A DNA stretch of 64,000 bases from Myxococcota bacterium (GTDB lineage Bacteria; Myxococcota_A; UBA9160; UBA6930): the NCBI GenBank assembly GCA_965223705.1, contig OZ245015.1:1600001-1664000 (forward strand), in the 5' to 3' direction. Positions within the stretch are counted from its first letter, which is position 1. The number at the start of each line of letters is the position of its first letter. The notes under the pieces are model-generated. The model was not told where the DNA came from. It saw only the letters and a list, made by a program, of their open reading frames with translations, and made no database searches. The position numbers and the translations under genes were made by a program. This document shows positions 1 to 64,000 of this stretch, one piece after another.

Positions 1-280
1 TTTTCATTCCGTGGCCCGTTGCCGTGGGCATCCCATCGCCCCAAGCGAACGCCGGGTTGTGGCAGCTCGCGCAGGAAATAAAGTTCGACTCCGAAAGACG
101 CGGGTCGAAGAAGAGCGTGCGACCGAGCTCCACGCTGGCTTCGCTGTACGGGTTGTCGGAAGGGAAGGGCGGTGTGTCCGGCTTCCGATACTCGTCGCTC
201 GGGGATGTCGAATTCGCTGACAACGCCGCGAGCACAAAGGCAACCGCGACGCCGACTTGGATGAACCTGACTGTTCTCAT
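1..280 (-). CDS. Di-heme cytochrome c peroxidase (CcP/MauG family), 5' part; runs off the window edge
   Basis: Not in the ORF track; translated by hand from the ATG at 280: MRTVRFIQVGVAVAFVLAALSANSTSPSDEYRKPDTPPFPSDNPYSEASVELGRTLFFDPRLSESNFISCASCHNPAFAWGDG... It has a signal-peptide-like N-terminus, the family motif LGRxLFFDPRLS, and a CxxCH heme motif. Confidence 0.9.
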   Translation of the reverse strand, partial: MRTVRFIQVGVAVAFVLAALSANSTSPSDEYRKPDTPPFPSDNPYSEASVELGRTLFFDPRLSESNFISCASCHNPAFAWGDGMPTATGHGMK

Positions 281-366
281 GAAGTGATCTCCGGAAAAAA
301 TCCGTCGCTCTGATCGGATCGGCGTGAGCCGGGCCCGATCGGGTAAACTCGGTAGAAGGCATTCGA

Positions 367-852
367 TTAAGGCGCGAAGTACACGGTGAGCTGGCCCGTG
401 CCGTACCCTTCGACTTCGGTTGTCGTCGCGCTCGCGCTCGCAGACCCCTTCACCACCGCAGCAAATTCGTCAGGGAGGTCGTCCGCCCGGAATTGCACCT
501 CGGTGAGCTTGATATGAGGGCTGTTCTCATCGACGATCGCCACGCCGAGGACATTGAAGACCTCACCCGCGTTCTCTTGGTACTCAGGAGAGAGTTCGCC
601 GGATTTCAGGACATCCTCTGCTACCGCCGCTGGAACCATCGCGAGGCAGGCGCCAAAACGCGCGGCGAACGCCAGGTCGCAAAGCGCGACGGCAGCGACG
701 CCCCCGTCGTCGAAACGGTAACAAGCGAGCCCATACGGCTTACCGGGATCCGGCACATACGGTTTTGAGTCGGACGTCGTGGCGTCCTTGCCGAGAAGGC
801 CCGCCAGCAGTTCTTGAATCGCGTCAGAGTTCGGGTTTATGAGTTGAGTCAC
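367..852 (-). CDS. CheX/CheC-like chemotaxis-associated protein (putative CheY-P phosphatase)
   Basis: 161 aa, GTG start with GAGG RBS. Contains ENAGEVFNV, an E-x2-N motif as in CheC/CheX phosphatases. Divergent from cheY. Confidence 0.55.
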   Translation of the reverse strand: MTQLINPNSDAIQELLAGLLGKDATTSDSKPYVPDPGKPYGLACYRFDDGGVAAVALCDLAFAARFGACLAMVPAAVAEDVLKSGELSPEYQENAGEVFNVLGVAIVDENSPHIKLTEVQFRADDLPDEFAAVVKGSASASATTTEVEGYGTGQLTVYFAP

Positions 853-888
853 TTCCTCAATCCGTGATGAGTGTGTTGTTCTAGGAAG

Positions 889-915
889 CTTTCGGAGCGT
901 TCGTGAGACTTCTGA
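889..915 (-). promoter_or_regulatory. Putative sigma28 (FliA)-type promoter of the CheX-like gene
   Basis: Minus strand reads TCAG-N15-TCCGAAAG against consensus TAAA-N15-GCCGATAA, 36 nt upstream of the GTG. Confidence 0.5.
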
Positions 916-995
916 AGCGATCGCTCGACGTACAGATTTCTACGGACTTATTCCAACTTGAAAAGTTCCGACGACGAGACTCGGTGCGACTCGCT

Positions 996-1022
996 TAAGA
1001 CCGCTTTTGCGAAGTCCGATAG
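996..1022 (+). promoter_or_regulatory. Putative sigma28 (FliA)-type promoter of the che operon
   Basis: TAAG(996-999)-N15-TCCGATAG(1015-1022), followed by RBS GAGGA (1041-1045) and the cheY ATG at 1053. Confidence 0.65.
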
Positions 1023-1052
1023 CGAAGAGCACAACATTCCGAGGAACGCGCG

Positions 1053-1427
1053 ATGAAAATCTTGATCGTTGACGACTCATCGACGATGCGAAAAATCGTT
1101 TCGCGAAACCTACGTCAGGCGGGTGTCAAGACGACGAGCGTCACCGAGGCTTCTGATGGGGTCGAGGCCTGGTCTCTCCTCGAATCCGAGCCGTTCGATC
1201 TCGTGTTCAGTGACGTCAACATGCCGAACATGACAGGGCTCGAACTCCTCGACAAGATTCGCGCTGAAGAAGGCTTGAAGTCTATCCCAGTCATCATGGT
1301 CACGACCGAGAGCACACCGCAGGCGGTCCAGACGTTCTTGGAGCATGGAGCTTCAGGCTGCGTCGGCAAACCCTTCACGCCAGATCGCCTAGAGGCAGTG
1401 GTTTCAGCGGTCCTCGACAAATCGTGA
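1053..1427 (+). CDS. cheY: Chemotaxis response regulator CheY
   Basis: Stand-alone receiver domain: ILIVDDS, SDVNMPNMTG, MVTTE, GKPF. First gene of the che operon. Confidence 0.9.
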   Translation: MKILIVDDSSTMRKIVSRNLRQAGVKTTSVTEASDGVEAWSLLESEPFDLVFSDVNMPNMTGLELLDKIRAEEGLKSIPVIMVTTESTPQAVQTFLEHGASGCVGKPFTPDRLEAVVSAVLDKS

Positions 1428-3898
1428 CGGAGTCCGGCGAGTACGACACCGAACTTCTTCTCGAGTTCAAAATCGAGGCCGAGGAACACCTCGGAGAAGT
1501 CGAGCCCGCAATCCTCGAGATGGACGGGTGTGAACCCGAACGTAGGCAAGACCTCGTCAATCTTGTCTTCCGAGCGGTCCACAGTGTGAAGGGGGCCTCC
1601 GGTTTCTTCGGCCTGACCCGGGTTCAGGATCTTTCCCACAGTATGGAGAGTCTCCTCATGAAAGTTCGGGATGGTGAAATGTCCTTCCATCCCGAGATGG
1701 TGGAGCCGCTACTCGCCGGGCTCGACAAACTGCAGGCCCTCGTCGAAGCGCTGCCCGACGTGTTGGAGCTACCCATCGAGGACGAGATCGCGGACGTGAA
1801 CGCAGTGTTGGCCTCGGGTGCACCGATCGAGACCGAAGTGGTGTCCAGGGAAGCGACCGATCGCGAAGTGCTTCCATCACCCGAAAGGTTCGGCCTCGTT
1901 GTAACCGCAAAGATGCTCAACGAAGCGCGTTGCTTCGGCCAGCGGGTTCTCGCGGTCGTGTTTTCGGACACGACCTCGCAGGAAGACGTTGTCCTGGCGA
2001 GGCAGAAACTCCGATCTCACGGGGAGGAGCTGGATTTCAGTGCCAGCGGTCCCGGGCCCGCACTGCTGGCGAAGAGCGTGCTGGAAGCCGAAGCCCTGGA
2101 AGCCGAACTCCAACCGGTGGAAGTTTCAATCCGCGAGTGCGAAGAACCGACCGAGGCCGTCACCCACCCGCCCCAGCAAGACGGGGAATCGAGACTCCGG
2201 CCGACCGACGAGGAGCGCAAGGCGCCCCAAGGCGCCGGTGCCGGGAGGGATGGCGAGACGATACGAGTCAACGTTCGGCTTCTCGATAAATTGATGAACC
2301 TCGCCGGAGAGCTCGTGCTCTCGCGCAACCAGCTACTTCGGGGGCTCGGGACGCATTACGGCGGTACGACCGCGAGCGTCCTCCAGGATCTCGATCTGAT
2401 CACGAGCGAGCTCCAGGGCAACATTATGAACACCCGAATGCAGCCGGTGGGAGCGGTGTTCAAGAAATTCTCCCGCATCGTCCGCGATCTCTCGCGAAAG
2501 CTCGACAAACGGACGAAGCTGGTTCTCGAAGGGACCGATGTGGAGCTCGACAAATCGATCATCGAGCTCCTGTCCGATCCCTTGACCCATCTTGTTCGCA
2601 ACGCCCTCGACCACGGACTCGAGACCCCCGCCGCCCGAGAAGCGGCCGCCAAAGACAGCGAGGGAACGCTTTGGCTCCGGGCTTTTCACGAGGGTGGACA
2701 AGTACATATCGAAATTGAAGACAACGGCGCGGGTATCGACCCCGAGCGGATGCGCAACCTCGCTGTCGAGCGGGGCTCGCTCTCGCGAGACGAAGCGTCC
2801 GGGTTGTCCGACCGTGAGGCCCGCATGCTCATCTTCGGCGCCGGCTTCTCGACAGCCTCCGAAGTAACGGACGTGTCCGGTCGTGGGGTGGGAATGGACG
2901 TTGTGAAGTCCAACATCGCGAAGCTCGGTGGCAAGATCGAGCTGGACAGTGAAGTCGGAGTCGGAACCAAAGTCACGATTCGGCTACCACTCACGCTGGC
3001 GATCATTCCTTCTCTCATTGTGAGTAGCGGGGGCGAGAGATTCGCCGTTCCCCAAGTCAATCTCGTGGAACTCGTTCGCGTCGGAACCGACCAAGCGGAC
3101 ACGCTCTCCGCGGTGCAAGGAGCCGAGGTGCTTCCACTTCGAGGAAAGCTCCTGCCTTTGGTCCGCCTCGAAACGGTTCTGGGCGGCGATCATCCGGGCG
3201 CGACAGCGAGGCGAGCGAGTAAGCACCGAGTATTGACGGTGGCAGTTCTTCAGGTTGGCGCCGCTCAGTTCGGGTTGGTCGTGGATGGCGTCCTCGACAG
3301 CGAGGAGATCGTAGTGAAGCCCCTCGCGAGAATCTTCGATCGCTGCCGTGTGTACGCCGGTGCGACGATCATGGGCGACGGGAAGGTCGCCATGATCCTC
3401 GATGCCGCCGGTCTGGCGGCGGAAGCGGGGATCGAAGTCGGGGATGAACCGAGAGCGGAAGCCCTCGCGGAGGCTACGGACCGCCGTCAGGTCATCGTGT
3501 TCTCAAATGCGCCCCAAGAGTTCTTCGCCGTCGATCTCAAGCAGATCGTGCGGCTGGAGAAGATCGACACTTCGGAGATCGAACAAGCGGCCGGTCAAGA
3601 GTACGTCCAGTATCGCGGTAGCGGGCTTCCCGTGATCCGTTTGGAGGACGAGCTGCCGGTACGCCCCTTGCCCGAGGACGCGTCATCTCTCTTCGTACTT
3701 GTACCGCGTACGACGCAGAAGCCACACGGGATATTGGTGGGCCGCGTGGTCGACACGCTCGAAACCGCCGCCGAGAACCTCGAACCGGTGGAGGAGCCCG
3801 ACAGCGCTATCTCGGGTCGAATCGTACTCGACGGGCGGCTTACCCTCCTCCTCGATGCGGAGCACTTGGCTTCGAACTGGTTGGGTCGCGCGGCGTGA
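1424..3898 (+). CDS. cheA: Chemotaxis histidine kinase CheA with two CheW-like domains
   Basis: Hpt domain (FRAVHSVKG), dimerisation domain (LDKLMNLAGELVLSRNQL), HATPase domain (HLVRNALDHG, GFSTA, SGRGVGMDVV), a P5 domain and a second C-terminal CheW-like domain. GTGA overlap with cheY. Confidence 0.95.
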   Translation: MTESGEYDTELLLEFKIEAEEHLGEVEPAILEMDGCEPERRQDLVNLVFRAVHSVKGASGFFGLTRVQDLSHSMESLLMKVRDGEMSFHPEMVEPLLAGLDKLQALVEALPDVLELPIEDEIADVNAVLASGAPIETEVVSREATDREVLPSPERFGLVVTAKMLNEARCFGQRVLAVVFSDTTSQEDVVLARQKLRSHGEELDFSASGPGPALLAKSVLEAEALEAELQPVEVSIRECEEPTEAVTHPPQQDGESRLRPTDEERKAPQGAGAGRDGETIRVNVRLLDKLMNLAGELVLSRNQLLRGLGTHYGGTTASVLQDLDLITSELQGNIMNTRMQPVGAVFKKFSRIVRDLSRKLDKRTKLVLEGTDVELDKSIIELLSDPLTHLVRNALDHGLETPAAREAAAKDSEGTLWLRAFHEGGQVHIEIEDNGAGIDPERMRNLAVERGSLSRDEASGLSDREARMLIFGAGFSTASEVTDVSGRGVGMDVVKSNIAKLGGKIELDSEVGVGTKVTIRLPLTLAIIPSLIVSSGGERFAVPQVNLVELVRVGTDQADTLSAVQGAEVLPLRGKLLPLVRLETVLGGDHPGATARRASKHRVLTVAVLQVGAAQFGLVVDGVLDSEEIVVKPLARIFDRCRVYAGATIMGDGKVAMILDAAGLAAEAGIEVGDEPRAEALAEATDRRQVIVFSNAPQEFFAVDLKQIVRLEKIDTSEIEQAAGQEYVQYRGSGLPVIRLEDELPVRPLPEDASSLFVLVPRTTQKPHGILVGRVVDTLETAAENLEPVEEPDSAISGRIVLDGRLTLLLDAEHLASNWLGRAA

Positions 3899-4428
3899 GT
3901 GTAAACGACGTGTGCGCCACTTGGATCGATGAGTCCGTCACCCACGGGTTGGCGTCCTTCCGGGTCGACGATGCTCTGTTCGCCGTGCAGATTCGCCTCG
4001 TTCGAGAAATCAATCGTCATCTCGACCTCACTGTGGTGCGGCGTGCGCCGGAACACGTCCGCGGCCTCATCAACCTTCGCGGCCAGCTCGTCACCATCGT
4101 CGATCTGGGAGCGCGGTTGGGGTTGGGGCTCCGCGATGTCGGCGCCTCGAGCCACCTCATCGTGCTGAAGACGAACACCGAGCTCGTCGAAATCGGTGCG
4201 GCGGAGTTGCGAACCTCCGATGACAAGGTGGGTCTCCTCGTCGATGAAATCGGCGATGTGGTTTCGCCCACCGAGCACGACCTCGAGCCGCCGCCAGCGC
4301 ACCTCGACGACACGGGCGCCGAGCACCTCGCCGGCGTGTGCAAGCGCGACGCGCAGACGGTGACGGTTTTGGATGTCGAGTCGCTTCTCCGCAGCGATGA
4401 CGCGGACTCAAGCGCGCTATCTGCGTAA
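3895..4428 (+). CDS. cheW: Chemotaxis coupling protein CheW
   Basis: Motifs [17 protein letters not shown] and [11 protein letters not shown]. 4-nt overlap with cheA. Confidence 0.93.
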
Positions 4429-4450
4429 CTGCTTCAGAAAAGGGAGCCGC

Positions 4451-6976
4451 ATGGTCAAAATCACCGAAGCCCTGTCGAAGAACTTGATTGTCCCGTTCTT
4501 GATCGTGGGTCTGGCGCCTGTCCTTGTCGTCGCGAGCGTTTCGCTCTTTCGCGGCGAGATCGCTCTCACCGAGGCGGTTTCGAAAGCGAAAGAGGCACTT
4601 CGGGATCAGGTGAGCAGCCGCCTCGTGTCGACCCGTGGAGAGAAGCGCGCGGGAATCGAGCGCTACTTCCAAACCATCGAAGATCAAGTGCGGACCTTCA
4701 GCGAGAGCCGTATGGCGATCGACGCTCTGAACGGATTTCGCGGTGCGTTCGACAGCTTCGGGGAGATCGAAGAGATTTCCCTCGAAGATCTCGACAGCAA
4801 GCGACTTTCTCTCGAGAGCTACTACGTTGGTGACTTCAGCCGAGAATTTGAACGTCGGACGGGTTCTCGAGGATCGTGGCAGTCCCTATACAGCGGTCTC
4901 GACGTGGCCGCCAAGCGACTCCAACACGCCTACGTCAGCGAAAACACCCACCCCTTCGGTTCCAAGCAGAGGCTAGATCGCGCCGCGGGTTCCGAGTTTT
5001 ATCACGATCTGCACGAGATCTATCACCCGCCGATTCGGAGCTACCTCGAGAAATTCGGGTACTACGATGTTTTCCTAGTCGACGGCGATACGGGAAACAT
5101 CGTGTACTCGGTGATGAAGTCGGTCGACTATGCGACTTCGCTGATCGATGGCCCGTACGCTGACACCAACATCGCCAGGGCGTTTCGCGCGGCGAACCAG
5201 GCGACAGATCCGAACGTCGCGGTGCTGGTCGATTTCGAGCCGTACACGCCGGCTTATCGCGCTCCGGCGGGCTTCATCGCTTCGCTGGTCGTAGACGGGG
5301 ATCAGAAGCTCGGCGTGGTCATCTTTCAAATGCCTCTCGATCGGATCACAGAGGTGATGTCGGGTCGCGAGGGGATCGGTGAGACAGGGGAGGTATTCCT
5401 CGTCGGTCCCGACAAACTGCCGCGTTCGGACGTCCCCGGAGACCCCTCGGACCGGAGCGTGGTGGCTGCTTTCCGTTCGCCAGAGCGAGCTGCCATCGAA
5501 ACAGAGAGTGTTCGGCGCGCACTCGCCGGTGAGAGCGGAGTGGCGGTTTCCCTGGGCTACCACGGCGGCGAAGTTCTGAGCGCATTCGAGCCCGTCGAAC
5601 TCGGTGGACATCGCTGGGCCGTCGTGGCGGAGATCAGCACGGCGGAGGCGTACGCCTCGGTGCAGGAGCTCGAAACGGTGAAATCCGCTGCGGGAACCAG
5701 TCTCTTGTGGTGGAGTGGCGGAATCGTGGCCGTTGCGTCCATCTTGATCTGCTGGTTTGCGCGCTCTGTGTCTCGCGTACTGAAGCGTCCGATCCGCGAA
5801 ATGCTCGCCTCGATCGACGCTGCCGCGGACGGAGATCTCACCCAACCGCCGAAAATTCGATCGGCCGATGAAATCGGTCAGATGGCCGGTCGGTTTGGAG
5901 AATTTCTCACGGCTCTCCGAGGGAGTCTCGCCGAAATCAAGCGTCACGGTGCGGATCTCAAGGAGGCGTCGACCGAACTCTCCGGGGTGTCGGGCCAGAT
6001 CGCGGGTGAAATTTCGCAGATGCACGAGCACGCGAACGGCGTTAGTGGGACGACGGAACAGCTGTCGGGAAATATCTCGACCGTGGCCGCGGCGGTGGAG
6101 CAGTCCACGACGAATATCAGAAACGTGGCTGCAGCAGTTGAGGAGATGTCGACGAACCTTGCAACGGTCTCGAGCAATGTCGAGGGGATGGCAGCGAGCG
6201 TCAACAGTGTGGCTGAATCCATCGAAGGGATGAGCGGTTCGCTAGGGACCGTCGCCGACCGTTCGGATCAGGCGGCGGAAATCTCCACACGCGCGGCCGA
6301 ATCGGCCAAGCTCACCAATGACACGGTCAAGCACCTCGGCAAATCCGCCCAAGAGATCGGACATGTTGTTGGCGTGATCAACGACATCGCAGAACAGACG
6401 AACCTCCTCGCGCTCAACGCGACGATCGAGGCGGCATCCGCCGGCGAGGCCGGTCGCGGCTTCGCGGTCGTGGCGAACGAGGTGAAAGAGCTCGCGAAGC
6501 AGACCGCATCTGCCACAGAGGAGATTCGGCTCAAGATCCAAGGGATGCAAGACAACACGAAGAGCTCGGTCTCAGCAATCCAGGAAATCGTAGGAACGAT
6601 CGACGAAATCAACGAGATTTCCCAGGAAATCGCGACGTCGGTGGCGGAACAGCGAGGCCAGGCGAAGGAAATTGCGGCGGCAGTATCGGAGGCCGCTGAG
6701 TCGGCCACTGTCGTGAACGTGACCGTGCGGGAGTGCTCCAATGGAGCGACCCAGGTGGCGGAAAACGCCGAGGAACTCTCGAAGGGTTCCAACGAAATCG
6801 CCCACAGCGCCGCCGAAGCGTCGACCGGAGCCACCGAGACGTCCGAGAGCATGAAGAGCATGAGCAGCAGCATCCGCCAGTCCGCCGGCGGTGCCTCGCG
6901 GGTCGACGAGTCCGCAAAGATGCTGAACGAACTCGCCGGCAACCTGCACGAATTGGTCGGGAGGTTCCAAGTTTAG
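4451..6976 (+). CDS. Methyl-accepting chemotaxis protein (TM - Cache-like periplasmic domain - TM - HAMP - long signalling domain)
   Basis: Start moved to ATG 4451 (GGGAG RBS). Two TM segments, HAMP (DEIGQMA), and hairpin motif [37 protein letters not shown]. Confidence 0.95.
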
Positions 6977-8041
6977 ATGCCCAACCTCAATCAAGGCGTG
7001 AGCGTTCTCGTGGCCGAGGGTTCGCGCACCTTCCGGAAGACCCTCTCCGAGATCGTTTGTGATCACGCGGACGCCAAATTGATCGGCGAGGTCGCAAGTG
7101 ACCGAGAGACCCTTGAGTTCGCGCGCGAACTCGATCCGGATCTCATTCTCCTAGACGTCGACATGCCGGAGCTCGGCGGGTTGCAGACGCTCCAAGACAT
7201 CATCGCTGACCGGGAGGATGCGCGGGTGGCGATCGTGTCGGCGGTCGCAGACGCCAAAGAGACGATGCGCGCGCTCGCGCTCGGAGCCATCGAAGTCATT
7301 CAACGACCAGAACACGACGAAGGGGTAGAAGATCTCCGTCGTCGCGTCGGGCGCGCCATCGCGTCGGTCAAAGCCGCGCGGAAGCCGGTTCTCGAGTCGA
7401 AGATGTCGGCGCATTCCCGAGAGTATTCCGGCCCGTCGGCTCCGGGGCGCGCTGCCGACCTGGTGGCTATTGCGATATCGACCGGGGGACCGAAGGCCCT
7501 CTCGACGCTTCTTCCCCAGTTGCCGGCAGATTTGGACTGCCCCGTCCTCGTCGTTCAGCACATGGCGGGCGGGTTCACCCGCTCGCTAGCCGAATCGCTC
7601 GATCGCCGCTGCGCTATGGACGTGAGAGAAGCGTCGGAAGGAGAGCACGTCGAGCCGAACACGGTCCTGCTTGCTCCCGGCGGGCGTCACATGGGAGTGA
7701 CGAGGGGCCGGGGCCGCGGGCGGTTGCGCATCGAGCTCTCCGACGACGCTCAGGAGAACGGGTGCCGCCCCGCGGCCAACGTGTTGTTCCGATCCATCGC
7801 GCGGGAGTTCCCAGGACGTGTGCTCGCGATCGTCATGACCGGCATGGGGTGTGACGGCCTCGACGGGGTTGAGGCTCTGAAAGCAGCCGATACCTATTGC
7901 CTCGCTCAAGACCGAGACTCGTCCGTGGTGTACGGGATGCCACGCCTCGTGGCTGAGGCGGGCTTTGCGGACGAAGTCGTGTCGCTTGCGCAGATGGCGG
8001 ACCGGATCAAACGCCTTGTTCGAGGCACGCCCCTGGGATGA
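6977..8041 (+). CDS. cheB: Chemotaxis methylesterase CheB (receiver + methylesterase)
   Basis: Catalytic motifs ISTGGP, VQHM and MTGMGCDG. N-terminal receiver domain with LDVDMP. Confidence 0.95.
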   Translation: MPNLNQGVSVLVAEGSRTFRKTLSEIVCDHADAKLIGEVASDRETLEFARELDPDLILLDVDMPELGGLQTLQDIIADREDARVAIVSAVADAKETMRALALGAIEVIQRPEHDEGVEDLRRRVGRAIASVKAARKPVLESKMSAHSREYSGPSAPGRAADLVAIAISTGGPKALSTLLPQLPADLDCPVLVVQHMAGGFTRSLAESLDRRCAMDVREASEGEHVEPNTVLLAPGGRHMGVTRGRGRGRLRIELSDDAQENGCRPAANVLFRSIAREFPGRVLAIVMTGMGCDGLDGVEALKAADTYCLAQDRDSSVVYGMPRLVAEAGFADEVVSLAQMADRIKRLVRGTPLG

Positions 8042-8889
8042 ATCTCGCCCTTACCTCCGAAACATTCGAGCTGCTGCGCGAGCACATCGAAGAACAGTGC
8101 GGAGTCGCCCTCGCACCCGGCAAGGAATACCTGGTTCGAACGCGGCTCGGGCCACTGCTACCGCGCCACGGCTGTGGGAGCTTTCCGGAGTTCCTGCGAC
8201 TGCTGCAGAGCCGCTCTGACGTCGCACTGCGAGACGAAGTCGTGGACGCCATGACGACGAATGAGACTCTATGGTTTCGCGACGAGGGCCCCTGGGCGAT
8301 TCTCAGGGAAACGCTACTCCCGACTCTGTGCAGAGCAATCGAGTCGGGGGCGAGATCCAAGGTCAGGATCTGGTCGGCGGCATGCTCGACAGGCCAAGAA
8401 CCCTACTCCATCGCGATCTCCATTCTCGACGCCATCGACCGTGAGAATCGAGCGGTCGACGCGAAGCAGTTCGAGATTTTGGGAACCGACGTGTCCCCCG
8501 CTGTCCTGTCGGTTGCGGAAGCGGCGATCTACAGCCAATTGGGTGCGACCCGGGGATTGGGTGACGAAGCGGAGTCACCCCATTTCGAGCGAGAGGGGGC
8601 GGAACTGCGCGTCGCTCCACACGTTCGGGAACTCGTGAGCTTCCGACGCCACAATCTTCAGGAGTCGTTCGAGGATCTTGGAAGCTTTGACATCGTCTTC
8701 TGCCGAAACGTGCTGATCTATTTTTCCGAAAGTCTCCGGAATCGAGTGATAGAGGGTCTGACGCGGGTCCTGCGACCCGGTGGGGCGCTGATCCTGGGCG
8801 CCTCGGAGTCGCTTCGAGGCTCGACGGGCATGCTCACCCTGGAGAGAAGCGGTAGGTATTTCTACTACCGCCCTGCAGGGGATCAATAG
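8038..8889 (+). CDS. cheR: Chemotaxis methyltransferase CheR
   Basis: Motifs TTNETLWFRD, IWSAACSTGQEPYSIA, FDIVFCRNVLIYF. Confidence 0.95.
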   Translation: MNLALTSETFELLREHIEEQCGVALAPGKEYLVRTRLGPLLPRHGCGSFPEFLRLLQSRSDVALRDEVVDAMTTNETLWFRDEGPWAILRETLLPTLCRAIESGARSKVRIWSAACSTGQEPYSIAISILDAIDRENRAVDAKQFEILGTDVSPAVLSVAEAAIYSQLGATRGLGDEAESPHFEREGAELRVAPHVRELVSFRRHNLQESFEDLGSFDIVFCRNVLIYFSESLRNRVIEGLTRVLRPGGALILGASESLRGSTGMLTLERSGRYFYYRPAGDQ

Positions 8890-9134
8890 CGCTGCCCTGA
8901 TTTGGGCACCCGAACCTCACGAGGGCGCCGGCGCAAGATCTTCCGCACTACAACACCGATGAGAATCATCGCGCCGACGTCCCACGCGCAGAACTTTCCG
9001 ACGCGGTAGTAGGGAAGATATTCCCACCAACCATTCCGATCGATGATGAACTCCTCGATCATCACCCACGTATTGAAAAAGGTCAGCCAGACGGCGAAGC
9101 GAACGAGACCCGGAAGCTGTTTTCGTTCTGACAT
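8883..9134 (-). CDS. Small hypothetical membrane protein (83 aa), probable target of the MerR-family regulator
   Basis: Two hydrophobic segments and a basic tail. Fills the gap between cheR and the regulator and lies directly downstream of a MerR-type promoter. Confidence 0.7.
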   Translation of the reverse strand: MSERKQLPGLVRFAVWLTFFNTWVMIEEFIIDRNGWWEYLPYYRVGKFCAWDVGAMILIGVVVRKILRRRPREVRVPKSGQRY

Positions 9135-9142
9135 AGCGAGAT

Positions 9143-9173
9143 AAGCTACGGATTGAAGTGCGCTTCAAGTCAA
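9143..9173 (-). promoter_or_regulatory. MerR/SoxR-type promoter-operator with a 19-bp spacer and dyad
   Basis: Minus strand: -35 TTGACT (9173-9168), 19-bp spacer, -10 TAGCTT (9148-9143). Inverted repeat TTGAAG-tgcg-CTTCAA at 9153-9168. Confidence 0.85.
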
Positions 9174-9183
9174 GGGGACAGCG

Positions 9184-9567
9184 ATGAAAGAACTCGACAT
9201 CGGCGAAGTGGCGCGACGCGTAGGGATCGCACCCTCGACGCTTCGGTACTACGAACGCGAGCGTCTGATCCCCGCGGCGCCGCGCCGCGGCGGCCGCCGA
9301 GTCTACGGCGAGGAAGTCCTCGATCGTTTGACGATCGTCCAGATGGCGAAAAGCGCGGGATTTACTTTGGCGGAGGTTCGCGAGCTGCTTTCTGGGGCGT
9401 CACCTGCGACGAGACCCGGGCGCCGTTGGCGCGCGTTCGCGCGCACGAAGCGGGCCGAACTCGAAGCGCGAATTGAGGAGGCGGAGCGGATGAGAGCGGT
9501 GCTCGAAGCGCTCGCGAGCTGTCGTTGCCGAACGTTTGAAGAATGTGCGGAGGCCGCTCGGACCTAG
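9184..9567 (+). CDS. MerR-family (SoxR-like) transcriptional regulator
   Basis: HTH motif LDIGEVARRVGIAPSTLRYYE...GRRVY, AGFTLAEVRELL, and a C-terminal Cys cluster CRCRTFEEC. Confidence 0.92.
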   Translation: MKELDIGEVARRVGIAPSTLRYYERERLIPAAPRRGGRRVYGEEVLDRLTIVQMAKSAGFTLAEVRELLSGASPATRPGRRWRAFARTKRAELEARIEEAERMRAVLEALASCRCRTFEECAEAART

Positions 9568-10577
9568 GCGCCTTCGGGCTCACGGCCGCACTGTGACTGC
9601 GCGTTCGTCGAAAGAATCCGGTGGAGCTCCGAGCCGATGACCTCGTAGCGGGCGGCGTTTCCATGCGGATCGTAGCCGAGGGTAAAGCGGTCGTTAAAGC
9701 GTCGCCTCCGCATCGTTTCGCTCAGTCCGTCAAGGCCGAACGCCGTGGGACCCAGCTCGTGAACCGAGGCCGACGACTTGTCCGTTGCGGAGACAAGCCG
9801 CTCACACAGATAGCGGTTGTTCGCGTCGCCGACACCGTTCGGGATATAGAAGACCAATCGCACGTCGGCCTTCTCGGCGCTCCCGATGGCGCCGCGCCAC
9901 GCGGACTCGAAATTTCTCCACATGGCCTCCGCAAGCGTTGTGTCGGAGAGCGATCGATGCGGGCGCCGAAAGAGCTGCCGTAGTGCATGCCGTTGCGCGA
10001 GCAATTTGTTCGCGACGAAGGACGCCGACGCGACGTAGGATTCGATCCGCTCTCGTCGCGGCTTGTTGACTCGTTCGGCCTCGAACTGCGCTTCGTCGGG
10101 CATAAAGAACACATGGTCCGAAACCGCGACACGGATCACCGCGTCGCGAACTCCGTCACGCGAGGCGACGCGCTCGAGCATGCGACGATGGTGCTCCGGA
10201 CCGTGGCCGCCGGTCCCCAGATTCCGAACCCAAACCGAATCTCCGAACCGGCGTTGCAGTACGCCCGAGACGGTTTCTTCCTCTCGCACGCCCGATCCGA
10301 AGACTTCCGAGCTTCCGATAATCGCGATATTCGGGACGTCTCTCTGGGGTTCGGCGCCGCGGAACCCCTGGGAGTTCGTCCTGACGGGCGGAGACTCTAC
10401 GCTGTGGTTGCCGAGAAACGTCACCACGCGTCGCTGGTTCGGTTGGTAGCGATGAAAGAATGTTTCATCGAACACGTACTCGAGCGCAACGGGCGCGAGC
10501 GGCGTCCTGAAGTAGGTCTCGGCGATTGCGACGAAGGCGACCGCGGCGATGGCGAAGAAGCGGATCAGGGCGAGCAT
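9564..10577 (-). CDS. SGNH/GDSL hydrolase-like protein (partner of the MBOAT O-acyltransferase)
   Basis: Start moved to ATG 10577, which forms a TGATG overlap with the MBOAT stop. N-terminal TM, TNSQGFRG, IIGSSEVFG (block I), NLGTGG, and DPHGN (DxH). Confidence 0.75.
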   Translation of the reverse strand: MLALIRFFAIAAVAFVAIAETYFRTPLAPVALEYVFDETFFHRYQPNQRRVVTFLGNHSVESPPVRTNSQGFRGAEPQRDVPNIAIIGSSEVFGSGVREEETVSGVLQRRFGDSVWVRNLGTGGHGPEHHRRMLERVASRDGVRDAVIRVAVSDHVFFMPDEAQFEAERVNKPRRERIESYVASASFVANKLLAQRHALRQLFRRPHRSLSDTTLAEAMWRNFESAWRGAIGSAEKADVRLVFYIPNGVGDANNRYLCERLVSATDKSSASVHELGPTAFGLDGLSETMRRRRFNDRFTLGYDPHGNAARYEVIGSELHRILSTNAQSQCGREPEGA

Positions 10578-12004
10578 CAGAATTGAAAGTAAATGAATGC
10601 CGTCGCGTCCTGCACGCCCCAACGTAGAGCGGCAAACGCCAGTGCGGCCGTGAGGATCGGGGCCAGGATGGGGCGACGCGCGAGCGCGGCAAGTCGGCGA
10701 TCGTCTCGGCGCCACGCTTCGAGGAACACCAACGGCAAGCCGAAGCCCGCGATTTGAAGAGCCAACGGCCCGATATCGCCCGAGAACCATCCGTTCTGAT
10801 AGCTCCCCAAGAGCTCCAGAAGCTGGGCGCCACTGCGATCATCGGGTACGCCGTCGACGAGGACCGTCCGCGTGCTCCGAAAAATCGTCCAGCCCACCAG
10901 TGTGAAGTGGAACATCGCGAACCACGCGAAAGGTTTCGGTATACGCCACCCGAGTGAGCCGCTGAGTAAGCGGTGTCCGCAAAGTAATGCGCCGTGGTAG
11001 ATGCCCCACCACAGGAAATTCCACGCTGCGCCGTGCCACAGGCCGCCGAGCACCATCGTGATCATCAGGTTGCGATACGTCTTACGCGCGCCTCCCCGGT
11101 TCCCCCCGACGCCGATGTAGAGGTAGTCGCGCAACCACGTCGACAGGCTGATGTGCCATCGCCGCCAAAAATCCTGCGGGTTGAGAGCGGCGTACGGGTT
11201 CTTGAAATTCTCGATGAGCTCGATCCCGAGGCACTTCGCGCTGCCCCGAGCAATATCGGTGTAGGCGGAGAAGTCGGCGAGAATCTGAAACGCGAAGGCG
11301 AGGGTCGCTAAGTAGGTCTCCGCCACCGACAGCTCGGCCGAGCTCGCGTACAGCGGGTCGACGATCCCGGCCAGGTTGTCGGCGATGACGACTTTTTTGA
11401 CCAACCCGATCGCGATGAGCGACAGCCCGAGAACGAGTTGATCCTTCGTCGCGTCTTTCGCGACGCGCAGCTGCGGCAGTAGATTGCGGGCGCGCTCGAT
11501 CGGCCCCGCGACGAGTTGAGGAAAGAACGCGACGAACACCGCGAAGTTCAGCAAGCTCGAGTCGGGTTCCAGTTGCCGCCGGTAGATATCGATGGAATAC
11601 GAGAGGGTCTGAAAGGTGTAGAACGAGATCCCGACGGGAAGCACCACGTCGAGGAAGACGCGATCGAGCGGGAGACCGATATCCGACAGGAGGGTGTGGA
11701 GCCCGTCCGCGAAAAAGTTGAAGTACTTGAAGAAGCCGAGGATGGCGAGGTTCACGGTGATCGAGACCGCGAGCCATACGCGGCGCCGAGACTCCCTTTC
11801 CTCGGCATAGATCAAACGGCCAGCGACGAAGTCCGTCACGGTCGATAGCCAGATCAGACCGAGAAAGCGCCAATCCCAGGAACCGTAGAAGGTGTAGCTC
11901 GCGACGAGCAGCACAGCGTTCCGGTACGCAGCGCCGCCGCCGACCCGGTGCGCCGTCCAGACGAACACCAAGAAGAGGATGAACAGCCAAGAGTTGAACT
12001 GCAC
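10577..12004 (-). CDS. MBOAT O-acyltransferase, AlgI/DltB family
   Basis: Motifs LPVGISFYTFQTLSY, FFPQLVAGPIER, DFWRRWHISLSTWLRDYLY, GLWHGA and C-terminal FIYFQF. Confidence 0.95.
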   Translation of the reverse strand: MQFNSWLFILFLVFVWTAHRVGGGAAYRNAVLLVASYTFYGSWDWRFLGLIWLSTVTDFVAGRLIYAEERESRRRVWLAVSITVNLAILGFFKYFNFFADGLHTLLSDIGLPLDRVFLDVVLPVGISFYTFQTLSYSIDIYRRQLEPDSSLLNFAVFVAFFPQLVAGPIERARNLLPQLRVAKDATKDQLVLGLSLIAIGLVKKVVIADNLAGIVDPLYASSAELSVAETYLATLAFAFQILADFSAYTDIARGSAKCLGIELIENFKNPYAALNPQDFWRRWHISLSTWLRDYLYIGVGGNRGGARKTYRNLMITMVLGGLWHGAAWNFLWWGIYHGALLCGHRLLSGSLGWRIPKPFAWFAMFHFTLVGWTIFRSTRTVLVDGVPDDRSGAQLLELLGSYQNGWFSGDIGPLALQIAGFGLPLVFLEAWRRDDRRLAALARRPILAPILTAALAFAALRWGVQDATAFIYFQF

Positions 12005-12095
12005 CCGCGGAACCTAGCGACCTGCATTCGGGCGGAAAAGGCTGCAGCAAAGCGCAGCGGTGCGCGTCTGGTCGCGGACGCGATACGATGGCGCT

Positions 12096-12746
12096 GTGTT
12101 CTACGAACCCGACAACAAGGGAGCCCACGGACTCCCTCACGATCCATTCAAGTCCCTCGTCGTCCCCCGTCCGATCGGCTGGATCAGCACGCTCGATCGG
12201 GAAGGGGGCGTGAACCTCGCGCCGTACAGCTTCTTTAACGCTGTCTGCTATGACCCGTGCATTGTAATGTTCTCGGCGAGCGGGCTTCCCGACGACCCGC
12301 AGAAGCACTCCCGCCGAAACGCCGAAGAGACGGGCGAGTTCGTCTGTAACTTGGTGACGGAATCGCTCAAGGATCAGATGAACGAGACGTCCTCGCACGT
12401 CGCGCGCGGCGTCGACGAAATGGCGCTGGCGGGGCTGACACCCGAGCCTTCCAAGATTGTCAGGCCGCCCCGTGTTGCGGAATCGCCCGCCCATCTCGAA
12501 TGTCGCTATCTCAAGACCGTCGAATTCGAGAGCGATCTGCCCAACCAAAGCCATGGTGTCGTCTTCGGGCGGGTCGTCGGAGTTCACATCAAAGACGAGT
12601 ATCTCGACAACGGTTTCGTCGATATCCTGAAGATGCGGCCCATCGCCCGCATGGGTTATCGCGACTACACCGTCGTGAGCGAGATCTTCTCGATGCAGCC
12701 GCCCGACACGAAGACCGGAGCGCCACCGAAAAAGTCCGGCTTCTAG
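12096..12746 (+). CDS. Flavin reductase family protein (FMN-binding split barrel)
   Basis: Motifs VVPRPIGWIST, NLAPYSFFN, RVAESPAHLEC, PIARMG. GTG start at 12096 is inferred. Confidence 0.9.
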   Translation: MFYEPDNKGAHGLPHDPFKSLVVPRPIGWISTLDREGGVNLAPYSFFNAVCYDPCIVMFSASGLPDDPQKHSRRNAEETGEFVCNLVTESLKDQMNETSSHVARGVDEMALAGLTPEPSKIVRPPRVAESPAHLECRYLKTVEFESDLPNQSHGVVFGRVVGVHIKDEYLDNGFVDILKMRPIARMGYRDYTVVSEIFSMQPPDTKTGAPPKKSGF

Positions 12747-12883
12747 TTGGCTTGTAAATCACCCACTGGGTAGAAAACCCTTCGACACATTTCGGTGTGC
12801 GTCGCCGATTTTGTGACCCACGGCGCAGAATCTGACCCGGGGCGCCGCCTAGTTTCCCTTCGCGATACGAAGGAGGGGCGCTG

Positions 12884-13909
12884 ATGGCGATCAACCTGCA
12901 GAGTCTCATTCAAGCCGAGCTCGGTCCCGACGTCGTCGGCCGACTCGCGAGCGCACTCGGTACGTCCGACGCCGCGGCGCAGGGCGCGTTGCGAACGATC
13001 GTGCCGACGATGGTCGGCGCACTGGTGAATCGCGGATCGACCCATGACGGAGCGAGTATTCTGCTGGCGACGCTGCGTCGCATCGATCCAGGTGTCCTCG
13101 ACGACGTCGCGGGGAAATTCCGAGAGAAGGACTTCACGGCGTTCAGCCGTCAAGGAAGTGACCTGTTGCCGGGAATGTTCGGGGCGAAGCTCGGGCCGGC
13201 TTTGGACGAGCTGACGGCTGTGACAGCGCTCGATAAACCGGCGCTCAGTCGCGTGCTCGGGGCGCTGGCTCCGATTGTTCTGGCGTACCTGCGGCAGGCG
13301 GTCGGCAGGGAGCAACTCGACGCGTTGGGCCTCGCGAACCTACTCGACGGTCAGCGACCGCATCTCGCGACGTCTTTGCCCCGTACGCTGGGCGATATCC
13401 TGGGCCTCGCCGTCGCGCCGCCGCGCACGCTGTCGGAGCCGACCCTCCGAGTGGAGGCACCACCGCCGCGGCGCCGATCCTTCGGTGGGTTCGCAACGGC
13501 GGCGATCGGACTGGTGTTGGTGGCCTTCGCATACGCCGCCATTCGAGACGCTCGTTCGGAGCCTGGGCTTCCCGACGTGGCAGCGGACGCGCCCGTTTCC
13601 GTTGTGGCGGGCTTCGAAGATACGATCGAAACGCTCCGCGGTGCGCTGGTTGCCGTCGAAGATGAGGCGTCCGCCAAAGAAGCCGTCCCCGCGCTCATTG
13701 CGGCGGAGGGCCAGATCGACAACCTGTCTCTAGGGCTCGGGGTGCTGCCCCATTCGGTTCGTTCGCAGCTCGCGGTTCGGGCGCGGAGCTTCGGGCCCAC
13801 CCTCGACGAGGAGGCGAGCCGAATCGACGAGATCCCGGCCGCTCGCGACCTGCTCTCGCCGCTCGCGAGCAAGATTGCGGACGGGCTCGAACGGATCGCC
13901 GATAGCTAG
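12884..13909 (+). CDS. DUF937-domain membrane-anchored protein
   Basis: N-terminal helical DUF937-like region (e.g. LGALAPIVLAYL), one TM segment, and a helical C-terminal region. Strong AGGAGG RBS. Confidence 0.7.
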   Translation: MAINLQSLIQAELGPDVVGRLASALGTSDAAAQGALRTIVPTMVGALVNRGSTHDGASILLATLRRIDPGVLDDVAGKFREKDFTAFSRQGSDLLPGMFGAKLGPALDELTAVTALDKPALSRVLGALAPIVLAYLRQAVGREQLDALGLANLLDGQRPHLATSLPRTLGDILGLAVAPPRTLSEPTLRVEAPPPRRRSFGGFATAAIGLVLVAFAYAAIRDARSEPGLPDVAADAPVSVVAGFEDTIETLRGALVAVEDEASAKEAVPALIAAEGQIDNLSLGLGVLPHSVRSQLAVRARSFGPTLDEEASRIDEIPAARDLLSPLASKIADGLERIADS

Positions 13910-15159
13910 GCCTCGATATCGATGGGGTCCGCTGTCACGAGCCACGCGTAGATTCCGCCGCAGAACAAGCACAGAACCGCTGCCATGTAGAACGGCAAGG
14001 TAAAACTCTCGGTCGCATCGATGAGCCGGCCCGCGGCCAAGGGGCCGAACAGGCCGGCGAAGTTCGCGAATCCGTTCATCACGCCGATGATCGAGCCCAC
14101 GTGCTTCGGCGCGAGCTCGAGGGGGAGGGACCAGTAACCTCCCAAGGACGCGGAAAACAGGAAGTAGAAGATCCCGAACGAAGCGATGCTGGCGGTGATG
14201 GAGGGCAGGTTCACACCCAACACCAGGAACGGCGCTCCGAGGACCACCATTGCGCCCGGCACGCGAACGCGCGAGGTACGGGGCGTGTGGCCGCGCTTCA
14301 GCAGCTGGTCGGAGAGCCAGCCACCGGATTGAATGCCGAGAAAACCGGCGCCGATCGGAAGCATGCCGATGAGCCCCATCTGCATCGTCGACAGGCCGCG
14401 CTCCTCGGTGAGATACGTCGGAAACCAGAAGATGAAGAGCCAGGCGATGAAACCGTAGAGCGAGTAGCTCACACACAGCGCCGGAAGGGGCTTGCAGCGC
14501 AGGATCGAGAGCAACGAGATCTTGACCGCGTCCGTCTTCGGCGTGACGTGTGCCTCGATGAATTCGACTTCACTGTCCGAGATGCTCGGGTGCTCCCGAG
14601 GTGTGTCGCGCACGTAGAAGTACCAGGCGGCCACCCACAACATGCCGATGCCTGCGTTCAGGTAGAAGACCATCTCCCAACTCAGGTTCTCCACGATCCA
14701 GGCCGTGGTGGGGTAGGCGACGATCTGGCCGATAAATACCCCGGACAACAGCACCGCCTGAGCCCGCGCAAACTCGTCGCGCGGAATCCACCGGGAGTTG
14801 AGCGAGGCGAACGACGGAAAACTCATCGACTCGCAGGCGCCGACGAGGAAACGCAACGCGAGGAGCAGGACGAAGGCGCTCTGACCCAGCGGCGTGAGCG
14901 CCGTGAAGAGCGAGAAGCCGATGCAGGAGAGCGCGACAACCTTTCTCGCGCTCCAGCGATCGGCCAGCGCCCCGCCCGGGTACTGGAACAGCGCGTAGCC
15001 CAGCAGGAACAGCGAGAAGACCAAGCCGAAGTCGGTCTTGTTCCAACCCGTATCGGCCATGATCTCACCCGCTGCCACGGAGATATTGATCCGGTCGATG
15101 TAGTTGATGATGGTGCCGAGCAGGATGAGGCCCAGAATGCGTACGCGAGTCGGTATCAC
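13906..15159 (-). CDS. MFS transporter, anion:cation symporter (ACS)-like
   Basis: Motifs INYIDRINISVA, GALADRWSARK, LRFLVGACE; about 12 TM segments. Confidence 0.92.
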   Translation of the reverse strand: MIPTRVRILGLILLGTIINYIDRINISVAAGEIMADTGWNKTDFGLVFSLFLLGYALFQYPGGALADRWSARKVVALSCIGFSLFTALTPLGQSAFVLLLALRFLVGACESMSFPSFASLNSRWIPRDEFARAQAVLLSGVFIGQIVAYPTTAWIVENLSWEMVFYLNAGIGMLWVAAWYFYVRDTPREHPSISDSEVEFIEAHVTPKTDAVKISLLSILRCKPLPALCVSYSLYGFIAWLFIFWFPTYLTEERGLSTMQMGLIGMLPIGAGFLGIQSGGWLSDQLLKRGHTPRTSRVRVPGAMVVLGAPFLVLGVNLPSITASIASFGIFYFLFSASLGGYWSLPLELAPKHVGSIIGVMNGFANFAGLFGPLAAGRLIDATESFTLPFYMAAVLCLFCGGIYAWLVTADPIDIEA

Positions 15160-16178
15160 GGTTGTATCACCTCGTGGGCCAAGCGCTCATGCTTCGCTTC
15201 GCGGTCGGTTTCACCAAAGAAAGCCATCAACAAGTTTTCGGCGCCGGCGTCGCGAAGTTCCGCGATGCGCCGACGGAAGAAGTCCGGAGGCCCGCACAAG
15301 GTAAAGCGATCGGCCAAGTAGTCGGTCAGCCCGAGCTGGTCGACAATCTGGGCGTTGCGTCGGTGGGCACCGGCACTTTCGTGCTCGGAAAACACATACG
15401 CTTTCTGGAGGGCGCGAATCCGGTCCTTGTACTCGTCGGGGATGCGCTTTCCTTCGAGACTGAAGCGGAACGCGTGATTGGCGCTCGCCGTCAAGGTCAT
15501 GCGCGCTTCGTGCACGGCGCGTTCGCGATCGTCGTCGAGGTTCCACTTGACGAACCACCACACATCGATCGATTCGGGGTCCCGTCCTGCGCCGCGGGCT
15601 CCGGCGGCGATATGTTCGCGCGCGTCGCGAACGAGATCGGCCTGAAGACCCGTCCCGACCAGTACGCCATCGGCGTGGGCACCGGCGAGCTGCAACGTCT
15701 TCGGCCCTTCGGCCGTGAGATACACCGGGATTCTCCGCTCGGGCCAGGTGAGTCGCGCAATGTCCCCGCGATAAGTGGTCTCGCCGCGCACAAGAAGCTC
15801 TCGCACAGCGATCAAGTGTTCGCGCAACGCGCCGAGACGAGCGCCTTCGAGGCCGAGGTTGTAGACCGCGCTGTCTCCGGATCCCAAGTTCCACCACACG
15901 CGGCCCGGCGCGAGTTGTTCCAAGGATGCAATCGCGGACGCGGCGACAGCGGGATGACGCGTCAGGGGGTTCGTGACGGCGGGCCAGAGGGTCATCCGTT
16001 CGGTCGCCAGAGCGGCAACGGTGAGCTGGACATACATCTCGGGCCAAAGCGACTGACTGTCCGGCATCGCCAGGCCGCTAAAGCCCAGTTGCTCGAGCCT
16101 TGCGATCCGCCGTTGGAATGCCGCGAGGCCCGAGTCGCGTTCGAGGCTCGAATTGATCACGAGGGCTGCGAACTTCAT
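15156..16178 (-). CDS. LLM-class flavin/F420-dependent oxidoreductase (Mer-like)
   Basis: Motifs PDSQ, AVTNPLTRHPAVAASAIASL, LGSGDS, GPKTLQLAGAHADG. Confidence 0.9.
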   Translation of the reverse strand: MKFAALVINSSLERDSGLAAFQRRIARLEQLGFSGLAMPDSQSLWPEMYVQLTVAALATERMTLWPAVTNPLTRHPAVAASAIASLEQLAPGRVWWNLGSGDSAVYNLGLEGARLGALREHLIAVRELLVRGETTYRGDIARLTWPERRIPVYLTAEGPKTLQLAGAHADGVLVGTGLQADLVRDAREHIAAGARGAGRDPESIDVWWFVKWNLDDDRERAVHEARMTLTASANHAFRFSLEGKRIPDEYKDRIRALQKAYVFSEHESAGAHRRNAQIVDQLGLTDYLADRFTLCGPPDFFRRRIAELRDAGAENLLMAFFGETDREAKHERLAHEVIQP

Positions 16179-16310
16179 GTTGGGACCGCGAGCTTAACCT
16201 GCGCGGCGTTCGAATTGGGAAAAGTCCGCGGCACCCGAAGGGCGTCCGGGGGGCCTGGCGCCTCACACCACAGTGGTACCCTCTGCGGTAACTCGCGTGG
16301 GAGGATCGCC

Positions 16311-16808
16311 ATGGCTCATGCAGGACACGACCAGGCTCACATCCCGGTCGCCAGCGACATCATGACCCGAGATCTCGTCACCCTGAGCCCGAAAACGCCG
16401 ATCGTCGACGCGATGAGGATATTGCTTCAAAGCAACATCTCCGGGGCGCCGGTGGTGGACGACGACGGTCAGCTCGTCGGCATGTGCTCCGAATACGATT
16501 GCCTCCGGGTACTTACGGCTGGCCAGTTCTATTCGGACGATCACCGCGAGGAAGGCGTCGTCGGCGACTACATGACGAAGAACTTCCGCACCGCCCTCGC
16601 TTCGGACGACATCTATTCCGTCGCCCAAGGCTTTTTGCAGAAGAAAGTCCGCCGGCTGCCGATCCTCGAAGACGGTGTCCTCGTCGGGCAGATCTCGCGC
16701 CGAGATGTCTTGCGGGCGATGCTCAAGTGGGGAGAGAGACGTGCGACGGAGCGTCGCTACCCCGACTATCGAGAGCCGGCCGGCGAAGCCGCAGCGCGTC
16801 GCTCTTAG
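16311..16808 (+). CDS. CBS-domain pair protein
   Basis: Start moved to ATG 16311 (GGAGG RBS). Motifs SDIMTRDLVTL, ISGAPVVDDDGQLVG, RRLPIL, GQISRRDVL. Confidence 0.9.
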   Translation: MAHAGHDQAHIPVASDIMTRDLVTLSPKTPIVDAMRILLQSNISGAPVVDDDGQLVGMCSEYDCLRVLTAGQFYSDDHREEGVVGDYMTKNFRTALASDDIYSVAQGFLQKKVRRLPILEDGVLVGQISRRDVLRAMLKWGERRATERRYPDYREPAGEAAARRS

Positions 16809-18078
16809 CGCCGTCGCCCTCGCGGTTTCGCTGCTGGCGGTGGCAGCCCAAGGGGCTGACGCGTGGGACGATGTCGGGCTACCGATCGCGCTGCTCGAAA
16901 AGCGCTTCGCCGGCGGCGCATGCCAAGCGAGTGAGCAGCACGAAGAGGCGTGCGTTCTGGCCCTCGAAGCGCTGGCCTCCCACCGAACACCACCTGCGCG
17001 AATCGACTGGAGCGCCGAACCACCTGCTCTCGAGCCCGCACCCGACGCCCCGGCGCTTCCGGCGTTTGAGGCCCGGGTCGCGCGAGAAGTTCGAGCGATC
17101 GAAGCGTACCGGGGGCGAGGCCTGGGCGTCGCGCCGAACTTCAAGCCCTTGTGGCAAGCACTGCGATCGGTCGCGGAAGCGCGTCCCGGAGGCCCGCGCG
17201 CTCTGGCGGATGCACTGCGTTCGTACCTGCGCCGCGTCGAGGACCCCCACACCGAGCTCGCGCCGTATCGCGCGGTTGAGAGATCGCTTCATCAGAACAA
17301 CGTCGACCCCGTTCGCTCGTTTCTCACGCGTGACCGGAATCGACCCGAGTCCGTCGCGTTCTCACGCCTCTACGAGCGCGGCTTTTCGCTGGGCTGGGTC
17401 GCGCTGCGCGATTTCGACGACGTCGCTTGCGGCAACGTGTCCTACGCCTTGAGCCGACTTCTGGCCGACGGTATTCAGGGCGTCTTGCTCGACTTGCGGG
17501 GCAACGGAGGCGGTGTGGCACGTGAGGCGGACTGCGTGCTCGACCTCTTCTTCGACAGGGGCGTCACCTTGTATCGACTCGAGCCGCTGCGCGAGGGCGG
17601 GCCGGCGCGGTCCTACACAACGCCCGGGCCCGCACTCACGGATCTGCCGCTCGTCGTGCTGATCGACGCGGGCACCGCGAGCGGCGCCGAGATCATCGCC
17701 GGTGTCGTCCAAGCACAAGGCCGAGGGCGAATCGTCGGTGAACGAAGTTTTGGGAAGGGCACGTATCAACGGGCGTCTCCCTGGTCCGAGCACGACGGCG
17801 TCGTCCTGTATCAGACCGTGGCTCGAATCGTCGTCGAGCCGGGATTCGAATTCCAGAATACGGGCGTGTTTCCGGACGTGGTTTGGGCGTCTTCGGGGCC
17901 GGTCCTCCGCGAGGCGACCGCGTACGTGAACCCGATCCCCCCGCGTTATCCGTCCGTGCCTACGCATCGCTTTTCGTGGGGGGATACCTGCCCCCGGGAG
18001 GCACCGAGGGCCGCGATCGAGCCTCGCGACGCCGCGCTGGCGCTATCTCGGCGCGTACTCCACTGCGAACTTCGATGA
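16741..18078 (+). CDS. S41 family (C-terminal processing) peptidase; no PDZ domain evident
   Basis: Motifs LDLRGNGGG, TASGAEI (catalytic Ser), GERSFGKG (catalytic Lys), and a signal-like hydrophobic segment. Start is uncertain; GTG 16741 overlaps the CBS gene. Confidence 0.8.
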   Translation: MRRSVATPTIESRPAKPQRVALSAVALAVSLLAVAAQGADAWDDVGLPIALLEKRFAGGACQASEQHEEACVLALEALASHRTPPARIDWSAEPPALEPAPDAPALPAFEARVAREVRAIEAYRGRGLGVAPNFKPLWQALRSVAEARPGGPRALADALRSYLRRVEDPHTELAPYRAVERSLHQNNVDPVRSFLTRDRNRPESVAFSRLYERGFSLGWVALRDFDDVACGNVSYALSRLLADGIQGVLLDLRGNGGGVAREADCVLDLFFDRGVTLYRLEPLREGGPARSYTTPGPALTDLPLVVLIDAGTASGAEIIAGVVQAQGRGRIVGERSFGKGTYQRASPWSEHDGVVLYQTVARIVVEPGFEFQNTGVFPDVVWASSGPVLREATAYVNPIPPRYPSVPTHRFSWGDTCPREAPRAAIEPRDAALALSRRVLHCELR

Positions 18079-18137
18079 ACGTCACGCCCGAGCCTCGATC
18101 GGGCTAGGATAAGGCAAAAGCCACGGAGGTTTCGCCG

Positions 18138-19343
18138 ATGTCTAAGGCTCTAGAAGGAGTGCGCGTTCTCGATCTCAGCCAGTATGAGGCGGGGCCGTCG
18201 TGCACCCAGGCCTTGGCGTGGCTCGGCGCCGAGGTGGTGAAGATCGAACGACCGGAGACGGGAGAGCCGGGCCGTAGCGTCGGGGGCCACGAAGACGACT
18301 CGCCCTATTTCCTGTATTGGAACAGCAACAAGCGCAGTGTCGTGATCGATCTCGATCGGCCGGAGGGACACGACCTCCTGCTCAGGCTGTTGCCGAACTA
18401 CGACATCCTCGTCGAGAACTACGGCCCCGGCGTCGCGCAAAGACTGGGGCTCGACTACGAATCGCTCGCCGAGCACCACCCGGGCCTCATCTACGCGAGC
18501 GTCAAAGGCTTCGGGAGCACGGGTCCCTACGCGGACTACAAGTCTTTCGACATGGTGGCTCAGGCGGCCTCCGGCGCGTTCTCGGTCACAGGCGATCCCG
18601 AGGGCAAACCCATGCGCCCCGGGCCGACGCTCGGAGACACCGGCACGGGAATGCAGCTCGGCATGGCGATTTTGGCGGCGTACATCCAGCGGCTCCGCAC
18701 CGGCCGCGGCCAGCGCGTCGAGATCTCGATGCAAGAGGCCATGACGTACTACATGCGCACCATGATCGCGCTCGGCAACGGATTCGAGGACAAAGCGGCA
18801 CCGCGGACCGGCACCGGGATGGGGCCGGACATCAACCTCTATCCCTGCAAACCCTTTGGCCCGAATGACTACGTCTACATCGTTGTGGCGACGCCGCGTA
18901 TGTGGGACGCGTTGTGCGAGGCGACCGGGGTCGCTGCCCTGGCCGAGGACGAGCGCTTCAAGACCAGCGGTGAGCGCGCGAAGAACGCCGAAGCGGTCCG
19001 CGAGGCGATCGAGATCTTCACTCGGAAACACACCAAGCACGAAGCGATGAAAATCCTCGCCGAGGCCGGCGTGCCGTGCAGTGCCGTCCTCGACACCCGC
19101 GACCTGATGCACGATCCCCACTTGCGCGCGCGCAACTTCATTGCGCCCGTTTCGCACCCGAACTGGGGAGAAGTCGAACTGCCCGGATTCCCGTCGAGGT
19201 TGTCGGACAGTGAAGTCACCCTCGAAGCCGCGCCGAAACTCGGCGAGGCGACGGACGAGATCCTCAAGAGAGATCTCGGCCTCGATCCGAAAGAACTCGC
19301 CGCGCTCCGCTCAGCGGGCGTTGTCGCCGGCGGAAACGTTTAG
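18138..19343 (+). CDS. CoA-transferase family III (CaiB/BaiF, formyl-CoA transferase-like)
   Basis: Motifs ALEGVRVLDLS, LGAEVVKIE, NSNKRS, DILVENY, LGDTGTG. Confidence 0.95.
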   Translation: MSKALEGVRVLDLSQYEAGPSCTQALAWLGAEVVKIERPETGEPGRSVGGHEDDSPYFLYWNSNKRSVVIDLDRPEGHDLLLRLLPNYDILVENYGPGVAQRLGLDYESLAEHHPGLIYASVKGFGSTGPYADYKSFDMVAQAASGAFSVTGDPEGKPMRPGPTLGDTGTGMQLGMAILAAYIQRLRTGRGQRVEISMQEAMTYYMRTMIALGNGFEDKAAPRTGTGMGPDINLYPCKPFGPNDYVYIVVATPRMWDALCEATGVAALAEDERFKTSGERAKNAEAVREAIEIFTRKHTKHEAMKILAEAGVPCSAVLDTRDLMHDPHLRARNFIAPVSHPNWGEVELPGFPSRLSDSEVTLEAAPKLGEATDEILKRDLGLDPKELAALRSAGVVAGGNV

Positions 19344-19351
19344 GAGACCTC

Positions 19352-21037
19352 ATGTCCTACGATCTCATCATCCGCAATGGAACAGTGGTCGACGGTACGG
19401 GTGCGGATCGTCGGCACGCCGACGTCGCCGTGGCCGAAGGCAAGATCGTCGAAGTGGGCGACGTGTCGGGAGCCTCCGAGCGCACGATCGACGCGACGGA
19501 TCTCGTGGTCGCACCGGGCTTCGTCGATCCGCACACCCATTACGACGCACAGATCTGTTGGGACCATCTGACGACGCCGAGTTCGTGGCACGGCGTCACG
19601 AGTGTGGTCATGGGGAACTGCGGCGTCGGGCTCGCACCGTGTCGGCCCGAGAATCGAGAGATGGCGGCGTGGGATCTTGTGAACGTCGAAGCCATTCCGT
19701 TCGAAGTGCTCTCCAAAGGCGTGACCTGGGATTGGGAGAGCTTCCCCGAATACATGGAAGCCGCCGCGAAACGCGGATCTGGGGTCAACCTCGGATTCAT
19801 GGCGGCGCTCACTCCGTTTCGTCACTACGTGATGGGCGAAGAATCCATGGAGCGCGAGGCGACGGACGCGGAGCGAGCAAAAATCGCCGGGCTGCTCGGC
19901 GAGGCGATGGACGCGGGCGCGTTCGGTTTCACCACGACGAACGTCGCGCAGCACATCGGCTACGAGGGCCGCCCCTTGGCGTGTCGTCAGGCCAGTGACA
20001 CTGAACTCAGCGCGTATTGCGGCGTGTTGCGCGAACGGGGTCGCGGATCGATCGAGCTGGCGCTCACGAATGACGTGTCGGTGGTCGATGACAAGGAGTA
20101 CGCGCTCCTCGATCTTCTTCTGCGCGAGAGTCAGCGGCCCGTCACCTGGTTGGCGCTGCTCAACCGCGACGACAAGCCCGAAGCGCCGCAAGAAACACTG
20201 CGACGCACCCAGCCACTTCTCGATCGTGGCGCGATCCCGCAAGTAACCGTCCGGCCGCTCCTCGTCCAGATCGACCTTCGCAACCCGTTCATCTTCGCGA
20301 ACATGGATTGCTGGAACCCGGTGTTCAATCGGCCGGTCGAGGAACAGAAAACCCACTACGCACAGCCGCAGTTCCGGGAAGCGTTCCGCAAGGAACTCGA
20401 GAACCCGAAGATCTTCTCCGGTAAGTGGGAGCGCGCCATCGTGCATCAGGTGGGCGAAAGCGGCGCACTTCGCGGGCTCGAGGGCCGAAACGTCGCCGAG
20501 ATCGCTGCCGAGCGCGGTCGCGACGCTCTCGACACGTTCCTCGACCTCGCCATCGAAGACGATCTCGAGACCCAGTTCTCCTACGAGCTCTTCAACGCCG
20601 ACGAATCGCGTATCCCCGAGCTCATTACCGATCAGCGCGCGATGATCGGGCTTTCCGACGGCGGTGCCCACGTCGACATGTTGTGCGATGCCGGCTACAC
20701 GACCTACCTCCTCGGCACCTGGGTGCGCGACCGCGAAGTGCTGTCCCTCGAGCACGCCGTGAAGCGGATCACTTCGGAGCCCGCCGCGTTCTACGGGCTC
20801 GAGCGGCGCGGACGGATCGCGAAGGGGATGGCCGCCGACTTCGCGATTTTCGATCTCGCCACCGTCGGATCGAACAAGCGCGGAGAGATGCGCAACGATC
20901 TGCCCGGCGGTGGCCGCCGGCTCGTGATGCCGGCGCGAGGGGTGGAGTACACGATCGTGAACGGCGAAGTCTTGTTCGAAAACGCACAGCACACAGGGGT
21001 GCTCCCTGGACAAGTTCTCCGCTCGGGTCACGCCTAG
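19352..21037 (+). CDS. N-acyl-D-amino-acid deacylase family amidohydrolase
   Basis: Motifs APGFVDPHTHYD, VVMGNCG, LSDGGAHV. Confidence 0.92.
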   Translation: MSYDLIIRNGTVVDGTGADRRHADVAVAEGKIVEVGDVSGASERTIDATDLVVAPGFVDPHTHYDAQICWDHLTTPSSWHGVTSVVMGNCGVGLAPCRPENREMAAWDLVNVEAIPFEVLSKGVTWDWESFPEYMEAAAKRGSGVNLGFMAALTPFRHYVMGEESMEREATDAERAKIAGLLGEAMDAGAFGFTTTNVAQHIGYEGRPLACRQASDTELSAYCGVLRERGRGSIELALTNDVSVVDDKEYALLDLLLRESQRPVTWLALLNRDDKPEAPQETLRRTQPLLDRGAIPQVTVRPLLVQIDLRNPFIFANMDCWNPVFNRPVEEQKTHYAQPQFREAFRKELENPKIFSGKWERAIVHQVGESGALRGLEGRNVAEIAAERGRDALDTFLDLAIEDDLETQFSYELFNADESRIPELITDQRAMIGLSDGGAHVDMLCDAGYTTYLLGTWVRDREVLSLEHAVKRITSEPAAFYGLERRGRIAKGMAADFAIFDLATVGSNKRGEMRNDLPGGGRRLVMPARGVEYTIVNGEVLFENAQHTGVLPGQVLRSGHA

Positions 21038-23085
21038 TGACCTACCGCTTGGGCGTTGATGTCGGCGGAACGTTCACCGATGTCTTGGTTGTCGATGAAG
21101 CGTCGGGTCGGATGGCGACCGCGAAGGTCCCGTCCACCCCGCAGGATTCCTCGGTCGGTGTCCTGAACGGCATCGCTCGCGCGTGCGAGCGCGCCGATAT
21201 CGACCCCTCGCGGATCACGCACGTCATGCACGGGACCACCGTGGCGACGAACGCGATGCTGACCGGAAACGGGGCGCGCGTCGGGTTGGTGACCACAGAC
21301 GGCTATCGCCAGGTGCTCCAGATCGCCCGCTCGTTCGTGCCGGGCGGACTCGGTGGCTGGGTCATCTACGAGCCGTCGGCACCCCTCGCGCCGCTCGAGC
21401 TCACGGTCGAGATCCCCGAACGTGTCGGCGCCGACGGCAGCGTCGTGCGCCCCCTCGAAGAGGCACCGACCCGGGAAGCCCTCGCGAAGCTCGGTGAGGC
21501 GGGTATCGAAGCGCTCACCGTGAGCCTCATCAACTCCTTCGAGAACCCGGTCCACGAGCAGCGCGTGCGCGAACTTGCCGCCGAGGTGCTACCGGGCGTC
21601 CCCGTATCGCTCTCGTCCGATGTCATTCCCGAGATGCAGGAATACGAGCGGACGGTGACGACCGTCGCGAATTCCTACGTGCGCCCCGCCGTTGAGACCT
21701 ACGTACGCAATCTCGAGAGCGAACTCTCGGATCGGCTGGACGGCGTCACGCTGCGCATCCTGCGCTCGGACGGCGGACTCGCCGCCGCAAAGGTGGCCCA
21801 AGAGTTCCCCGTGAATCTGCTCATGAGCGGCCCGGCGGGCGGCGTTTCCGGCGCCATCTGGGTCGCCGAGCAGGCGGGCTTCGAGAACTTGCTGACCTTC
21901 GACATGGGCGGCACGTCGACGGATGTCGCGCTCGTCCGCGAAGGTCGAGCGGCACTTCGTCGCGAGACGACGGTCGGGGATGTCACCGTGCGCGCATCGT
22001 CGGTTGATGTTCGCACGGTCGGTGCCGGTGGCGGATCGATCGCACACGTACCGGAACTCACCGGAGCGCTGCGCGTCGGTCCACAGAGCGCCGGTGCCGA
22101 TCCCGGCCCCGCGGCCTACGGCCGCGGTGGAACCGAAGCGACGGTGACCGACGCGAACGTCGTGCTCGGCTACTTCCCCGACAGCCAGCGGTTGGGCGGC
22201 GACATGGCGCTCGATCGAAAAGCGTCCGAAGCCGCCGTCCAGAAAATCGCCGATGCCCGCGGGCTCTCTCTCGAACGCGCGGCCGCTGGGATCATCGACA
22301 TCGTCAACGAGAATATGTGCGGAGCCCTGCGCCTCGTCTCGGTGGAGCAGGGCTACGATCCCCGCGATTTCGCGCTGATCGCGTTCGGCGGCGCGGGGCC
22401 TCTCCACGCCAACGCGCTCGCGAAGCTCATCCACAGCTGGCCCGTCATCATTCCCCCCGGCCCGGGCGTGCTGTGCGCGTACGGCGACGCCACGACCCGA
22501 CTTCGCAACGAGACGTCGCGGAGCTTTGTGCGACGATTTTCGGAGACGGAACCGGGCGAGCTCGCTTCGCTCTTTGAAGAATTGGGTGCTCAGGCCCGCG
22601 AATCCCTCGAAGCCGAAGGTGAGGGCGTCGCCGCGACCCGCTACGAAGCCGATCTCCGCTATCAGGGCCAAGGACTTCAGCTTTCGGTGCCGATCGACCT
22701 CGATGCGTTTCGCCGCGACGGACTCGACCATGCGGGCGACCAATTCGACGAACTCCACACCCAGCTCTTCACGTTTGCGCTCGACGCCGAAAAAGAATTC
22801 GTGAATCTACGCGCCGCCGCCGAAGGACGAGCCACGTCGCTGACCGCCGCCGTCGCACCGGAGGGCCGCGGCGCGGCCGCCGCGCGGCTGGGTGAGCAGC
22901 GCGTCTACGTCGATGGCGCTCACGCAACCGCCGGCGTGTTCGACCGGGCGCGTCTCGGGGCCGGAGACGTCGTCGACGGGCCGGCGATCATCACCGAGAT
23001 GGATTCCACCACCCTGGTTCTCCCCGACCACCAGGCGGAAGTCGACGCGCGCGGAAATCTTCTCATTCGTCCGGAGAGCGGCTGA
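21037..23085 (+). CDS. Hydantoinase/oxoprolinase subunit A (ATP-dependent lactamase family)
   Basis: Start moved to GTG 21037 (TAGTG overlap). Motifs GVDVGGTFTD, HGTTVATN, MSGPAGG, DMGGTSTD, GAGGGSIA. Confidence 0.95.
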   Translation: MTYRLGVDVGGTFTDVLVVDEASGRMATAKVPSTPQDSSVGVLNGIARACERADIDPSRITHVMHGTTVATNAMLTGNGARVGLVTTDGYRQVLQIARSFVPGGLGGWVIYEPSAPLAPLELTVEIPERVGADGSVVRPLEEAPTREALAKLGEAGIEALTVSLINSFENPVHEQRVRELAAEVLPGVPVSLSSDVIPEMQEYERTVTTVANSYVRPAVETYVRNLESELSDRLDGVTLRILRSDGGLAAAKVAQEFPVNLLMSGPAGGVSGAIWVAEQAGFENLLTFDMGGTSTDVALVREGRAALRRETTVGDVTVRASSVDVRTVGAGGGSIAHVPELTGALRVGPQSAGADPGPAAYGRGGTEATVTDANVVLGYFPDSQRLGGDMALDRKASEAAVQKIADARGLSLERAAAGIIDIVNENMCGALRLVSVEQGYDPRDFALIAFGGAGPLHANALAKLIHSWPVIIPPGPGVLCAYGDATTRLRNETSRSFVRRFSETEPGELASLFEELGAQARESLEAEGEGVAATRYEADLRYQGQGLQLSVPIDLDAFRRDGLDHAGDQFDELHTQLFTFALDAEKEFVNLRAAAEGRATSLTAAVAPEGRGAAAARLGEQRVYVDGAHATAGVFDRARLGAGDVVDGPAIITEMDSTTLVLPDHQAEVDARGNLLIRPESG

Positions 23086-24953
23086 TGCCTGTCGAGATCA
23101 TCGAAACCAATCACGCGCCGTTCAATGACGTCGACGTCGATCCCATCTCCCTCGACATCATCGAGAACGCGCTGCGCAACGCGCGTTTCGAAATGGATGC
23201 GGTGCTCTTCCGAACCGCCATGTCGCCGGGGATTCGCGAACAGCACGACGAATTCCCCCTGATTGCCAACCGCGACGGAAAGATGGTGGTGGGCCAGTTC
23301 GGATCGTTCATCCACGGTTTTTCAGCCGGACACGAAGGCACGGTGGAAGAGGGCGACATCTTCCTCACCTCCGACCCCTACAGCTGCGCGGGCGCGATCA
23401 GTCACGCAAACGATTGGCTCGTGTTGATGCCGATCTTCCGGGACGGCCGTCTCCTCGCCTGGACGGCCATGTTCGGGCATATGACCGACATCGGCGGGAA
23501 GGTGCCGGGAAGTCTCCCCACCGACGCGCGCCAGATCTACGAAGAAGGCATCGTCGTTCCACCGGTCAAGATCTGTAAGAAGGGCGTCATGCAGGACGAC
23601 CTCCTGCGTGTGATTTTTCACAACTGTCGCCTTCCGCACTGGAATCGCAGCGACTTAAACGCGATCGTCGCCGCGAGCCGCACGGCCGAGCGCCGCGTCA
23701 TCGAAATCGCCGAGCGCTTCGGCGACGACGTGTTTCACGCGGCCATGAACGAGCTTCTCGATCGCAACTACCGCGCGATGAAACAGCTCATCGCGAATAC
23801 GATCCCGGAAGAGCGTCAAGAGTTCGAAGACTATATCTGCGACGACGGCATGGGCATGGGCCCGTACAAGTTGAAGTGCGCCATGTGGCGTGAAGGCGAC
23901 AAGGTCATCTTCGATTTCGAGGGGACCGATCCGCAGTCGATCGGCTCGATCAACTTCTACTTGAACGAAGAGATGTTCAAGATGTTCTGCGGCGTCTTCA
24001 TGATCATGGTGTTCGATCCGCAGATCCTGTTCAACGACGGCTTCTATCCGCTGATGGAGGTGCGCATTCCGGAGGGATCGATCCTCAAGCCGAGGCACCC
24101 GGCAGCGCTCTCGTGCCGAACCCACGCGTTGGGCCGCATTTTCGATGTCATCAGCGGTTTGCTCGGGCAGGGAAGCCCGGATTTCTTGTGCGCCGCGGGG
24201 TTCTCGGATAGCCCGCATTTCATGTATTCGGGCTATGACGAGCAAGGCGAGTGGTACCAGCTCTACCAGATCAGTTTCGGCGGGATCCCGGGCCGGCCGA
24301 TCGGCGACGGCCCCGACGGGCATTCGCTGTGGCCGAGCTTTACGAACGTGCCGAACGAGTTCCTCGAGAGCTATTTCCCGCTTCGTATCGAGCGTTACGA
24401 GACCGTGACGGACAGTGGAGGTGCCGGACTTCACCGCGGCGGGAACGCCCTGCGCATCGGTTACCGCTTCCTCGAGGACGGCGAGATCTCGATCCACGAC
24501 GATCGCTGGTTCACGTATCCGTGGGGCGTGAACGGCGGTGATCCGGGCGGGCGCAGCCGCAAGATTCTCGAGCGAACCGACGGCACCCGCGAGATTCTCC
24601 CCTCGAAGTGCGACCGGATCGTGGTCAAGCGCGACGATCTCCTCTACTTCGAAACATGGGGAGGCGGCGGATGGGGCGATCCGCTTCAGCGACCCACCGA
24701 AACGGTGGCCGCGGACGTCGCGCGAGGACTCGTGAGTGTCGAAGGGGCGAAGCGCTACGGCGTCGTGCTGGATTCCGACGGCGGCGTCGATGTGGCGCAA
24801 ACCGATGCGCTCCGCGCCGAAATGAAGTCGAGTCGCCCGCCCTCCGGCGTCTTTGATTTCGGCGGAAGCGTCGAGGAACTCCGAGAGCGTTGCCAAGCGG
24901 AGACCGGACTCGAACCCCCGCGGCCCCCCGTCTTCCAGCGCCGAGCGGGCTAG
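23085..24953 (+). CDS. Hydantoinase B/oxoprolinase subunit B
   Basis: TGATG overlap with subunit A. Motifs SPGIRE, SHANDW, GHMTDIGGKVPGS, DSGGAGLHRGG, GGGGWGDP. Confidence 0.95.
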   Translation: MPVEIIETNHAPFNDVDVDPISLDIIENALRNARFEMDAVLFRTAMSPGIREQHDEFPLIANRDGKMVVGQFGSFIHGFSAGHEGTVEEGDIFLTSDPYSCAGAISHANDWLVLMPIFRDGRLLAWTAMFGHMTDIGGKVPGSLPTDARQIYEEGIVVPPVKICKKGVMQDDLLRVIFHNCRLPHWNRSDLNAIVAASRTAERRVIEIAERFGDDVFHAAMNELLDRNYRAMKQLIANTIPEERQEFEDYICDDGMGMGPYKLKCAMWREGDKVIFDFEGTDPQSIGSINFYLNEEMFKMFCGVFMIMVFDPQILFNDGFYPLMEVRIPEGSILKPRHPAALSCRTHALGRIFDVISGLLGQGSPDFLCAAGFSDSPHFMYSGYDEQGEWYQLYQISFGGIPGRPIGDGPDGHSLWPSFTNVPNEFLESYFPLRIERYETVTDSGGAGLHRGGNALRIGYRFLEDGEISIHDDRWFTYPWGVNGGDPGGRSRKILERTDGTREILPSKCDRIVVKRDDLLYFETWGGGGWGDPLQRPTETVAADVARGLVSVEGAKRYGVVLDSDGGVDVAQTDALRAEMKSSRPPSGVFDFGGSVEELRERCQAETGLEPPRPPVFQRRAG

Positions 24954-26380
24954 CCGGACCGGCGGGCCGCGAGTTCGCGCTCGATTTCTGCGTAGCGCTC
25001 GCGAGAGATCCGCAGCCGGGTGATGAAGAACAACCCGGCGACGTAGAGCGCGACGAGCCCCGGCCCTGCCACCCAGCCCAAACTTCGGATCGTTTCTTCC
25101 GGAACGTTGCCGACCGCGGCATCGACCGAACCGACGGGGAAATCGATCCAGTCGAGAACCATGCCGGCGAAGAAGTTGCCCAGACCGGAGACCGCTTTGG
25201 CGGTGAACGTGAGCACGGCGATGAAGGTGCCCTCGCGTCGTTCTCCCGCCTCGAGTTCGTGCTCGTCCGTGGCGTCCATCAGCATTGAGGAATAAAGAAT
25301 CCCCACCTGAATCAACGCCGCGAGAAGGAACAACCCGTGAACCATGATGAACGGCAAGAGCAGCGGGCTTCCGTTTTGAGGCGCGATGCCTGCGAAGCGC
25401 ATCAAGACGGGAAGGGGGCCCCAGACGATGGCGAAGGAGACAAGGCCGATCGTCGCCTTCCGTTTGTCCCAACGGCGACTGATCGGGCCGACAAGCGCGA
25501 AGCCGACAACGAGCGGAACGACCTGCCCAATCGCGATGACGCCGATTGCGGCGGACGGAAACTCCCAGAACCAGGTCGCCATATAGGTGTTCAGCACTTC
25601 CGCGACACCCAGAGCGGAGTAGCTGAAGAGCGACCCGATGAGAAGCATGCGAAGCGTGTGGTTCCTGAGCGCAGCGCGCGCGTCGCCGACGAACCGCGAC
25701 AGCGAAAACAAAGGCCCGGCCTGTGGGAGTTTTCGAAGCGTCGGAATCACGCGGTGGGTTCCGATCGACGACACGAGAATGGCCGTCGCCGCGAGCGCGC
25801 CCGTGAAGATGCCGAGCGCCGGGTAGCGCGATGCATCGAGCCGCCCGTCACCGACGACTTCGCTGTCCGCGAGAAAGACGAGCCAACCCATCGTCGTGAC
25901 CGCCACAGCCCCGAGCCATCCGAGAAGCCAACGATACGCGACGAGACGTGTGCGCTCGTCGTAGTTCTGGGTCATCTCCGGGCCGAGCGCACCGCTCGGC
26001 ACCATGTAGAACGTGAGAAACAGGCGAGTGGCGACAGCGAAGACGAGAAGCCACGCGAAGAGCTCGCTGTCGCCAAGCCCGTCTGGCGGCGAGAACAGCG
26101 CCACCACCGAAAGCCCCATGGGCAGCGCCGCGGCGTACATGAACGGATGGCGGCGTCCCCAGCGCGATCGAAAGTGATCCGATAGCGAACCGACCAACGG
26201 ATCGGTGACGGCGTCGACGCACAGGGCCAGAAAGATCGCGAGGCCCGAGAGCGTTCCCGGCAGCCCCAAGACCGTGGTGTAGTACAACACGAGGAACGCG
26301 TTGAACGCCGCGTTCTTCGCGCCGTCGGCAACGGACCCCACGCCGTAGGCGAGGCGCAGGCGGAGCGGAACCGGAGGCAC
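24950..26380 (-). CDS. MFS transporter, glycoside-pentoside-hexuronide (GPH)-like
   Basis: Motifs DAVTDPLVGSLSD, RWGRRHPF, ELEAGERREG. GTG start at 26380 overlaps the SDR stop. Confidence 0.9.
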   Translation of the reverse strand: MPPVPLRLRLAYGVGSVADGAKNAAFNAFLVLYYTTVLGLPGTLSGLAIFLALCVDAVTDPLVGSLSDHFRSRWGRRHPFMYAAALPMGLSVVALFSPPDGLGDSELFAWLLVFAVATRLFLTFYMVPSGALGPEMTQNYDERTRLVAYRWLLGWLGAVAVTTMGWLVFLADSEVVGDGRLDASRYPALGIFTGALAATAILVSSIGTHRVIPTLRKLPQAGPLFSLSRFVGDARAALRNHTLRMLLIGSLFSYSALGVAEVLNTYMATWFWEFPSAAIGVIAIGQVVPLVVGFALVGPISRRWDKRKATIGLVSFAIVWGPLPVLMRFAGIAPQNGSPLLLPFIMVHGLFLLAALIQVGILYSSMLMDATDEHELEAGERREGTFIAVLTFTAKAVSGLGNFFAGMVLDWIDFPVGSVDAAVGNVPEETIRSLGWVAGPGLVALYVAGLFFITRLRISRERYAEIERELAARRSG

Positions 26381-27135
26381 TAGAGGAAGACGTCGCCGCC
26401 GTTCGGCGAAACACACTGCCCCACCATGTGGCGCGCGTCTTCCGAAGCGAGAAAGACGTAGCTCGGTACGATGTCGTCGACCTGCGCCAGTCGCCCCTTC
26501 GGGATCGAAGCGCGGATGGCATCGAGAATCTCATCCGGGACACCGTCGAGGATCGGTGTTTCCGTCGCACCGGGCGCCACGCAGTTTGCCGTGATATCAC
26601 GCGGGCCGAGTTCGAGAGCGAGGGAGCGGGTAAAACCGATGATTCCCGCTTTCGCGGCCGTGTAGTGCGCGAAACCCGGCGATCCCTTGTACGCGAGCTG
26701 CGAAGCCGTGTGGATGATCCGGCCGTAGTTCTGCTCGCGCATTCCGGGAAGAAACGCCCGGGCGCACAAAAAAACCCCGCGCAGATGAATCGAGACGAGG
26801 CGGTCCCACATGGCGGTCGGCATCTCGTGGACGGGCGCGCTGGTCGCGATACCGGCGTTGCTCACCAGGATGTCGACGCCCCCGAGCGCGCTCTGGGCGG
26901 CCTTCGCGAGCTCCGCCACCTCCGCTTCGTCGGAAACGTCGGCCCGGACCGCGAGGCCTCGCTGCCCAGCCTCCCGGACAGCCGCGCACACGCTTTCGGC
27001 CGCTTCCGCTTCTGCGTCCGTCGGATAGTTCACGACGACATCCGCACCCTCGGAGGCAAAAGCGCGGGCGACACCCGCCCCGATTCCACTACTAGCGCCC
27101 GTTACGACAGCTTTGCGACCCTCGAGTCTTCCCAT
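26380..27135 (-). CDS. Short-chain dehydrogenase/reductase (FabG-like)
   Basis: Motifs VTGASSGIG, SNAG, YTAAK, VAPG. Confidence 0.95.
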   Translation of the reverse strand: MGRLEGRKAVVTGASSGIGAGVARAFASEGADVVVNYPTDAEAEAAESVCAAVREAGQRGLAVRADVSDEAEVAELAKAAQSALGGVDILVSNAGIATSAPVHEMPTAMWDRLVSIHLRGVFLCARAFLPGMREQNYGRIIHTASQLAYKGSPGFAHYTAAKAGIIGFTRSLALELGPRDITANCVAPGATETPILDGVPDEILDAIRASIPKGRLAQVDDIVPSYVFLASEDARHMVGQCVSPNGGDVFL

Positions 27136-27179
27136 CCCGACAGGATAGACCAGCTAGACTCACCCATTGGAGGTTCACT

Positions 27180-27821
27180 GTGCGCGCTCTTCCCGAAACG
27201 CCGATTTCTGCCACCGAGTTCATGGAGCAGTGGTTTCCCGCAGCATTTCTCGAGGCCGAGCTTCCCGAGGCCGCGCGCAATGCAACCGGTAGCATCGGCG
27301 TAAAGCTCACCGGCGCAGACGGTGGCGAGTGGACGTTGACCCTCGGTGGCGGCTCCGTCCGCGTCGAGCCGGGCTCTCGAGAAAACGCTCTGTTCAGCAT
27401 CGTCCAGACGACGGATGATTGGCGCGGCGCACTTTGGGAAGGCCGGGGCGGGGCGATCGGCCAGCAGTCGGCGAAGCTGTTTCAACCGGGTAGCCAGAAC
27501 GATTGGAAACCCGGAGAAATCGGCGGCCCGCCGAACCCGAAGGCGCTCGAGGAAATCGGCAAACTCGACGGGCTCATCCGCATGGAAGTTACGGGCGGCA
27601 GCGCGGGCGATTGGAGCGTCGATTTCAAGCTCGGCCCGGGGCCACTACCCGAAGCACCCACGACAACGCTCTCCATGTCCGACGAAGATTCGTCCGCGAT
27701 GGCGCGCGGCGAACTCGACGCGATGGAAGCCTTCATGGGTGGGCACATGCTGGTCACGGGCGATATGGCCCTTGTCATGCAGGTGCAAGCGATTCAAATG
27801 CAGGCGGCCCAAGAGGCCTAG
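27180..27821 (+). CDS. SCP2 sterol/lipid-binding domain protein (two SCP2-like halves)
   Basis: Repeated (L/V)TG..(G/A)G(E/D)W motif and C-terminal LDAMEAFMGGHMLVTGDMAL. GGAGG RBS. Confidence 0.75.
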   Translation: MRALPETPISATEFMEQWFPAAFLEAELPEAARNATGSIGVKLTGADGGEWTLTLGGGSVRVEPGSRENALFSIVQTTDDWRGALWEGRGGAIGQQSAKLFQPGSQNDWKPGEIGGPPNPKALEEIGKLDGLIRMEVTGGSAGDWSVDFKLGPGPLPEAPTTTLSMSDEDSSAMARGELDAMEAFMGGHMLVTGDMALVMQVQAIQMQAAQEA

Positions 27822-28933
27822 GCTCGGGGTTGCCGGACGCCCATCTGCTCGAGCCGGGGCACGATCTCGTCGATCGTTCGCTTCGTGTCTTCCTCATAGT
27901 GGCGGAAGGTCAACGCGGCGGCGTCGAGCCCGGCCTCTTGCAGTGCGGCGAGCTGGCCCGCGACCTGCTCCGGCGTGCCGATGAGCTTCCCGCTCCCGAC
28001 GCCGAGGATCGACCCCTGAATGATCTCGCCCACCGTGAGGCCCGGCCCGAAGATCGATTCCGCGGTGCCCAGCGTTTGGCCGCTCAAGCCCTCGATCATC
28101 TCACGCGCCGCGATTTCATCGCGTTGCGCCATCAATTCTTCAACTTCGCGCTCGACCTCGGCCTCGGTATCGCGGCACAAGCAAAAGAGGTAGGTGATGA
28201 TGCGGACTTCTCGGCCCGTCGCTGCCGCGCGCGCCCGCAGGTCTTTCACCTCCGCGCGTAGCTGCTCCGGATCGAGGGCGCCGGTGAAGTACCAGTCGCA
28301 GTATTTCGCCGTGAAATCCTTGCCGGCGTCGGAGCTCCCCGCGTTGAAGAGCGGCGGAAGTTCCTGCGGCATCGGTTGGCAACACCCTCCGCGAATCGTG
28401 AAATGCTTTCCGTCGTAGTCGAAACCGTCTTCGGTCCAGAAGCGCTGCAGCACCTCCGTGAATTCGGTCGTTTGCTGATACCGTTCGGCGTGAGAGCGGA
28501 ACGGGATTCCGTACATCTCGAAATCGGCCTTGGTCCACCCACTCACGACGTTCAGGCCCCAACGTCCCCGGCTGATCTGCGAGAGTGTCGCCCCCATGCG
28601 CGCGACCGCAGCAGGGTGAAAGAACGCGGTGTAGACCGTCGACACGATGCGGAGTCGCTCGGTGGCCTCGGCAATGCCGGCCGCGACGCCAAACGAATCG
28701 AGGGCGTGACTCCAAACGCGTTTGGGGCCGAACCCGCGCCCTCCGCGCTGGGCCATGAAATAGATCTCGAGTCCCGCGCGATCGAGCATTTGCGCGATAC
28801 GCCGGTTCGCCTCGTAGGTGATCTCCACCCGCTGCTCGGCATCCGAGAGGACAAACAGCGCCGGGTCGCCCTGGGGCGGCATGCGGCCGATCGTGGGCGC
28901 GAAGATTCCGAGCTCGAGGTGCCGTTGGGTCAT
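27818..28933 (-). CDS. LLM-class flavin-dependent monooxygenase (SsuD/SfnG/RutA-like)
   Basis: Motifs HPAAVARMGATL, GRWGLNVVSGW, NAGSSDAG, LIGTPEQVA. Confidence 0.9.
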   Translation of the reverse strand: MTQRHLELGIFAPTIGRMPPQGDPALFVLSDAEQRVEITYEANRRIAQMLDRAGLEIYFMAQRGGRGFGPKRVWSHALDSFGVAAGIAEATERLRIVSTVYTAFFHPAAVARMGATLSQISRGRWGLNVVSGWTKADFEMYGIPFRSHAERYQQTTEFTEVLQRFWTEDGFDYDGKHFTIRGGCCQPMPQELPPLFNAGSSDAGKDFTAKYCDWYFTGALDPEQLRAEVKDLRARAAATGREVRIITYLFCLCRDTEAEVEREVEELMAQRDEIAAREMIEGLSGQTLGTAESIFGPGLTVGEIIQGSILGVGSGKLIGTPEQVAGQLAALQEAGLDAAALTFRHYEEDTKRTIDEIVPRLEQMGVRQPRA

Positions 28934-29116
28934 CTTCCGACGTTAGCTCGGCGGCCGTGGAGACCAGTAAAACCGTGTTAAATTAGCGGCTTACGGATAT
29001 CTTCGGGGCGGTCCCCCCGGGCCTTGCGCGGGCTCTCGGCCATGACGATATTGCCTTCCAGGACCCCCTCGCTGTGAATCGCCGGTCGAGGAGCGCCCGG
29101 TGCGAGGTGGAACGAC

Positions 29117-30484
29117 ATGGACGCCAAGCGCTTTGTGGTAATGGGGGCCGGGGAGGTCGGCCAGTATCTGGCGCGCGATCTCTCGGCCGATGGCCACGAA
29201 GTCACTCTCATCGACAGCGACGTAGCGACGCTCCGATCCGTGGAAGATCGGCTCGACGTCAACCTCGTACCGGGAAACGGCAGTCACGTGCCGACGCTCG
29301 AGGCCGCGGGAGTCGCGGGTTGTGACTTGTTCGTCGCTTCGAGTTCATCCGACGAGGCGAACCTCGCAGCTTCGCTGCTCGCGAAATCACTCGGGGCGGC
29401 GCGCACGGTGGTACGACTCAACACGTCCGAGGACGTCACGCATTTTGGTCAAGTCTACGAGAAAGCCTTCGCCGCCGATCTGCTGCTCTCGACCCAGCTC
29501 CTGACAACGACCCGCGTTCTCAACCAGGTACTCGGCTACAACACCCTCGAAGTCGAATACTTGGCGCGCGGCGAGTTGCAGGTGCGGCGCACCGCCGTCG
29601 AAGAGGGCTCGGTTCTCGCCGACCGAAAGCTTCGCGACACGAATCTGCCGAAGGGCTGTCTCGTGCTTGCCTTTGTTTCCGGAGACCGCGTGGTCGTCCC
29701 CTCCGGAACCGACCGCGCCCAGGTCGGGGACGACGCGTTGGCGATCGGCATGCCGGACGCGATCGCCGAGTTCGAACGCCGGGTGAGCCGTCACTCTCGG
29801 CGGTTGGGTTACGTCGTCGTCGCCGGAGGCGGCACCACCGCCCAGGCCGTCGTCGAGGGCATCGCGGGGCAGGCGCAGCGCATCAAAATCATCGAGTCGA
29901 ATCGCAGTCACGCCGAAGAGCTGGCGGTTCGTTTTCCGAAGCACGAAATCGTCCACGGCGACGCGACGGACCTGTCGCTTCTCAAATCGGAAGGCGTGGA
30001 GGGCGCGTCGACGTTTATCGCTCTCACCGGCCACGACGAAGCGAACCTGATGGCCTGCTTACTGGCACAAGAGCTCGGCGTCGCGAAGCGCGTGGCGCTC
30101 GTTCAGAAGAGTGAGACTTCGAACTTGTGGCACAAAGTGGCGCTTCTCGACGTAGTGTCACCCCGCGCCATCGCCGCCGAACGCATCCACAGCTACATCG
30201 ACAGCGACTACGAACCGCACATCATCTCGTTTCAGAACGGCGCGGCGGAGTTCGTGCAGCGCACGGTCTACCCCGAAAGCGCGGCGGCTCAGGGTTCCCT
30301 CGACGACGTCGAAATACCCCAGGGTTTGATCGTCGCCGCGATCATTCGCGACGGGCGCGCGCTGATCCCCGGCGGCGGTGATCGATTGAACGTCGGCGAC
30401 GAAGTCATTCTGTTCGTGCGACGCGAAGAACTCGACCTCGTGAACCTGATCTTTCCCGGACGGAGCGGCGAGGAGCGAGGGTGA
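29117..30484 (+). CDS. trkA: Trk potassium uptake regulatory subunit TrkA
   Basis: 455 aa with two RCK_N/RCK_C pairs (VMGAGEVG and VAGGG). Coupled to trkH. Confidence 0.92.
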   Translation: MDAKRFVVMGAGEVGQYLARDLSADGHEVTLIDSDVATLRSVEDRLDVNLVPGNGSHVPTLEAAGVAGCDLFVASSSSDEANLAASLLAKSLGAARTVVRLNTSEDVTHFGQVYEKAFAADLLLSTQLLTTTRVLNQVLGYNTLEVEYLARGELQVRRTAVEEGSVLADRKLRDTNLPKGCLVLAFVSGDRVVVPSGTDRAQVGDDALAIGMPDAIAEFERRVSRHSRRLGYVVVAGGGTTAQAVVEGIAGQAQRIKIIESNRSHAEELAVRFPKHEIVHGDATDLSLLKSEGVEGASTFIALTGHDEANLMACLLAQELGVAKRVALVQKSETSNLWHKVALLDVVSPRAIAAERIHSYIDSDYEPHIISFQNGAAEFVQRTVYPESAAAQGSLDDVEIPQGLIVAAIIRDGRALIPGGGDRLNVGDEVILFVRREELDLVNLIFPGRSGEERG

Positions 30485-31932
30485 ACCACCGCCGTGTGGT
30501 TTCGCTGCTAGGGCTCGTGCTGTTCGCCCTGGCCGGCGCACAACTGGTACCCCTCCTTTGGTGCATCGCACCGGCGGACCCCGACGCTGCGCGGGGGTTT
30601 GCCCTCTCGGCTCTCGCAACCGCTGCCCTCGGCTCCGCCTTCCGCTACTTCGGGAACCAAGAAGGGGAGCTATACCGCCGCGAGGGTGTTCTTCTCGTCG
30701 CGAGTTCTTGGCTACTGGCTTCACTGACCGGCGCGCTGCCCTACCTCATCGGCGGGGCGATCGACGGCACAGCCGACGCACTCTTCGAGGCGACGTCCGG
30801 TTTCACGACGACCGGGGCGTCAATCTTGGCCGACATCGAGGCGCTGTCTCCGTCGATGCTCTTTTGGCGAAGCATGACCCAGTGGCTCGGCGGGATCGGG
30901 ATCGTCGTCCTGTTCGTCGCGCTGTTGGCGGAGATCGGAGCCGGTGCGCGTTTCCTGTTCGCATTGGAAGTGCCGGGTCCGCAGACCGAGATTATGCAGC
31001 CTCGCGTCAAGCAAACGGCCCTGGCGCTGTTTCGGATCTACCTGGGCTTGAGCGCGGCGCAGGTCCTCGCGATGCTGGCCTGCGGAGCGTCCTTCTACGA
31101 CGCCGTGGTTCACACCTTCTCGACTATCGCGACCGGCGGTTTCTCGCCGTATCAGAATTCCGTGGGACACTTGTCGCCGCTCCTCCAAAGCGTGGTCCTC
31201 GTCTTCATGCTGGTTTCGGGTATGAACTTCGCCATTCACTACGCTCTGGTTCGTCAGCGGAGCTTCCGACCCCTTCGCGACACGGAAATCGGTGTGTACG
31301 GCCTGCTCGTCGTCGTCGGCGTCGTCGCCGTGGCGTGGAACCTTTCGCATTTCGGGCTTGCCGAAGACGAGAGCACGGGGAGCCTGTTGCTCGGCGCATC
31401 CTTCCAGGTGGTGTCGATCCTCACGGGTACGGGCTTCGCCACGCGAGATTTCGGCGCGTGGCCCGCACTCTCGCAACTGCTCCTTGTGGCTTTCATGTTC
31501 GTCGGTGGCTGCGCGGGCTCGACCACCGGCGGAGTGAAAATCATCCGTGTCCTGGTGGGGGTCCGTGCGGCCCTCCGTGAGGTCCGCCTGGTCTTTAGCC
31601 CGAACTCCGTCATCGCGGTTACGGTCGGCGCCCGTCGCATTCCGGAGGGATCGGTGAGTGGTGCAGTCGCACTGCTGGTGTTGTGGGTGCTCGGTTGGGG
31701 TGTGGGAGCCGTTCTTCTGGCGATCGGAGACGTGTCCCTGGCGACGGCGGCCACGGCGTCGCTCGCGACGTTGTCGAATGTCGGGCCGGGCCTCGGTGGA
31801 GTCGGGCCGATGTACCACTACACGTATTTTGCCGACTGGCAAAAGCTCGTGATGGCATTCCTGATGTTGCTCGGTCGCCTTGAGTTCTTCGCGCTGATCG
31901 CGCTCTCCCTCGCGCCGTTCTGGCGGCGCTAA
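30481..31932 (+). CDS. trkH: Trk potassium uptake membrane protein TrkH
   Basis: Pore-loop motifs SGFTTTG, STIATGGF, TGTGF, SNVGPG, plus GGCAGSTTGG and LGRLE. Confidence 0.95.
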   Translation: MNHRRVVSLLGLVLFALAGAQLVPLLWCIAPADPDAARGFALSALATAALGSAFRYFGNQEGELYRREGVLLVASSWLLASLTGALPYLIGGAIDGTADALFEATSGFTTTGASILADIEALSPSMLFWRSMTQWLGGIGIVVLFVALLAEIGAGARFLFALEVPGPQTEIMQPRVKQTALALFRIYLGLSAAQVLAMLACGASFYDAVVHTFSTIATGGFSPYQNSVGHLSPLLQSVVLVFMLVSGMNFAIHYALVRQRSFRPLRDTEIGVYGLLVVVGVVAVAWNLSHFGLAEDESTGSLLLGASFQVVSILTGTGFATRDFGAWPALSQLLLVAFMFVGGCAGSTTGGVKIIRVLVGVRAALREVRLVFSPNSVIAVTVGARRIPEGSVSGAVALLVLWVLGWGVGAVLLAIGDVSLATAATASLATLSNVGPGLGGVGPMYHYTYFADWQKLVMAFLMLLGRLEFFALIALSLAPFWRR

Positions 31933-32582
31933 CGACCGACCAACGCCTCGACCTCGGCGACGACTTCCCGCGCGCTCGCGAGAACGCGATGCGCGACCGA
32001 AAAATCTCCATCTCGGGAGAGCGGCCGTGGGATCACGATGCAGCGCATGCCCGCGGCGACCGCTGCGCGGACACCCCGCTCGGTGTCCTCCACCGCTAGG
32101 CAGCGCTCCGGCGGGACGCCGATGCGCTCCGCACCGACGAGGTACGCGTCAGGGTGCGGTTTGTGGCGTTCGTAGTCGCCGTTCGCCACGGTGAATTCGA
32201 AGTAGCGCAGGAGATCCGTCTGTCGGTGGATACGATCGAAGTGATCGCGTTGCGAGCTTGTGACGATGCCCATGGGCAAGCGTCCGTGCAGTTCTGTCAG
32301 TGTTTCCGGCACACCCGACAAGACGTCCACACCGGCGTCGAGCAGCTCGCCGTAGCGAGCGTCGCGTCGCGCCCTCATCGCGAGGACGTCATCGGTGCAG
32401 TACCCGTGGTCCAACGCGAGCTCGAGGACGCTCCGCCCTCGCGTCAGGTTGATGTCGCGGAACTGCGTATCATCGACGCGAATTCCGATCTCCGCCAGGA
32501 TCTCGCGGTTCGCGCGCAGAAAAATGGGCTCGGTGTCGACCAAGACACCGTCGTTGTCCCACAAGATCGCCTCGACCGTCAT
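31929..32582 (-). CDS. HAD-superfamily phosphatase (beta-PGM/CbbY-like)
   Basis: Motifs WDNDGVLVDTE, KPHPDAY, VEDTERG. Confidence 0.92.
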   Translation of the reverse strand: MTVEAILWDNDGVLVDTEPIFLRANREILAEIGIRVDDTQFRDINLTRGRSVLELALDHGYCTDDVLAMRARRDARYGELLDAGVDVLSGVPETLTELHGRLPMGIVTSSQRDHFDRIHRQTDLLRYFEFTVANGDYERHKPHPDAYLVGAERIGVPPERCLAVEDTERGVRAAVAAGMRCIVIPRPLSRDGDFSVAHRVLASAREVVAEVEALVGR

Positions 32583-32623
32583 CGCCGCCGATGTCCTCCT
32601 GCGAGGAGTGTCACATGCTCATA

Positions 32624-35600
32624 TCAGAGGCGCACCCGAAAAAACAGCGAGTAAAGAACGGGAACAACGCCCAGTGTGAGGAGGGTGGCAAACATGAGTC
32701 CGAAGATGATGGCGACCGCCATGGGCTCCCACATCGCGCCCCCGCCCAACCAGAGCGGTACGAGACCGCCGATGGTCGTCACGGTCGTCAGCAGGATGGG
32801 ACGCAAGCGCTGACGTGCCGCCTCGAGGATGGCGGGGTAGGGCGCGAGCCCGTTCTCTTCGATTTCGAGGCGGATCCGGTCGAGTAGCACGATCGCGTTG
32901 TTGATGACGATTCCCGAGAGCGAAATCACACCCAGTAGCGTCATGAAGCCAAAGTAAGAGCGGGCGAAGAGCAGGCCGTAGATCACGCCGATCATGCCGA
33001 GCGGAATCGTCAAGAGGATGATCGCGGGCCGCCGCAGGGAGTTGAACTGCCCGACCAAGAGGAGCGCGATGATCACGCCGGCGATGGGAAGCTTCTCCGC
33101 GATGGAAGCACTGGCTTTTCCGGAGGTCTCCGCTTCGCCGCCGAAGGACCAGAGCGTTCCGGGGCCCCACACCGCTTCCTGTGCTTCCAGCCATGGCTTG
33201 AGTTCCGCATTGACCTGGCTCGCGGTGAATCCCGGCTCGAGGCCGGATTCAACCGTCACGGTGCGAACACGGTTTCGGCGGAGGACCTTTGCCGGTTGCC
33301 ACACGATCTCGATATCGGCGACTTGTTTGAGCGGAACCGAGGCGCCGGTCGAGAGGGTGTACACGTTGATACTCTCGAGACGACCCAGGTCGTCACGTAC
33401 GGAGCCCGCGGAGCGGAGGACAACCGGGACAAGCTCATCGCCGTCGCGGAACTCCGTCGTCGTAAATCCCGACAAGAAGCTCTGCAAGGAAATCGCGATG
33501 TCTTGGCTCGTCACACCGGCCCGCTGCGCCCGGGCTTGGTTGACACGCACGACGAGTTTCTTTGCGCGCGGCCCCCAGTTGTCCGAGATCTGTCGCGCAC
33601 CGGCCGTTGAAGCCAGCCGGTCCTTGGTCGCTTCGACCATCTGGGTGAGTCGTTCGGGATCCCTCGCGCTCAGCCGAACCGCGACGGGCGGCCAGGCTGG
33701 AGGTCCTGATTCGAGCGGGCGCACGGTCGGGTTTACGTCCGGGAAGTTCCGCAAGATGTGCTGCTCGATTTCGGCCGCGAGTGGGTCGACGGCTTCTCGC
33801 GTCGACGCGTTCATGATCAAGATCGCGTACTCGGGACTCGACATCTCGGGGCTGTAGCCGAGCACAAAGCGCGGCGCTCCCTGGCCGATGAAACTCGCCC
33901 AGGTTGTCACCCCCGGTCGATCGTCCGTCGCGAGTACAGAGCCGCGCATCCACGACTCGAGCTCCTCGACCACGGTTTCGGTGCGCTGAATCGGCGAACC
34001 GACCGGAAGCTCCAGCTCGGCGGTGAAGGTCGGGCGGTCGTTCGCGGGGAAGAAGATGTTCGGGAGAAACCGCCCGGCGTAGAGTGCGCTCGCGAAGGTG
34101 AGAGCAACCGCCGTGAGGACCCACGCGCGGTGTTTCAGCGCAAAGCGAAGCAGGCGGTCGTAGAGTTGATAGCCCCGTCCCGAGAAGGGATCCTCCTCGG
34201 CTTGAACCTCGACTCGGAGGTAGCGTACGCAAAGCAGCGGAATCATCGTGAGAGAGAGAATCCACGAGCAGAGAAGGGTGATCGTCACGACCTTGAAGAG
34301 CGCGGCGGTGTACTCGCCGGCATCGGATTCGGCGAGGAAGATCGGGAGAAACGCCGCCGCCGTCGTGAGAGAAGAGGTCAACAGTGGTACACGCAGCTCA
34401 GAGGCCGCCTCGAGTGCTGCCGTCTTCGCGGCGGTGCCGCGTTCCATCCGCACCAGAATCGCTTCGGACATCACGATGGCGTTATCGACCAGCATCCCCA
34501 GCGCGATGATCAGCGACGCGAGCGACATTTGATCGAGGCCGATGCCGAAGAACGACATGACGAGGAGCGCCATGACCATCGCCATCGGGATAAGGCTTGC
34601 GACGACGAGCCCCGTCCGGAAACCCAAGCTCACGAGCATGACGATGGCGACCAAGGCAATCGCCTGCACGAGGTTGCCGACGAACTCCGACACTTTCTTC
34701 TCGACTGCGTCGGCCTGGGCCTGAATCAGGGTGAACTCGAGACCGATCGGGTAGAAGCTCTCGAGGCGTCGAACGGCCCCGCGAACCGCCTCGCCGAGCT
34801 CGATGATGTTCGCGCCGTCGCGCATCGAGATTGCGAGTCCAAGGGATTGCTCGCCGTTGGTACGCATGATGGTTGAGGGCGGATCGATATACCCCTCGCG
34901 CAGTTCGGCGATATCTTGGAGGAAAGAGAGTTCTCCGCTCGGGAGGCGGATGACCGAGTAGCGAATCTCGTCGACACTCTCGAAATTTCCGGTGGGTTCG
35001 AGGGCGATACGCTCGAATTCGGTTCGGACTTCACCGCCCGGAATGATGACGTTCTGCGCTTCTAGCAGGACCTGAAGCTGCGCAGGCGAGAGCCCGAGCT
35101 CCGCGAGTCGCGCGTTGTTGTATTCGAGAAAGATGCGCTTGTCCTGGCGCCCGTAGATCTCGACTTTCGCGACCGAATCGATCAGCAGGAGCTCGTCGCG
35201 CACGAAATCCGCTACATCGTCGAGCTCGGCGTAGCTAAACCCGTCGCCCGTGATTCCAATGACCGTGCCGAAGACGTCGCCGAATTCATCGTTGACGGTC
35301 GGGCCGATCACACCGTCTGGGAGATCGGGCGTCGCCTTCTCGACCTTGCGACGCAACAGGTCCCAGACTTCTTGCAGAGCGTGGCCGGGGACGTCATCGC
35401 GCAGGCTCACGTGGATGATCGACACGCCCGTTTTCGACTGGCTCGATACGAAATCGAGCTCGGGGATTTCCTGGATCGTCTTTTCGAGCTTGTCGGTGAT
35501 GAGGAGTTCGACACGCTCGGGACTCGCGCCGGGGTAGAGCGTCTGCACCACCGCGACGCGGATCGGGAACCCCGGATCTTCGGCGCGCGACATGCCGAGG

Positions 35601-35680
35601 TACGCAGAAATTCCCGCGATGAGGATCGCGACGAGAGCGACCGCGGTGATGCGGTCTTTTTCGAGCGCGAAACGTGTCAT
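32624..35680 (-). CDS. RND efflux transporter permease (AcrB/AcrD/AcrF family)
   Basis: 1018 aa. Motifs YPGASPERVE, GMLVDNAIV, GIVINNAIVLLD, RLRPILLT. Confidence 0.95.
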   Translation of the reverse strand: MTRFALEKDRITAVALVAILIAGISAYLGMSRAEDPGFPIRVAVVQTLYPGASPERVELLITDKLEKTIQEIPELDFVSSQSKTGVSIIHVSLRDDVPGHALQEVWDLLRRKVEKATPDLPDGVIGPTVNDEFGDVFGTVIGITGDGFSYAELDDVADFVRDELLLIDSVAKVEIYGRQDKRIFLEYNNARLAELGLSPAQLQVLLEAQNVIIPGGEVRTEFERIALEPTGNFESVDEIRYSVIRLPSGELSFLQDIAELREGYIDPPSTIMRTNGEQSLGLAISMRDGANIIELGEAVRGAVRRLESFYPIGLEFTLIQAQADAVEKKVSEFVGNLVQAIALVAIVMLVSLGFRTGLVVASLIPMAMVMALLVMSFFGIGLDQMSLASLIIALGMLVDNAIVMSEAILVRMERGTAAKTAALEAASELRVPLLTSSLTTAAAFLPIFLAESDAGEYTAALFKVVTITLLCSWILSLTMIPLLCVRYLRVEVQAEEDPFSGRGYQLYDRLLRFALKHRAWVLTAVALTFASALYAGRFLPNIFFPANDRPTFTAELELPVGSPIQRTETVVEELESWMRGSVLATDDRPGVTTWASFIGQGAPRFVLGYSPEMSSPEYAILIMNASTREAVDPLAAEIEQHILRNFPDVNPTVRPLESGPPAWPPVAVRLSARDPERLTQMVEATKDRLASTAGARQISDNWGPRAKKLVVRVNQARAQRAGVTSQDIAISLQSFLSGFTTTEFRDGDELVPVVLRSAGSVRDDLGRLESINVYTLSTGASVPLKQVADIEIVWQPAKVLRRNRVRTVTVESGLEPGFTASQVNAELKPWLEAQEAVWGPGTLWSFGGEAETSGKASASIAEKLPIAGVIIALLLVGQFNSLRRPAIILLTIPLGMIGVIYGLLFARSYFGFMTLLGVISLSGIVINNAIVLLDRIRLEIEENGLAPYPAILEAARQRLRPILLTTVTTIGGLVPLWLGGGAMWEPMAVAIIFGLMFATLLTLGVVPVLYSLFFRVRL

Positions 35681-36777
35681 GGTTGCGGGGCCGCGACCTC
35701 GGGCGGCTTCACGGCCATGCCGTCCCGCAGGCGTCGGACGCCCGCCGTGACCACGACATCGCCCGTGCTGACCCCGGTGAGGACTTCGATCCCTTCGCTC
35801 GTCAGCTCGCCGACTGTGACCGGTCTGCGCACGACGCGCGCTTCCTCGCCGGCGGTCTCCACGAGGAAGACAAAGCGACCGTCCCGATCTTCTCCCACGG
35901 CGACGGGTGGCAAGACGAAGCGCGCTTCGCCTCCGTTCGCGACAAAAGAGAAGCTCGCTTCGGCGGCCATGCCCGGCCGGACAGCGCCGTTGACTTCGTT
36001 CAGGAGGAGCGTGACGGGGTAGGTGGTGGACGCTCCCGTCGAGGCGACGCCGACCTCGTTGACCGTCGCCCCAAAGGTCTGCCCCTCGAGCGCGTCGAAC
36101 TGAACCGTCACCGCGTCGCCTGTGTGGATTGCGCCGATCAACGCCTCGGGAATCGTGAGCTCTACTTCGATCTGATCGCCGGAAGTCAGAACGGCCACGG
36201 GCGTGCCCGCCGCAACGTTCTCCCCGACCTCGCCGGGGATGCTCGAGATGGCCCCGGCGACGGCGGCCCGAAGCTTCGTGTAGGACAGCTGTGAGCGAGC
36301 GAGGCGGAGCTGCATCGAAGACGACGAGACCTGGGCTCGCCCCGATTCTGCGGCGGCGCGGGCGGAGTCCAGATCCGCACGGGAAGCGTTGTTGTTTTCG
36401 TAGAGTTCCCGCACGCGCTCGTAGTTCGCGCGCCCGTTGCGATCCTGTGCTCGCGACGACGCAAGCTGGGCTTCCGCTTGCTGGACCTGCAGCGAGAAAT
36501 CGCTCGCGTCGAGCTCCGCGATGAGCTGTGAGGGCTCGACCGTTTGCCCGACGCGTACGTGAATCTGTTCGATCCGGCCGGCGACGCGAAAAGAAAGCTC
36601 CGACTCGACACCGGCCCGGGCGACCCCCGAGAAGGTACGGGTCCGTGTCCCATCCTCTTCACTCACCACAATGGTGCGGACGGGGCGCAGAGGAGCCGGC
36701 GGTTCGGGCGGGTTGCCTCCGCAGGCGACGAGGGCCAGCGTGGCGATCACAATGGAACGGTCCAAGCGCGCGGTCAT
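35677..36777 (-). CDS. RND efflux periplasmic adaptor (MFP), lipoprotein
   Basis: Start moved to ATG 36777 (ATGA overlap with the TolC gene). Lipobox LVAC, LSFRVAGRI, YTKLRA. Confidence 0.92.
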   Translation of the reverse strand: MTARLDRSIVIATLALVACGGNPPEPPAPLRPVRTIVVSEEDGTRTRTFSGVARAGVESELSFRVAGRIEQIHVRVGQTVEPSQLIAELDASDFSLQVQQAEAQLASSRAQDRNGRANYERVRELYENNNASRADLDSARAAAESGRAQVSSSSMQLRLARSQLSYTKLRAAVAGAISSIPGEVGENVAAGTPVAVLTSGDQIEVELTIPEALIGAIHTGDAVTVQFDALEGQTFGATVNEVGVASTGASTTYPVTLLLNEVNGAVRPGMAAEASFSFVANGGEARFVLPPVAVGEDRDGRFVFLVETAGEEARVVRRPVTVGELTSEGIEVLTGVSTGDVVVTAGVRRLRDGMAVKPPEVAAPQP

Positions 36778-39155
36778 GGATGGATCCCTCGGCTGCGGAA
36801 GTAGTCCTGATACTCGCGCAAGAGTTCGCTGCGCTCTTCGTCCGTCATGAAGAGGTCGAACCGTCCGATGGCCCGCTGCGCCTGCATCAGCTCGATCAAG
36901 AAATCGTACTCGGCATTGGCCGCGACTTGGTTCGCCACGAGCGCGGCGTTCTGGGCATCGAGTAGATCGAGGATCTCCGCCGCGCCCCGCGCGTACGCGT
37001 CGCCCACGAGATCGAAATTGGCCTGCGCCGCCTCTGCGGCATCCCGAGCCAGCGCGATTTGAGCGAACGCGCCGCCCGTCGCCAGCAGTGCGGACCGCGT
37101 GCGCTGCTCGATCCGATCCCGCGTCGCCGCCCGCTGCGTCTTGAGTTGTCGTAGCTCGAGATCGCTCCGCCGCAATTCCGCGAAGCGGCGGCCCCCTGCG
37201 AAGAGGGGATAGCTCGCAGTCAGCGCGATCGACCAATCGGAATCATTGCTGTCGGGCGTCAGCGACGCGATCGGCTCGGGAAGGTCTCCCCGCGCTCCAC
37301 CGCGGCCGAGTTCATCGGCGACGCTGGCTTGAAGCCCCACGCTCGGGAGGAGGAAGTCTCGACGGCGGTTCTTGACCACGCGCTCTTGGGCGCTGACCCC
37401 AGCATCGAGCTGGGCGAGCTCGGGCGACTGGCGCAAGCTCAAGCGGGCCAGGAAGTCGCGAAACACGCGATACTTCTCCGGATTGTCGATCGTCGTCGAG
37501 AGCACTGGATCGGTGAACACGAGTCCGAGCGCGTCGACGTCGACGTCGCTTGCCTCGTAGTCCTGCTCGAGCTCGCGACGGAGCAGACGGTTGAGCGCGA
37601 TCTTGGCCTGGGCGGTCGCGACCACCGCATCGATCACCGCCTGGCGATCCGTCGCGATCTGACTCTCCCAGCGGTAGATCTCACTCGCCGCCGCGGTACC
37701 GATACGCCCGCGTACCCGAGCGAGCTCGAGGTTCTGCCGGGTGAGGCGCACGTTCTCGCGCTGAATCCGCTCGAGCGCCCGGGCGCGAAGGACGTCGAGA
37801 AAACCCACAGCGCCGTCGCGCGTGATATTGAGCTCGAGTTCGCGTCGCGCAGCGCGCCGGGCCACCTGTCGCTCTTTCTCGACGTCGAAGCCGGCCCAGG
37901 CGTCGTCGTCGTACAGCAGCTGACGCAGGACGAGCGAACCCGTCGCGGAACGCTCGGAAGCCGTACCGCCGCTGGCCAAGGCTCGGTCCGCGTCGATTTG
38001 CACGGCTTCCGCGCGCACCTCGAGCTCCGGGAGGAGCGCCGACCGTGCTTCCCGCACCCGCTGAAGCCCCGCGCGCACCTCCTCGTGACGCGCGGCCAGG
38101 TCGAGATTGCGGGCCACCGCTTCGCGCATCGATTCTTCGAGGCTGAGGGTCGCCTCTACGGGATCGTCTTCGTATAGGACCTCGGCTTCTGTCAGCGTGT
38201 CCCACCGGGGCGAGAAGCCAATCGCTCGGGCGGTGCGCGCATTGAGCGTAAGTCGCTCACCACGGGGAAATTCGACCGGGAACGTACCCGGATCCTCCCC
38301 GAGGAGAGCGCGCTGCACATTCAAGGCGACGCGACGTGCGAAACGCTGCGGCCGATTGGCGGGTGCGATGCCGAGGAGAATCCCGGCCTCGACTTCCTCT
38401 CGAGATCCGAACGCGAAGCTCGGAAGCTTGCGTTCGATAAGGCCATCGATCAGGCGCTGCTCTTCTTGTCGCGTGAGGTGAACCATCGGCGAGATCACGA
38501 CCCCGTCGACCTCGGGCGGGAGCGCCTCGAGAGACGCCACAGGATCATCGAGACCGACCGGAATCGTCGTCAGCTCGAGGCCGAGCGACCGCGCTCGCTC
38601 CTTCGCCGCCGGTGCGAGCCACGGCAGATCGTCGACCAGCGGAGCTGCGGTGAGAAGACCAATGTTCGTCACCGGCGCATTCAGCGAAAACTCGTCCAGC
38701 GCGTTGCGAAGCAGACCGCGGCTGCCGAGGTAGTTGAGGTTCCGAACCCCCGACGTCCCGTCATCGCGGACCGGGAATCGCTGAAGCTCGGGGTCGATCA
38801 AAAACGGAACGAAGAGCGGTTTGCTCGGACGGAGGTCGAGGGCCGCCTGAGCCCCGATGACTCCGAGCACGATGACGACGTCGATTTCGGCGTCCGAGAG
38901 CACGGCCTCGATCTCGCGTCGGATTCCCCCGAGCGTCCAATCGGCTTCCACCAAGCCGCCTGCCGTAAAGGCCACGTCGAACTCACCGGCCAGCAGCGCC
39001 TCGATTTCGCCGCGAAGCAGCGGGGCGTATTCGCGGAAGAACCCCGGTCCGTCCGCTACCAATGCAATGCGCGCGGGCCGCGCGGAAATAGCCGGAACGG
39101 GCGACGCCAGGGCAAGCAGGAGGATCGAAGCGGCCAGGCGAGCGAAGTGGGGCAC
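36774..39155 (-). CDS. TolC-family outer-membrane channel with an N-terminal ABC substrate-binding-like domain
   Basis: Signal peptide from GTG 39155. The C-terminal ~450 aa has two OEP repeats (ARSALLPEL, LLPSVGL, YARGAAEILDLLDAQ). The N-terminal ~330 aa resembles a periplasmic binding protein. Confidence 0.85.
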   Translation of the reverse strand: MPHFARLAASILLLALASPVPAISARPARIALVADGPGFFREYAPLLRGEIEALLAGEFDVAFTAGGLVEADWTLGGIRREIEAVLSDAEIDVVIVLGVIGAQAALDLRPSKPLFVPFLIDPELQRFPVRDDGTSGVRNLNYLGSRGLLRNALDEFSLNAPVTNIGLLTAAPLVDDLPWLAPAAKERARSLGLELTTIPVGLDDPVASLEALPPEVDGVVISPMVHLTRQEEQRLIDGLIERKLPSFAFGSREEVEAGILLGIAPANRPQRFARRVALNVQRALLGEDPGTFPVEFPRGERLTLNARTARAIGFSPRWDTLTEAEVLYEDDPVEATLSLEESMREAVARNLDLAARHEEVRAGLQRVREARSALLPELEVRAEAVQIDADRALASGGTASERSATGSLVLRQLLYDDDAWAGFDVEKERQVARRAARRELELNITRDGAVGFLDVLRARALERIQRENVRLTRQNLELARVRGRIGTAAASEIYRWESQIATDRQAVIDAVVATAQAKIALNRLLRRELEQDYEASDVDVDALGLVFTDPVLSTTIDNPEKYRVFRDFLARLSLRQSPELAQLDAGVSAQERVVKNRRRDFLLPSVGLQASVADELGRGGARGDLPEPIASLTPDSNDSDWSIALTASYPLFAGGRRFAELRRSDLELRQLKTQRAATRDRIEQRTRSALLATGGAFAQIALARDAAEAAQANFDLVGDAYARGAAEILDLLDAQNAALVANQVAANAEYDFLIELMQAQRAIGRFDLFMTDEERSELLREYQDYFRSRGIHP

Positions 39156-39210
39156 GGCGAGAGCGTATGGAAGCCTGGGCCGGTGGGGCAAGCGGGTGCT
39201 GGGCGCGCGA

Positions 39211-42200
39211 CTATGCGTCGGCCTCCGGGTCAGAACCGAGCACCGAGTCGAGCTGACGTTCCTTGTCTTCCGCGCTCTTGAGGCTCGCCTCGAGTTCGCG
39301 CCGTTGGTCCTCGTTCAACGAAAGCACCGTCAGCGGGTCGGCTCTCTTCCACAGGGGCACGGCCGAGAAGCCGATGGCGGCGAGAGAGCTCGAGCGCATG
39401 ATCACCGACAAGAGGCCCGTCGCGCCCGCAATGGCGAGCGACTGGAACGATCGGTGAACCCACTCGATGTCCGCGCCTTCTTCCTCGAGCTGTCGGGTGA
39501 GCTCGCTCCGCAGGGTCTCGATCGATTCCAAGAAGGCCGGGTGCACGTAGCGCTTGGCCGCCTTGTCGTGTTCTTCTTCGAACACTTGGCTAGTACCACC
39601 CGACGTCCGTTCCGCTTCAACCAAAGTGAGCCCTCGTGTCTCGAAGCGCCCAGAGTCGCTCGCCGCAGCATGGAGCTCCCGTTTCTCACGAACAACTTCG
39701 TTGACCTGACCCAGCGTCAGATGAGCGTCCGCCGTGGAAATACGCTCTTCCTTTTGCGGAGTCGCGACTTTCGTTTCGACTTTGGGTTCGTCGGGTGAGG
39801 GCTCGGCCGACGCTACTTCTTCGGGCTCCGGCGTAGCGACGACTTGCTTGGCCTCGATTTCCACGCGTACAGCGCGGGAGTCGATCGCCCCCGCGGAATC
39901 CTCGGCGGAGATCATCAGATCGAAAGCCGTGCGACCACTGTTGCCGAGGGCGTTCGGATTGGCCACGAAAACGTCACCCGTCGACGGATCGATCGCGAAC
40001 GCTCCATCGACGTTGCCGCCCACGATGGCGTAGACCACCGAATCTCCCGGATCCGGATCGACGGCAACCACTTGACCCACCCACGATCCGGGCCCGGCTC
40101 CCTCACCGACACCGAACGTGTCCGCGTAGAGGACCGGCGCGTCGTTCTGCGGGTTGACGGTGACGTTCACGGTGGTGGTATTGGAAGGCGCGCCCGAAAG
40201 ATCACGGATCGTGTACGTGAAGGAGTCGGCGATCGTCTCGGACCCGTCGTGGGTGTACGTGACGGTACCGTCGCCGTTGACGAGGACGGTTCCGTTCGCC
40301 GGCGCTCCGATAATCTGGATCGATGCGAGATCGAGGGGGTTGTCGGGATCCGTATCGTTCGCGGCGAGGTCGATATTGACGGCCGCTCCTTCGTTGACGA
40401 GCGCCGCATCATCGACGGCCGTGGGGGCGTCGTTTTGGGGCGTTACGGTGACGTTGACCGTGGCCGTGTTCGAGATAGAACCCGAGAGGTCGCGGATCGT
40501 GTACGTGAAGGAATCGCCGGTGGTCTCGGACCCGTCGTGGGTGTAGGTCACCGTACCATCGCCATTGACGACGATCGATCCGTTCGCGGGCGACCCGAGG
40601 ATTTGGATCGACGTGAGGTCGAGGGGATTGTCGGGATCGGTGTCGTTCGCGGCGAGGTCGATGCCGACGGCCGCGCCTTCGTTGACGACGGCAGCGTCGT
40701 CGACCGCAGTCGGTGGATCGTTCTGAGGCGTCACGGCGACGTTCACCGTGGTGTTCGAGATAGCACCCGAGAGATCGCGGATCGTGTACGTGAAGGAATC
40801 CGCGGTGGTCTCGGACCCGTCGTGGGTATAGGTGACCGTGCCGTCGCCATTCACGAGGACGGTTCCGTTCGCGGGCGCCCCAACGATCTGGATCGATGCG
40901 AGATCGAGTGCGTTGTCGGGATCGGTGTCGTTCGCCACGAGATCGATATTGACGGGGGCGCCTTCGTTGACGACCGCGGCATCGTCTACCGCGGTCGGCG
41001 CATCGTTCTGCGGCGTCACGGTGACGTTGACCGTGGCCGTGTTCGAGACGGCACCGGATAGATCGCGGATCGTGTACGTAAACGAGTCCGCGGTGGTTTC
41101 GGATCCGTCATGGGTATAGGTCACCGTACCGTCGCCATTGACGAGGATGGATCCGTTCGCGGGCGCTCCGACAATCTGGACCGACGTGAGGTCGAGGGGG
41201 TTGTCGGGATCGGTGTCGTTCGTCGCGAGGTCGATGTTGACCGCGGCGCCTTCGTCGACCAAAGCCGCGTCGTCTACCGCCGTCGGGGCGTCGTTCTGCG
41301 GGTTGACGGTGACGTTGACCGTGGCCGTGTTGGAGACCGCGCCCGAGAGGTCGCGGATCGTGTACGTGAAGGAATCGCCGGTGGTCTCCGACCCGTCGTG
41401 GGTGTAGGTGACCGTACCGTCGCCATTGACGAGGATGGATCCGTTCGTGGGTGCTCCGACAATCTGGATCGACGTGAGGTCGAGGGGATTGTCGGGATCG
41501 GTGTCGTTCGCGGCGAGGTCGATATTGACGGCCGCTCCTTCGTTGACGAGCGCCGCATCATCGACGGCCGTGGGGGCGTCGTTCTGGGGCGTTACGGTGA
41601 CGTTGACCGTGGCCGTGTTCGAGATAGCACCCGAGAGATCGCGGATCGTGTACGTGAAGGAATCGCCGGTGGTCTCTGATCCATCGTGGGTATAGGTGAC
41701 CGTCCCGTCGCCGTTCACGAGGATCGATCCGTTCGCAGGCGCGCCAACGATCTGGATCGATGTCAGGTCGAGAGGGTTGTCGGGATCGGTGTCGTTTGCG
41801 GCGAGGTCGATGCCCACCGCGGCGCCTTCGTCGACCACCGCCGCATCATTGACCGCGGTCGGCGCATCGTTCTGAGGTGTCACCGTGATGGTGACCGTGG
41901 CGGTATTGGACACAGCACCCGAGAGGTCGCGGATCGTGTATGTGAAGGAGTCCGCGATGGTCTCGGACCCGTCGTGGGTGTAGGTCACCGTACCATCGCC
42001 ATTGACGACGATCGATCCGTTCGCGGGCGCTCCGACAATCTGGACCGACGTGAGGTCGAGGGGGTTGTCGGGATCGGTGTCGTTCGTCGCGAGGTCGATG
42101 TTGACCGCGGCGCCTTCGTCGACTAACGCCGCGTCGTCTACCGCCGTCGGGGCGTCGTTCTGCGGGTTGACGGTGACGTTGACCGTGGCCGTGTTGGAGA

Positions 42201-45200
42201 CCGCGCCCGAGAGGTCGCGGATCGTGTACGTGAAGGAATCGCCGGTGGTCTCTGATCCATCGTGGGTATAGGTGACCGTCCCGTCGCCGTTCACGAGGAT
42301 GGATCCGTTCGCAGGCGCACCAACGATCTGGATCGATGTCAGGTCGAGAGGGTTGTCGGGATCGGTGTCGTTTGCGGCGAGGTCGATGCCCACGGCGGCG
42401 CCTTCGTCGACCACCGCCGCATCATTGACCGCGGTTGGCGCGTCGTTCTGCGGTGTCACCGTGATGGTGACCGTGGCGGTATTGGACACAGCACCCGAGA
42501 GATCGCGAATCGTGTACGTGAAGGAGTCCGCGATGGTCTCGGACCCGTCGTGGGTGTAGGTCACCGTCCCGTCGCCGTTCACGAGGATGGATCCGTTCGC
42601 GGGCGCTCCGACGATCTGGATCGACGTGAGGTCGAGGGGGTTGTCGGGATCGGTGTCGTTCGCGGCGAGGTCGATGCCCACCGCGGCGCCTTCGTCGACC
42701 ACCGCCGCGTCGTTGACCGCGGTCGGCGCATCGTTCTGCGGGTTGACGGTGATGTTCACTGTGGCCGCGTTGGAGACCGCGCCCGAGAGATCGCGAATCG
42801 TGTACGTGAAGGAGTCCGCGGTGGTCTCGGACCCGTCGTGAGTGTAGGTGAGGGTACCGTCGCCATTGTCGACGAGTGAGCCGTTTGCCGGCGCGCCGGT
42901 GACCGTGATCGACGAGAGATCCAAGCCATCGTCCGGATCGGTATCGTTCCCCGCCACGTCAATCACGACGGAGCTACCCTCGTTGACGATCGCCGCATCC
43001 CCGACAGCGGTAGGAGCATCGTTTACAGCGACGACAGACACGATTGTCACGGCAGTGTTGCTCGTGGTGGTCCCGTCATTGACTTCGAAATCGATGTAGC
43101 GGTTCGTCGTGTTCGGTGCTGCCGAGCTGTTGTCGTAGGTAATCGTCCTGAGCACCTGCTGGTAGTTCGCGAGCGAGTCGGTGCCGCTCAGCAGGAGGAT
43201 GCCTGAAACCGCGTTGTAGCTCGCTACGATGCTCGTCCCAGTCGTGTTCGCCGATAGGATCTCGGCGGAACCGTCTTGAAGGTTCGTGATGGTAGCGGTC
43301 AGCCAAGCCAGGTTTGCGCTGTCGACATCACCGATAAACCCGTCGGAGTCGACGACGAGTACGGGGCCGCCACCTTCGGTGAAGGTCGTCGAGAAGTCCT
43401 CACCTACCTCCGAAGAGTCGTCGAAGTCGAGATCGAGAATGGGCGAATCGTCAACGGCGTTGATCGTGAGATTCACCGTCGCGATGTTCGATGAGCTACC
43501 TGAAACGTCATCGATTCGATAGGCGAAGGTGTCGGACACCGTTTCCGAGCCGTCGTGTGTGTAGGTCAGCGTCCCATCGCCGTTATCGATGAGGGTGCCG
43601 TTCGTCGGCGCCGTGGTGATGACGATGGAACCCAGGTCCAAGGCGCTGTCGGGGTCGCTATCGTTTCCCGCGACATCGATGACAACCGACTGTCCTTCGT
43701 TGACAACAGCGGCATCGGCCCCGGCGGTGGGCGCGTCGTTCACCGGATTGACCGTGATACTGACCGTCGCGACGTTGCTGGTGGCGCCCGAGAGATCCTG
43801 AATCGTGTAGGTAAACGTGTCGGTCGTGGTCTCCGACCCGTCGTGGGTGTAGGTGACGGTGCCGTCACCATTCACAAGGATTGAACCGTTTGCAGGCGCC
43901 CCGACGATCTGAATCGACGTGAGGTCGAGCGGGTTGTCGGGATCGGTGTCGTTCGCAGCGAGGTCGATCCCAACGGAAGCGCCTTCGTTCACGGCCGCCG
44001 CATCGTCGACCGCGGTCGGCGCGTCGTTGAGCCCGACGATACGGATCGTGGTGGTCGCGATATTGCTAAGATGGGAGACGATCGGGCCCCCGTCACTCGC
44101 GACGGTCTGGAGAACGCGATCCGTGAGGTCCGGCGACGCCGACGCGTTGTGGTACGTCACGGTCTCCAACACGGCTTGGTAGTTCGCCAGGGTGTCCGAG
44201 CCCGAAAGAGTCAGGAGTCCCGTTCCAGAATCGTAGGAAGCCGAAATCGCGGTCCCGGTGACGTCGGCAGAGAGGCTCTCCGAGGCGCCGTCGAGCAGGT
44301 TCGTGATCAAGACCGTCATCGACGCGAGGTTGGCGTGGTCGGAATCGCTGATGACGACGTCGCCGTCCGAGATCAATACCGGACCCCCGCCTTCGAAGAA
44401 CGTCGTCTCGAAATCGGAGCCGGGGGTTCCCGAGCTATCGTCGGCATCGAGGTCGATGAACGGGCTGTCATTCTGCGGGGTTACGGAGACGCTCACCGTG
44501 GCGGTGTTGGAGACCGCACCACTCGCGTCTCGAATCCTGTACGTGAACGAATCGGTCGTGGTCTCGGACCCGTCGTGGGTGTAGTCGACGGTGCCGTCAC
44601 CGTTCACGACGAGAGACCCGTTCGAGGGAGCACCGACGATCTCGATGGACGTCGGGTCGACGCCGTCGTCGGGATCCGTGTCGTTCGCAGCGAGGTCGAT
44701 CGTCGTGGTTCCCCCTTCGAGAACCGCCGCCGCGTCGGCCGCCGCGGTCGGAGCGTCGTTCACGTTCGTGAACGTGATCGCCGCCGCCTCTGGTCCGTCC
44801 GACAGGGAGCCATCTGAGACCGTCACCGCGTAGCTCGGTGCCGCTTCGCCGCCGTCGTGCACGAATTGGATGTCGCCATCCAGCACTTGCTGCTGGGTGA
44901 AGGTCGTGATCGCGACGCCCGGGTTCGCCACCGCCTCGAACCGGCCGCCGGAGACGGAGGAGACCGTAAATTCGAGTAGCCCCGCCGCCGTCTCAACATC
45001 GCTCGCCGAGACGTTCGAGGCGGAGAGGACCACCGTTGCCCCTTCGCTGATCACGAGCGCGTTGTTGCCGAGCAGCGGGGCATCGTTCTCCGCAGTGACG
45101 TCGATCCGGAGGGTCTCCGTCAGGGAGTCCGAGCCGCCGTTCGCGGTTCCACCCGAGTCGGTGACGCGGAAAGAGAAGAACGAGAAGCTTCCGCTCTCGT

Positions 45201-48200
45201 TGGGTGCCGGCTGGAACTGCATACCCTGGATCTGCGCGAGCGAGTACGTGCCCGTCGTGACCTGGGTGGTGTCGTCCGCGAGGTAGATGGTCCCGAAATA
45301 GACCGGATCCGGCACGACGGTCACTTCATACGTAAGGGTCTGGCCACTCTCATCCGAGCCGCCTCCCGCACCGTAGGCAAGGGCGCCCAGACCAAGCGAG
45401 GTCAAGCCCGAGTCCTCGGCAACGACGAGGTTGTTGACGGAACCCGCCGTGCGGACCGGGGCGTCGTTCACGGGATCCACCTGGATCACGAGGACGTCGA
45501 CGTCTTCTTCGCTCGAAGCGTCTCCACTCACGCCGGGATCGATTCCCGAGTTACCGAGATCGTTCGTCGCGATCATCAGATTCACGTTGCCGGTAAAGTC
45601 GGCGGTCGTGTCGAAGGTCAACGTGGCAAGGGCGGCATTGAGTTCGGCGATCGTGCCGGTGAACACCATGTTGGCGTCACTCGTTCCGTCCCCCGCCGAG
45701 AAGGAGAGGCCGGTGGTGCTCCCGAGGCTGAGTAGACCTCCCACACCGACGTTCAGCTGAACGCGCAACGTATCGGTCGGCAGCGCGTCGACGTCCCCGA
45801 CCTGCAGCGAGTCGCCCCCGGTGAAGGCGAGGGTTCCATCCTCGAGGACCGACACCGTGCTCGGTGCGGTATTCACCGGAGCGTCGTTGACCGCCGTCAG
45901 CTGGATCTGCTTCGTCGCCGTAGGACCGCTATCGATGCCGTCATCGAACGTGAAGGACACCGTACGAATGAGCTCGCTTGGGGCGTCGGACCCGTTGTAG
46001 AACGTGACGCTGCGGAGCGCCGCCTCGAAATCGGCCACACTCGCCGTCTGCCCCGCGCGTACCGACAGCACCAAGCGGTCACCGAAGTCCGTAGCGACAA
46101 TCGTCGTGGTGTCGGTGAACCCGAGCGTGTCGTCCGCGCTGTAGTTACCCGTGATCTGAACGACCGCAGTGTAGAGGTTGCTCGGGTCGACGCCTTGAGC
46201 GCCGTCGGGATCGACGAGGGTGAGGCCGGAGTCGATCGCGACCGCTGCCTGTTGCTCGGTGTAAGTGGTCGCGCCCGCGGTCGTCGTGATGACATTGACG
46301 TCGTTGTCACTCATGACGGTAACAGACGTCGTGGCGACGGGACTGTCGTCGCTACCGTCGTTCGCCACAAAGGTGATGACGCGCGTTGTCTCGTCCGGGG
46401 TCTCGGACGTGGAATCGTAAGTGACCGTTCGCAGGACCTGCTGGTAGTTCGCAACGGAATCCGATCCCGAAAGGAGCAGCGTTCCCGTACCCGGGTTGTA
46501 GCTCGCGAGAATCGAGGTTCCGGTGGTGTCGGCGGAGAGCAATTCCGCCGAACCGTCGAGCAGGTTCGCGATCGTCACGGCGAGCGAGGTCAGGTTCGAG
46601 CTGTCGACGTCACTGAGTGTTGCATCAGCGTCCACGATAGCCACCGGTCCGTTGCTTTCGGTCCAGCTCGTCGCAAAGTCAACACCCGCCGCTGCGGAAT
46701 CGTCCGCATCCAAGTCGAGGGCCGGCGCATCGTTTACCGGGTTCACCGCGATGGCAACCGTGCCACTCCCGACGTCATCGCCCGCATAGATGGCGGCGAT
46801 CTCATCGGCGGACAGCGCCTGGGTGTAGATCCGTGCGTCGTCCACCATGCCGAGTAGATCGAAGCTGCTGTCGGTAACATCGGCGTGGGTGCCGATGGTC
46901 GATTGCGGGAACCAACCGGTCCAAGTAATCGACGATGCGTAGCTGGCCGTGGCGACGACCTGTCCGTCGATATAGAGCGTCTGCGTGTCGTTGGCATCAT
47001 CGAAGCTGAAGGCCACATGGTGCCATTCACCGGCATTCATCGTCGTGCCACTTCCGATGAACTGGTGGGTCGAACCGTCGTAGAAGAAGGCGCTGACGCC
47101 CTCGCTCCAGTCGTTGATGCGGATGGCTACGTCATTGCCCAGAGAGATCAACTCGCCGCCATTCACTGCGGTGCTAGAAAAGTTGACCCAGGCCGCCAGC
47201 GTGACATCCGCCGGCTGCCCGTACAGGTCGTCGATGCGGACGTATTCTCCCGCCGCATCCAGCTGTAGCACTTCGCCGCGGTCGACATCCGCGGTGGTAT
47301 CGGCTCCGCCAACCAGCACGGCAGGTTGTGCGGTCCCGGCAGACTGGTCGGCAGCGGAACCGCCGGTAAACGTGTAGTGCCCCTGCAAGTCCGCGGCCAG
47401 CGCGGTGGTCATGTTCAGCGTTACCGCGCCGTTGTAGCCGGCATCCGGAGTAAAGGTCATGCCCTCCAGCGCGGCGTTGAGTGCCGACTCGGTGCCATTG
47501 ACGACAAAAGAGCCGGTGCCGTCACTGCCTTCGACGAAGTTCAGACCGGTCGTCTGCGCAAGCGTCAGCACGCCGTTGTCGACCGACAGGTTCACCTGAA
47601 ACTCCGTATTCGCGGTGATTACCGAGTCATCAACGGTCACGGCGTTGCCGTTGCCGCTGCTGAAAGTCAGGATCTGATTCTCGTCCACCGATTGCGGCCC
47701 TGGAAGCGACTGGCTGGCTTCGAGCGCGTTGTCGACCGAGATCGACATTACTTCGCTGTAGGAATGTCCGGCGGCGTCGGTGACCTCGACCGTGACGTCG
47801 TGAGAGGTCGCCGCTTCGTAGTCGAGCTGCGAGGCGTCGGCGACGGTAATCGCGCCCGTACTGCCGTCGATGGCGAAACGGCCATTGGCGTCATCCGTCA
47901 GACTGAATGCGTAGTTGCTGAGAACCTGGCTCGCGTCATATTCGATGATGTAAGGGCGAACGCCGATGCCTTCAGCGTCTGCCCATTGTCCGCTCGCGAC
48001 AAGCATGCGCGCAACATCCTCGTCGCCACCGCCCCCGGCGTCCACGCTCGGCTCGCCCACGAACCAGTTGACGTATTGTCCACTCACCGCGGTGCCGCCC
48101 GAATCGCCACTCCAGAAGGCTTCGTTTTCTTGTGCTCCCGAAAGCCAGCGCCAGTCACCCTCCGTGCTTTGGTCGGCCGCGCCGAGCCAGATATCCGCAC

Positions 48201-51200
48201 CGATCGTTTGCGCGAGGTCGTGAACGACCTCGTTCTCATACGCGGAATCGATAGTGACCAGCTGGCCAGAAATGCCATTCAACGTCGAGGTTGTCGCGAC
48301 ATAGAGTGCCGTCGACCAGTTGGCCTGCGTCGTCGCGACCTGATAGAACTTGCCGGTGGCCGCGTCGTAAGAGAGCGTCGGATCGTTGTTCAGGATCGTA
48401 CTGATCGCTAGCGGGACTTCGATGACCTGAACGTCGGCGATGAGCGGGCCGTAGCTGTTGGCGCCGTCCATCGAGGCGAATGTCAGCTCGGTGGCAGTTG
48501 AATCTGCCGTAAACGTGAAGGAGCGATGCTCCCACAACAGATTGGTGGTCGACCAATCGCCGGGTTGGGAGATCTGGAAATCCTGAGATTCGCCATTCGC
48601 TGCAGCTCTCAGGTCCTTGACGGCATCGCCACCACTCCAGTCCCCGCTGAGAGCAAAGACGACCTGGTACTGTCGGCCGACTTCAGTCGCCAACGTCTGC
48701 TCGATCACCCCGGCGGTCGAACCATTGAGGTCAATTGTATTGCCACCAAGCAGCGAGCTCTCGAGGGTGTTTCCCGCCACTTCGACGTCGCCGGATTGAA
48801 CCGTCCAAGGGCCGATCGTCGAACCCGCACCCAACAACTGGTATGAAGTGCCTTCGGACAAGAACAGCCCATCGCCGACGATATCCTGCGGCGAATCCGG
48901 ATCGCTCGGCACCACGAAGCCGACGGTCGTTCCGTCAACCGCGTTCTCGCTGACATGCAGGTCTTCAACCGGCGTACTGGCGGTGAAGCCAGCGCCGGCG
49001 GCATGACCGATGCTCAGGTTGTTGCCGCTCACAACATCGACGACCTCGCTCGATCCGTTGAAGCCGTCCATCTGCCAGTTGGCGATCAGGCCGCTGGGCA
49101 GGCTGCCGCTGTCGAGTTTCTGCTGGTGATTGAAGGCGATCTCACCGTGCGAACGGACCTCATTCCACACGCGGACGTCGTAGAGCGTGCCCTGGAACGC
49201 TTGGGTCGACTGGAAACTGCCGCCCAGAGCATCCTGTTCGTTGCCGATGATCAGAGTGCCGCCGGGATCGATCGTGTTCCCGATCTCGATGCCGGTACCG
49301 CTTTCGATCAATTCGCCGTTGCTGTAGACGGCCCAGCTCCCTGAGCTGTTTTCCCATGTCACCGCGAGGTGCTGAACACTGCCATCGCGCAAGGTGTTGT
49401 AGTCGATACTGGTCAGGTGAATATCGGTATCGGCTATGTAGAGGTAGGCGTCGTTGCCAGCGAAGACAAACACGAATTCGTTGTCGTTGGTCGCAGTTGC
49501 ATACGAGACCAACGGCGTGAAGGAGCTCGTGTCCGAGGTCGCGAACTGAATCTCGTAGGTCAGCGAAGACAAGCCGCCGAGAAGTATCCCGCCATCGTTC
49601 GCGACCAGGTAGGCATCATTCCCGCCGTCGGTGTTGAGCTCGATGCCGCTCGAGAGATCGGTCGGCGCGTTGTTGTCTTCAACGAGGTCGCGAAGCGAGA
49701 TAGTGAAGGCTTCGTCGTAGGCGTTGCCGTCGACATCGGTGGTACGAATCGTGACGGTGTGCGTCGCATCCGTTTCGTAGTCGAGCAGCGTGCCGTCCGC
49801 TACGCGAATCGTACCGCTGTTTCCGTCGATCTCAAACGCACCGGCCACCGTTTGCGACTGAATGGAGTAAGTGAGCGCTTGAGTTCCATCGAGAACGGCC
49901 TCAGCATCCCATTCGATGATGTAGGCGAAGTTGACATTGTCGCGATTATCCTCCCAGGTTCCGTCGGAGAGCATGTAAGCGGCGTCCTCGCCGAGACCGT
50001 TGTCGTTGGGGGCGGTCGCGGACTTCCAGTTCGAGTAGGTACCGTCGACCGACGAGCCGGTGACTGCACCGAGCCAGAAGTGGTCGCCAGCCGTGGCGCC
50101 CTCGTACCAACGCCACTCGCCCTCGACGTCGATGTCGGCGGCACCCAGCCATGTGTTCGCGCCGCCGATGACCGAGTTGAGTTGGATGTCGTTGACGACT
50201 TCGTTCTCGTGGGCCGAGCGAATCGTCACAAGCTGGCCGCTGACGCCGCCCAGCGTCGTGCCCGTCGCCGCGGACTGGGCGGTCAGCCAGGTCGTCGTGC
50301 TGCCGACCGCCTTGTAGAACTTCGCAGTGTGAGCGTCGTAGTAGAGATCCGGGTCCGCGGCGAGGAGGGCTGCGATTTGGGCGTCGCGCTCCGCATCGGT
50401 GCCCGATACTGTACCGACGACGGTCCCGTTCAGGGCGTTCTCTTCGACCGTCAGGCTCAACTGCGGTGAGCTGGAGGTGAATCCCCCGCCGGCGGCATGC
50501 GCGACCGTCAGGTTGTTGCCGCTGACCGATTCGGTGATCACCCCGTCGCCAGAGAGCTTGTCGAACTGCCAGTTGGCGATCAAGCCGCTTTCGTCGTGGG
50601 GAACGGTGCTGTTGTAGCGGGTGGCGATCTCGGCGGCGGTGCGCACATCATCGAAAAGGCGCACATCGTACAAAGTGCCCTCGAGAAACTCGGTCGAGGA
50701 ATAGCCGCCGCCGACCGTATCCTGATCCTGCCCAACGACGAGTGTCCCCCCGGCCGCAAGGGCCTGTGAGGCTGCCAGCCCCGTTCCGCTGTCGACGGAC
50801 ACCCCATCGACATACACCTCCCAAGCGCCGCCGCTTGCATCCCATGTCACCGACAGGGTGTGCGGCTCGCCGTCGGCGAGGCTGTGATAGTTGAAGGCGG
50901 ATGACTGTACGGTCTGATTGGCGACTTCGATCAGGAGGTTCTGATTGGTGAACACGGACAGGCGAACAGAATCGTCGCCGTCGGCGGCCATGTAGGAAAG
51001 CAGCTCGTGATTGTGGGAGGTGTCGCTATAGCTGAATCGGACCTCATATGTGAACTGGGTGGCCCCTCCCAGAATCGCTCCGCCGTCGTCTGCGATCAGG
51101 TGGGCGTCACTGCCGCCGTCCTCGTTCAGGCTTAGCCCGCCCGTCTCGGTGGCCGTGACCGTCAGATCCGAAGGCGCTGCGGGATCGACGGTGACCGTAA

Positions 51201-53466
51201 CCGACCCGCGATTGTCGCCGTTCGCGAGGCTCGATACTTCCGCCGTGCTCAGCGCAGTTCCGAAGATCTGTACCGAATCGAGAGATCCACCGAAGAAACG
51301 ATCGGCGTTCAGGTCCTGTCGGGCGCCCAGATAGAGCGGCCCCGTCGGATGGACACCGTCGGTCCCTCGCGTTGCGTCCGATGCAACACTCACGCCGTCG
51401 ATGAAGACCTCGATCCCGCTACTACTCACGGTGGCGGAATACGTGTGCCAAAGGCCATCTCCGACGAGGGGGAGTATGTCGACATCAAGCGCAGCGTTAT
51501 CGAGTGAGTCGTTCGCATCCCGGATCACCGTCCGAAGCTTTGCCGGGTGCGTGTCGTGCGAGGCTTCGCTGATGAACACGTTGACGCTGTTCATCGCATC
51601 GATATCACCGTGGCTGTAGAGATACTGAAAAAGGGAGCCGGAGATGTCGTCGAGCTTGAAGTCGAAGGCGATCGTGAACTCGCCCGAGTAATCGACGTTC
51701 GAGATGGAGACATAGTCGTCGGTCCCGTCGAAGGCGAGCGCATCGCCGAAATTCCCAGCGACCGTCGACGCGCCGTTCACGGTTCCGTCGGCGGACCCGA
51801 CTGCGTCGAGGGCGTCGCCGTCGAGCGCCCAGGAGTGCTGCAAGTCCGCTGCTGCGTCTGTGATGAGGTAGTCGAAGGTGTCGACGCCGACGTAGCTCGA
51901 GTCCGGCGTGTACGTGAACGTGCCGTTTCCATTGTCGACGACGGTTCCGTTGGCCGGCTGTGTGAACGAAATAACGCTCGTCGGGTCTCCATCCGCGTCG
52001 GTGTCGTTGGCCGTCGGGTCAAATACCAACGCGGTATCCATGGGTGTGGTGTAGGCGTCATCGACTGCGGTCGGCGCCGTGTTGGCAGGAGGGAGCGTTC
52101 CGAGCTGAGCGATCTCGCTGTCCGAGAGAGTCCGGTTGTAGAATCGCACCTCGTCGAGCTTGCCGTCGTAGTCGCCCGAAACGGGCGACGAGGAGCCGAA
52201 GCGAAGGTTCTCGCCGTTTGAAACCGAGCCGGTCGGACCCGACCACGTGTCGACATCGACTCCGTCGACGTGGAGCGTGAGCGAGCCACCATTGCGTTCC
52301 GCAACGACGTGGTGCCAATTCCCGTCGAGGAAGCCGCTTCCCCAAACAGCCTCGAACAAGGAGCCGTCGCTCACGCCGAAGTTGATGTAGCCGGCATTGT
52401 CGACGTAGACGACGAAGCCGGGGTCGCTACCCGTCGCCAGCTTTCCAAGAATACGCTCGGTGCCGGCGGGCGCACCGGATTGCTGGAACCAGAAGCTGAT
52501 CGAGAAATCGCCGGTGCCGAAGTCGAGGTGGCCGTCTACGGGGTCGGCGACTTCGACGCCGTCGGAGTCGCCCGAAAACTCGAGCGCGCCCGCCATCACG
52601 CCCGCGACGTGGGTGGGGCCCGGCGTACCGTCGTGGGTCCCGTCGGCGCCATAACTCGTGCTGTCGACGGCAGTCGTCCCCGAGCCCTCGTCGAAGGCAT
52701 AATGCGCGACGAGCCCGTCCGAGAGCGCGAGCAAGCCCTGCCACTGCGCGCCTTGTTCGGCCTGGAGCTGAGTCTGGGTCTCGACTTCACCCACGGTGTA
52801 TTCGAGGACCCAGTCGCCTCCGAGCGTTGCCGCTCCGGTGAGGTCGTCGCTCGCCGCGACATCGGCGCCGGTGAGCTTCGCAACTTGATCGATGAGCGAG
52901 TTTCCGTCGCCACCGTCGGCGAGCTCGCAACCGTAGAACAGGAGATCCGCGTCCTCCGCGAGCGAGGTCGACCAGCTGGTGAGCTCGTTCTCGTAAATGG
53001 AAAGCGTGTCGTTCGAGAGCCACGAATTCCCGAGCTGCACCGCCGCATCGCTGCCGTGGGAAATGATGTGCACCGCGTCTACGCGCTGGAAGTCCGCCAA
53101 GACCTCGCTGATCTGCTCGACGCCGTCGCGGTTCGATTCCAGGTAGAAGATCTCGAGTGACCTGCCTTCGGACGAGGTCGCGCGTAGATCCGCCACCAGC
53201 GATTCGTAGTCTTCGACCCCGGTGTCGACAAAGACCAACTCGAGTCGACGCTCTTCGGCCTGCGCATCGCTCGCGCTCTCGGGCTCGGCGGTCTCGAGGT
53301 TCAACGCAACCGGCGGGGTTTCTACCACGTCGGGCGGCGGAGGGACGTCCGCCGCGCCGGTCACCGTCGACAGAAGAATGCGCGGCTCGAGGGCTTCGAG
53401 CCGCGCGGTATCGCAAGCCGGGCGGACCGGTCGCTTGTGTTTTCGCCGCCGACGGGGAGGGGCCAT
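39211..53466 (-). CDS. Giant (~4,750 aa) repetitive adhesin-like protein: LEPR-XLL leader, DUF4347, LamG/pentraxin domains, C-type lectin domains, DUF642-like domain, cadherin and Ig-like (Big_9/tandem-95-type) repeats, hydrophobic C-terminal motif
   Basis: Uninterrupted 14.2-kb ORF. ATG 53466 with GGAG RBS is preferred over GTG 53484. Motifs LEALEPRILLS; LVFVD...HIISHG...YGC...VAASDDLTG...GGDW; LamG WHHV/DEVRFY; lectin WLGAAD..EG.WRW; cadherin LDYE; NDAP repeats. Confidence 0.95.
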   Translation of the reverse strand: MAPPRRRRKHKRPVRPACDTARLEALEPRILLSTVTGAADVPPPPDVVETPPVALNLETAEPESASDAQAEERRLELVFVDTGVEDYESLVADLRATSSEGRSLEIFYLESNRDGVEQISEVLADFQRVDAVHIISHGSDAAVQLGNSWLSNDTLSIYENELTSWSTSLAEDADLLFYGCELADGGDGNSLIDQVAKLTGADVAASDDLTGAATLGGDWVLEYTVGEVETQTQLQAEQGAQWQGLLALSDGLVAHYAFDEGSGTTAVDSTSYGADGTHDGTPGPTHVAGVMAGALEFSGDSDGVEVADPVDGHLDFGTGDFSISFWFQQSGAPAGTERILGKLATGSDPGFVVYVDNAGYINFGVSDGSLFEAVWGSGFLDGNWHHVVAERNGGSLTLHVDGVDVDTWSGPTGSVSNGENLRFGSSSPVSGDYDGKLDEVRFYNRTLSDSEIAQLGTLPPANTAPTAVDDAYTTPMDTALVFDPTANDTDADGDPTSVISFTQPANGTVVDNGNGTFTYTPDSSYVGVDTFDYLITDAAADLQHSWALDGDALDAVGSADGTVNGASTVAGNFGDALAFDGTDDYVSISNVDYSGEFTIAFDFKLDDISGSLFQYLYSHGDIDAMNSVNVFISEASHDTHPAKLRTVIRDANDSLDNAALDVDILPLVGDGLWHTYSATVSSSGIEVFIDGVSVASDATRGTDGVHPTGPLYLGARQDLNADRFFGGSLDSVQIFGTALSTAEVSSLANGDNRGSVTVTVDPAAPSDLTVTATETGGLSLNEDGGSDAHLIADDGGAILGGATQFTYEVRFSYSDTSHNHELLSYMAADGDDSVRLSVFTNQNLLIEVANQTVQSSAFNYHSLADGEPHTLSVTWDASGGAWEVYVDGVSVDSGTGLAASQALAAGGTLVVGQDQDTVGGGYSSTEFLEGTLYDVRLFDDVRTAAEIATRYNSTVPHDESGLIANWQFDKLSGDGVITESVSGNNLTVAHAAGGGFTSSSPQLSLTVEENALNGTVVGTVSGTDAERDAQIAALLAADPDLYYDAHTAKFYKAVGSTTTWLTAQSAATGTTLGGVSGQLVTIRSAHENEVVNDIQLNSVIGGANTWLGAADIDVEGEWRWYEGATAGDHFWLGAVTGSSVDGTYSNWKSATAPNDNGLGEDAAYMLSDGTWEDNRDNVNFAYIIEWDAEAVLDGTQALTYSIQSQTVAGAFEIDGNSGTIRVADGTLLDYETDATHTVTIRTTDVDGNAYDEAFTISLRDLVEDNNAPTDLSSGIELNTDGGNDAYLVANDGGILLGGLSSLTYEIQFATSDTSSFTPLVSYATATNDNEFVFVFAGNDAYLYIADTDIHLTSIDYNTLRDGSVQHLAVTWENSSGSWAVYSNGELIESGTGIEIGNTIDPGGTLIIGNEQDALGGSFQSTQAFQGTLYDVRVWNEVRSHGEIAFNHQQKLDSGSLPSGLIANWQMDGFNGSSEVVDVVSGNNLSIGHAAGAGFTASTPVEDLHVSENAVDGTTVGFVVPSDPDSPQDIVGDGLFLSEGTSYQLLGAGSTIGPWTVQSGDVEVAGNTLESSLLGGNTIDLNGSTAGVIEQTLATEVGRQYQVVFALSGDWSGGDAVKDLRAAANGESQDFQISQPGDWSTTNLLWEHRSFTFTADSTATELTFASMDGANSYGPLIADVQVIEVPLAISTILNNDPTLSYDAATGKFYQVATTQANWSTALYVATTSTLNGISGQLVTIDSAYENEVVHDLAQTIGADIWLGAADQSTEGDWRWLSGAQENEAFWSGDSGGTAVSGQYVNWFVGEPSVDAGGGGDEDVARMLVASGQWADAEGIGVRPYIIEYDASQVLSNYAFSLTDDANGRFAIDGSTGAITVADASQLDYEAATSHDVTVEVTDAAGHSYSEVMSISVDNALEASQSLPGPQSVDENQILTFSSGNGNAVTVDDSVITANTEFQVNLSVDNGVLTLAQTTGLNFVEGSDGTGSFVVNGTESALNAALEGMTFTPDAGYNGAVTLNMTTALAADLQGHYTFTGGSAADQSAGTAQPAVLVGGADTTADVDRGEVLQLDAAGEYVRIDDLYGQPADVTLAAWVNFSSTAVNGGELISLGNDVAIRINDWSEGVSAFFYDGSTHQFIGSGTTMNAGEWHHVAFSFDDANDTQTLYIDGQVVATASYASSITWTGWFPQSTIGTHADVTDSSFDLLGMVDDARIYTQALSADEIAAIYAGDDVGSGTVAIAVNPVNDAPALDLDADDSAAAGVDFATSWTESNGPVAIVDADATLSDVDSSNLTSLAVTIANLLDGSAELLSADTTGTSILASYNPGTGTLLLSGSDSVANYQQVLRTVTYDSTSETPDETTRVITFVANDGSDDSPVATTSVTVMSDNDVNVITTTAGATTYTEQQAAVAIDSGLTLVDPDGAQGVDPSNLYTAVVQITGNYSADDTLGFTDTTTIVATDFGDRLVLSVRAGQTASVADFEAALRSVTFYNGSDAPSELIRTVSFTFDDGIDSGPTATKQIQLTAVNDAPVNTAPSTVSVLEDGTLAFTGGDSLQVGDVDALPTDTLRVQLNVGVGGLLSLGSTTGLSFSAGDGTSDANMVFTGTIAELNAALATLTFDTTADFTGNVNLMIATNDLGNSGIDPGVSGDASSEEDVDVLVIQVDPVNDAPVRTAGSVNNLVVAEDSGLTSLGLGALAYGAGGGSDESGQTLTYEVTVVPDPVYFGTIYLADDTTQVTTGTYSLAQIQGMQFQPAPNESGSFSFFSFRVTDSGGTANGGSDSLTETLRIDVTAENDAPLLGNNALVISEGATVVLSASNVSASDVETAAGLLEFTVSSVSGGRFEAVANPGVAITTFTQQQVLDGDIQFVHDGGEAAPSYAVTVSDGSLSDGPEAAAITFTNVNDAPTAAADAAAVLEGGTTTIDLAANDTDPDDGVDPTSIEIVGAPSNGSLVVNGDGTVDYTHDGSETTTDSFTYRIRDASGAVSNTATVSVSVTPQNDSPFIDLDADDSSGTPGSDFETTFFEGGGPVLISDGDVVISDSDHANLASMTVLITNLLDGASESLSADVTGTAISASYDSGTGLLTLSGSDTLANYQAVLETVTYHNASASPDLTDRVLQTVASDGGPIVSHLSNIATTTIRIVGLNDAPTAVDDAAAVNEGASVGIDLAANDTDPDNPLDLTSIQIVGAPANGSILVNGDGTVTYTHDGSETTTDTFTYTIQDLSGATSNVATVSITVNPVNDAPTAGADAAVVNEGQSVVIDVAGNDSDPDSALDLGSIVITTAPTNGTLIDNGDGTLTYTHDGSETVSDTFAYRIDDVSGSSSNIATVNLTINAVDDSPILDLDFDDSSEVGEDFSTTFTEGGGPVLVVDSDGFIGDVDSANLAWLTATITNLQDGSAEILSANTTGTSIVASYNAVSGILLLSGTDSLANYQQVLRTITYDNSSAAPNTTNRYIDFEVNDGTTTSNTAVTIVSVVAVNDAPTAVGDAAIVNEGSSVVIDVAGNDTDPDDGLDLSSITVTGAPANGSLVDNGDGTLTYTHDGSETTADSFTYTIRDLSGAVSNAATVNITVNPQNDAPTAVNDAAVVDEGAAVGIDLAANDTDPDNPLDLTSIQIVGAPANGSILVNGDGTVTYTHDGSETIADSFTYTIRDLSGAVSNTATVTITVTPQNDAPTAVNDAAVVDEGAAVGIDLAANDTDPDNPLDLTSIQIVGAPANGSILVNGDGTVTYTHDGSETTGDSFTYTIRDLSGAVSNTATVNVTVNPQNDAPTAVDDAALVDEGAAVNIDLATNDTDPDNPLDLTSVQIVGAPANGSIVVNGDGTVTYTHDGSETIADSFTYTIRDLSGAVSNTATVTITVTPQNDAPTAVNDAAVVDEGAAVGIDLAANDTDPDNPLDLTSIQIVGAPANGSILVNGDGTVTYTHDGSETTGDSFTYTIRDLSGAISNTATVNVTVTPQNDAPTAVDDAALVNEGAAVNIDLAANDTDPDNPLDLTSIQIVGAPTNGSILVNGDGTVTYTHDGSETTGDSFTYTIRDLSGAVSNTATVNVTVNPQNDAPTAVDDAALVDEGAAVNIDLATNDTDPDNPLDLTSVQIVGAPANGSILVNGDGTVTYTHDGSETTADSFTYTIRDLSGAVSNTATVNVTVTPQNDAPTAVDDAAVVNEGAPVNIDLVANDTDPDNALDLASIQIVGAPANGTVLVNGDGTVTYTHDGSETTADSFTYTIRDLSGAISNTTVNVAVTPQNDPPTAVDDAAVVNEGAAVGIDLAANDTDPDNPLDLTSIQILGSPANGSIVVNGDGTVTYTHDGSETTGDSFTYTIRDLSGSISNTATVNVTVTPQNDAPTAVDDAALVNEGAAVNIDLAANDTDPDNPLDLASIQIIGAPANGTVLVNGDGTVTYTHDGSETIADSFTYTIRDLSGAPSNTTTVNVTVNPQNDAPVLYADTFGVGEGAGPGSWVGQVVAVDPDPGDSVVYAIVGGNVDGAFAIDPSTGDVFVANPNALGNSGRTAFDLMISAEDSAGAIDSRAVRVEIEAKQVVATPEPEEVASAEPSPDEPKVETKVATPQKEERISTADAHLTLGQVNEVVREKRELHAAASDSGRFETRGLTLVEAERTSGGTSQVFEEEHDKAAKRYVHPAFLESIETLRSELTRQLEEEGADIEWVHRSFQSLAIAGATGLLSVIMRSSSLAAIGFSAVPLWKRADPLTVLSLNEDQRRELEASLKSAEDKERQLDSVLGSDPEADA
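40147..43023 (-). repeat. Ten tandem 288-bp coding repeats (96-aa Ig-like domains; one unit is 285 bp)
   Basis: Unit starts (Asn-Asp codons) at 43023, 42735, 42447, 42159, 41871, 41583, 41295, 41007, 40722 and 40434. Consensus NDAPTAVDDAA.V.EGAAV.IDLAANDTDPDNPLDLTSIQIVGAPANGS..VNGDGTVTYTHDGSET..DSFTYTIRDLSGA.SNTATV. Confidence 0.97.
43453..44760 (-). repeat. Three further diverged copies of the 96-aa repeat, interspersed with a longer Ig-like repeat
   Basis: Copies begin at 44760, 44028 and 43740. The longer repeat (LDLDxDDS...EGGGPV...ANYQxVL) occurs near 46730, 44470 and 43450. Confidence 0.85.
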
Positions 53467-53489
53467 GGGACGGACTCCAATCACACTGC

Positions 53490-53516
53490 AAATCGGTGCA
53501 ACGACAGTGAATCTGA
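53490..53516 (-). promoter_or_regulatory. Putative sigma28-type promoter of the giant adhesin gene
   Basis: Minus strand TCAG-N15-ACCGATTT, 23 nt upstream of ATG 53466. Same TT(C/A)AGA-N14-(T/A)CCGA pattern as the two che promoters. Confidence 0.4.
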
Positions 53517-53649
53517 ATCGAAAATTGAGGTCTAAATCACACGTTTATCATGAGAACTGGACATATCCGCTGGGGTTACAGTGCCCCACAACAGCGCGGA
53601 TTCCTCCACAAAGCCGCGATTTCCCTCATGAATCGACACGAATTCGTCG

Positions 53650-55395
53650 ATGACCGAAGCGATGACGCGCGCGTTCGACACGTGGCTTGCCGCCTTGTGC
53701 TCGGGGAGGTCCGGTGCACAGGCGACGCTGTGGCAGGCGAAGGCCGAGGGCGCTCTCGATCCGCTTGCACACCGGGGGGCGGAAGAGGGCACCCTCGAGC
53801 GGCACCGAATTCCGGCACAGACCGCGGCCGGGGCCGGCCGGCCGGTGATTCAAGCCGGGGACAACGCCGATTTGTTGGCCGCTGCGCACGGCGATTTCGT
53901 CGTGGTCCTCGAGCAATCGTCGACGTCGCCGCGCGAACAAGAAACCGCGCTTCGCGAGCTCGAGTCCGCGGTGCGTTGGTTGGTGTGGTCACGCAATCAC
54001 ACGCAGACGCCAGGCGCCGCCAAGCCCGACGAAGCTGACTTGCCAGAACTCGTCGACTTCGTGGCGCTGGCCCTCGAGCCGCAACCCGCCAAGGCCACAG
54101 CGCTCGCCCTCAGTACCGAGCTGGCGTCACATCTGTCGGCCGACCGCGTGAGTGTCGGGTACCGAGAAGCGCAGACGGTCAGCTTGCGCGCCGTCTCCCA
54201 CAGCCCCGCCGTCGATGCGCGCTCGGATCTCGTCCGCTCGATCGTGCAAGCGATGGAAGAAGCGATCGAGCAAGACGCCGTCATTCAGTGGCCGTCGCCG
54301 GAAGATTCCGGGCTGGCGCTCGGGGCGCATCGAGAACTGGCGAAGCGGCACGGCGCGGCGGCGGCCTGGTCCTATCCCTTGCGCCATGGCGATGAGATCA
54401 TCGGCGCTCTGTGCGTTGAGTTTCGCTCGCGCGGTCACGGTACGGAAGAGCGGCGCGCCTTCCTCGGTCGGCTGACGCCTCTCCTCGCGCCGATCCTCGA
54501 CCTCCGCGAGCGCGACGACGCGGGCGTTTGGAAGCGGGCGCGAATTCTCCTCGAAGAGGATCTCCCGCGCGCCCTCGGTTGGGAGCGCCTGCAGGCACGC
54601 TTCGCCTTCGCCGCGGTGGCCGCACTCCTCTTGCTCCTCGGCGTGATTCCGGGCACCCAGCGCGTGGCAGCGCCGGCAGAGCTCGAAGGGGTCGTCCAGC
54701 GCGCGATCGTGTCGCCGATGCCGGCCTTCGTGGCAGAGAGCCGCCGACGCGCTGGCGACACCGTACGCAGCGGCGAGGTGTTGGGTGTTCTCGACGACGC
54801 CGAGCTCCTTCTAGAACAACGCAAATGGAACGCGAAGCGCGAGCAGCGCTGGAAGGAGCTTCGCGCGGCGATGGCCACCGAGGATCGTGCGAACGTTCGC
54901 ATCCTGCGGGCGCAAGTCGATCAGGCCGACGCGGAGCTCGAGCTCGTCACCGAGCAACTCAAGCGGACCCGACTCGTCGCTCCCTTCGACGGCATCATCA
55001 CCCAGGGCGATCTGTCGCAGTCGCTCGGCTCACCCGTCGATCGCGGCGAAGTCTTGTTCGAAGTCGCGCCTCTCGATGACTTTCGGGTGATCGTCGAAGT
55101 GGACGACCGCGATATTTCTCAGATCGAAATCGGGCAAGCCGGGGCGCTGACCTTGGCATCGCTGCCCGGAGAACCGCGCGCTTTCCGGGTCGAGCGCGTA
55201 ACGCCCATCTCGACGGCGGAAGACGGCAGAAACTATTTCCGCGTGGAAGGGGCGCTGACAGAGGCATCGACGGAGCTTCGACCCGGGATGGACGGCGTCG
55301 CAAAGATCGACGTCGGGCGCCGCAGCTTGCTCTTCCTGCTCACGCATTCGGCCATCGATTGGGTCCAACTCAAGTGGTGGGCTTGGGTGCCCTGA
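53650..55395 (+). CDS. GAF-domain-containing HlyD-family membrane fusion protein
   Basis: Cytoplasmic GAF-like region (ADRVSVG, AMEEAIEQDAVI, IIGALCVE), one TM, then an MFP (RAGDTVRSGEVLGVLDD, coiled coil, LVAPFDGII, LRPGMDG). Confidence 0.85.
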   Translation: MTEAMTRAFDTWLAALCSGRSGAQATLWQAKAEGALDPLAHRGAEEGTLERHRIPAQTAAGAGRPVIQAGDNADLLAAAHGDFVVVLEQSSTSPREQETALRELESAVRWLVWSRNHTQTPGAAKPDEADLPELVDFVALALEPQPAKATALALSTELASHLSADRVSVGYREAQTVSLRAVSHSPAVDARSDLVRSIVQAMEEAIEQDAVIQWPSPEDSGLALGAHRELAKRHGAAAAWSYPLRHGDEIIGALCVEFRSRGHGTEERRAFLGRLTPLLAPILDLRERDDAGVWKRARILLEEDLPRALGWERLQARFAFAAVAALLLLLGVIPGTQRVAAPAELEGVVQRAIVSPMPAFVAESRRRAGDTVRSGEVLGVLDDAELLLEQRKWNAKREQRWKELRAAMATEDRANVRILRAQVDQADAELELVTEQLKRTRLVAPFDGIITQGDLSQSLGSPVDRGEVLFEVAPLDDFRVIVEVDDRDISQIEIGQAGALTLASLPGEPRAFRVERVTPISTAEDGRNYFRVEGALTEASTELRPGMDGVAKIDVGRRSLLFLLTHSAIDWVQLKWWAWVP

Positions 55396-57536
55396 TGTCG
55401 GAACGGTTGTTCAGCTCCTATTGGTATCGCGTGGCGGAGCTCCGGCCGCGGCTCCGCGACCACGTCCGGATTCACCGACACGTCTACCGAGGCGAGCGCT
55501 GGTTTGTCTTGGACAACCCGGCGGGCGGGACGCAGTACCGGTTCGGGCGAGCGGCGAACTTCGTGGTAGAGCGCCTCGACGGGTCGCGAACCGTCAACGA
55601 ACTGTGGAATCTGGCGCTCGAGCATCTCGGGGATGAGGCGCCGAACCAGAACGCGATGATCACCTTGCTGGCGGAGCTCGACGCGGCCGATGCGATGGTG
55701 TCGAACGTCACGCCGGATACCAAGGCGATGTTCGAGCGCCATGCGCACCAAGAAAAACGCCGCAAGTCGAGCCGCTTCACGAACCCCTTGTATTTGAAGT
55801 TCCCGCTCTGGGATCCCGACCCGTGGCTCGATCGTTGGTTCCCCCGGGTTCGTTTTCTCTTCACGCGAAAGGTCGCGGCCGCTTGGCTCGTGCTCGTCGC
55901 ATGGGCAGCGTTTGAAGCTCTCCGAAACGCCTCGGAACTGGCCGCCTACGGTCAGCGCGCGCTGGGAGAGCCCAGCACCTGGTTTTTGGTCGTTCTTCTC
56001 TATCCCTTCGTCAAAGCGCTCCACGAGTTGGGCCACGCCTTCGCCGCGAAACACTGGGGAGCCCCGGTTCGAGAGATCGGCGTGATGTTCATCATTGGCA
56101 TGCCCGTCCCGTACGTCGACGCGTCCGCCACTTCGGCCTTTCCGAGCAAGTTCTCCCGCATGGTGGTCGCCGCGGCCGGCATCCTGGTCGAGCTCGCGCT
56201 GGCAAGCCTGGCGTTGCTCGCGTTCTTATCGATCGCGCCGGGCGTCCTGAAGCTCGCCGCGTTCAACGTGCTCGCGATCGGCGGTATTTCGACGGTGCTC
56301 TTCAACGGCAATCCGCTGATTCGTTTCGACGGCTACTACGTCCTGTCGGACGCGATCGAAGTGCCGAACCTCGCCGCCCGCGCGAGTCGTTTCCTCCGCT
56401 ACCTCGGTGAGACGCACATCTTGGGGCTTCCCGAGCGACGCGGTTCCGAGACCGACGCCCGGGTTCGCTGTTGGTTGTTCCTCTACGGCGCATGCGCGTT
56501 CGTCTACCGGATTTTCCTATCGTTGACGATCGCGCTCTTCGTCGCGGGGAAGTTCTTCACACTCGGGATCCTGCTAGCGGTGTGGTCGCTGCTCCTCCAG
56601 TTCGGCTTGCCGGTGCTGCGAGGGCTCGCACGGCTGCGGCTCGATCCTCGCGTCGGTGAGCGCCCGTTGCGCGTCGTCGCCGGTGCGGTCTGCGCGGCCA
56701 CGCTGACGACGCTCCTCGCGTTCGGTTTGCCGCTGCCGCTCTGGACGGTTTCGGACGGCGTCGTCTGGCTGCCCGAGCGATCACAGATTCGGACGGGCGC
56801 CGCCGGCATGGTGACGGCGATTCTCGCGACGCCGGGCGCGCGGGTCGCAGCTGGCGAGCCCCTCCTCGAAGTTCGCGACCCGATCTTGGCGGCGAAGGTC
56901 CGCGTGCTCGAAGCACGGGTGCGCGAAGCGACCGCGCGTATGGAATCCCAGGGCTACGAGGATCGCGTCGCGGGTGAGCTCGCGCGCACGGAATTGGGGT
57001 CGGTGAGAGCGGAGCTCAAGCGCGCCAAGCAGGAGCTGGGGGAAGAGGTCGTACGAGCGGGCGTCGCAGGTCAGTTCGTTTTGCCCCGAGCGGAAGATCT
57101 GGTCGGGCGCTATTTCGAAAAAGGCGCGGTCGTCGGTTACCTCAAGGTGGGAGGCGTGAGCACGCTGCGGGTCGTGGTTCGCCAACGCGACGTCGCCTGG
57201 GTACGCAATCAGACCGAACGGGTGAAGGTACGGCTGCCGGGTCGCGCTCCGGTGGAAGCGATCCTGGGCCGGGAAGTTCCCCAAGCAACCGCTCGCCTTC
57301 CGAGCTTGGCACTCGGCACCGTGGGAGGCGGAACCGTCGCGATCGATCACCGCGACGCCGAAGGCCTCACGGCGACCGAAGCGTTTTTTCAGTTCGACGT
57401 GCTCCTGCCGCCGAATACGGTGCCCCCCGGACTCGGTCTGCGGGCGAACGTTCGTTTCGACCACGGGCTCGAGCCGATCGGCTACCGGATGCTCCGGGCG
57501 ACGCGCCGTCTGTTTCTCCGGCGACTCCATGTCTGA
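55395..57536 (+). CDS. Fusion protein: PqqD/RRE-like N-terminus, M50 (site-2) zinc metalloprotease, and HlyD/lipoyl-like adaptor C-terminus
   Basis: ATG 55395 forms a TGATG overlap with the upstream gene. HELGH and NGNPLIRFDGYY metal-ligand motifs lie in a multi-TM region. N-terminal LDGSRTVNEL winged-helix-like motif; C-terminal PGARVAAGEPLL followed by a coiled coil. Confidence 0.85.
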   Translation: MSERLFSSYWYRVAELRPRLRDHVRIHRHVYRGERWFVLDNPAGGTQYRFGRAANFVVERLDGSRTVNELWNLALEHLGDEAPNQNAMITLLAELDAADAMVSNVTPDTKAMFERHAHQEKRRKSSRFTNPLYLKFPLWDPDPWLDRWFPRVRFLFTRKVAAAWLVLVAWAAFEALRNASELAAYGQRALGEPSTWFLVVLLYPFVKALHELGHAFAAKHWGAPVREIGVMFIIGMPVPYVDASATSAFPSKFSRMVVAAAGILVELALASLALLAFLSIAPGVLKLAAFNVLAIGGISTVLFNGNPLIRFDGYYVLSDAIEVPNLAARASRFLRYLGETHILGLPERRGSETDARVRCWLFLYGACAFVYRIFLSLTIALFVAGKFFTLGILLAVWSLLLQFGLPVLRGLARLRLDPRVGERPLRVVAGAVCAATLTTLLAFGLPLPLWTVSDGVVWLPERSQIRTGAAGMVTAILATPGARVAAGEPLLEVRDPILAAKVRVLEARVREATARMESQGYEDRVAGELARTELGSVRAELKRAKQELGEEVVRAGVAGQFVLPRAEDLVGRYFEKGAVVGYLKVGGVSTLRVVVRQRDVAWVRNQTERVKVRLPGRAPVEAILGREVPQATARLPSLALGTVGGGTVAIDHRDAEGLTATEAFFQFDVLLPPNTVPPGLGLRANVRFDHGLEPIGYRMLRATRRLFLRRLHV

Positions 57537-59496
57537 AAAGCTGCGTCCGAGCGTGCTCGCGGGGAGCTACCCTGAGAAGCTCGATCCGATGCGGCCGCGC
57601 CTCGAACGCTGGCTCAGCAAGGCGAGTGAGCGCCGCAAGCGACCGAGCCTCGCCAACCTGGAGGCCTTCGCACAACGCATTGTCAGGCGATCGGACGAAC
57701 TCCGATCCGTGTCGGCCGACGAGCTGCGTCAGCGGGCGGACGCGCTCCGTCCGAGCCTGCGGCGGGCGCTCGCGGGACCGCCGCTACTCGAAGCCTTGGC
57801 CATCGTCCGAGAGCAGTCGCGGCGCCACCTGGGGATGGCGCACTTCGAGGTCCAGATCATGGCCGGCTGTGCGCTCCTCCGCGGGATGCTCGTCGAGCTC
57901 GACACGGGAGAAGGCAAGACGCTCTCGGGGACGCTTCCCGCCGCGGTTGCCGCACTGGCGGGCATTCCGGTGCATGTGGTGACGGTGAACGATTACCTGG
58001 TCGAACGGGACGCCGAAGCCATGGCGCCGCTCTTCCAAGCACTCGGCCTTTCGACGGGCCGGGTCATCGAGGACGAGCCCGATCCCGCTGCGCGCCGCGC
58101 CGCGTACGCTTCGGACATCACGTACGTTTCGAACAAGCAGGTCGCTTTCGATTATTTGCGGGACCGCATTTCCCTCGGCGGACGCGGCGGGGAAATCCGC
58201 GGGGAGGTGCAGCGGTTCGCGCACGCGGCGGAGGCACCGCTTCTTCGCGGGCTCTGTTTCGCGATCCTCGACGAGGCCGACAGCGTGCTGGTCGACGAAG
58301 CACGCACGCCTCTCATCTTGTCTCGCACGGTGCCGTCGCCGGGCCTCGCAGAGATCGCGCACGATGCGTTGTCGATCGCTCGGGAGCTCGACGAAAAGGA
58401 AGACCTCCGCTGGCGACACCCCGCGGCACCCATCGAAGTCACGGCTTCGGGACAGGAAAAAATCATCGAGCGCTGCGAGGGCCGCGGCGGAGTGTGGAAC
58501 GCGCCGGCTCGGCGGGCCGAGCTCTTGCGCGTCGCACTAGATGCACTCTACCGCTACAAGCGCGACGAGCACTACATCGTGCGCGACGGGCAGGTGGAAA
58601 TCGTCGACCCCCAGACCGGGCGGTCGATGCCGGATCGCTCGTGGGAGGGCGGCCTCCAACAAATGGTCGAGCTGAAAGAAGGGTGCGAGCTGTCGGGCGA
58701 TCGCGAGACCCTGGCGCGCATGAGCTACCAACAATTCTATCGGCGGTATCTCCGTCTCTCCGGCATGACGGGCACCGGCCGGGAAGTGAGGCGCGAGATC
58801 GAAGCCGTCTACGACATGCCGATGATTCGGATCCCGCCTCGTCGGCCGTCGAAGCGAATCGATCTCGGAGTCCACGTAATGCCGACGGTCGAGTCGAAAT
58901 GGAATGCGGCCGTCGACCGGATCACGGAGCTCCACCGCTCGGGGCGCCCCGTTTTGGTGGGCACGGCGAGCGTCAAGACGAGTGAGCTCTTGAGCGAAAG
59001 GCTCGATCGGGCCGGTCTGACCCACCGCCTTCTCAACGCCCGGCAAGATCACGCCGAGGCGGAGATCATCGGCGAAGCGGGCTTTCCGGGACGCATCACG
59101 CTTGCGACCGCGATGGCCGGGCGGGGCTCCGACATTCGGGTAGAAGGGCGCGAGGAGGAGCTCGGCGGCCTCCATGTGATTTCCGTCGAGCGCGCGGATT
59201 CGGGTCGCGTCGATCGACAGCTCTACGGACGCTGCGGTCGGCAGGGAGACGCGGGATCCTTCGAACAGATCGTGTCCCTCGAGGACGAACTCGTTCGCAA
59301 CGAAGCGACCGGGAGAGTGCGTCGCCTCGTGGTCGCCTTCCTCCGCCGCCTGGGCGGCGGTTCATTCGTGGGGCGGCTTTTGTTCCAGAACCTTCAACGT
59401 CGAGTCGAACGCCGGCATGCGCGCGAGAGGCGCGCCGTCATGCGGCAAGACGAGCAGTTCGCTCGACTGTTGTCGTTCTCCGGCACAGCGGAATAG
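57529..59496 (+). CDS. secA: Accessory (secondary) SecA-like ATPase, C-terminally truncated (655 aa)
   Basis: Motifs ELDTGEGKT, VHVVTVNDYL, FDYLRD, DEADSVLVDEARTPLI, SGMTGT, GRPVLVGT, AGRGSDI, QLYGRCGRQGD, SLED. Ends about 70 aa after SLED. Confidence 0.93.
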   Translation: MSEKLRPSVLAGSYPEKLDPMRPRLERWLSKASERRKRPSLANLEAFAQRIVRRSDELRSVSADELRQRADALRPSLRRALAGPPLLEALAIVREQSRRHLGMAHFEVQIMAGCALLRGMLVELDTGEGKTLSGTLPAAVAALAGIPVHVVTVNDYLVERDAEAMAPLFQALGLSTGRVIEDEPDPAARRAAYASDITYVSNKQVAFDYLRDRISLGGRGGEIRGEVQRFAHAAEAPLLRGLCFAILDEADSVLVDEARTPLILSRTVPSPGLAEIAHDALSIARELDEKEDLRWRHPAAPIEVTASGQEKIIERCEGRGGVWNAPARRAELLRVALDALYRYKRDEHYIVRDGQVEIVDPQTGRSMPDRSWEGGLQQMVELKEGCELSGDRETLARMSYQQFYRRYLRLSGMTGTGREVRREIEAVYDMPMIRIPPRRPSKRIDLGVHVMPTVESKWNAAVDRITELHRSGRPVLVGTASVKTSELLSERLDRAGLTHRLLNARQDHAEAEIIGEAGFPGRITLATAMAGRGSDIRVEGREEELGGLHVISVERADSGRVDRQLYGRCGRQGDAGSFEQIVSLEDELVRNEATGRVRRLVVAFLRRLGGGSFVGRLLFQNLQRRVERRHARERRAVMRQDEQFARLLSFSGTAE

Positions 59497-59502
59497 AGCT
59501 CG

Positions 59503-61005
59503 CTACGGGGCGGCGTCGGTGTCGATCGCGTCAAACCGGGTGACCTGGTTGCGGCCGCCTTCCTTGGATGCGTAAAGCGCCTGGTCGGCCTGATCGATCA
59601 TCCCGGCCAGGTTCATCGCGCCGTCGCGAACACTCGCGACGCCGAAGCTCGCGGTGACGGGAACCATGGCGAAACCCGGTGATTCGATGTGGCGCCGCAC
59701 GCGGTCGGCGAGATCGAAAGCGTCGTCGTAGCCCGTATCGCCGAGCGCGACACAGAATTCCTCACCGCCGTAGCGACAAACCAGGCCGTGGCCGCCGAGA
59801 TGCAGGCGGAGCGTATCCGCGACCGCGCGGATCACTTCGTCTCCTGTCTGGTGTCCGCAGGTGTCGTTGATGCGTTTGAAGTGATCGATATCGACCATGA
59901 CACAACAGAGATCACCGTCCGACTGTCGCATCGACGCGAAGGTGGGCTCGATCGCTTCCATGAAGCTTCTGCGGTTCGCGACGCCCGTCAGCGGGTCGGA
60001 CTGGGCGAGAACGCGAAGTTCCTCGTTCTGCAACCGAACTTCGTCGCGAGATTTCTCGAGCTCCGTCAGCGCGCGCTCGAGTTCTTTTCTCTGTCGCTCT
60101 CGCTCGGTGACATCGTCGAAGGTCACCACCGCACCCGTGGTCTGGCCCCACCCGTCGAAGACGGGCGCGCCGTTGACCTGCAAGATCATTCGATTCCGCT
60201 TGCTTTGATTCAGGGTGAGGGTGGCTTCGGTGAAGGACTGGCCATCCCGGAGTGATTTCACCCAGGGCAAGTCGCCCTGCGCTTCCGCCCCATCGGCGTC
60301 TCGCCAAGGAAGGGAAGCGGCGTTCTTGCCGAGGAGCGCGGAGACGGGGTAGCCCATACGATCCGCGAACCCCTGGTTCGAGAGGACGATGTCTCCGTCT
60401 TTTGAGAGGATCAAGACGCCTTCCGTCATGATGTCGAGCGTGGCTTTGACCCGGGTCGGTATGACAGAAGACGGATCGAGCTGGCGCAACGTCCGTCGCA
60501 TGTAGAACGTGTAGACGACGAACCCGATTCCACACACGGCGATGACGAGGCGCGCCAGCGGTGATGCCGCGACGCGAGCGTACCAGGGGCGATCCTCGTC
60601 GCCGCGAAAACGCAATTCGAGATCGGCGTAGTGATCGCCCGCGCGGAACACCGGAACACGCACGTGCGTCGTGGTCGAGCGATCCGAATGCTCGGGTCTC
60701 CAGAGCTCTCGGTGATTGCCTTGGTGCGCGAGCAGGCGGCCGTCGCGGGTGCGAACGGCGACCGACAAGAGCGCGGAGTCTCGCGCAAGCGATGCCTTCA
60801 TCACCTCCGTCAACCCGCGAATGTTCGTGTCGTGAAGCGATGCGGTCGTCTGGGCGGCCACCACTTCGGCGAGACTCACGCGGGTGGCCACGAGATCGCG
60901 GTCCTCTTTCGGTACGACGCCTACGAGATCGAGTGAGAGGAGGATCGAGCCCGTGAGCAGTACCAACCCGAGACTGATCCGAAAGGTCGGTCCGAGGGAC
61001 TGCAC
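59503..61005 (-). CDS. Membrane-bound PAS-GGDEF diguanylate cyclase
   Basis: Two TMs flanking a periplasmic domain, PAS domain, coiled coil, DPLTGVANRR, DIDHFKRIND, RYGGEEF, ADQALYASK. Confidence 0.95.
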   Translation of the reverse strand: MQSLGPTFRISLGLVLLTGSILLSLDLVGVVPKEDRDLVATRVSLAEVVAAQTTASLHDTNIRGLTEVMKASLARDSALLSVAVRTRDGRLLAHQGNHRELWRPEHSDRSTTTHVRVPVFRAGDHYADLELRFRGDEDRPWYARVAASPLARLVIAVCGIGFVVYTFYMRRTLRQLDPSSVIPTRVKATLDIMTEGVLILSKDGDIVLSNQGFADRMGYPVSALLGKNAASLPWRDADGAEAQGDLPWVKSLRDGQSFTEATLTLNQSKRNRMILQVNGAPVFDGWGQTTGAVVTFDDVTERERQRKELERALTELEKSRDEVRLQNEELRVLAQSDPLTGVANRRSFMEAIEPTFASMRQSDGDLCCVMVDIDHFKRINDTCGHQTGDEVIRAVADTLRLHLGGHGLVCRYGGEEFCVALGDTGYDDAFDLADRVRRHIESPGFAMVPVTASFGVASVRDGAMNLAGMIDQADQALYASKEGGRNQVTRFDAIDTDAAP

Positions 61006-61008
61006 AGC

Positions 61009-61920
61009 CTAGTCCAGGAGTTCGACGCTGCAGTGGAGGCCGGCCGCGACCTGGCCGTCGGGGTTTGGAAGCTCGAGCCGAACCTTGAACGTGCCACTAG
61101 CCGCGTCGACCACCGGATCGACCCGGTCGACCGTAGCCACGACCCGACTTTCGGCTCCGATCTCGGGCGATAGCGCCGCTCTCCGTCCGGGGCGGATTTC
61201 CCCGAAGCGGTTCGCGGGCAACAGCACGTCGACGTGCAGCGGGTCGATCTTCGCGATCGTGAGGATGGTCGCGCCATCGACAACCTCTCCCGGACTCAGG
61301 TTGCGAGCGACGACGAGTCCATCGATCGGCGACCGCAAGCGGCGGCGTTCGAGTGCGGCCTCAGCTTGCTTGAGTTCGAACCACGCGAGCTCTTGCGCTT
61401 CTTCGGCGCGGCGGAGATCGTGGCGCGCGATTCGCGCTTCGGACTGCATCTCGTCCCATTCCTCCGCCGAAAGCGCTCGACTCTCGAACAGCGTTGCGCC
61501 CCGCTCGGCGCGCCGCTCCTGCAACGCGACTTGTTCCTGCTGAGAAAGAAGCGTGCCCTCGGCTGTAGCGCGGGATTCCGCCGCACGGACCGCTGCCTCC
61601 TCGACGCCCGCTTCGAGCCGAACCACCAGCTCGCCGGCGGACACACGGTCGCCGACTTCGGGTGTCACTTCTTCGATGAGACCGACGGTTTGGCTGCCGA
61701 TGTCGACGAGGTCGGAAGGCTGGATCAGGCAGTCCAAAACGGTGGGATCCGCTCCCGACCGCGTAGCTGCGGCACTCGGCGGACGCTGGGTCGCAACCGC
61801 AGGCAGCGGATCGGGCTCGGCGGCATGCGGAACGGCGGCGCCGCCACCCACCGCGAAGGCAAACGCGACGAGCACCCAGACACTCCGATGTGATTGAAAC
61901 CATCCACCCTGACGGGACAC
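61009..61920 (-). CDS. Efflux/secretion periplasmic adaptor (MFP)
   Basis: GTG 61920 with GGAGG RBS. Motifs VGDRVSAGELVVRL, LRSPIDG, VDPVVDAASGTF. Ends 3 nt upstream of the DGC start. Confidence 0.88.
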   Translation of the reverse strand: MSRQGGWFQSHRSVWVLVAFAFAVGGGAAVPHAAEPDPLPAVATQRPPSAAATRSGADPTVLDCLIQPSDLVDIGSQTVGLIEEVTPEVGDRVSAGELVVRLEAGVEEAAVRAAESRATAEGTLLSQQEQVALQERRAERGATLFESRALSAEEWDEMQSEARIARHDLRRAEEAQELAWFELKQAEAALERRRLRSPIDGLVVARNLSPGEVVDGATILTIAKIDPLHVDVLLPANRFGEIRPGRRAALSPEIGAESRVVATVDRVDPVVDAASGTFKVRLELPNPDGQVAAGLHCSVELLD

Positions 61921-62105
61921 GACCGAGCCTCCACGAACCCGTTCTTCTTCGGGATTTCGAGGTGTCAGCCTGAGCCAGTCGTGGGGTGATCGTGGTTCAA
62001 AGCACCCATATCGTCTACACCGCAATTTCTGTTTCGCCGATGTGCCAGGGCGAGGGAGAACGCGAGGGGCTCGGATCGGGCCGTCGCTACAAGGGCACGG
62101 AAGCG

Positions 62106-64000
62106 TTGGAACGAGACGGTAAAACCGAGCAGGGTTTTGGGGCGCAGCGCGGTCTGTCGCTCAAGCTGTCTCTTTGGATGGCCTGCCTCTCGTTCGTGTC
62201 AATTTTTGCGGCAGCTGCTTACTTCGCCTCCGAAGATCGACGCGTCTCGGAGCAAGAGATGACCCGCCGCGGAGAACGGATGGTCAGCTGGCTCGCGCTG
62301 CCCCTGAGCCGCGGTCGGGCCGACCGACGTTCTGCGGGAGTCGCGGCAGCCGTGGACCGGATCTTGGTCGATCCCGATGTCGCCTACGTCGCGGTGTGGG
62401 ACCGGTTTGGAGCTCTGGTCGGCGGCGCTTCGCAACCCGCCGCGCGCGAAGTCATGGCTGCGGCGCTCAAAGAAGAACGAACCTTTTCTTCGACACTGAT
62501 GCAACGGAAGCTCGACGCGACGTTCGATCTCGCGGAAGTGGTCGTCTCCGTCCGCGCAGACGATCGGTTGGTCGCGCGCCAAGCTGCCGGCAGTGTGTTG
62601 GCCAACGATCTGGGGCGCGCTCAGATCGGTTTCTTCGTTCCGGCGAACACGGGCCCGTTGGGAATCGCTCCGCACCACTGGAGTACGCTCCTCGCCATCG
62701 TCGCCTTGACCGCACTGCTGGGATGGTTCGGGAGCCACCTGCTCACCCGCCGGATCCGGCGTCTCGCGTTCGCCATCCGCGCGATCGCGGCGGGGCAATT
62801 CGATCGCAGTGTCGAAGTCGGCGGGCACGACGAGATCGGTCACCTCGGTCGCGGTTTGAATGTCATGGTCGAGCGCTTGAAAGCGTACCGAGCGAAGATC
62901 GAGGAGCATCAAGAGCAGCTCGAGCGCGAAGTTGCGGTGCGCACGGAGCAACTCAAGCAGCGCACCGACGAGGCCCTGGCCCTCGCACAAGAAGCCGAGG
63001 AAGCGAACCGGGCGAAATCGCAGTTTCTCGCGAACATGAGCCACGAGATCCGAACGCCCATGAACGGTGTCCTCGGCATGACCGAGCTCCTGTTGGACAC
63101 CCCGATCAACCAGCAGCAGCGCTCTTACGCCGAGACCGCGCATCGCTCCGCCCACCTGCTCTTGGGCGTGATCCACGACGTGCTCGACTTCTCGAAATCG
63201 GAAGCCGGGCGCCTCGAGCTCGAGGAGCGCGCTTGCGACGTTCGAGAGCTGGTCCGCGAAGTCGTCGACGTGTTCGCAGAAGCCGCGGCACGCAAATCGA
63301 TTCGCCTGGAACTCCACATGGCCGACGATCTCCCCGCCGCCGCCATCGTTGACCCGATCCGCTTGCAGCAGGTGCTGACGAACCTCGTCGGCAATGCGGT
63401 CAAGTTCACGGAAGCCGGGAGCGTCACCGTCGGCGTGTCGCGGCTTCCCCATCCCGATGAGAGCCGCGGGTTCTGCCGGATCGAGTTCGCTGTCGCGGAC
63501 ACGGGGATCGGCATCGCCGAAAGTGCTCAGCCCAACGTGTTTCAGCCGTTTACCCAAGCGGACGGCACGATGGCGCGACGCTTCGGCGGGACCGGGCTTG
63601 GACTGGCGATCTCACGCCAGTTGGTCGAGCTCATGTCCGGGGAAGTCGGTTTCCGGAGTCGCGTGGGAGAAGGCTCTCGCTTCCACTGCATCATTCCCAT
63701 TCAGTGTGCGGAGACGGTCGATACGCGACAAGAGACCGAGGAAGAGATGGATTCGACGGGGGCATCGAGCCGCTTCGGTCTGTCTGTGCTGCTCGCCGAG
63801 GACAACGCGATCAATCAGGAAGTGGCGGTGGCGCTCCTCGAAGCGTTCTCGTGTCGGGTCACGCTGGCGGCGACGGGCTTCGAAGCCATTGAAGCTGCGA
63901 CCGACGGCACCTACGACGTGATCCTGATGGATTGCCAGATGCCCGAGTGCGACGGTTTGGAGGCTTCGAGGAAGATCCGAGCGGCCTCGATCCGAGATCG
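62106..64000 (+). CDS. Hybrid sensor histidine kinase (TM-HAMP-HisKA-HATPase-REC), runs off the window edge
   Basis: Not in the ORF track because it has no stop in the window; translated by hand. Motifs DEIGHLG (HAMP), [61 protein letters not shown]. Start is either TTG 62106 or ATG 62178. Confidence 0.93.

Follow-up and report, generated by a model that had tools for sequence, protein, structure and literature searches.

A conserved set of membrane genes lying beside the gene for a 4,750-residue adhesin probably exports giant proteins by reading a short N-terminal tag. Both lie in the window, by which we mean the whole 64,000-nucleotide stretch of DNA analysed here. The link between the module genes and giant proteins is strong; we infer the export, the cleavage and the energy source of the system. 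An earlier note on this DNA, which had proposed an ABC-less, SecA-powered export system for the adhesin, proved accurate in its observations and is partly supported in its interpretation. The reading that we prefer, at a probability of roughly 55%, is an ABC-less, TolC-type export and processing machine dedicated to giant proteins with an N-terminal LEPR leader, assisted in one clade by a short SecA.

The export route of the largest bacterial proteins, the LEPR-XLL giants, is a matter on which a 2026 preprint on Chlorobium could merely guess. The route proposed here would be common, since 77 of the 301 genomes sampled from one large phylum have the M50-MFP gene, and it names a signal, a receptor and a cut site, so that it can be tested by point mutants. 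If true, it would mean that RiPP leader recognition has been reused in protein secretion and that SecA operates away from SecY. Moreover, engineering would profit from a portable tag of 10 residues by which very large proteins are exported in one step.

The giant adhesin and its N-terminal leader

The presumed cargo is encoded by a single ORF on the minus strand (39211..53484), which measures 4,757 aa from a GTG codon or 4,751 aa from the probable start, an ATG at 53466 with GGAG 8 nt ahead of it, in keeping with the repetitive surface protein of about 4,750 aa described earlier. Profile searches identify DUF4347, laminin-G, C-type lectin, cadherin-like and Ig repeat domains, and 13 copies of an Ig/cadherin-like repeat of about 96 aa (about 288 nt), located by domain and repeat search, make up an extender stalk (40135..44803, minus strand). 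The highest hydropathy of any 19-residue stretch starting in residues 1-62 is 0.87, and the GGxGxD count over the whole adhesin is zero, which bears out the earlier description of a protein that has neither a Sec signal peptide nor RTX repeats near its C-terminus. Close to that end, preceded by a charged linker of about 130 aa, is a hydrophobic motif (..R.ssL.a..s..PlW...DPl..L; 39349..39450, minus strand) that matches a profile made from other loci with an E-value of 2.6e-16. It is a putative inner-membrane anchor of marginal hydropathy (just 1.58) and is limited to one subtype of loci, where it co-occurs with a sensor gene. The C-terminal 230 aa, searched against the ESM Atlas, returned unnamed clusters only, at a value (0.79) under the reliable range. 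A universal C-terminal secretion signal was also considered, and none was seen among the cargo C-termini compared across loci.

The conserved signal of the cargo is instead N-terminal. Residues 29-39 of the adhesin (53368..53400, minus strand) form a leader motif, LEALEPRILLS, identified by profile and alignment as LEPR-XLL (NF012209); the adhesin scores 21.6 bits and a second giant, encoded at another locus of the source genome (locus 2), 29.4 bits, both above the cut-off of 17. In the leader alignment, E29, E32, R34 and S38 (alignment numbering) are invariant in 24/24 rows. By analogy with daptide leaders, we infer a cut after R35, separating LEALEPR from ILLS. The leader may also correspond to the long-unexplained "planctomycete extracellular" motif PF07595, to which it has a weak match (E 0.006).

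Two types of leader, LExLEPRxLLS and the variant LEPRx[ML]FDG, were followed across genomes. In the phylum of genome G028 (301 genomes), one or the other occurs in 64 of the 77 genomes that encode the RRE-M50-MFP protein and in 2 of the 224 that do not, counts that overstate independence in a sample with runs of related genomes and that depend in part on an FDG profile made from 7 genomes of the same sample. Both exceptions among the 224 are borderline matches, and 13 of the 77 positive genomes have no leader match. Of the 31 close-clade genomes, 23 have the LLS type, which is found in none of the remaining 270. Likewise, among 151 genomes of the source genome's own phylum, the profile finds the leader in 7, all within the 9 genomes that have a full close-clade M50-MFP gene; the other 2 of these show it on direct reading, and a short SecA is present in 9/9. 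The source genome itself encodes two LEPRxLL giants, one for each of its two modules. Co-occurrence of the gene set across genomes, which the earlier note had offered as a check, is thus borne out, the module accompanying giant leader-bearing proteins across phyla.

The same association is visible at the level of individual loci. A survey of 80 loci found GAF-MFP in 77, short SecA in 73, the third MFP in 59 and a giant or leader in 51, the last figure being 31 of 35 for loci spanning 19 kb or more. Twenty-one of 62 placeable leader matches open ORFs of 4,601-13,738 aa whose ends lie 1.6-5.8 kb from the M50 gene, cargo length reaches about 19,000 aa in the sampled genomes, and 13 of 14 sampled sister-clade loci adjoin a giant gene. 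SapC recurs in 13/80 loci and a cluster represented by DUF3467 in 12/80; a search of the source genome for SapC and DUF3467 found neither.

Behind the leader lies the DUF4347 domain (52729..53238, minus strand), in which profile, alignment and fold match point to His143-Gly and Cys186 as a dyad. The modelled structure matches CHAT (Z 9.5) and clostripain (Z 8.0), a caspase-like fold with a His-Gly/Cys dyad, and the domain is accordingly a putative self-processing protease of clan CD (caspase/CHAT-like). The His-Gly and Cys are invariant across 22 aligned rows, and the dyad is seen in 28 of 30 matches, one of the misses being truncated at a contig end. Against solved structures, the DUF4347 profile retrieved only Tce1 (E 0.007) plus spurious de novo barrels. 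As an export tag DUF4347 was rejected: it is absent from several cargoes and is less specific than the leader, occurring in 8 of the 224 module-negative genomes, as compared with 2 for the leader.

A probable leader-reading protease within an ABC-less gene set

Divergent from the adhesin gene, as the earlier note had observed, is an operon of overlapping genes on the plus strand. Its first product (53650..55395; 581 aa) joins, by profile, a GAF domain and one TM helix to a periplasmic MFP domain; the second (55395..57536; 713 aa) combines an RRE (residues 18-104), an M50 site-2 protease, a TM helix and an MFP, according to profiles, alignment and a structure model; and the third is a short SecA. 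The first two genes share 1 nt (TGATG) and the latter two 8 nt. Converging on the operon from the minus strand, again as described, are genes identified by profile for a third, small MFP (61009..61920; 303 aa) and a two-TM sensor with PAS and GGDEF domains (59503..61005), whose N-terminal sensor part belongs to a family also found repeatedly at loci of the same subtype. All three MFP domains have a MexA/MacA-like fold and score under the TIGR01843 cut-off. The source genome has the entire module twice, a fact that the earlier note omitted.

The RRE-M50-MFP protein offers the clearest indication of function. Its RRE model resembles leader-binding RREs (5v1u, Z 10.1, rmsd 2.7 over 83 aligned residues; 6jx3, Z 9.6), and residues 191-323 match RseP (Z 9.6). 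The M50 centre is intact (H210-E211-H214 and N304-x-N-P-x4-D312-G), its HExxH and NxNPxxxxDG motifs being invariant in 46 aligned rows. The top NCBIfam match is the daptide leader peptidase NF041824 (E 7e-43), at 147.1 bits and so under the cut-off of 300. The RRE combined with an intact protease, and a cargo leader of RiPP-like type, both overlooked in the earlier note, suggest how the cargo is recognized. Structure prediction weakly supports binding of the leader by the RRE: the complex scored 0.54 against 0.00 for the best control, with runs agreeing on at least 64% of contacts and a partner pLDDT of at least 49. This mark is reached by 116 of 157 solved pairs and 2 of 215 mismatched pairs, although only 18 of the 157 passed with a score of 0.60 or less, as did both mismatched pairs, and the pass may reflect memory because RRE-leader complexes have already been solved.

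Given that RRE-M50 fusions are RiPP leader peptidases, the module might be supposed to make or export a small RiPP-like peptide, with the giant gene a chance neighbour. This we consider highly improbable, and the co-occurrence described above largely refutes it. The leader-like motif is borne by the giant ORFs themselves, the 80 loci share no recurrent family of daptide-type modifying enzymes, a radical-SAM set is found in just 4 of them, and the NF041824 score falls far short of its cut-off.

The absence of an ABC transporter and of a secY paralogue from the window, both reported earlier, is borne out. TIGR01842 has 57 matches in the genome, none in the window and none past cut-off, and SecY is a single copy outside the window. 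The earlier note had also asked for a check that no dedicated ABC exporter lies elsewhere, and the genome (95% complete) indeed has no type I ABC exporter past cut-off; nor was a canonical HlyD past cut-off found in it. For the four nearest ABC exporters, MsbA or an MsbA-like family is the best-scoring assignment. Across the 80 loci, no recurring inner-membrane ABC exporter of the HlyB/PrtD/LssB type was found, and an ABC-like ORF occurs in just 5, each 227-511 aa long.

These absences bear on a further explanation, in which the module only processes, retains or senses the adhesin and an unlinked canonical T1SS exports it C-terminus first, the N-terminus serving as a retention plug; M50 cleavage of the leader or of the C-terminal anchor would then release the adhesin or signal to the diguanylate cyclase. 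Several observations are congenial to such a scheme: many cargoes of other loci contain internal GGxGxD repeats, DUF4347 is folded and could act as a plug (and is found without the module, as noted above), the sensor gene accompanies the anchor motif, and C-terminus-first export is favoured by the authors of the Chlorobium study (10.64898/2026.03.19.712371). We nevertheless judge it quite unlikely, as the source genome has no type I ABC or HlyD protein past cut-off, the window adhesin has no RTX motif, the cargo C-termini are unconserved, and three MFP domains with a recurring TolC are hard to explain without transport.

The outer-membrane channel is a point on which the earlier interpretation, as it was put, finds no support. 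A gene for a TolC-family protein (36774..39155, minus strand) does lie 55 nt downstream of the adhesin, with its start at 39155, and had been assigned to the system. By profiles and layout, however, it heads a TolC-MFP-AcrB efflux operon (32624..36777 for the latter two genes, minus strand), in which TolC, the RND adaptor (35677-36777) and the AcrB-type permease (32624-35680) are joined by ATGA overlaps, an arrangement that the note omitted. Compared with 20 channels of related loci, it reaches no more than 48 bits, whereas the channel at locus 2 is 29-40% identical to 8 of the 20, and the relative G171, of the same layout, has no TolC/RND match within 12 kb past the giant. The adjacent TolC is therefore probably outside the export system and part of a neighbouring efflux pump, and the system's channel is likely the TolC-family protein at the second locus; an outer-membrane channel lies close to only some of the surveyed loci.

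The short SecA and passage across the inner membrane

The short SecA paralogue (57529..59496, plus strand; 655 aa; profiles and alignment) retains both nucleotide-binding domains and the PPXD and stops where the scaffold helix begins; it lacks the wing domain, the two-helix finger and the C-tail, and has no SecA_SW match. A separate full-length SecA, which the earlier note had proposed to look for, is encoded elsewhere in the genome (928 aa), and a housekeeping SecA is found in every genome tested. A strict form of the note's model, also that of Kamneva and colleagues, would make the short SecA an obligatory motor replacing the ABC ATPase, with the M50 helices as pore and the adjacent TolC as exit. 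All SecA ATPase motifs are kept in 40 aligned paralogues, the secA gene overlaps the M50 gene, short SecA is present at most of the surveyed loci and in 29 of 31 close-clade genomes (partly as fragments), and a SecA without the two-helix finger that pushes on SecY needs another partner. Despite this, the model is unlikely. All 44 sister-clade-only genomes tested have the housekeeping SecA alone, so that "SecA-powered" is not supported as a defining trait. Genome G454 encodes GAF-MFP, M50-MFP, MFP, a giant and a diguanylate cyclase, with short SecA absent from both locus and genome, and it is missing from five more close-clade loci, two belonging to genomes that encode it at another place and three to drafts in which none is seen. 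The evidence on the adjacent TolC given above also tells against the model. In an M50 tree (FastTree, midpoint-rooted, no outgroup), SecA-less loci nest within the SecA-bearing clade, and six adjoin the M50 of this window. Short SecA thus looks like an optional add-on, though it could well be essential where loci carry it. Of 21 genomes with short SecA, 9 have leader frames of more than 7,500 aa, as compared with 0 of 31 without; the overall difference in cargo length is not significant (Mann-Whitney p 0.06), and the genomes are fragmented and kin not independent.

A two-step route deserves consideration as well, although we think it unlikely: RRE-M50 would read and cut the leader, housekeeping or short SecA would push the chain through SecYEG, and an MFP ring would then pass it to TolC. 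It requires no new pore and accounts for the SecA-less systems, given the ubiquity of housekeeping SecA. The cargo, however, has no hydrophobic signal core, and the parts of SecA that act on SecY, the wing domain and the two-helix finger, are missing from the short form. Periplasmic entry into an MFP-TolC conduit is known for small molecules and is not known for chains of 400 kDa. On the other side, the Chlorobium giants were reported to be periplasmic in the partner's absence (10.64898/2026.03.19.712371).

In the leader-guided export that we prefer, the cytoplasmic RRE would bind phi-E-x-L-E-P-R and the M50 centre would cleave after the Arg. The unfolded chain would enter, N-terminus first, a conduit made of the three MFP kinds and a TolC-family channel, here most likely supplied by the second locus. 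In one clade, the PPXD of the short SecA would clamp the chain and ATP would ratchet it, which would matter most for the longest cargoes, sister systems managing without. In this subtype, the C-terminal hydrophobic segment would be held as an anchor in the inner membrane, with coupling to the two-TM diguanylate cyclase; further trimming of the cargo N-terminus may fall to the DUF4347 protease. Against this reading, no site-2 protease is known to form a translocation channel that would carry the chain across the inner membrane, and the SecA-less clade has no evident energy source. More tentatively, the system may constitute a separate secretion-system class, in which a protease that reads RiPP leaders and is fused to a TolC adaptor threads the largest known bacterial proteins N-terminus first across both membranes without ABC or SecY, a stripped SecA acts as a processive motor on the longest cargoes, and the C-terminal anchor signals contact with a surface to the diguanylate cyclase.

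Relation to known systems

Like the T1SS for giant RTX adhesins (HlyB-HlyD-TolC; LapBCE/LapA), the window system would pair an MFP and TolC conduit with a giant repeat cargo that has no signal peptide, and a c-di-GMP gene lies nearby. It differs in having three distinct MFPs, of which two are fusions with other domains, and in its conserved signal being N-terminal rather than C-terminal, with the putative anchor at the C-terminus; of the T1SS features, an MFP is present, and the ABC exporter and a C-terminal signal with upstream RTX repeats are absent. A Pectobacterium multi-repeat adhesin, considered as a characterized example, was set aside, since the available part of its description ties it to a T1SS and LapG, with no link to the module (PMC6963963).

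In its proposed manner of working, the system recalls PCAT/SunT, inner-membrane exporters with a built-in protease that reads and removes an N-terminal leader. In PCATs, an N-terminal double-glycine leader is read and cut by the exporter's own C39 protease. The window system, in contrast, has an RRE and an M50 zinc protease in place of the C39 cysteine protease, no ABC domain, a leader without the double-glycine motif and a cargo of thousands of residues. The daptide leader peptidase MpaP/DapP is closer in build, with an N-terminal RRE fused to a site-2 protease bearing HExxH and an NPDG-type motif. Daptide substrates, in the accessible part of the report, carry ELExMEAP and are cleaved after it (10.1101/2023.03.08.531785); that motif aligns with RLEALEPR, the two key hydrophobic positions agreeing. 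The window protein differs in its added MFP, its sub-cut-off score and its presumed giant substrate, and a profile search of the 35 window ORFs for daptide modifying enzymes found none. In Gram-positive SecA2/SecY2 systems, too, a SecA paralogue is encoded next to a giant adhesin; here, there is no SecY paralogue, the SecA is truncated ahead of the SecY-engaging domains, and the context is the MFP/TolC of a diderm.

The core module has been described before, with SecA proposed as ATPase and M50 as pore, under the heading "Secondary SecA_DEAD / type-I-secretion-related" (Kamneva, Poudel and Ward, 2015; PMC4452313), a paper that the earlier note had cited correctly. As far as the available text goes, the published locus is alike in its short SecA without wing-scaffold, M50-HlyD, GAF-HlyD, small HlyD, occasional OEP or SapC, and lack of ABC; that text mentions neither a cargo nor an RRE, a leader or a SecA-less clade, and a giant protein is missing from its five neighbour clusters. 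Methylobacterium extorquens AM1 and Ruegeria pomeroyi DSS-3 appear in its S2 Table. The window agrees in having SecA_DEAD without SecA_SW besides a canonical SecA, with M50-HlyD, GAF-HlyD and small HlyD neighbours and no ABC. A literature search, with most subscription journals outside its scope, found neither a link between leader and RRE nor an experimental test.

The nearest biological parallel is Chlorobium chlorochromatii, whose LEPRxLL giants, one of 36,800 residues, are exported to a partner cell, are flanked by sapC and tolC, and have a horizontally acquired secA within their expression cluster (10.64898/2026.03.19.712371). By the preprint's description, Cag_663/Cag_665 share with our system the LEPRxLL N-terminus, the sapC/tolC neighbours and a co-expressed, acquired secA. 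Its authors, however, report periplasmic retention and propose a sap-like T1SS exporting C-terminus first, and "M50" is absent from the main text (10.64898/2026.03.19.712371). The same species, C. chlorochromatii, appears in the S13 figure that accompanies the description of the SecA_DEAD locus (PMC4452313).

A putative export module and its second copy in the source genome

We read the locus as carrying a putative dedicated exporter of LEPR giants (probability roughly 85%), a reading that lets one test directly how the largest bacterial proteins are exported. All of the elements listed in the earlier note are present in the sequence at the places it gave. The adhesin (39211-53484, minus strand) spans 4,757 aa from a GTG codon, or 4,751 aa from ATG, the likelier start; it scores above the cut-off for the N-terminal LEPR-XLL leader (NF012209; LEALEPRILLS) and lacks both a signal-peptide core and GGxGxD repeats. 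Divergent from it is the recognized plus-strand operon encoding a GAF-MFP (53650-55395), an RRE-M50-MFP (55395-57536) and a 655-aa short SecA (57529-59496), on which a small MFP (61009-61920) and a PAS-GGDEF protein (59503-61005), both on the minus strand, converge. The expected lack of a SecY paralogue and of a dedicated ABC exporter, and the expected separate SecA, are upheld by the source genome (95% complete), which holds one SecY, one full-length SecA, and no type I ABC transporter or HlyD over cut-off.

A second complete module lies in this genome near 1,199,700-1,220,200 of contig C1 (loci L001 and L002). Besides a LEPR/DUF4347 giant of its own, it encodes a hybrid kinase that has the sensor domain of the diguanylate cyclase, a response regulator with EAL and GGDEF domains and, divergently, a TolC of the family found in a SecA-less sister clade. 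The two giants are the only leader-bearing ones found in the source genome. In the assembly, the second (L002:5396-12440) is broken between two reading frames. Contigs built from the short reads of three runs (two samples) lack 730 bases, and 6 additional bases appear in three runs. By arithmetic, these changes restore one frame, and a misassembled repeat is the probable cause of the split.

The TolC beside the window's adhesin (36774-39155, minus strand), counted in the earlier note as part of the system, was dropped as its channel because ATGA overlaps couple it to the MFP and AcrB permease genes of an RND-type operon, because it exceeds 48 bits against none of 20 channels taken from related loci, and because G171, a genome of the same family with the window's layout, shows no TolC or RND match in the 12 kb after its giant. 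Of those 20 channels, 8 share 29-40% identity with the second-locus TolC. The adjacent TolC also carries an extra N-terminal region of ~330 aa without a Pfam match, fused to the RND-pump channel.

The locus belongs to the module of Kamneva and colleagues (PMC4452313), and the reading is partly in print already: the accessible text of that paper describes the module, remarks on the missing ABC transporter, proposes SecA as the ATPase and M50 as the pore, and names no cargo. The literature searched yielded no description of a leader-RRE link or of an experimental test of the module. By membership tests, the locus falls outside type I secretion, although it would work alike, outside PCAT, although its leader handling would be PCAT-style, and outside accessory Sec.

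Association of the module with leader-bearing giants

The loci fetched with the M50-MFP alignment were the best 80 of at least 594 confirmed. Among these 80, GAF-MFP is present in 77, short SecA in 73 and the third MFP in 59, and a giant or leader is found in 51 (31/35 among loci of at least 19 kb); SapC (13), a DUF3467-containing cluster (12) and TolC (6, one cluster) also recur, and there is no recurring ABC exporter. A genome search for 50 of the 80 loci found the leader in 40 of 49 genomes. For 21 of 62 leader matches, chosen by coordinates fitting the locus and with the same contig assumed, the leader stands at the start of a 4,601-13,738-aa ORF whose end is no more than 5.8 kb from the M50 gene.

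Within the window's own phylum, the full M50-MFP of the close (window-type) clade occurs in 9 of 151 genomes, with weak partial matches in 3 more; the leader profile matches 7 genomes, all within the 9, and the motif is visible on direct reading in the remaining 2. The phylum of G028 has an M50-MFP gene in 77 of 301 genomes, 31 with the close clade (score of at least 500 bits) and 46 with the distant, SecA-less clade only. There, a leader of either type is present in 64/77 positive genomes vs. 2/224 others, counts that include related, non-independent genomes and a second leader profile built from 7 genomes of that sample. The proposed co-occurrence across genomes is supported: the module travels with leader-bearing giants.

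Several genomes (G233, G253, G321, G333 and others) carry 4-5 such giants each, many off the M50-MFP contigs, and cargo on other contigs may be served in trans. SapC lies inside or beside the operon in its 13 loci (e.g., L009, L013, L021, L045, L056, L079), which suggests a chaperone role for this exporter. A small gene set recurs beside the module at L012, L020, L033 and L050: it comprises a radical-SAM protein and a protein of ~290 aa that has no annotation, joined by a methyltransferase in 3 loci, and may modify the cargo. There is a weak, below-cut-off similarity (E 0.006) between the leader at L002:12261-12440 and PF07595, the "Planctomycete extracellular" motif, a hint that both represent a single signal.

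The short SecA as a proposed accessory component

The earlier description of the system as "SecA-powered" is not supported as a defining trait, since housekeeping SecA stands alone in 44/44 distant-only genomes tested (of 46); an extra SecA, fragmentary in some, occurs in 29/31 close-clade genomes. The 14 distant-clade loci fetched contain no SecA or linked ABC exporter (one has a partial ABC fragment at its edge, on the opposite strand). All 14 have M50-MFP and an MFP whose N-terminal part is GAF-like, 8 have a TolC of the second-locus type within 20 kb, and 13 have, by reading, a giant gene in view, the leader being a variant, LEPRx[ML]FDG. In a midpoint-rooted tree of 102 sequences, this clade has support 1.0, and nine further SecA-less loci nest among SecA-bearing ones, six of them grouping with the window's M50-MFP (support 0.94). 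A short SecA is encoded elsewhere in 2 of 5 genomes of these nested loci, and also in G021, so supply in trans is real; none was found in G454.

In the short SecA, every ATPase motif and the PPXD are retained, and the protein stops at the start of the scaffold helix. Cargo frames above 7,500 aa occur in 9/21 genomes with it vs. 0/31 without, and the overall length difference is not significant (p 0.06). It may reasonably be inferred to act as an accessory motor that serves very long cargo; that it is the obligatory motor of the whole family is improbable.

Proposed leader recognition, cleavage and export of the cargo

In the structure that AlphaFold predicts for the M50 fusion (mean pLDDT 84.7), the N-terminal domain resembles leader-bound RREs (5v1u, Z 10.1; 6jx3, Z 9.6), the core resembles RseP (Z 9.6) and SpoIVFB (Z 9.3), and the MFP part is MexA-like (Z 13.4); the zinc-site motifs of the fusion are invariant in the alignment. 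Among named families, the daptide leader peptidase comes closest. According to the accessible text of two reports (10.1101/2023.03.08.531785, 10.1101/2025.07.11.664356), daptide precursors carry ELExMEAP and are cut after this motif, which the MpaB RRE cannot recognize without Leu(-7) and Met(-4). The adhesin's RLEALEPR aligns with this motif residue for residue, and the consensus across cargo N-termini of the fetched loci is phi-E-x-[LM]-E-P-R-x-L-L-S. Predicting the complex of M50-fusion residues 1-345 with zinc and a leader of 40 residues lent weak support, at 0.54 vs. 0.00 for the best control, with contact agreement of at least 64% and partner pLDDT of at least 49; the mark applied is reached by 116/157 solved and 2/215 mismatched pairs, scores up to 0.60 comprising only 18/157 and both mismatches, and memorization of solved RRE-leader complexes is possible. 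The RRE would bind the N-terminal leader, a putative role that we consider probable, and by daptide analogy M50 would cut before I36, for which the balance tips only slightly in favor.

In DUF4347, His-Gly and Cys (H143 and C186 in the adhesin) are invariant, and the predicted model (pLDDT 81) matches Tce1 (Z 13.2), SAVED-CHAT (Z 9.5, rmsd 3.5, 140 aligned) and clostripain (Z 8.0), pointing to a putative clan-CD protease.

Comparison of C-termini across the fetched loci revealed no general common feature. Near the adhesin's C-terminus, a charged linker of ~130 residues leads into a hydrophobic motif; the motif occurs in seven distinct loci including the window, all with the two-TM sensor gene (7/7), and neither was found with RTX-rich giants whose C-termini were captured. 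We infer that the motif anchors the cargo in the inner membrane with the linker threaded through the conduit, consistent with export proceeding N-terminus first. In the accessible part of 10.64898/2026.03.19.712371, LEPRxLL giants of Chlorobium chlorochromatii are shown to reach a partner cell, and C-first export is proposed; the accessible passages of PMC10868602, PMC13723633 and PMC6963963 add nothing on the route. Also in the window are a HAMP hybrid histidine kinase (61986-64000), divergent from the third MFP and running past the edge, and a chemosensory cluster (1424-8889) of CheA, an MCP with a Cache domain, CheB and CheR.

Follow-up and report, generated by a model that had tools for sequence, protein, structure and literature searches.

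The locus studied here raises the question of how an adhesin-like protein of 4,751 aa is chosen for export, when neither a hydrophobic signal peptide nor any match to GGxGxD repeats was found in it, and no ABC transporter, with or without a C39 peptidase, was found among the ORFs of the locus. The sequence-only reading of the window (the whole stretch of DNA analysed, 64,000 nucleotides) had proposed that a PqqD/RRE-like domain at the start of a neighbouring M50 protein reads the LEPR-XLL leader of this adhesin as a RiPP leader peptide would be read.

The locus and its giant cargo

The features concerned are:

36774..39191, minus strand: TolC-family gene just 3' of the cargo, first gene of an RND pump operon
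39211..53466, minus strand: giant adhesin-like cargo, 4,751 aa, with DUF4347, LamG, cadherin/Ig repeats and C-type lectin
39358..39438, minus strand: moderately hydrophobic C-terminal segment of the cargo, residues 4677-4703, an alternative protease substrate or anchor
52729..53238, minus strand: DUF4347 domain after the motif
53368..53403, minus strand: LEPR-XLL motif RLEALEPRILLS, adhesin residues 22-33, after a basic stretch; proposed RRE ligand
53650..55395, plus strand: GAF-HlyD adaptor, 581 aa
55395..57536, plus strand: RRE-M50-HlyD fusion, 713 aa, with the RRE, seven predicted membrane helices (158-444) and a membrane-fusion-protein domain (446-694)
55446..55703, plus strand: RRE/PqqD-fold domain, residues 18-103 of the fusion, predicted cytoplasmic
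56022..56036, plus strand: HELGH zinc motif, residues 210-214; H210, E211 and H214 invariant in 119 homologues
56304..56333, plus strand: NGNPLIRFDG third-ligand motif, residues 304-313; N304, P307 and D312 invariant
57529..59496, plus strand: short SecA paralogue, 655 aa, with DEAD, preprotein-binding and P-loop domains and no wing/scaffold match
61009..62025, minus strand: third HlyD-type adaptor, a conserved cassette member

The start codon of the adhesin (ATG at 53466) is preceded by GGAG, and its leader lacks a double glycine. That the protein begins with a short LEPR-XLL-type motif, as first read from the sequence alone, agrees with a score of 22.1 bits on the NF012209 LEPR-8K model (cut-off 17); PF07595 gave no match to the adhesin leader of the window. 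As judged from its sequence, with a single N-terminal motif above cut-off on a giant repeat protein, the adhesin is a divergent member of the LEPR-XLL proteins. A strict pattern of the motif has only two matches in a six-frame translation of the 4.56-Mb genome, each lying early in a large ORF of the DUF4347 type that adjoins an RRE-M50-HlyD gene; the genome encodes two proteases of this kind, and each has one of the two motif proteins as its neighbour.

Domain searches recognize three HlyD-type adaptors at the locus, and the set of GAF-HlyD, M50-HlyD, short SecA_DEAD and HlyD adaptor without an ABC transporter matches the locus definition of Kamneva 2015. Since the adjacent TolC gene heads an RND pump operon, its part in the export system is uncertain; among 10 annotated plasmid loci, 6 include a TolC gene in the cassette itself. 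DUF3467 was rejected as a required partner, being present in 4 of 10 plasmid loci but not found in the genome under study. Genes for c-di-GMP turn up on the flanks of the locus. The earlier remark that no RiPP modifying enzyme is visible nearby stands for the 38 of 82 window ORFs of at least 200 aa that were scanned, most of the others overlapping scanned ones in other frames. A local RiPP cluster was discarded on the same result, together with the restriction of the motif to giant proteins genome-wide; domain and profile searches found no daptide enzymes in the locus.

The RRE fold and the protease motifs of the M50 protein

The ORF of the 713-aa protein begins with MSERLFSSYWYRVAELRPRLRDHVRIHRH and contains all the segments quoted from it in the sequence-only reading. 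Its first ~100 aa had been described as three strands followed by three helices in the PqqD/RRE pattern, and this is borne out by RRE superpositions and by an AlphaFold2 model of residues 1-125 (98-row alignment, pLDDT 85), with strands at 25-31, 34-41 and 46-50 and helices at 52-58, 67-81 and 85-97; the full-length model has the same order. Superposition of the domain gives Z = 9.8 with TbiB1 in its leader complex (rmsd 2.9 over 82 residues), 9.7 with lasso B1 and 8.9 with PqqD (rmsd 2.7 over 89 residues), and non-RiPP winged helices equal the RREs for top Z (Rv2067c, 9.9; PKMT2, 9.1; NovN, 9.1). A check of the HHpred/Foldseek type, which had been suggested for this domain, succeeded in part: PqqD (3g2b) is the best PDB match to its profile (E = 5e-4), but Foldseek with the domain alone returned nothing at E ≤ 0.001, the best rows being TruD, TigE, lasso B1 and PqqD, and with the full-length model it returned adaptor matches only. 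An ESM Atlas search yielded only PqqD-like or unnamed clusters. PF05402 (PqqD) covers residues 38-98 of the isolated domain piece with 23.3 bits against a cut-off of 23.4, scores 19.5 bits in the whole protein and is present in many homologues. Residues 18-103 thus adopt, in computed models, a PqqD/RRE fold, which is one common to non-RiPP winged helices.

The remainder of the protein carries an HExxH motif in a membrane helix together with NxxPxxxxDG, as in site-2 proteases; the Peptidase M50 Pfam score is 24 bits, below the cut-off of 27.2. With its catalytic motifs intact by sequence, the M50 domain is a putative protease. NF041824, the daptide RRE-protease model, aligns with residues 18-403, RRE included, at 147 bits (cut-off 300). 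Orthologues are named 'PqqD family peptide modification chaperone' at NCBI.

Protease, motif and leaders across genomes

A midpoint-rooted tree of 25 sequences (FastTree) keeps the near, far and RiPP-type clades apart; as its deep support is weak, we make no claim as to order of origin. Among 201 genomes of the same phylum a near-clade protease was found in 12, of which 11 have an NF012209 match at E<0.005, while none of the other 189 genomes reaches an E below 0.02; in the twelfth the sequence LEELEARVLLS adjoins the protease. Protease and motif differ together in four same-genus pairs of this phylum. In 301 Pseudomonadota genomes, all 40 that match the independent NF012209 model at E<0.01 have the protease. 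This model alone finds only 17 of 44 far-clade genomes and thus under-counts them, for which reason a two-clade profile was built; with it the motif is recognized in 71 of 75 genomes with the protease and in 4 of 226 without, the latter matches being weak (E 0.007-0.011). When the 29 training genomes are removed, 42 of 46 protease-positive Pseudomonadota retain the motif. The profile still overlooks visible variants in G092 and G305, and no motif was found in protease genomes G494, G448 and G213, two of which are fragmentary, or beside the protease gene of a Phyllobacterium plasmid. Kin genomes in these counts are not independent. The co-occurrence ties the motif, at the level of sequence, to the cassette; both export clades have adaptors as well. 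The SecA paralogue was not found in any of the 44 far-clade genomes; the motif persists in 40 of these, and the paralogue is thereby ruled out as a universal reader of the motif.

Relatives of the RRE-M50 protein without HlyD provide a further comparison. In three of four such loci, all three from one family (kin), a short ORF with a VEELE[RK]RVAPS-type sequence lies directly upstream, in one case beside two radical SAM/SPASM genes; in the fourth (G515) no short precursor ORF was found. These RiPP-like precursors share a V-E-E-L-E-x-R-V pattern similar to the cargo leader, although their best E on the cargo-motif profile is 0.22, and the pattern common to precursors and cargo leaders spans 8 residues and has a frequency of 16 per Mb over six frames. 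The sole RRE-like domain found in the RiPP-type loci is that of the protease itself. Three independent comparative lines (co-occurrence, loss of the SecA paralogue with the motif kept, and RiPP-type relatives with similar leaders) point, on the sequence level, to the RRE-M50 protein as the motif reader.

Candidate mechanism, alternatives and known systems

The reading that we favour, as reasonably probable overall, is that capture of the motif by the RRE is followed by a protease cut near R|ILL, and that the cargo leaves the cell through adaptors and TolC with no ABC transporter involved. Binding of the leader by the RRE is its likeliest part: on the cytoplasmic side the Φ-x-x-[LM]-E-x-R leader would bind to the domain, most probably by adding a strand next to β3, and would so be brought to the zinc site of the M50 domain in the same protein. 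Cleavage by that domain has a somewhat better than even chance, with the site, probably near R29|I30, proposed by daptide analogy. As to route and direction, we infer that the unfolded cargo would exit N-terminus first through the membrane part of the protease, the three HlyD-type adaptors and TolC, with the SecA paralogue giving a push in the near clade and being dispensable in another. The notion that the exporter borrows RiPP leader logic for a giant cargo is partly supported, by the computed fold and by the comparative evidence pointing to the RRE-M50 protein as reader, and is tempered by the occurrence of the fold in non-RiPP winged helices.

It is unlikely, in our view, that the motif is an export signal read by another part, such as canonical SecA or the GAF-like domain at the cytoplasmic N-terminus of the adjoining adaptor, with the RRE-fold domain acting as a structural or protein-docking winged helix. 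The partner adaptor does adjoin the protease in nearly all export loci, canonical SecA is present in every genome, and the fold matches non-RiPP winged helices as closely as it does RREs; yet the partner adaptors of the far clade and of Thalassospira have no GAF Pfam match, the RiPP-type loci have a similar leader with neither adaptor nor SecA paralogue at the locus, and a β3 pattern, D-P-x(3)-[RK]-[YF]-[FY]-[RQ], is kept in both export and RiPP clades. We also regard as improbable a role of RRE binding in tethering or regulated release, in which the N-terminus would stay inside as an anchor and the protease would cut later, or would cut the hydrophobic C-terminal segment. That segment is of the type cut by intramembrane proteases and is found also in some relatives, and the flanking c-di-GMP genes recall LapA retention systems, which have such genes near their locus. 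Chlorobium LEPRxLL giants, moreover, remain in the producer until partner contact (10.64898/2026.03.19.712371). Against tethering, the C-termini of the cargos vary widely across relatives while the N-terminal motif is constant, and the daptide RRE-M50 protein is reported as leader-removing (PMC10036551).

Horizontal co-transfer of cassette and adhesin, with an unseen small peptide as the true protease substrate, seems very improbable. It would fit the patchy distribution, for which transfer is proposed in PMC4452313, and the processing of small peptides by RRE-M50 proteins elsewhere; but the motif follows the protease genome-wide even where the cargo sits elsewhere, the pairing persists although gene order varies among loci, and a six-frame pattern search of window and genome turned up no small conserved ORF that carries the motif. 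To return to the RRE-M50 protein as reader, the broader proposal that RRE-M50-HlyD marks, and forms the core of, a widespread but unrecognised secretion pathway, born when a type I adaptor was fused with a RiPP leader peptidase, and that it supplies both the receptor and the signal peptidase so far lacking for the LEPR-XLL/planctomycete export motif, is tentative, with a chance slightly under even. If true, it would be the first RRE in protein export, extending RREs beyond RiPP biosynthesis; it would explain cargo choice by an ABC-less adaptor/TolC cassette, give a long-unexplained export tag its receptor, and serve some of the largest bacterial proteins, the Chlorochromatium symbiosis giants included. 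With 75 carriers among the 301 Pseudomonadota genomes sampled, the cassette is a common one. The present results put forward a receptor and a peptidase as candidates for the LExLExRxLL motif, together with the surface that would bind it and the point at which it would be cut; these can all be examined with a 125-residue domain and a short peptide.

Several elements have been published before: the cassette was described in 2015, the motif was put forward in 2004 as an orphan signal for export, and leader peptidases of the RRE-M50 type are known; our literature search found no paper linking RRE, M50 and the LEPR-XLL motif. The secondary SecA_DEAD/T1SS-related locus of Kamneva, Poudel and Ward (PMC4452313) has, in its accessible text, the same four genes (GAF-HlyD, Peptidase_M50-HlyD, SecA without wing/scaffold, HlyD adaptor) and no ABC transporter, and M50 is proposed as a pore; that text leaves the role unknown, names no cargo, leader or PqqD/RRE domain and does not cover the SecA-less clade, and 'PqqD' is absent from the searchable supplement files. 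The planctomycete motif RRLxxExLExRxLLA (PF07595; Studholme 2004, as cited in PMC8567305) and NF012209 share with the adhesin leader an N-terminal basic stretch and LExLExRxLL on large surface proteins; the available portions of PMC8567305 treat the motif as a probable export signal since 2004 and assign it no receptor, peptidase or pathway. A 2026 preprint describes two LEPRxLL giants as without known transport signals.

The daptide leader peptidase MpaP (NF041824; Ren et al. 2023, PMC10036551), RRE-dependent and intramembrane, likewise has an RRE fused N-terminally to a site-2 protease. In the daptide leader, ELExMEAP, the L-x-x-[LM]-E spacing equals that of the adhesin leader, L-7, M-4 and E-3 corresponding to L23, L26 and E27; the published mutagenesis concerns the RRE of MpaB, not that of the protease (PMC10036551). 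The present protein differs in its low score on the MpaP model, in an extra periplasmic HlyD domain, in the absence of daptide enzymes and in its proposed substrate, a 4,751-aa protein instead of a short precursor. Pearlin TglG and epipeptide EpeP/YydH are grouped with MpaP as related RRE-M50 leader peptidases. Type I secretion systems (HlyB-HlyD-TolC, LapBCE) use an adaptor and TolC conduit, as is proposed for the present cassette, and in peptidase-containing ABC transporters (PCATs) a peptidase attached to the exporter binds and cleaves an N-terminal leader, in the way suggested here. The cassette departs from both in having no ABC transporter, C39 domain, double-glycine leader, RTX repeats or C-terminal signal, and its putative peptidase, unlike that of PCATs, is a predicted intramembrane zinc enzyme fused to an adaptor.

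The RRE-fold domain and its protease

55395-57536 (+), RRE-M50-HlyD ORF of 713 aa (PqqD-type RRE, M50 site-2 protease, HlyD adaptor domain); the RRE-like region under study is its first 108 codons
53650-55395, GAF-HlyD adaptor, upstream of RRE-M50-HlyD
57529-59496, short SecA paralogue, downstream of RRE-M50-HlyD

The sequence-only reading had assigned the N-terminus of the protease to the PqqD/RRE-type fold. The domain, predicted alone (pLDDT 85), matches TbiB1 with leader (Z 9.8, rmsd 2.9, 82 aligned), lasso B1 (Z 9.7, rmsd 2.7, 83 aligned) and PqqD (Z 8.9, rmsd 2.7, 89 aligned), as well as TigE, ThcOx and PbtF. The assignment holds in these comparisons but is not exclusive: winged helices tie with the RREs (Rv2067c, Z 9.9; PKMT2 and NovN, 9.1 each), and Foldseek with the domain model returned nothing at E<=0.001. 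Its sequence profile found four matches in the PDB, the top three being PqqD chains, and the PqqD Pfam match of residues 38-98 reaches 23.3 bits as an isolated piece (cut-off 23.4). Residues 206-295 match Peptidase_M50 in Pfam with 24 bits (cut-off 27.2), residues 18-403 the NCBIfam daptide intramembrane metalloprotease model with 147 bits (cut-off 300), and the C-terminal part NCBIfam adaptor models. The zinc ligands H210, H214 and D312, together with E211, are invariant across 119 homologues, as are R49 (beta3) and Q85 (alpha3) in 98 domains; these last two are candidate leader contacts. Leader binding by RREs is placed on beta3 in the available part of PMC12710340, where M50, HlyD and secretion all go unmentioned. 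The RRE-fold domain is real and the component parts are already known. Orthologues of the protease are labelled 'PqqD family' at NCBI. Planctomycetes encode the fusion (named matches include Stieleria, Rubripirellula and Pirellulaceae).

The cargo leader and its likely reader

Divergent from the cassette lies a 4,751-aa adhesin-like gene, the putative cargo, followed by TolC, adaptor and RND pump genes; beyond the SecA paralogue are a GGDEF gene and, on the opposite strand, a third adaptor. At the start of the cargo, a basic stretch precedes RLEALEPRILLS (residues 22-33), and its leader scores 22.1 bits on NF012209, the LEPR-8K model (cut-off 17). The cargo lacks a hydrophobic signal peptide (over its first 100 aa, hydropathy in 19-residue stretches peaks at 0.87), and RTX repeats were not found in it.

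A C-terminal hydrophobic segment of the cargo (window 39358-39438, -) precedes W-x-x-x-D-P, and a similar tail terminates the cargoes of a second locus in this genome and of two related loci. The TolC-family protein heading the adaptor and RND pump (805 aa; window 36774-39191, -) carries an additional N-terminal ~340 aa without Pfam match. In close relatives (L001, L002, L060), as in the window (59503-62025), a PAS-GGDEF gene lies between SecA and the opposite-strand third adaptor, and c-di-GMP signalling genes border the cassette.

For daptides, PMC10036551 (in the part available) states that a site-2 protease carrying a fused RRE cleaves off the leader ELExMEAP, and that the MpaB RRE requires L-7 and M-4 of this leader for recognition; TglG, too, is an M50 for which an RRE is predicted (available parts of PMC9016710 and PMC10885120). 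Aligned in the daptide register, the cargo leader offers L23(-7), L26(-4), E27(-3) and R29(-1), and in some cargoes it reads FEPMEPR; on these grounds we infer that it would be cut near R29|I30. The RRE probably binds the cargo motif, and the whole sequence of binding, cutting and export is, with somewhat less assurance, the course we favor.

On which component would read the motif, the most telling evidence appears to be the leader-like ORFs upstream of RRE-M50 relatives that lack HlyD and are 30-33% identical to the export type. Directly upstream of these genes, three of four loci have short ORFs with KVEELERRVAPS, TVEEMEKRVAPS, TVEELEKRIAPS and TVEELEKRVAPS. It weighs against this evidence that the ORFs are all from one family and share only an 8-residue pattern, which occurs by chance 16 times per Mb (11 times in short frames of the window's own genome), and that their best E on the cargo-motif profile is 0.22. 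One such locus also contains a pair of radical SAM/SPASM genes together with genes for a methyltransferase and a GNAT; the sole RRE-like domain found in the HlyD-less loci is the protease's own.

An apparently uncharacterised RiPP cluster family (L067:4066-10315, L068:1-1443, L251:1-2363) comprises an RRE-M50 protease, a GNAT, two radical SAM/SPASM enzymes and a methyltransferase-TPR protein. Its precursors end in APSxANKKAPxPPPYAPGTDYGLVRRxNLxW, and no NCBIfam match was found for them.

As a universal reader of the motif, the SecA paralogue is rejected. The paralogue was found in 8 of 10 control genomes of the near export-type clade and in none of 44 of the far clade, 40 of which have the motif. 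It is also absent from annotated plasmid loci of Thalassospira, Variovorax, Niveispirillum, Azospirillum and E. coli, which have a motif cargo, the RRE pattern and an intact HExxH. The partner adaptors of the far clade and of Thalassospira have no GAF match in Pfam.

Without the SecA paralogue, and with a 4,457-aa cargo of Ig repeats, the cassette occurs at L168 / L170 (NZ_CP022155.1) and on related plasmids, the records being from Escherichia (18), Citrobacter (8) and also Hafnia. Small genes inside the cassette encode DUF3467 (four loci) or a SapC-family protein (one) in L160, L161, L162, L163 and L169; DUF3467 was not found in the window's own genome. Chlorobium giants likewise neighbour a sapC homologue (10.64898/2026.03.19.712371, available part).

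Co-occurrence of motif and protease

G000:C1:1199730-1218449 (outside the window), second cassette of this genome, which has a motif protein of its own and lacks a SecA gene

This genome contains two proteases and two motif proteins, in pairs; at the second locus no SecA gene separates protease and third adaptor. The second cargo is apparently split in its repeat region across two frames (ORFs of 1,495 and 1,211 aa), which appears to be a frameshift or assembly error. The protease was matched in 15 of 201 genomes of the phylum (12 near-clade, one planctomycete-like, two without HlyD). NF012209 matches at E<0.005 in 11, all among the 12 near-clade genomes; the twelfth has LEELEARVLLS adjoining the cassette, and the best E in the other 189 is 0.025. 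Four genera have one protease-positive and one protease-negative genome, and the motif is also missing from the negative one. A motif-bearing ORF was reached in 9 of 80 metagenome loci; most of the 80 are too short.

The protease occurs in 75 of 301 Pseudomonadota genomes. NF012209 matches 48, of which 46 have the protease (40/40 at E<0.01). Among the protease-positive genomes that NF012209 misses, 11 neighbourhoods were inspected, and in 7 of them a large ORF carries the variant ALE[PQA]RxxFD[AG]. A two-clade motif profile of 31 rows scores in 71 of the 75 protease-positive genomes (42 of 46 with training genomes excluded) and in 4 of the 226 negative ones (E 0.007-0.011); at E<=0.005 the protease is present in 67/67. 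In one of the four misses, G305, a variant can be seen in the adjoining DNA, and no motif is visible in the DNA fetched for G494, G448 and G213. These counts are given without P value because kin genomes are not independent.

The RRE-M50-HlyD gene of G494 (L257:17433-19622) belongs to a 1.8-Mb genome, and the 37 kb around it contain neither an adaptor match nor a motif protein. G205 (Syntrophales; L261-L266) encodes five proteins with ILE[QPR]LEERIVLDGA, none within the fetched protease locus, so that several unlinked cargoes may share a single machine. On a Phyllobacterium plasmid (L167:5788-14094), an adaptor and RRE-M50-HlyD lie downstream of a gene annotated as HrpK-domain protein; no motif was seen in this view, that gene included, and the locus is possibly an exception or a remnant.

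Relation to known systems

Two LEPRxLL giants move into a partner cell and are called proteins without known transport signals in a 2026 preprint (10.64898/2026.03.19.712371), whose available part mentions neither M50 nor PqqD. The available parts of PMC10952558 and 10.1101/2023.11.21.568195 hold nothing further on a receptor, and PMC7470986 does not mention M50 or secretion. No published link between RRE, M50 and motif was found in the literature searched, most subscription papers being outside reach. The connection between RRE-M50 and motif is taken to be unpublished; its comparative support is strong, and binding is putative. Kamneva et al. 2015 (PMC4452313) described the cassette to which the locus in the window belongs and, in the part available, gave no name to any cargo.
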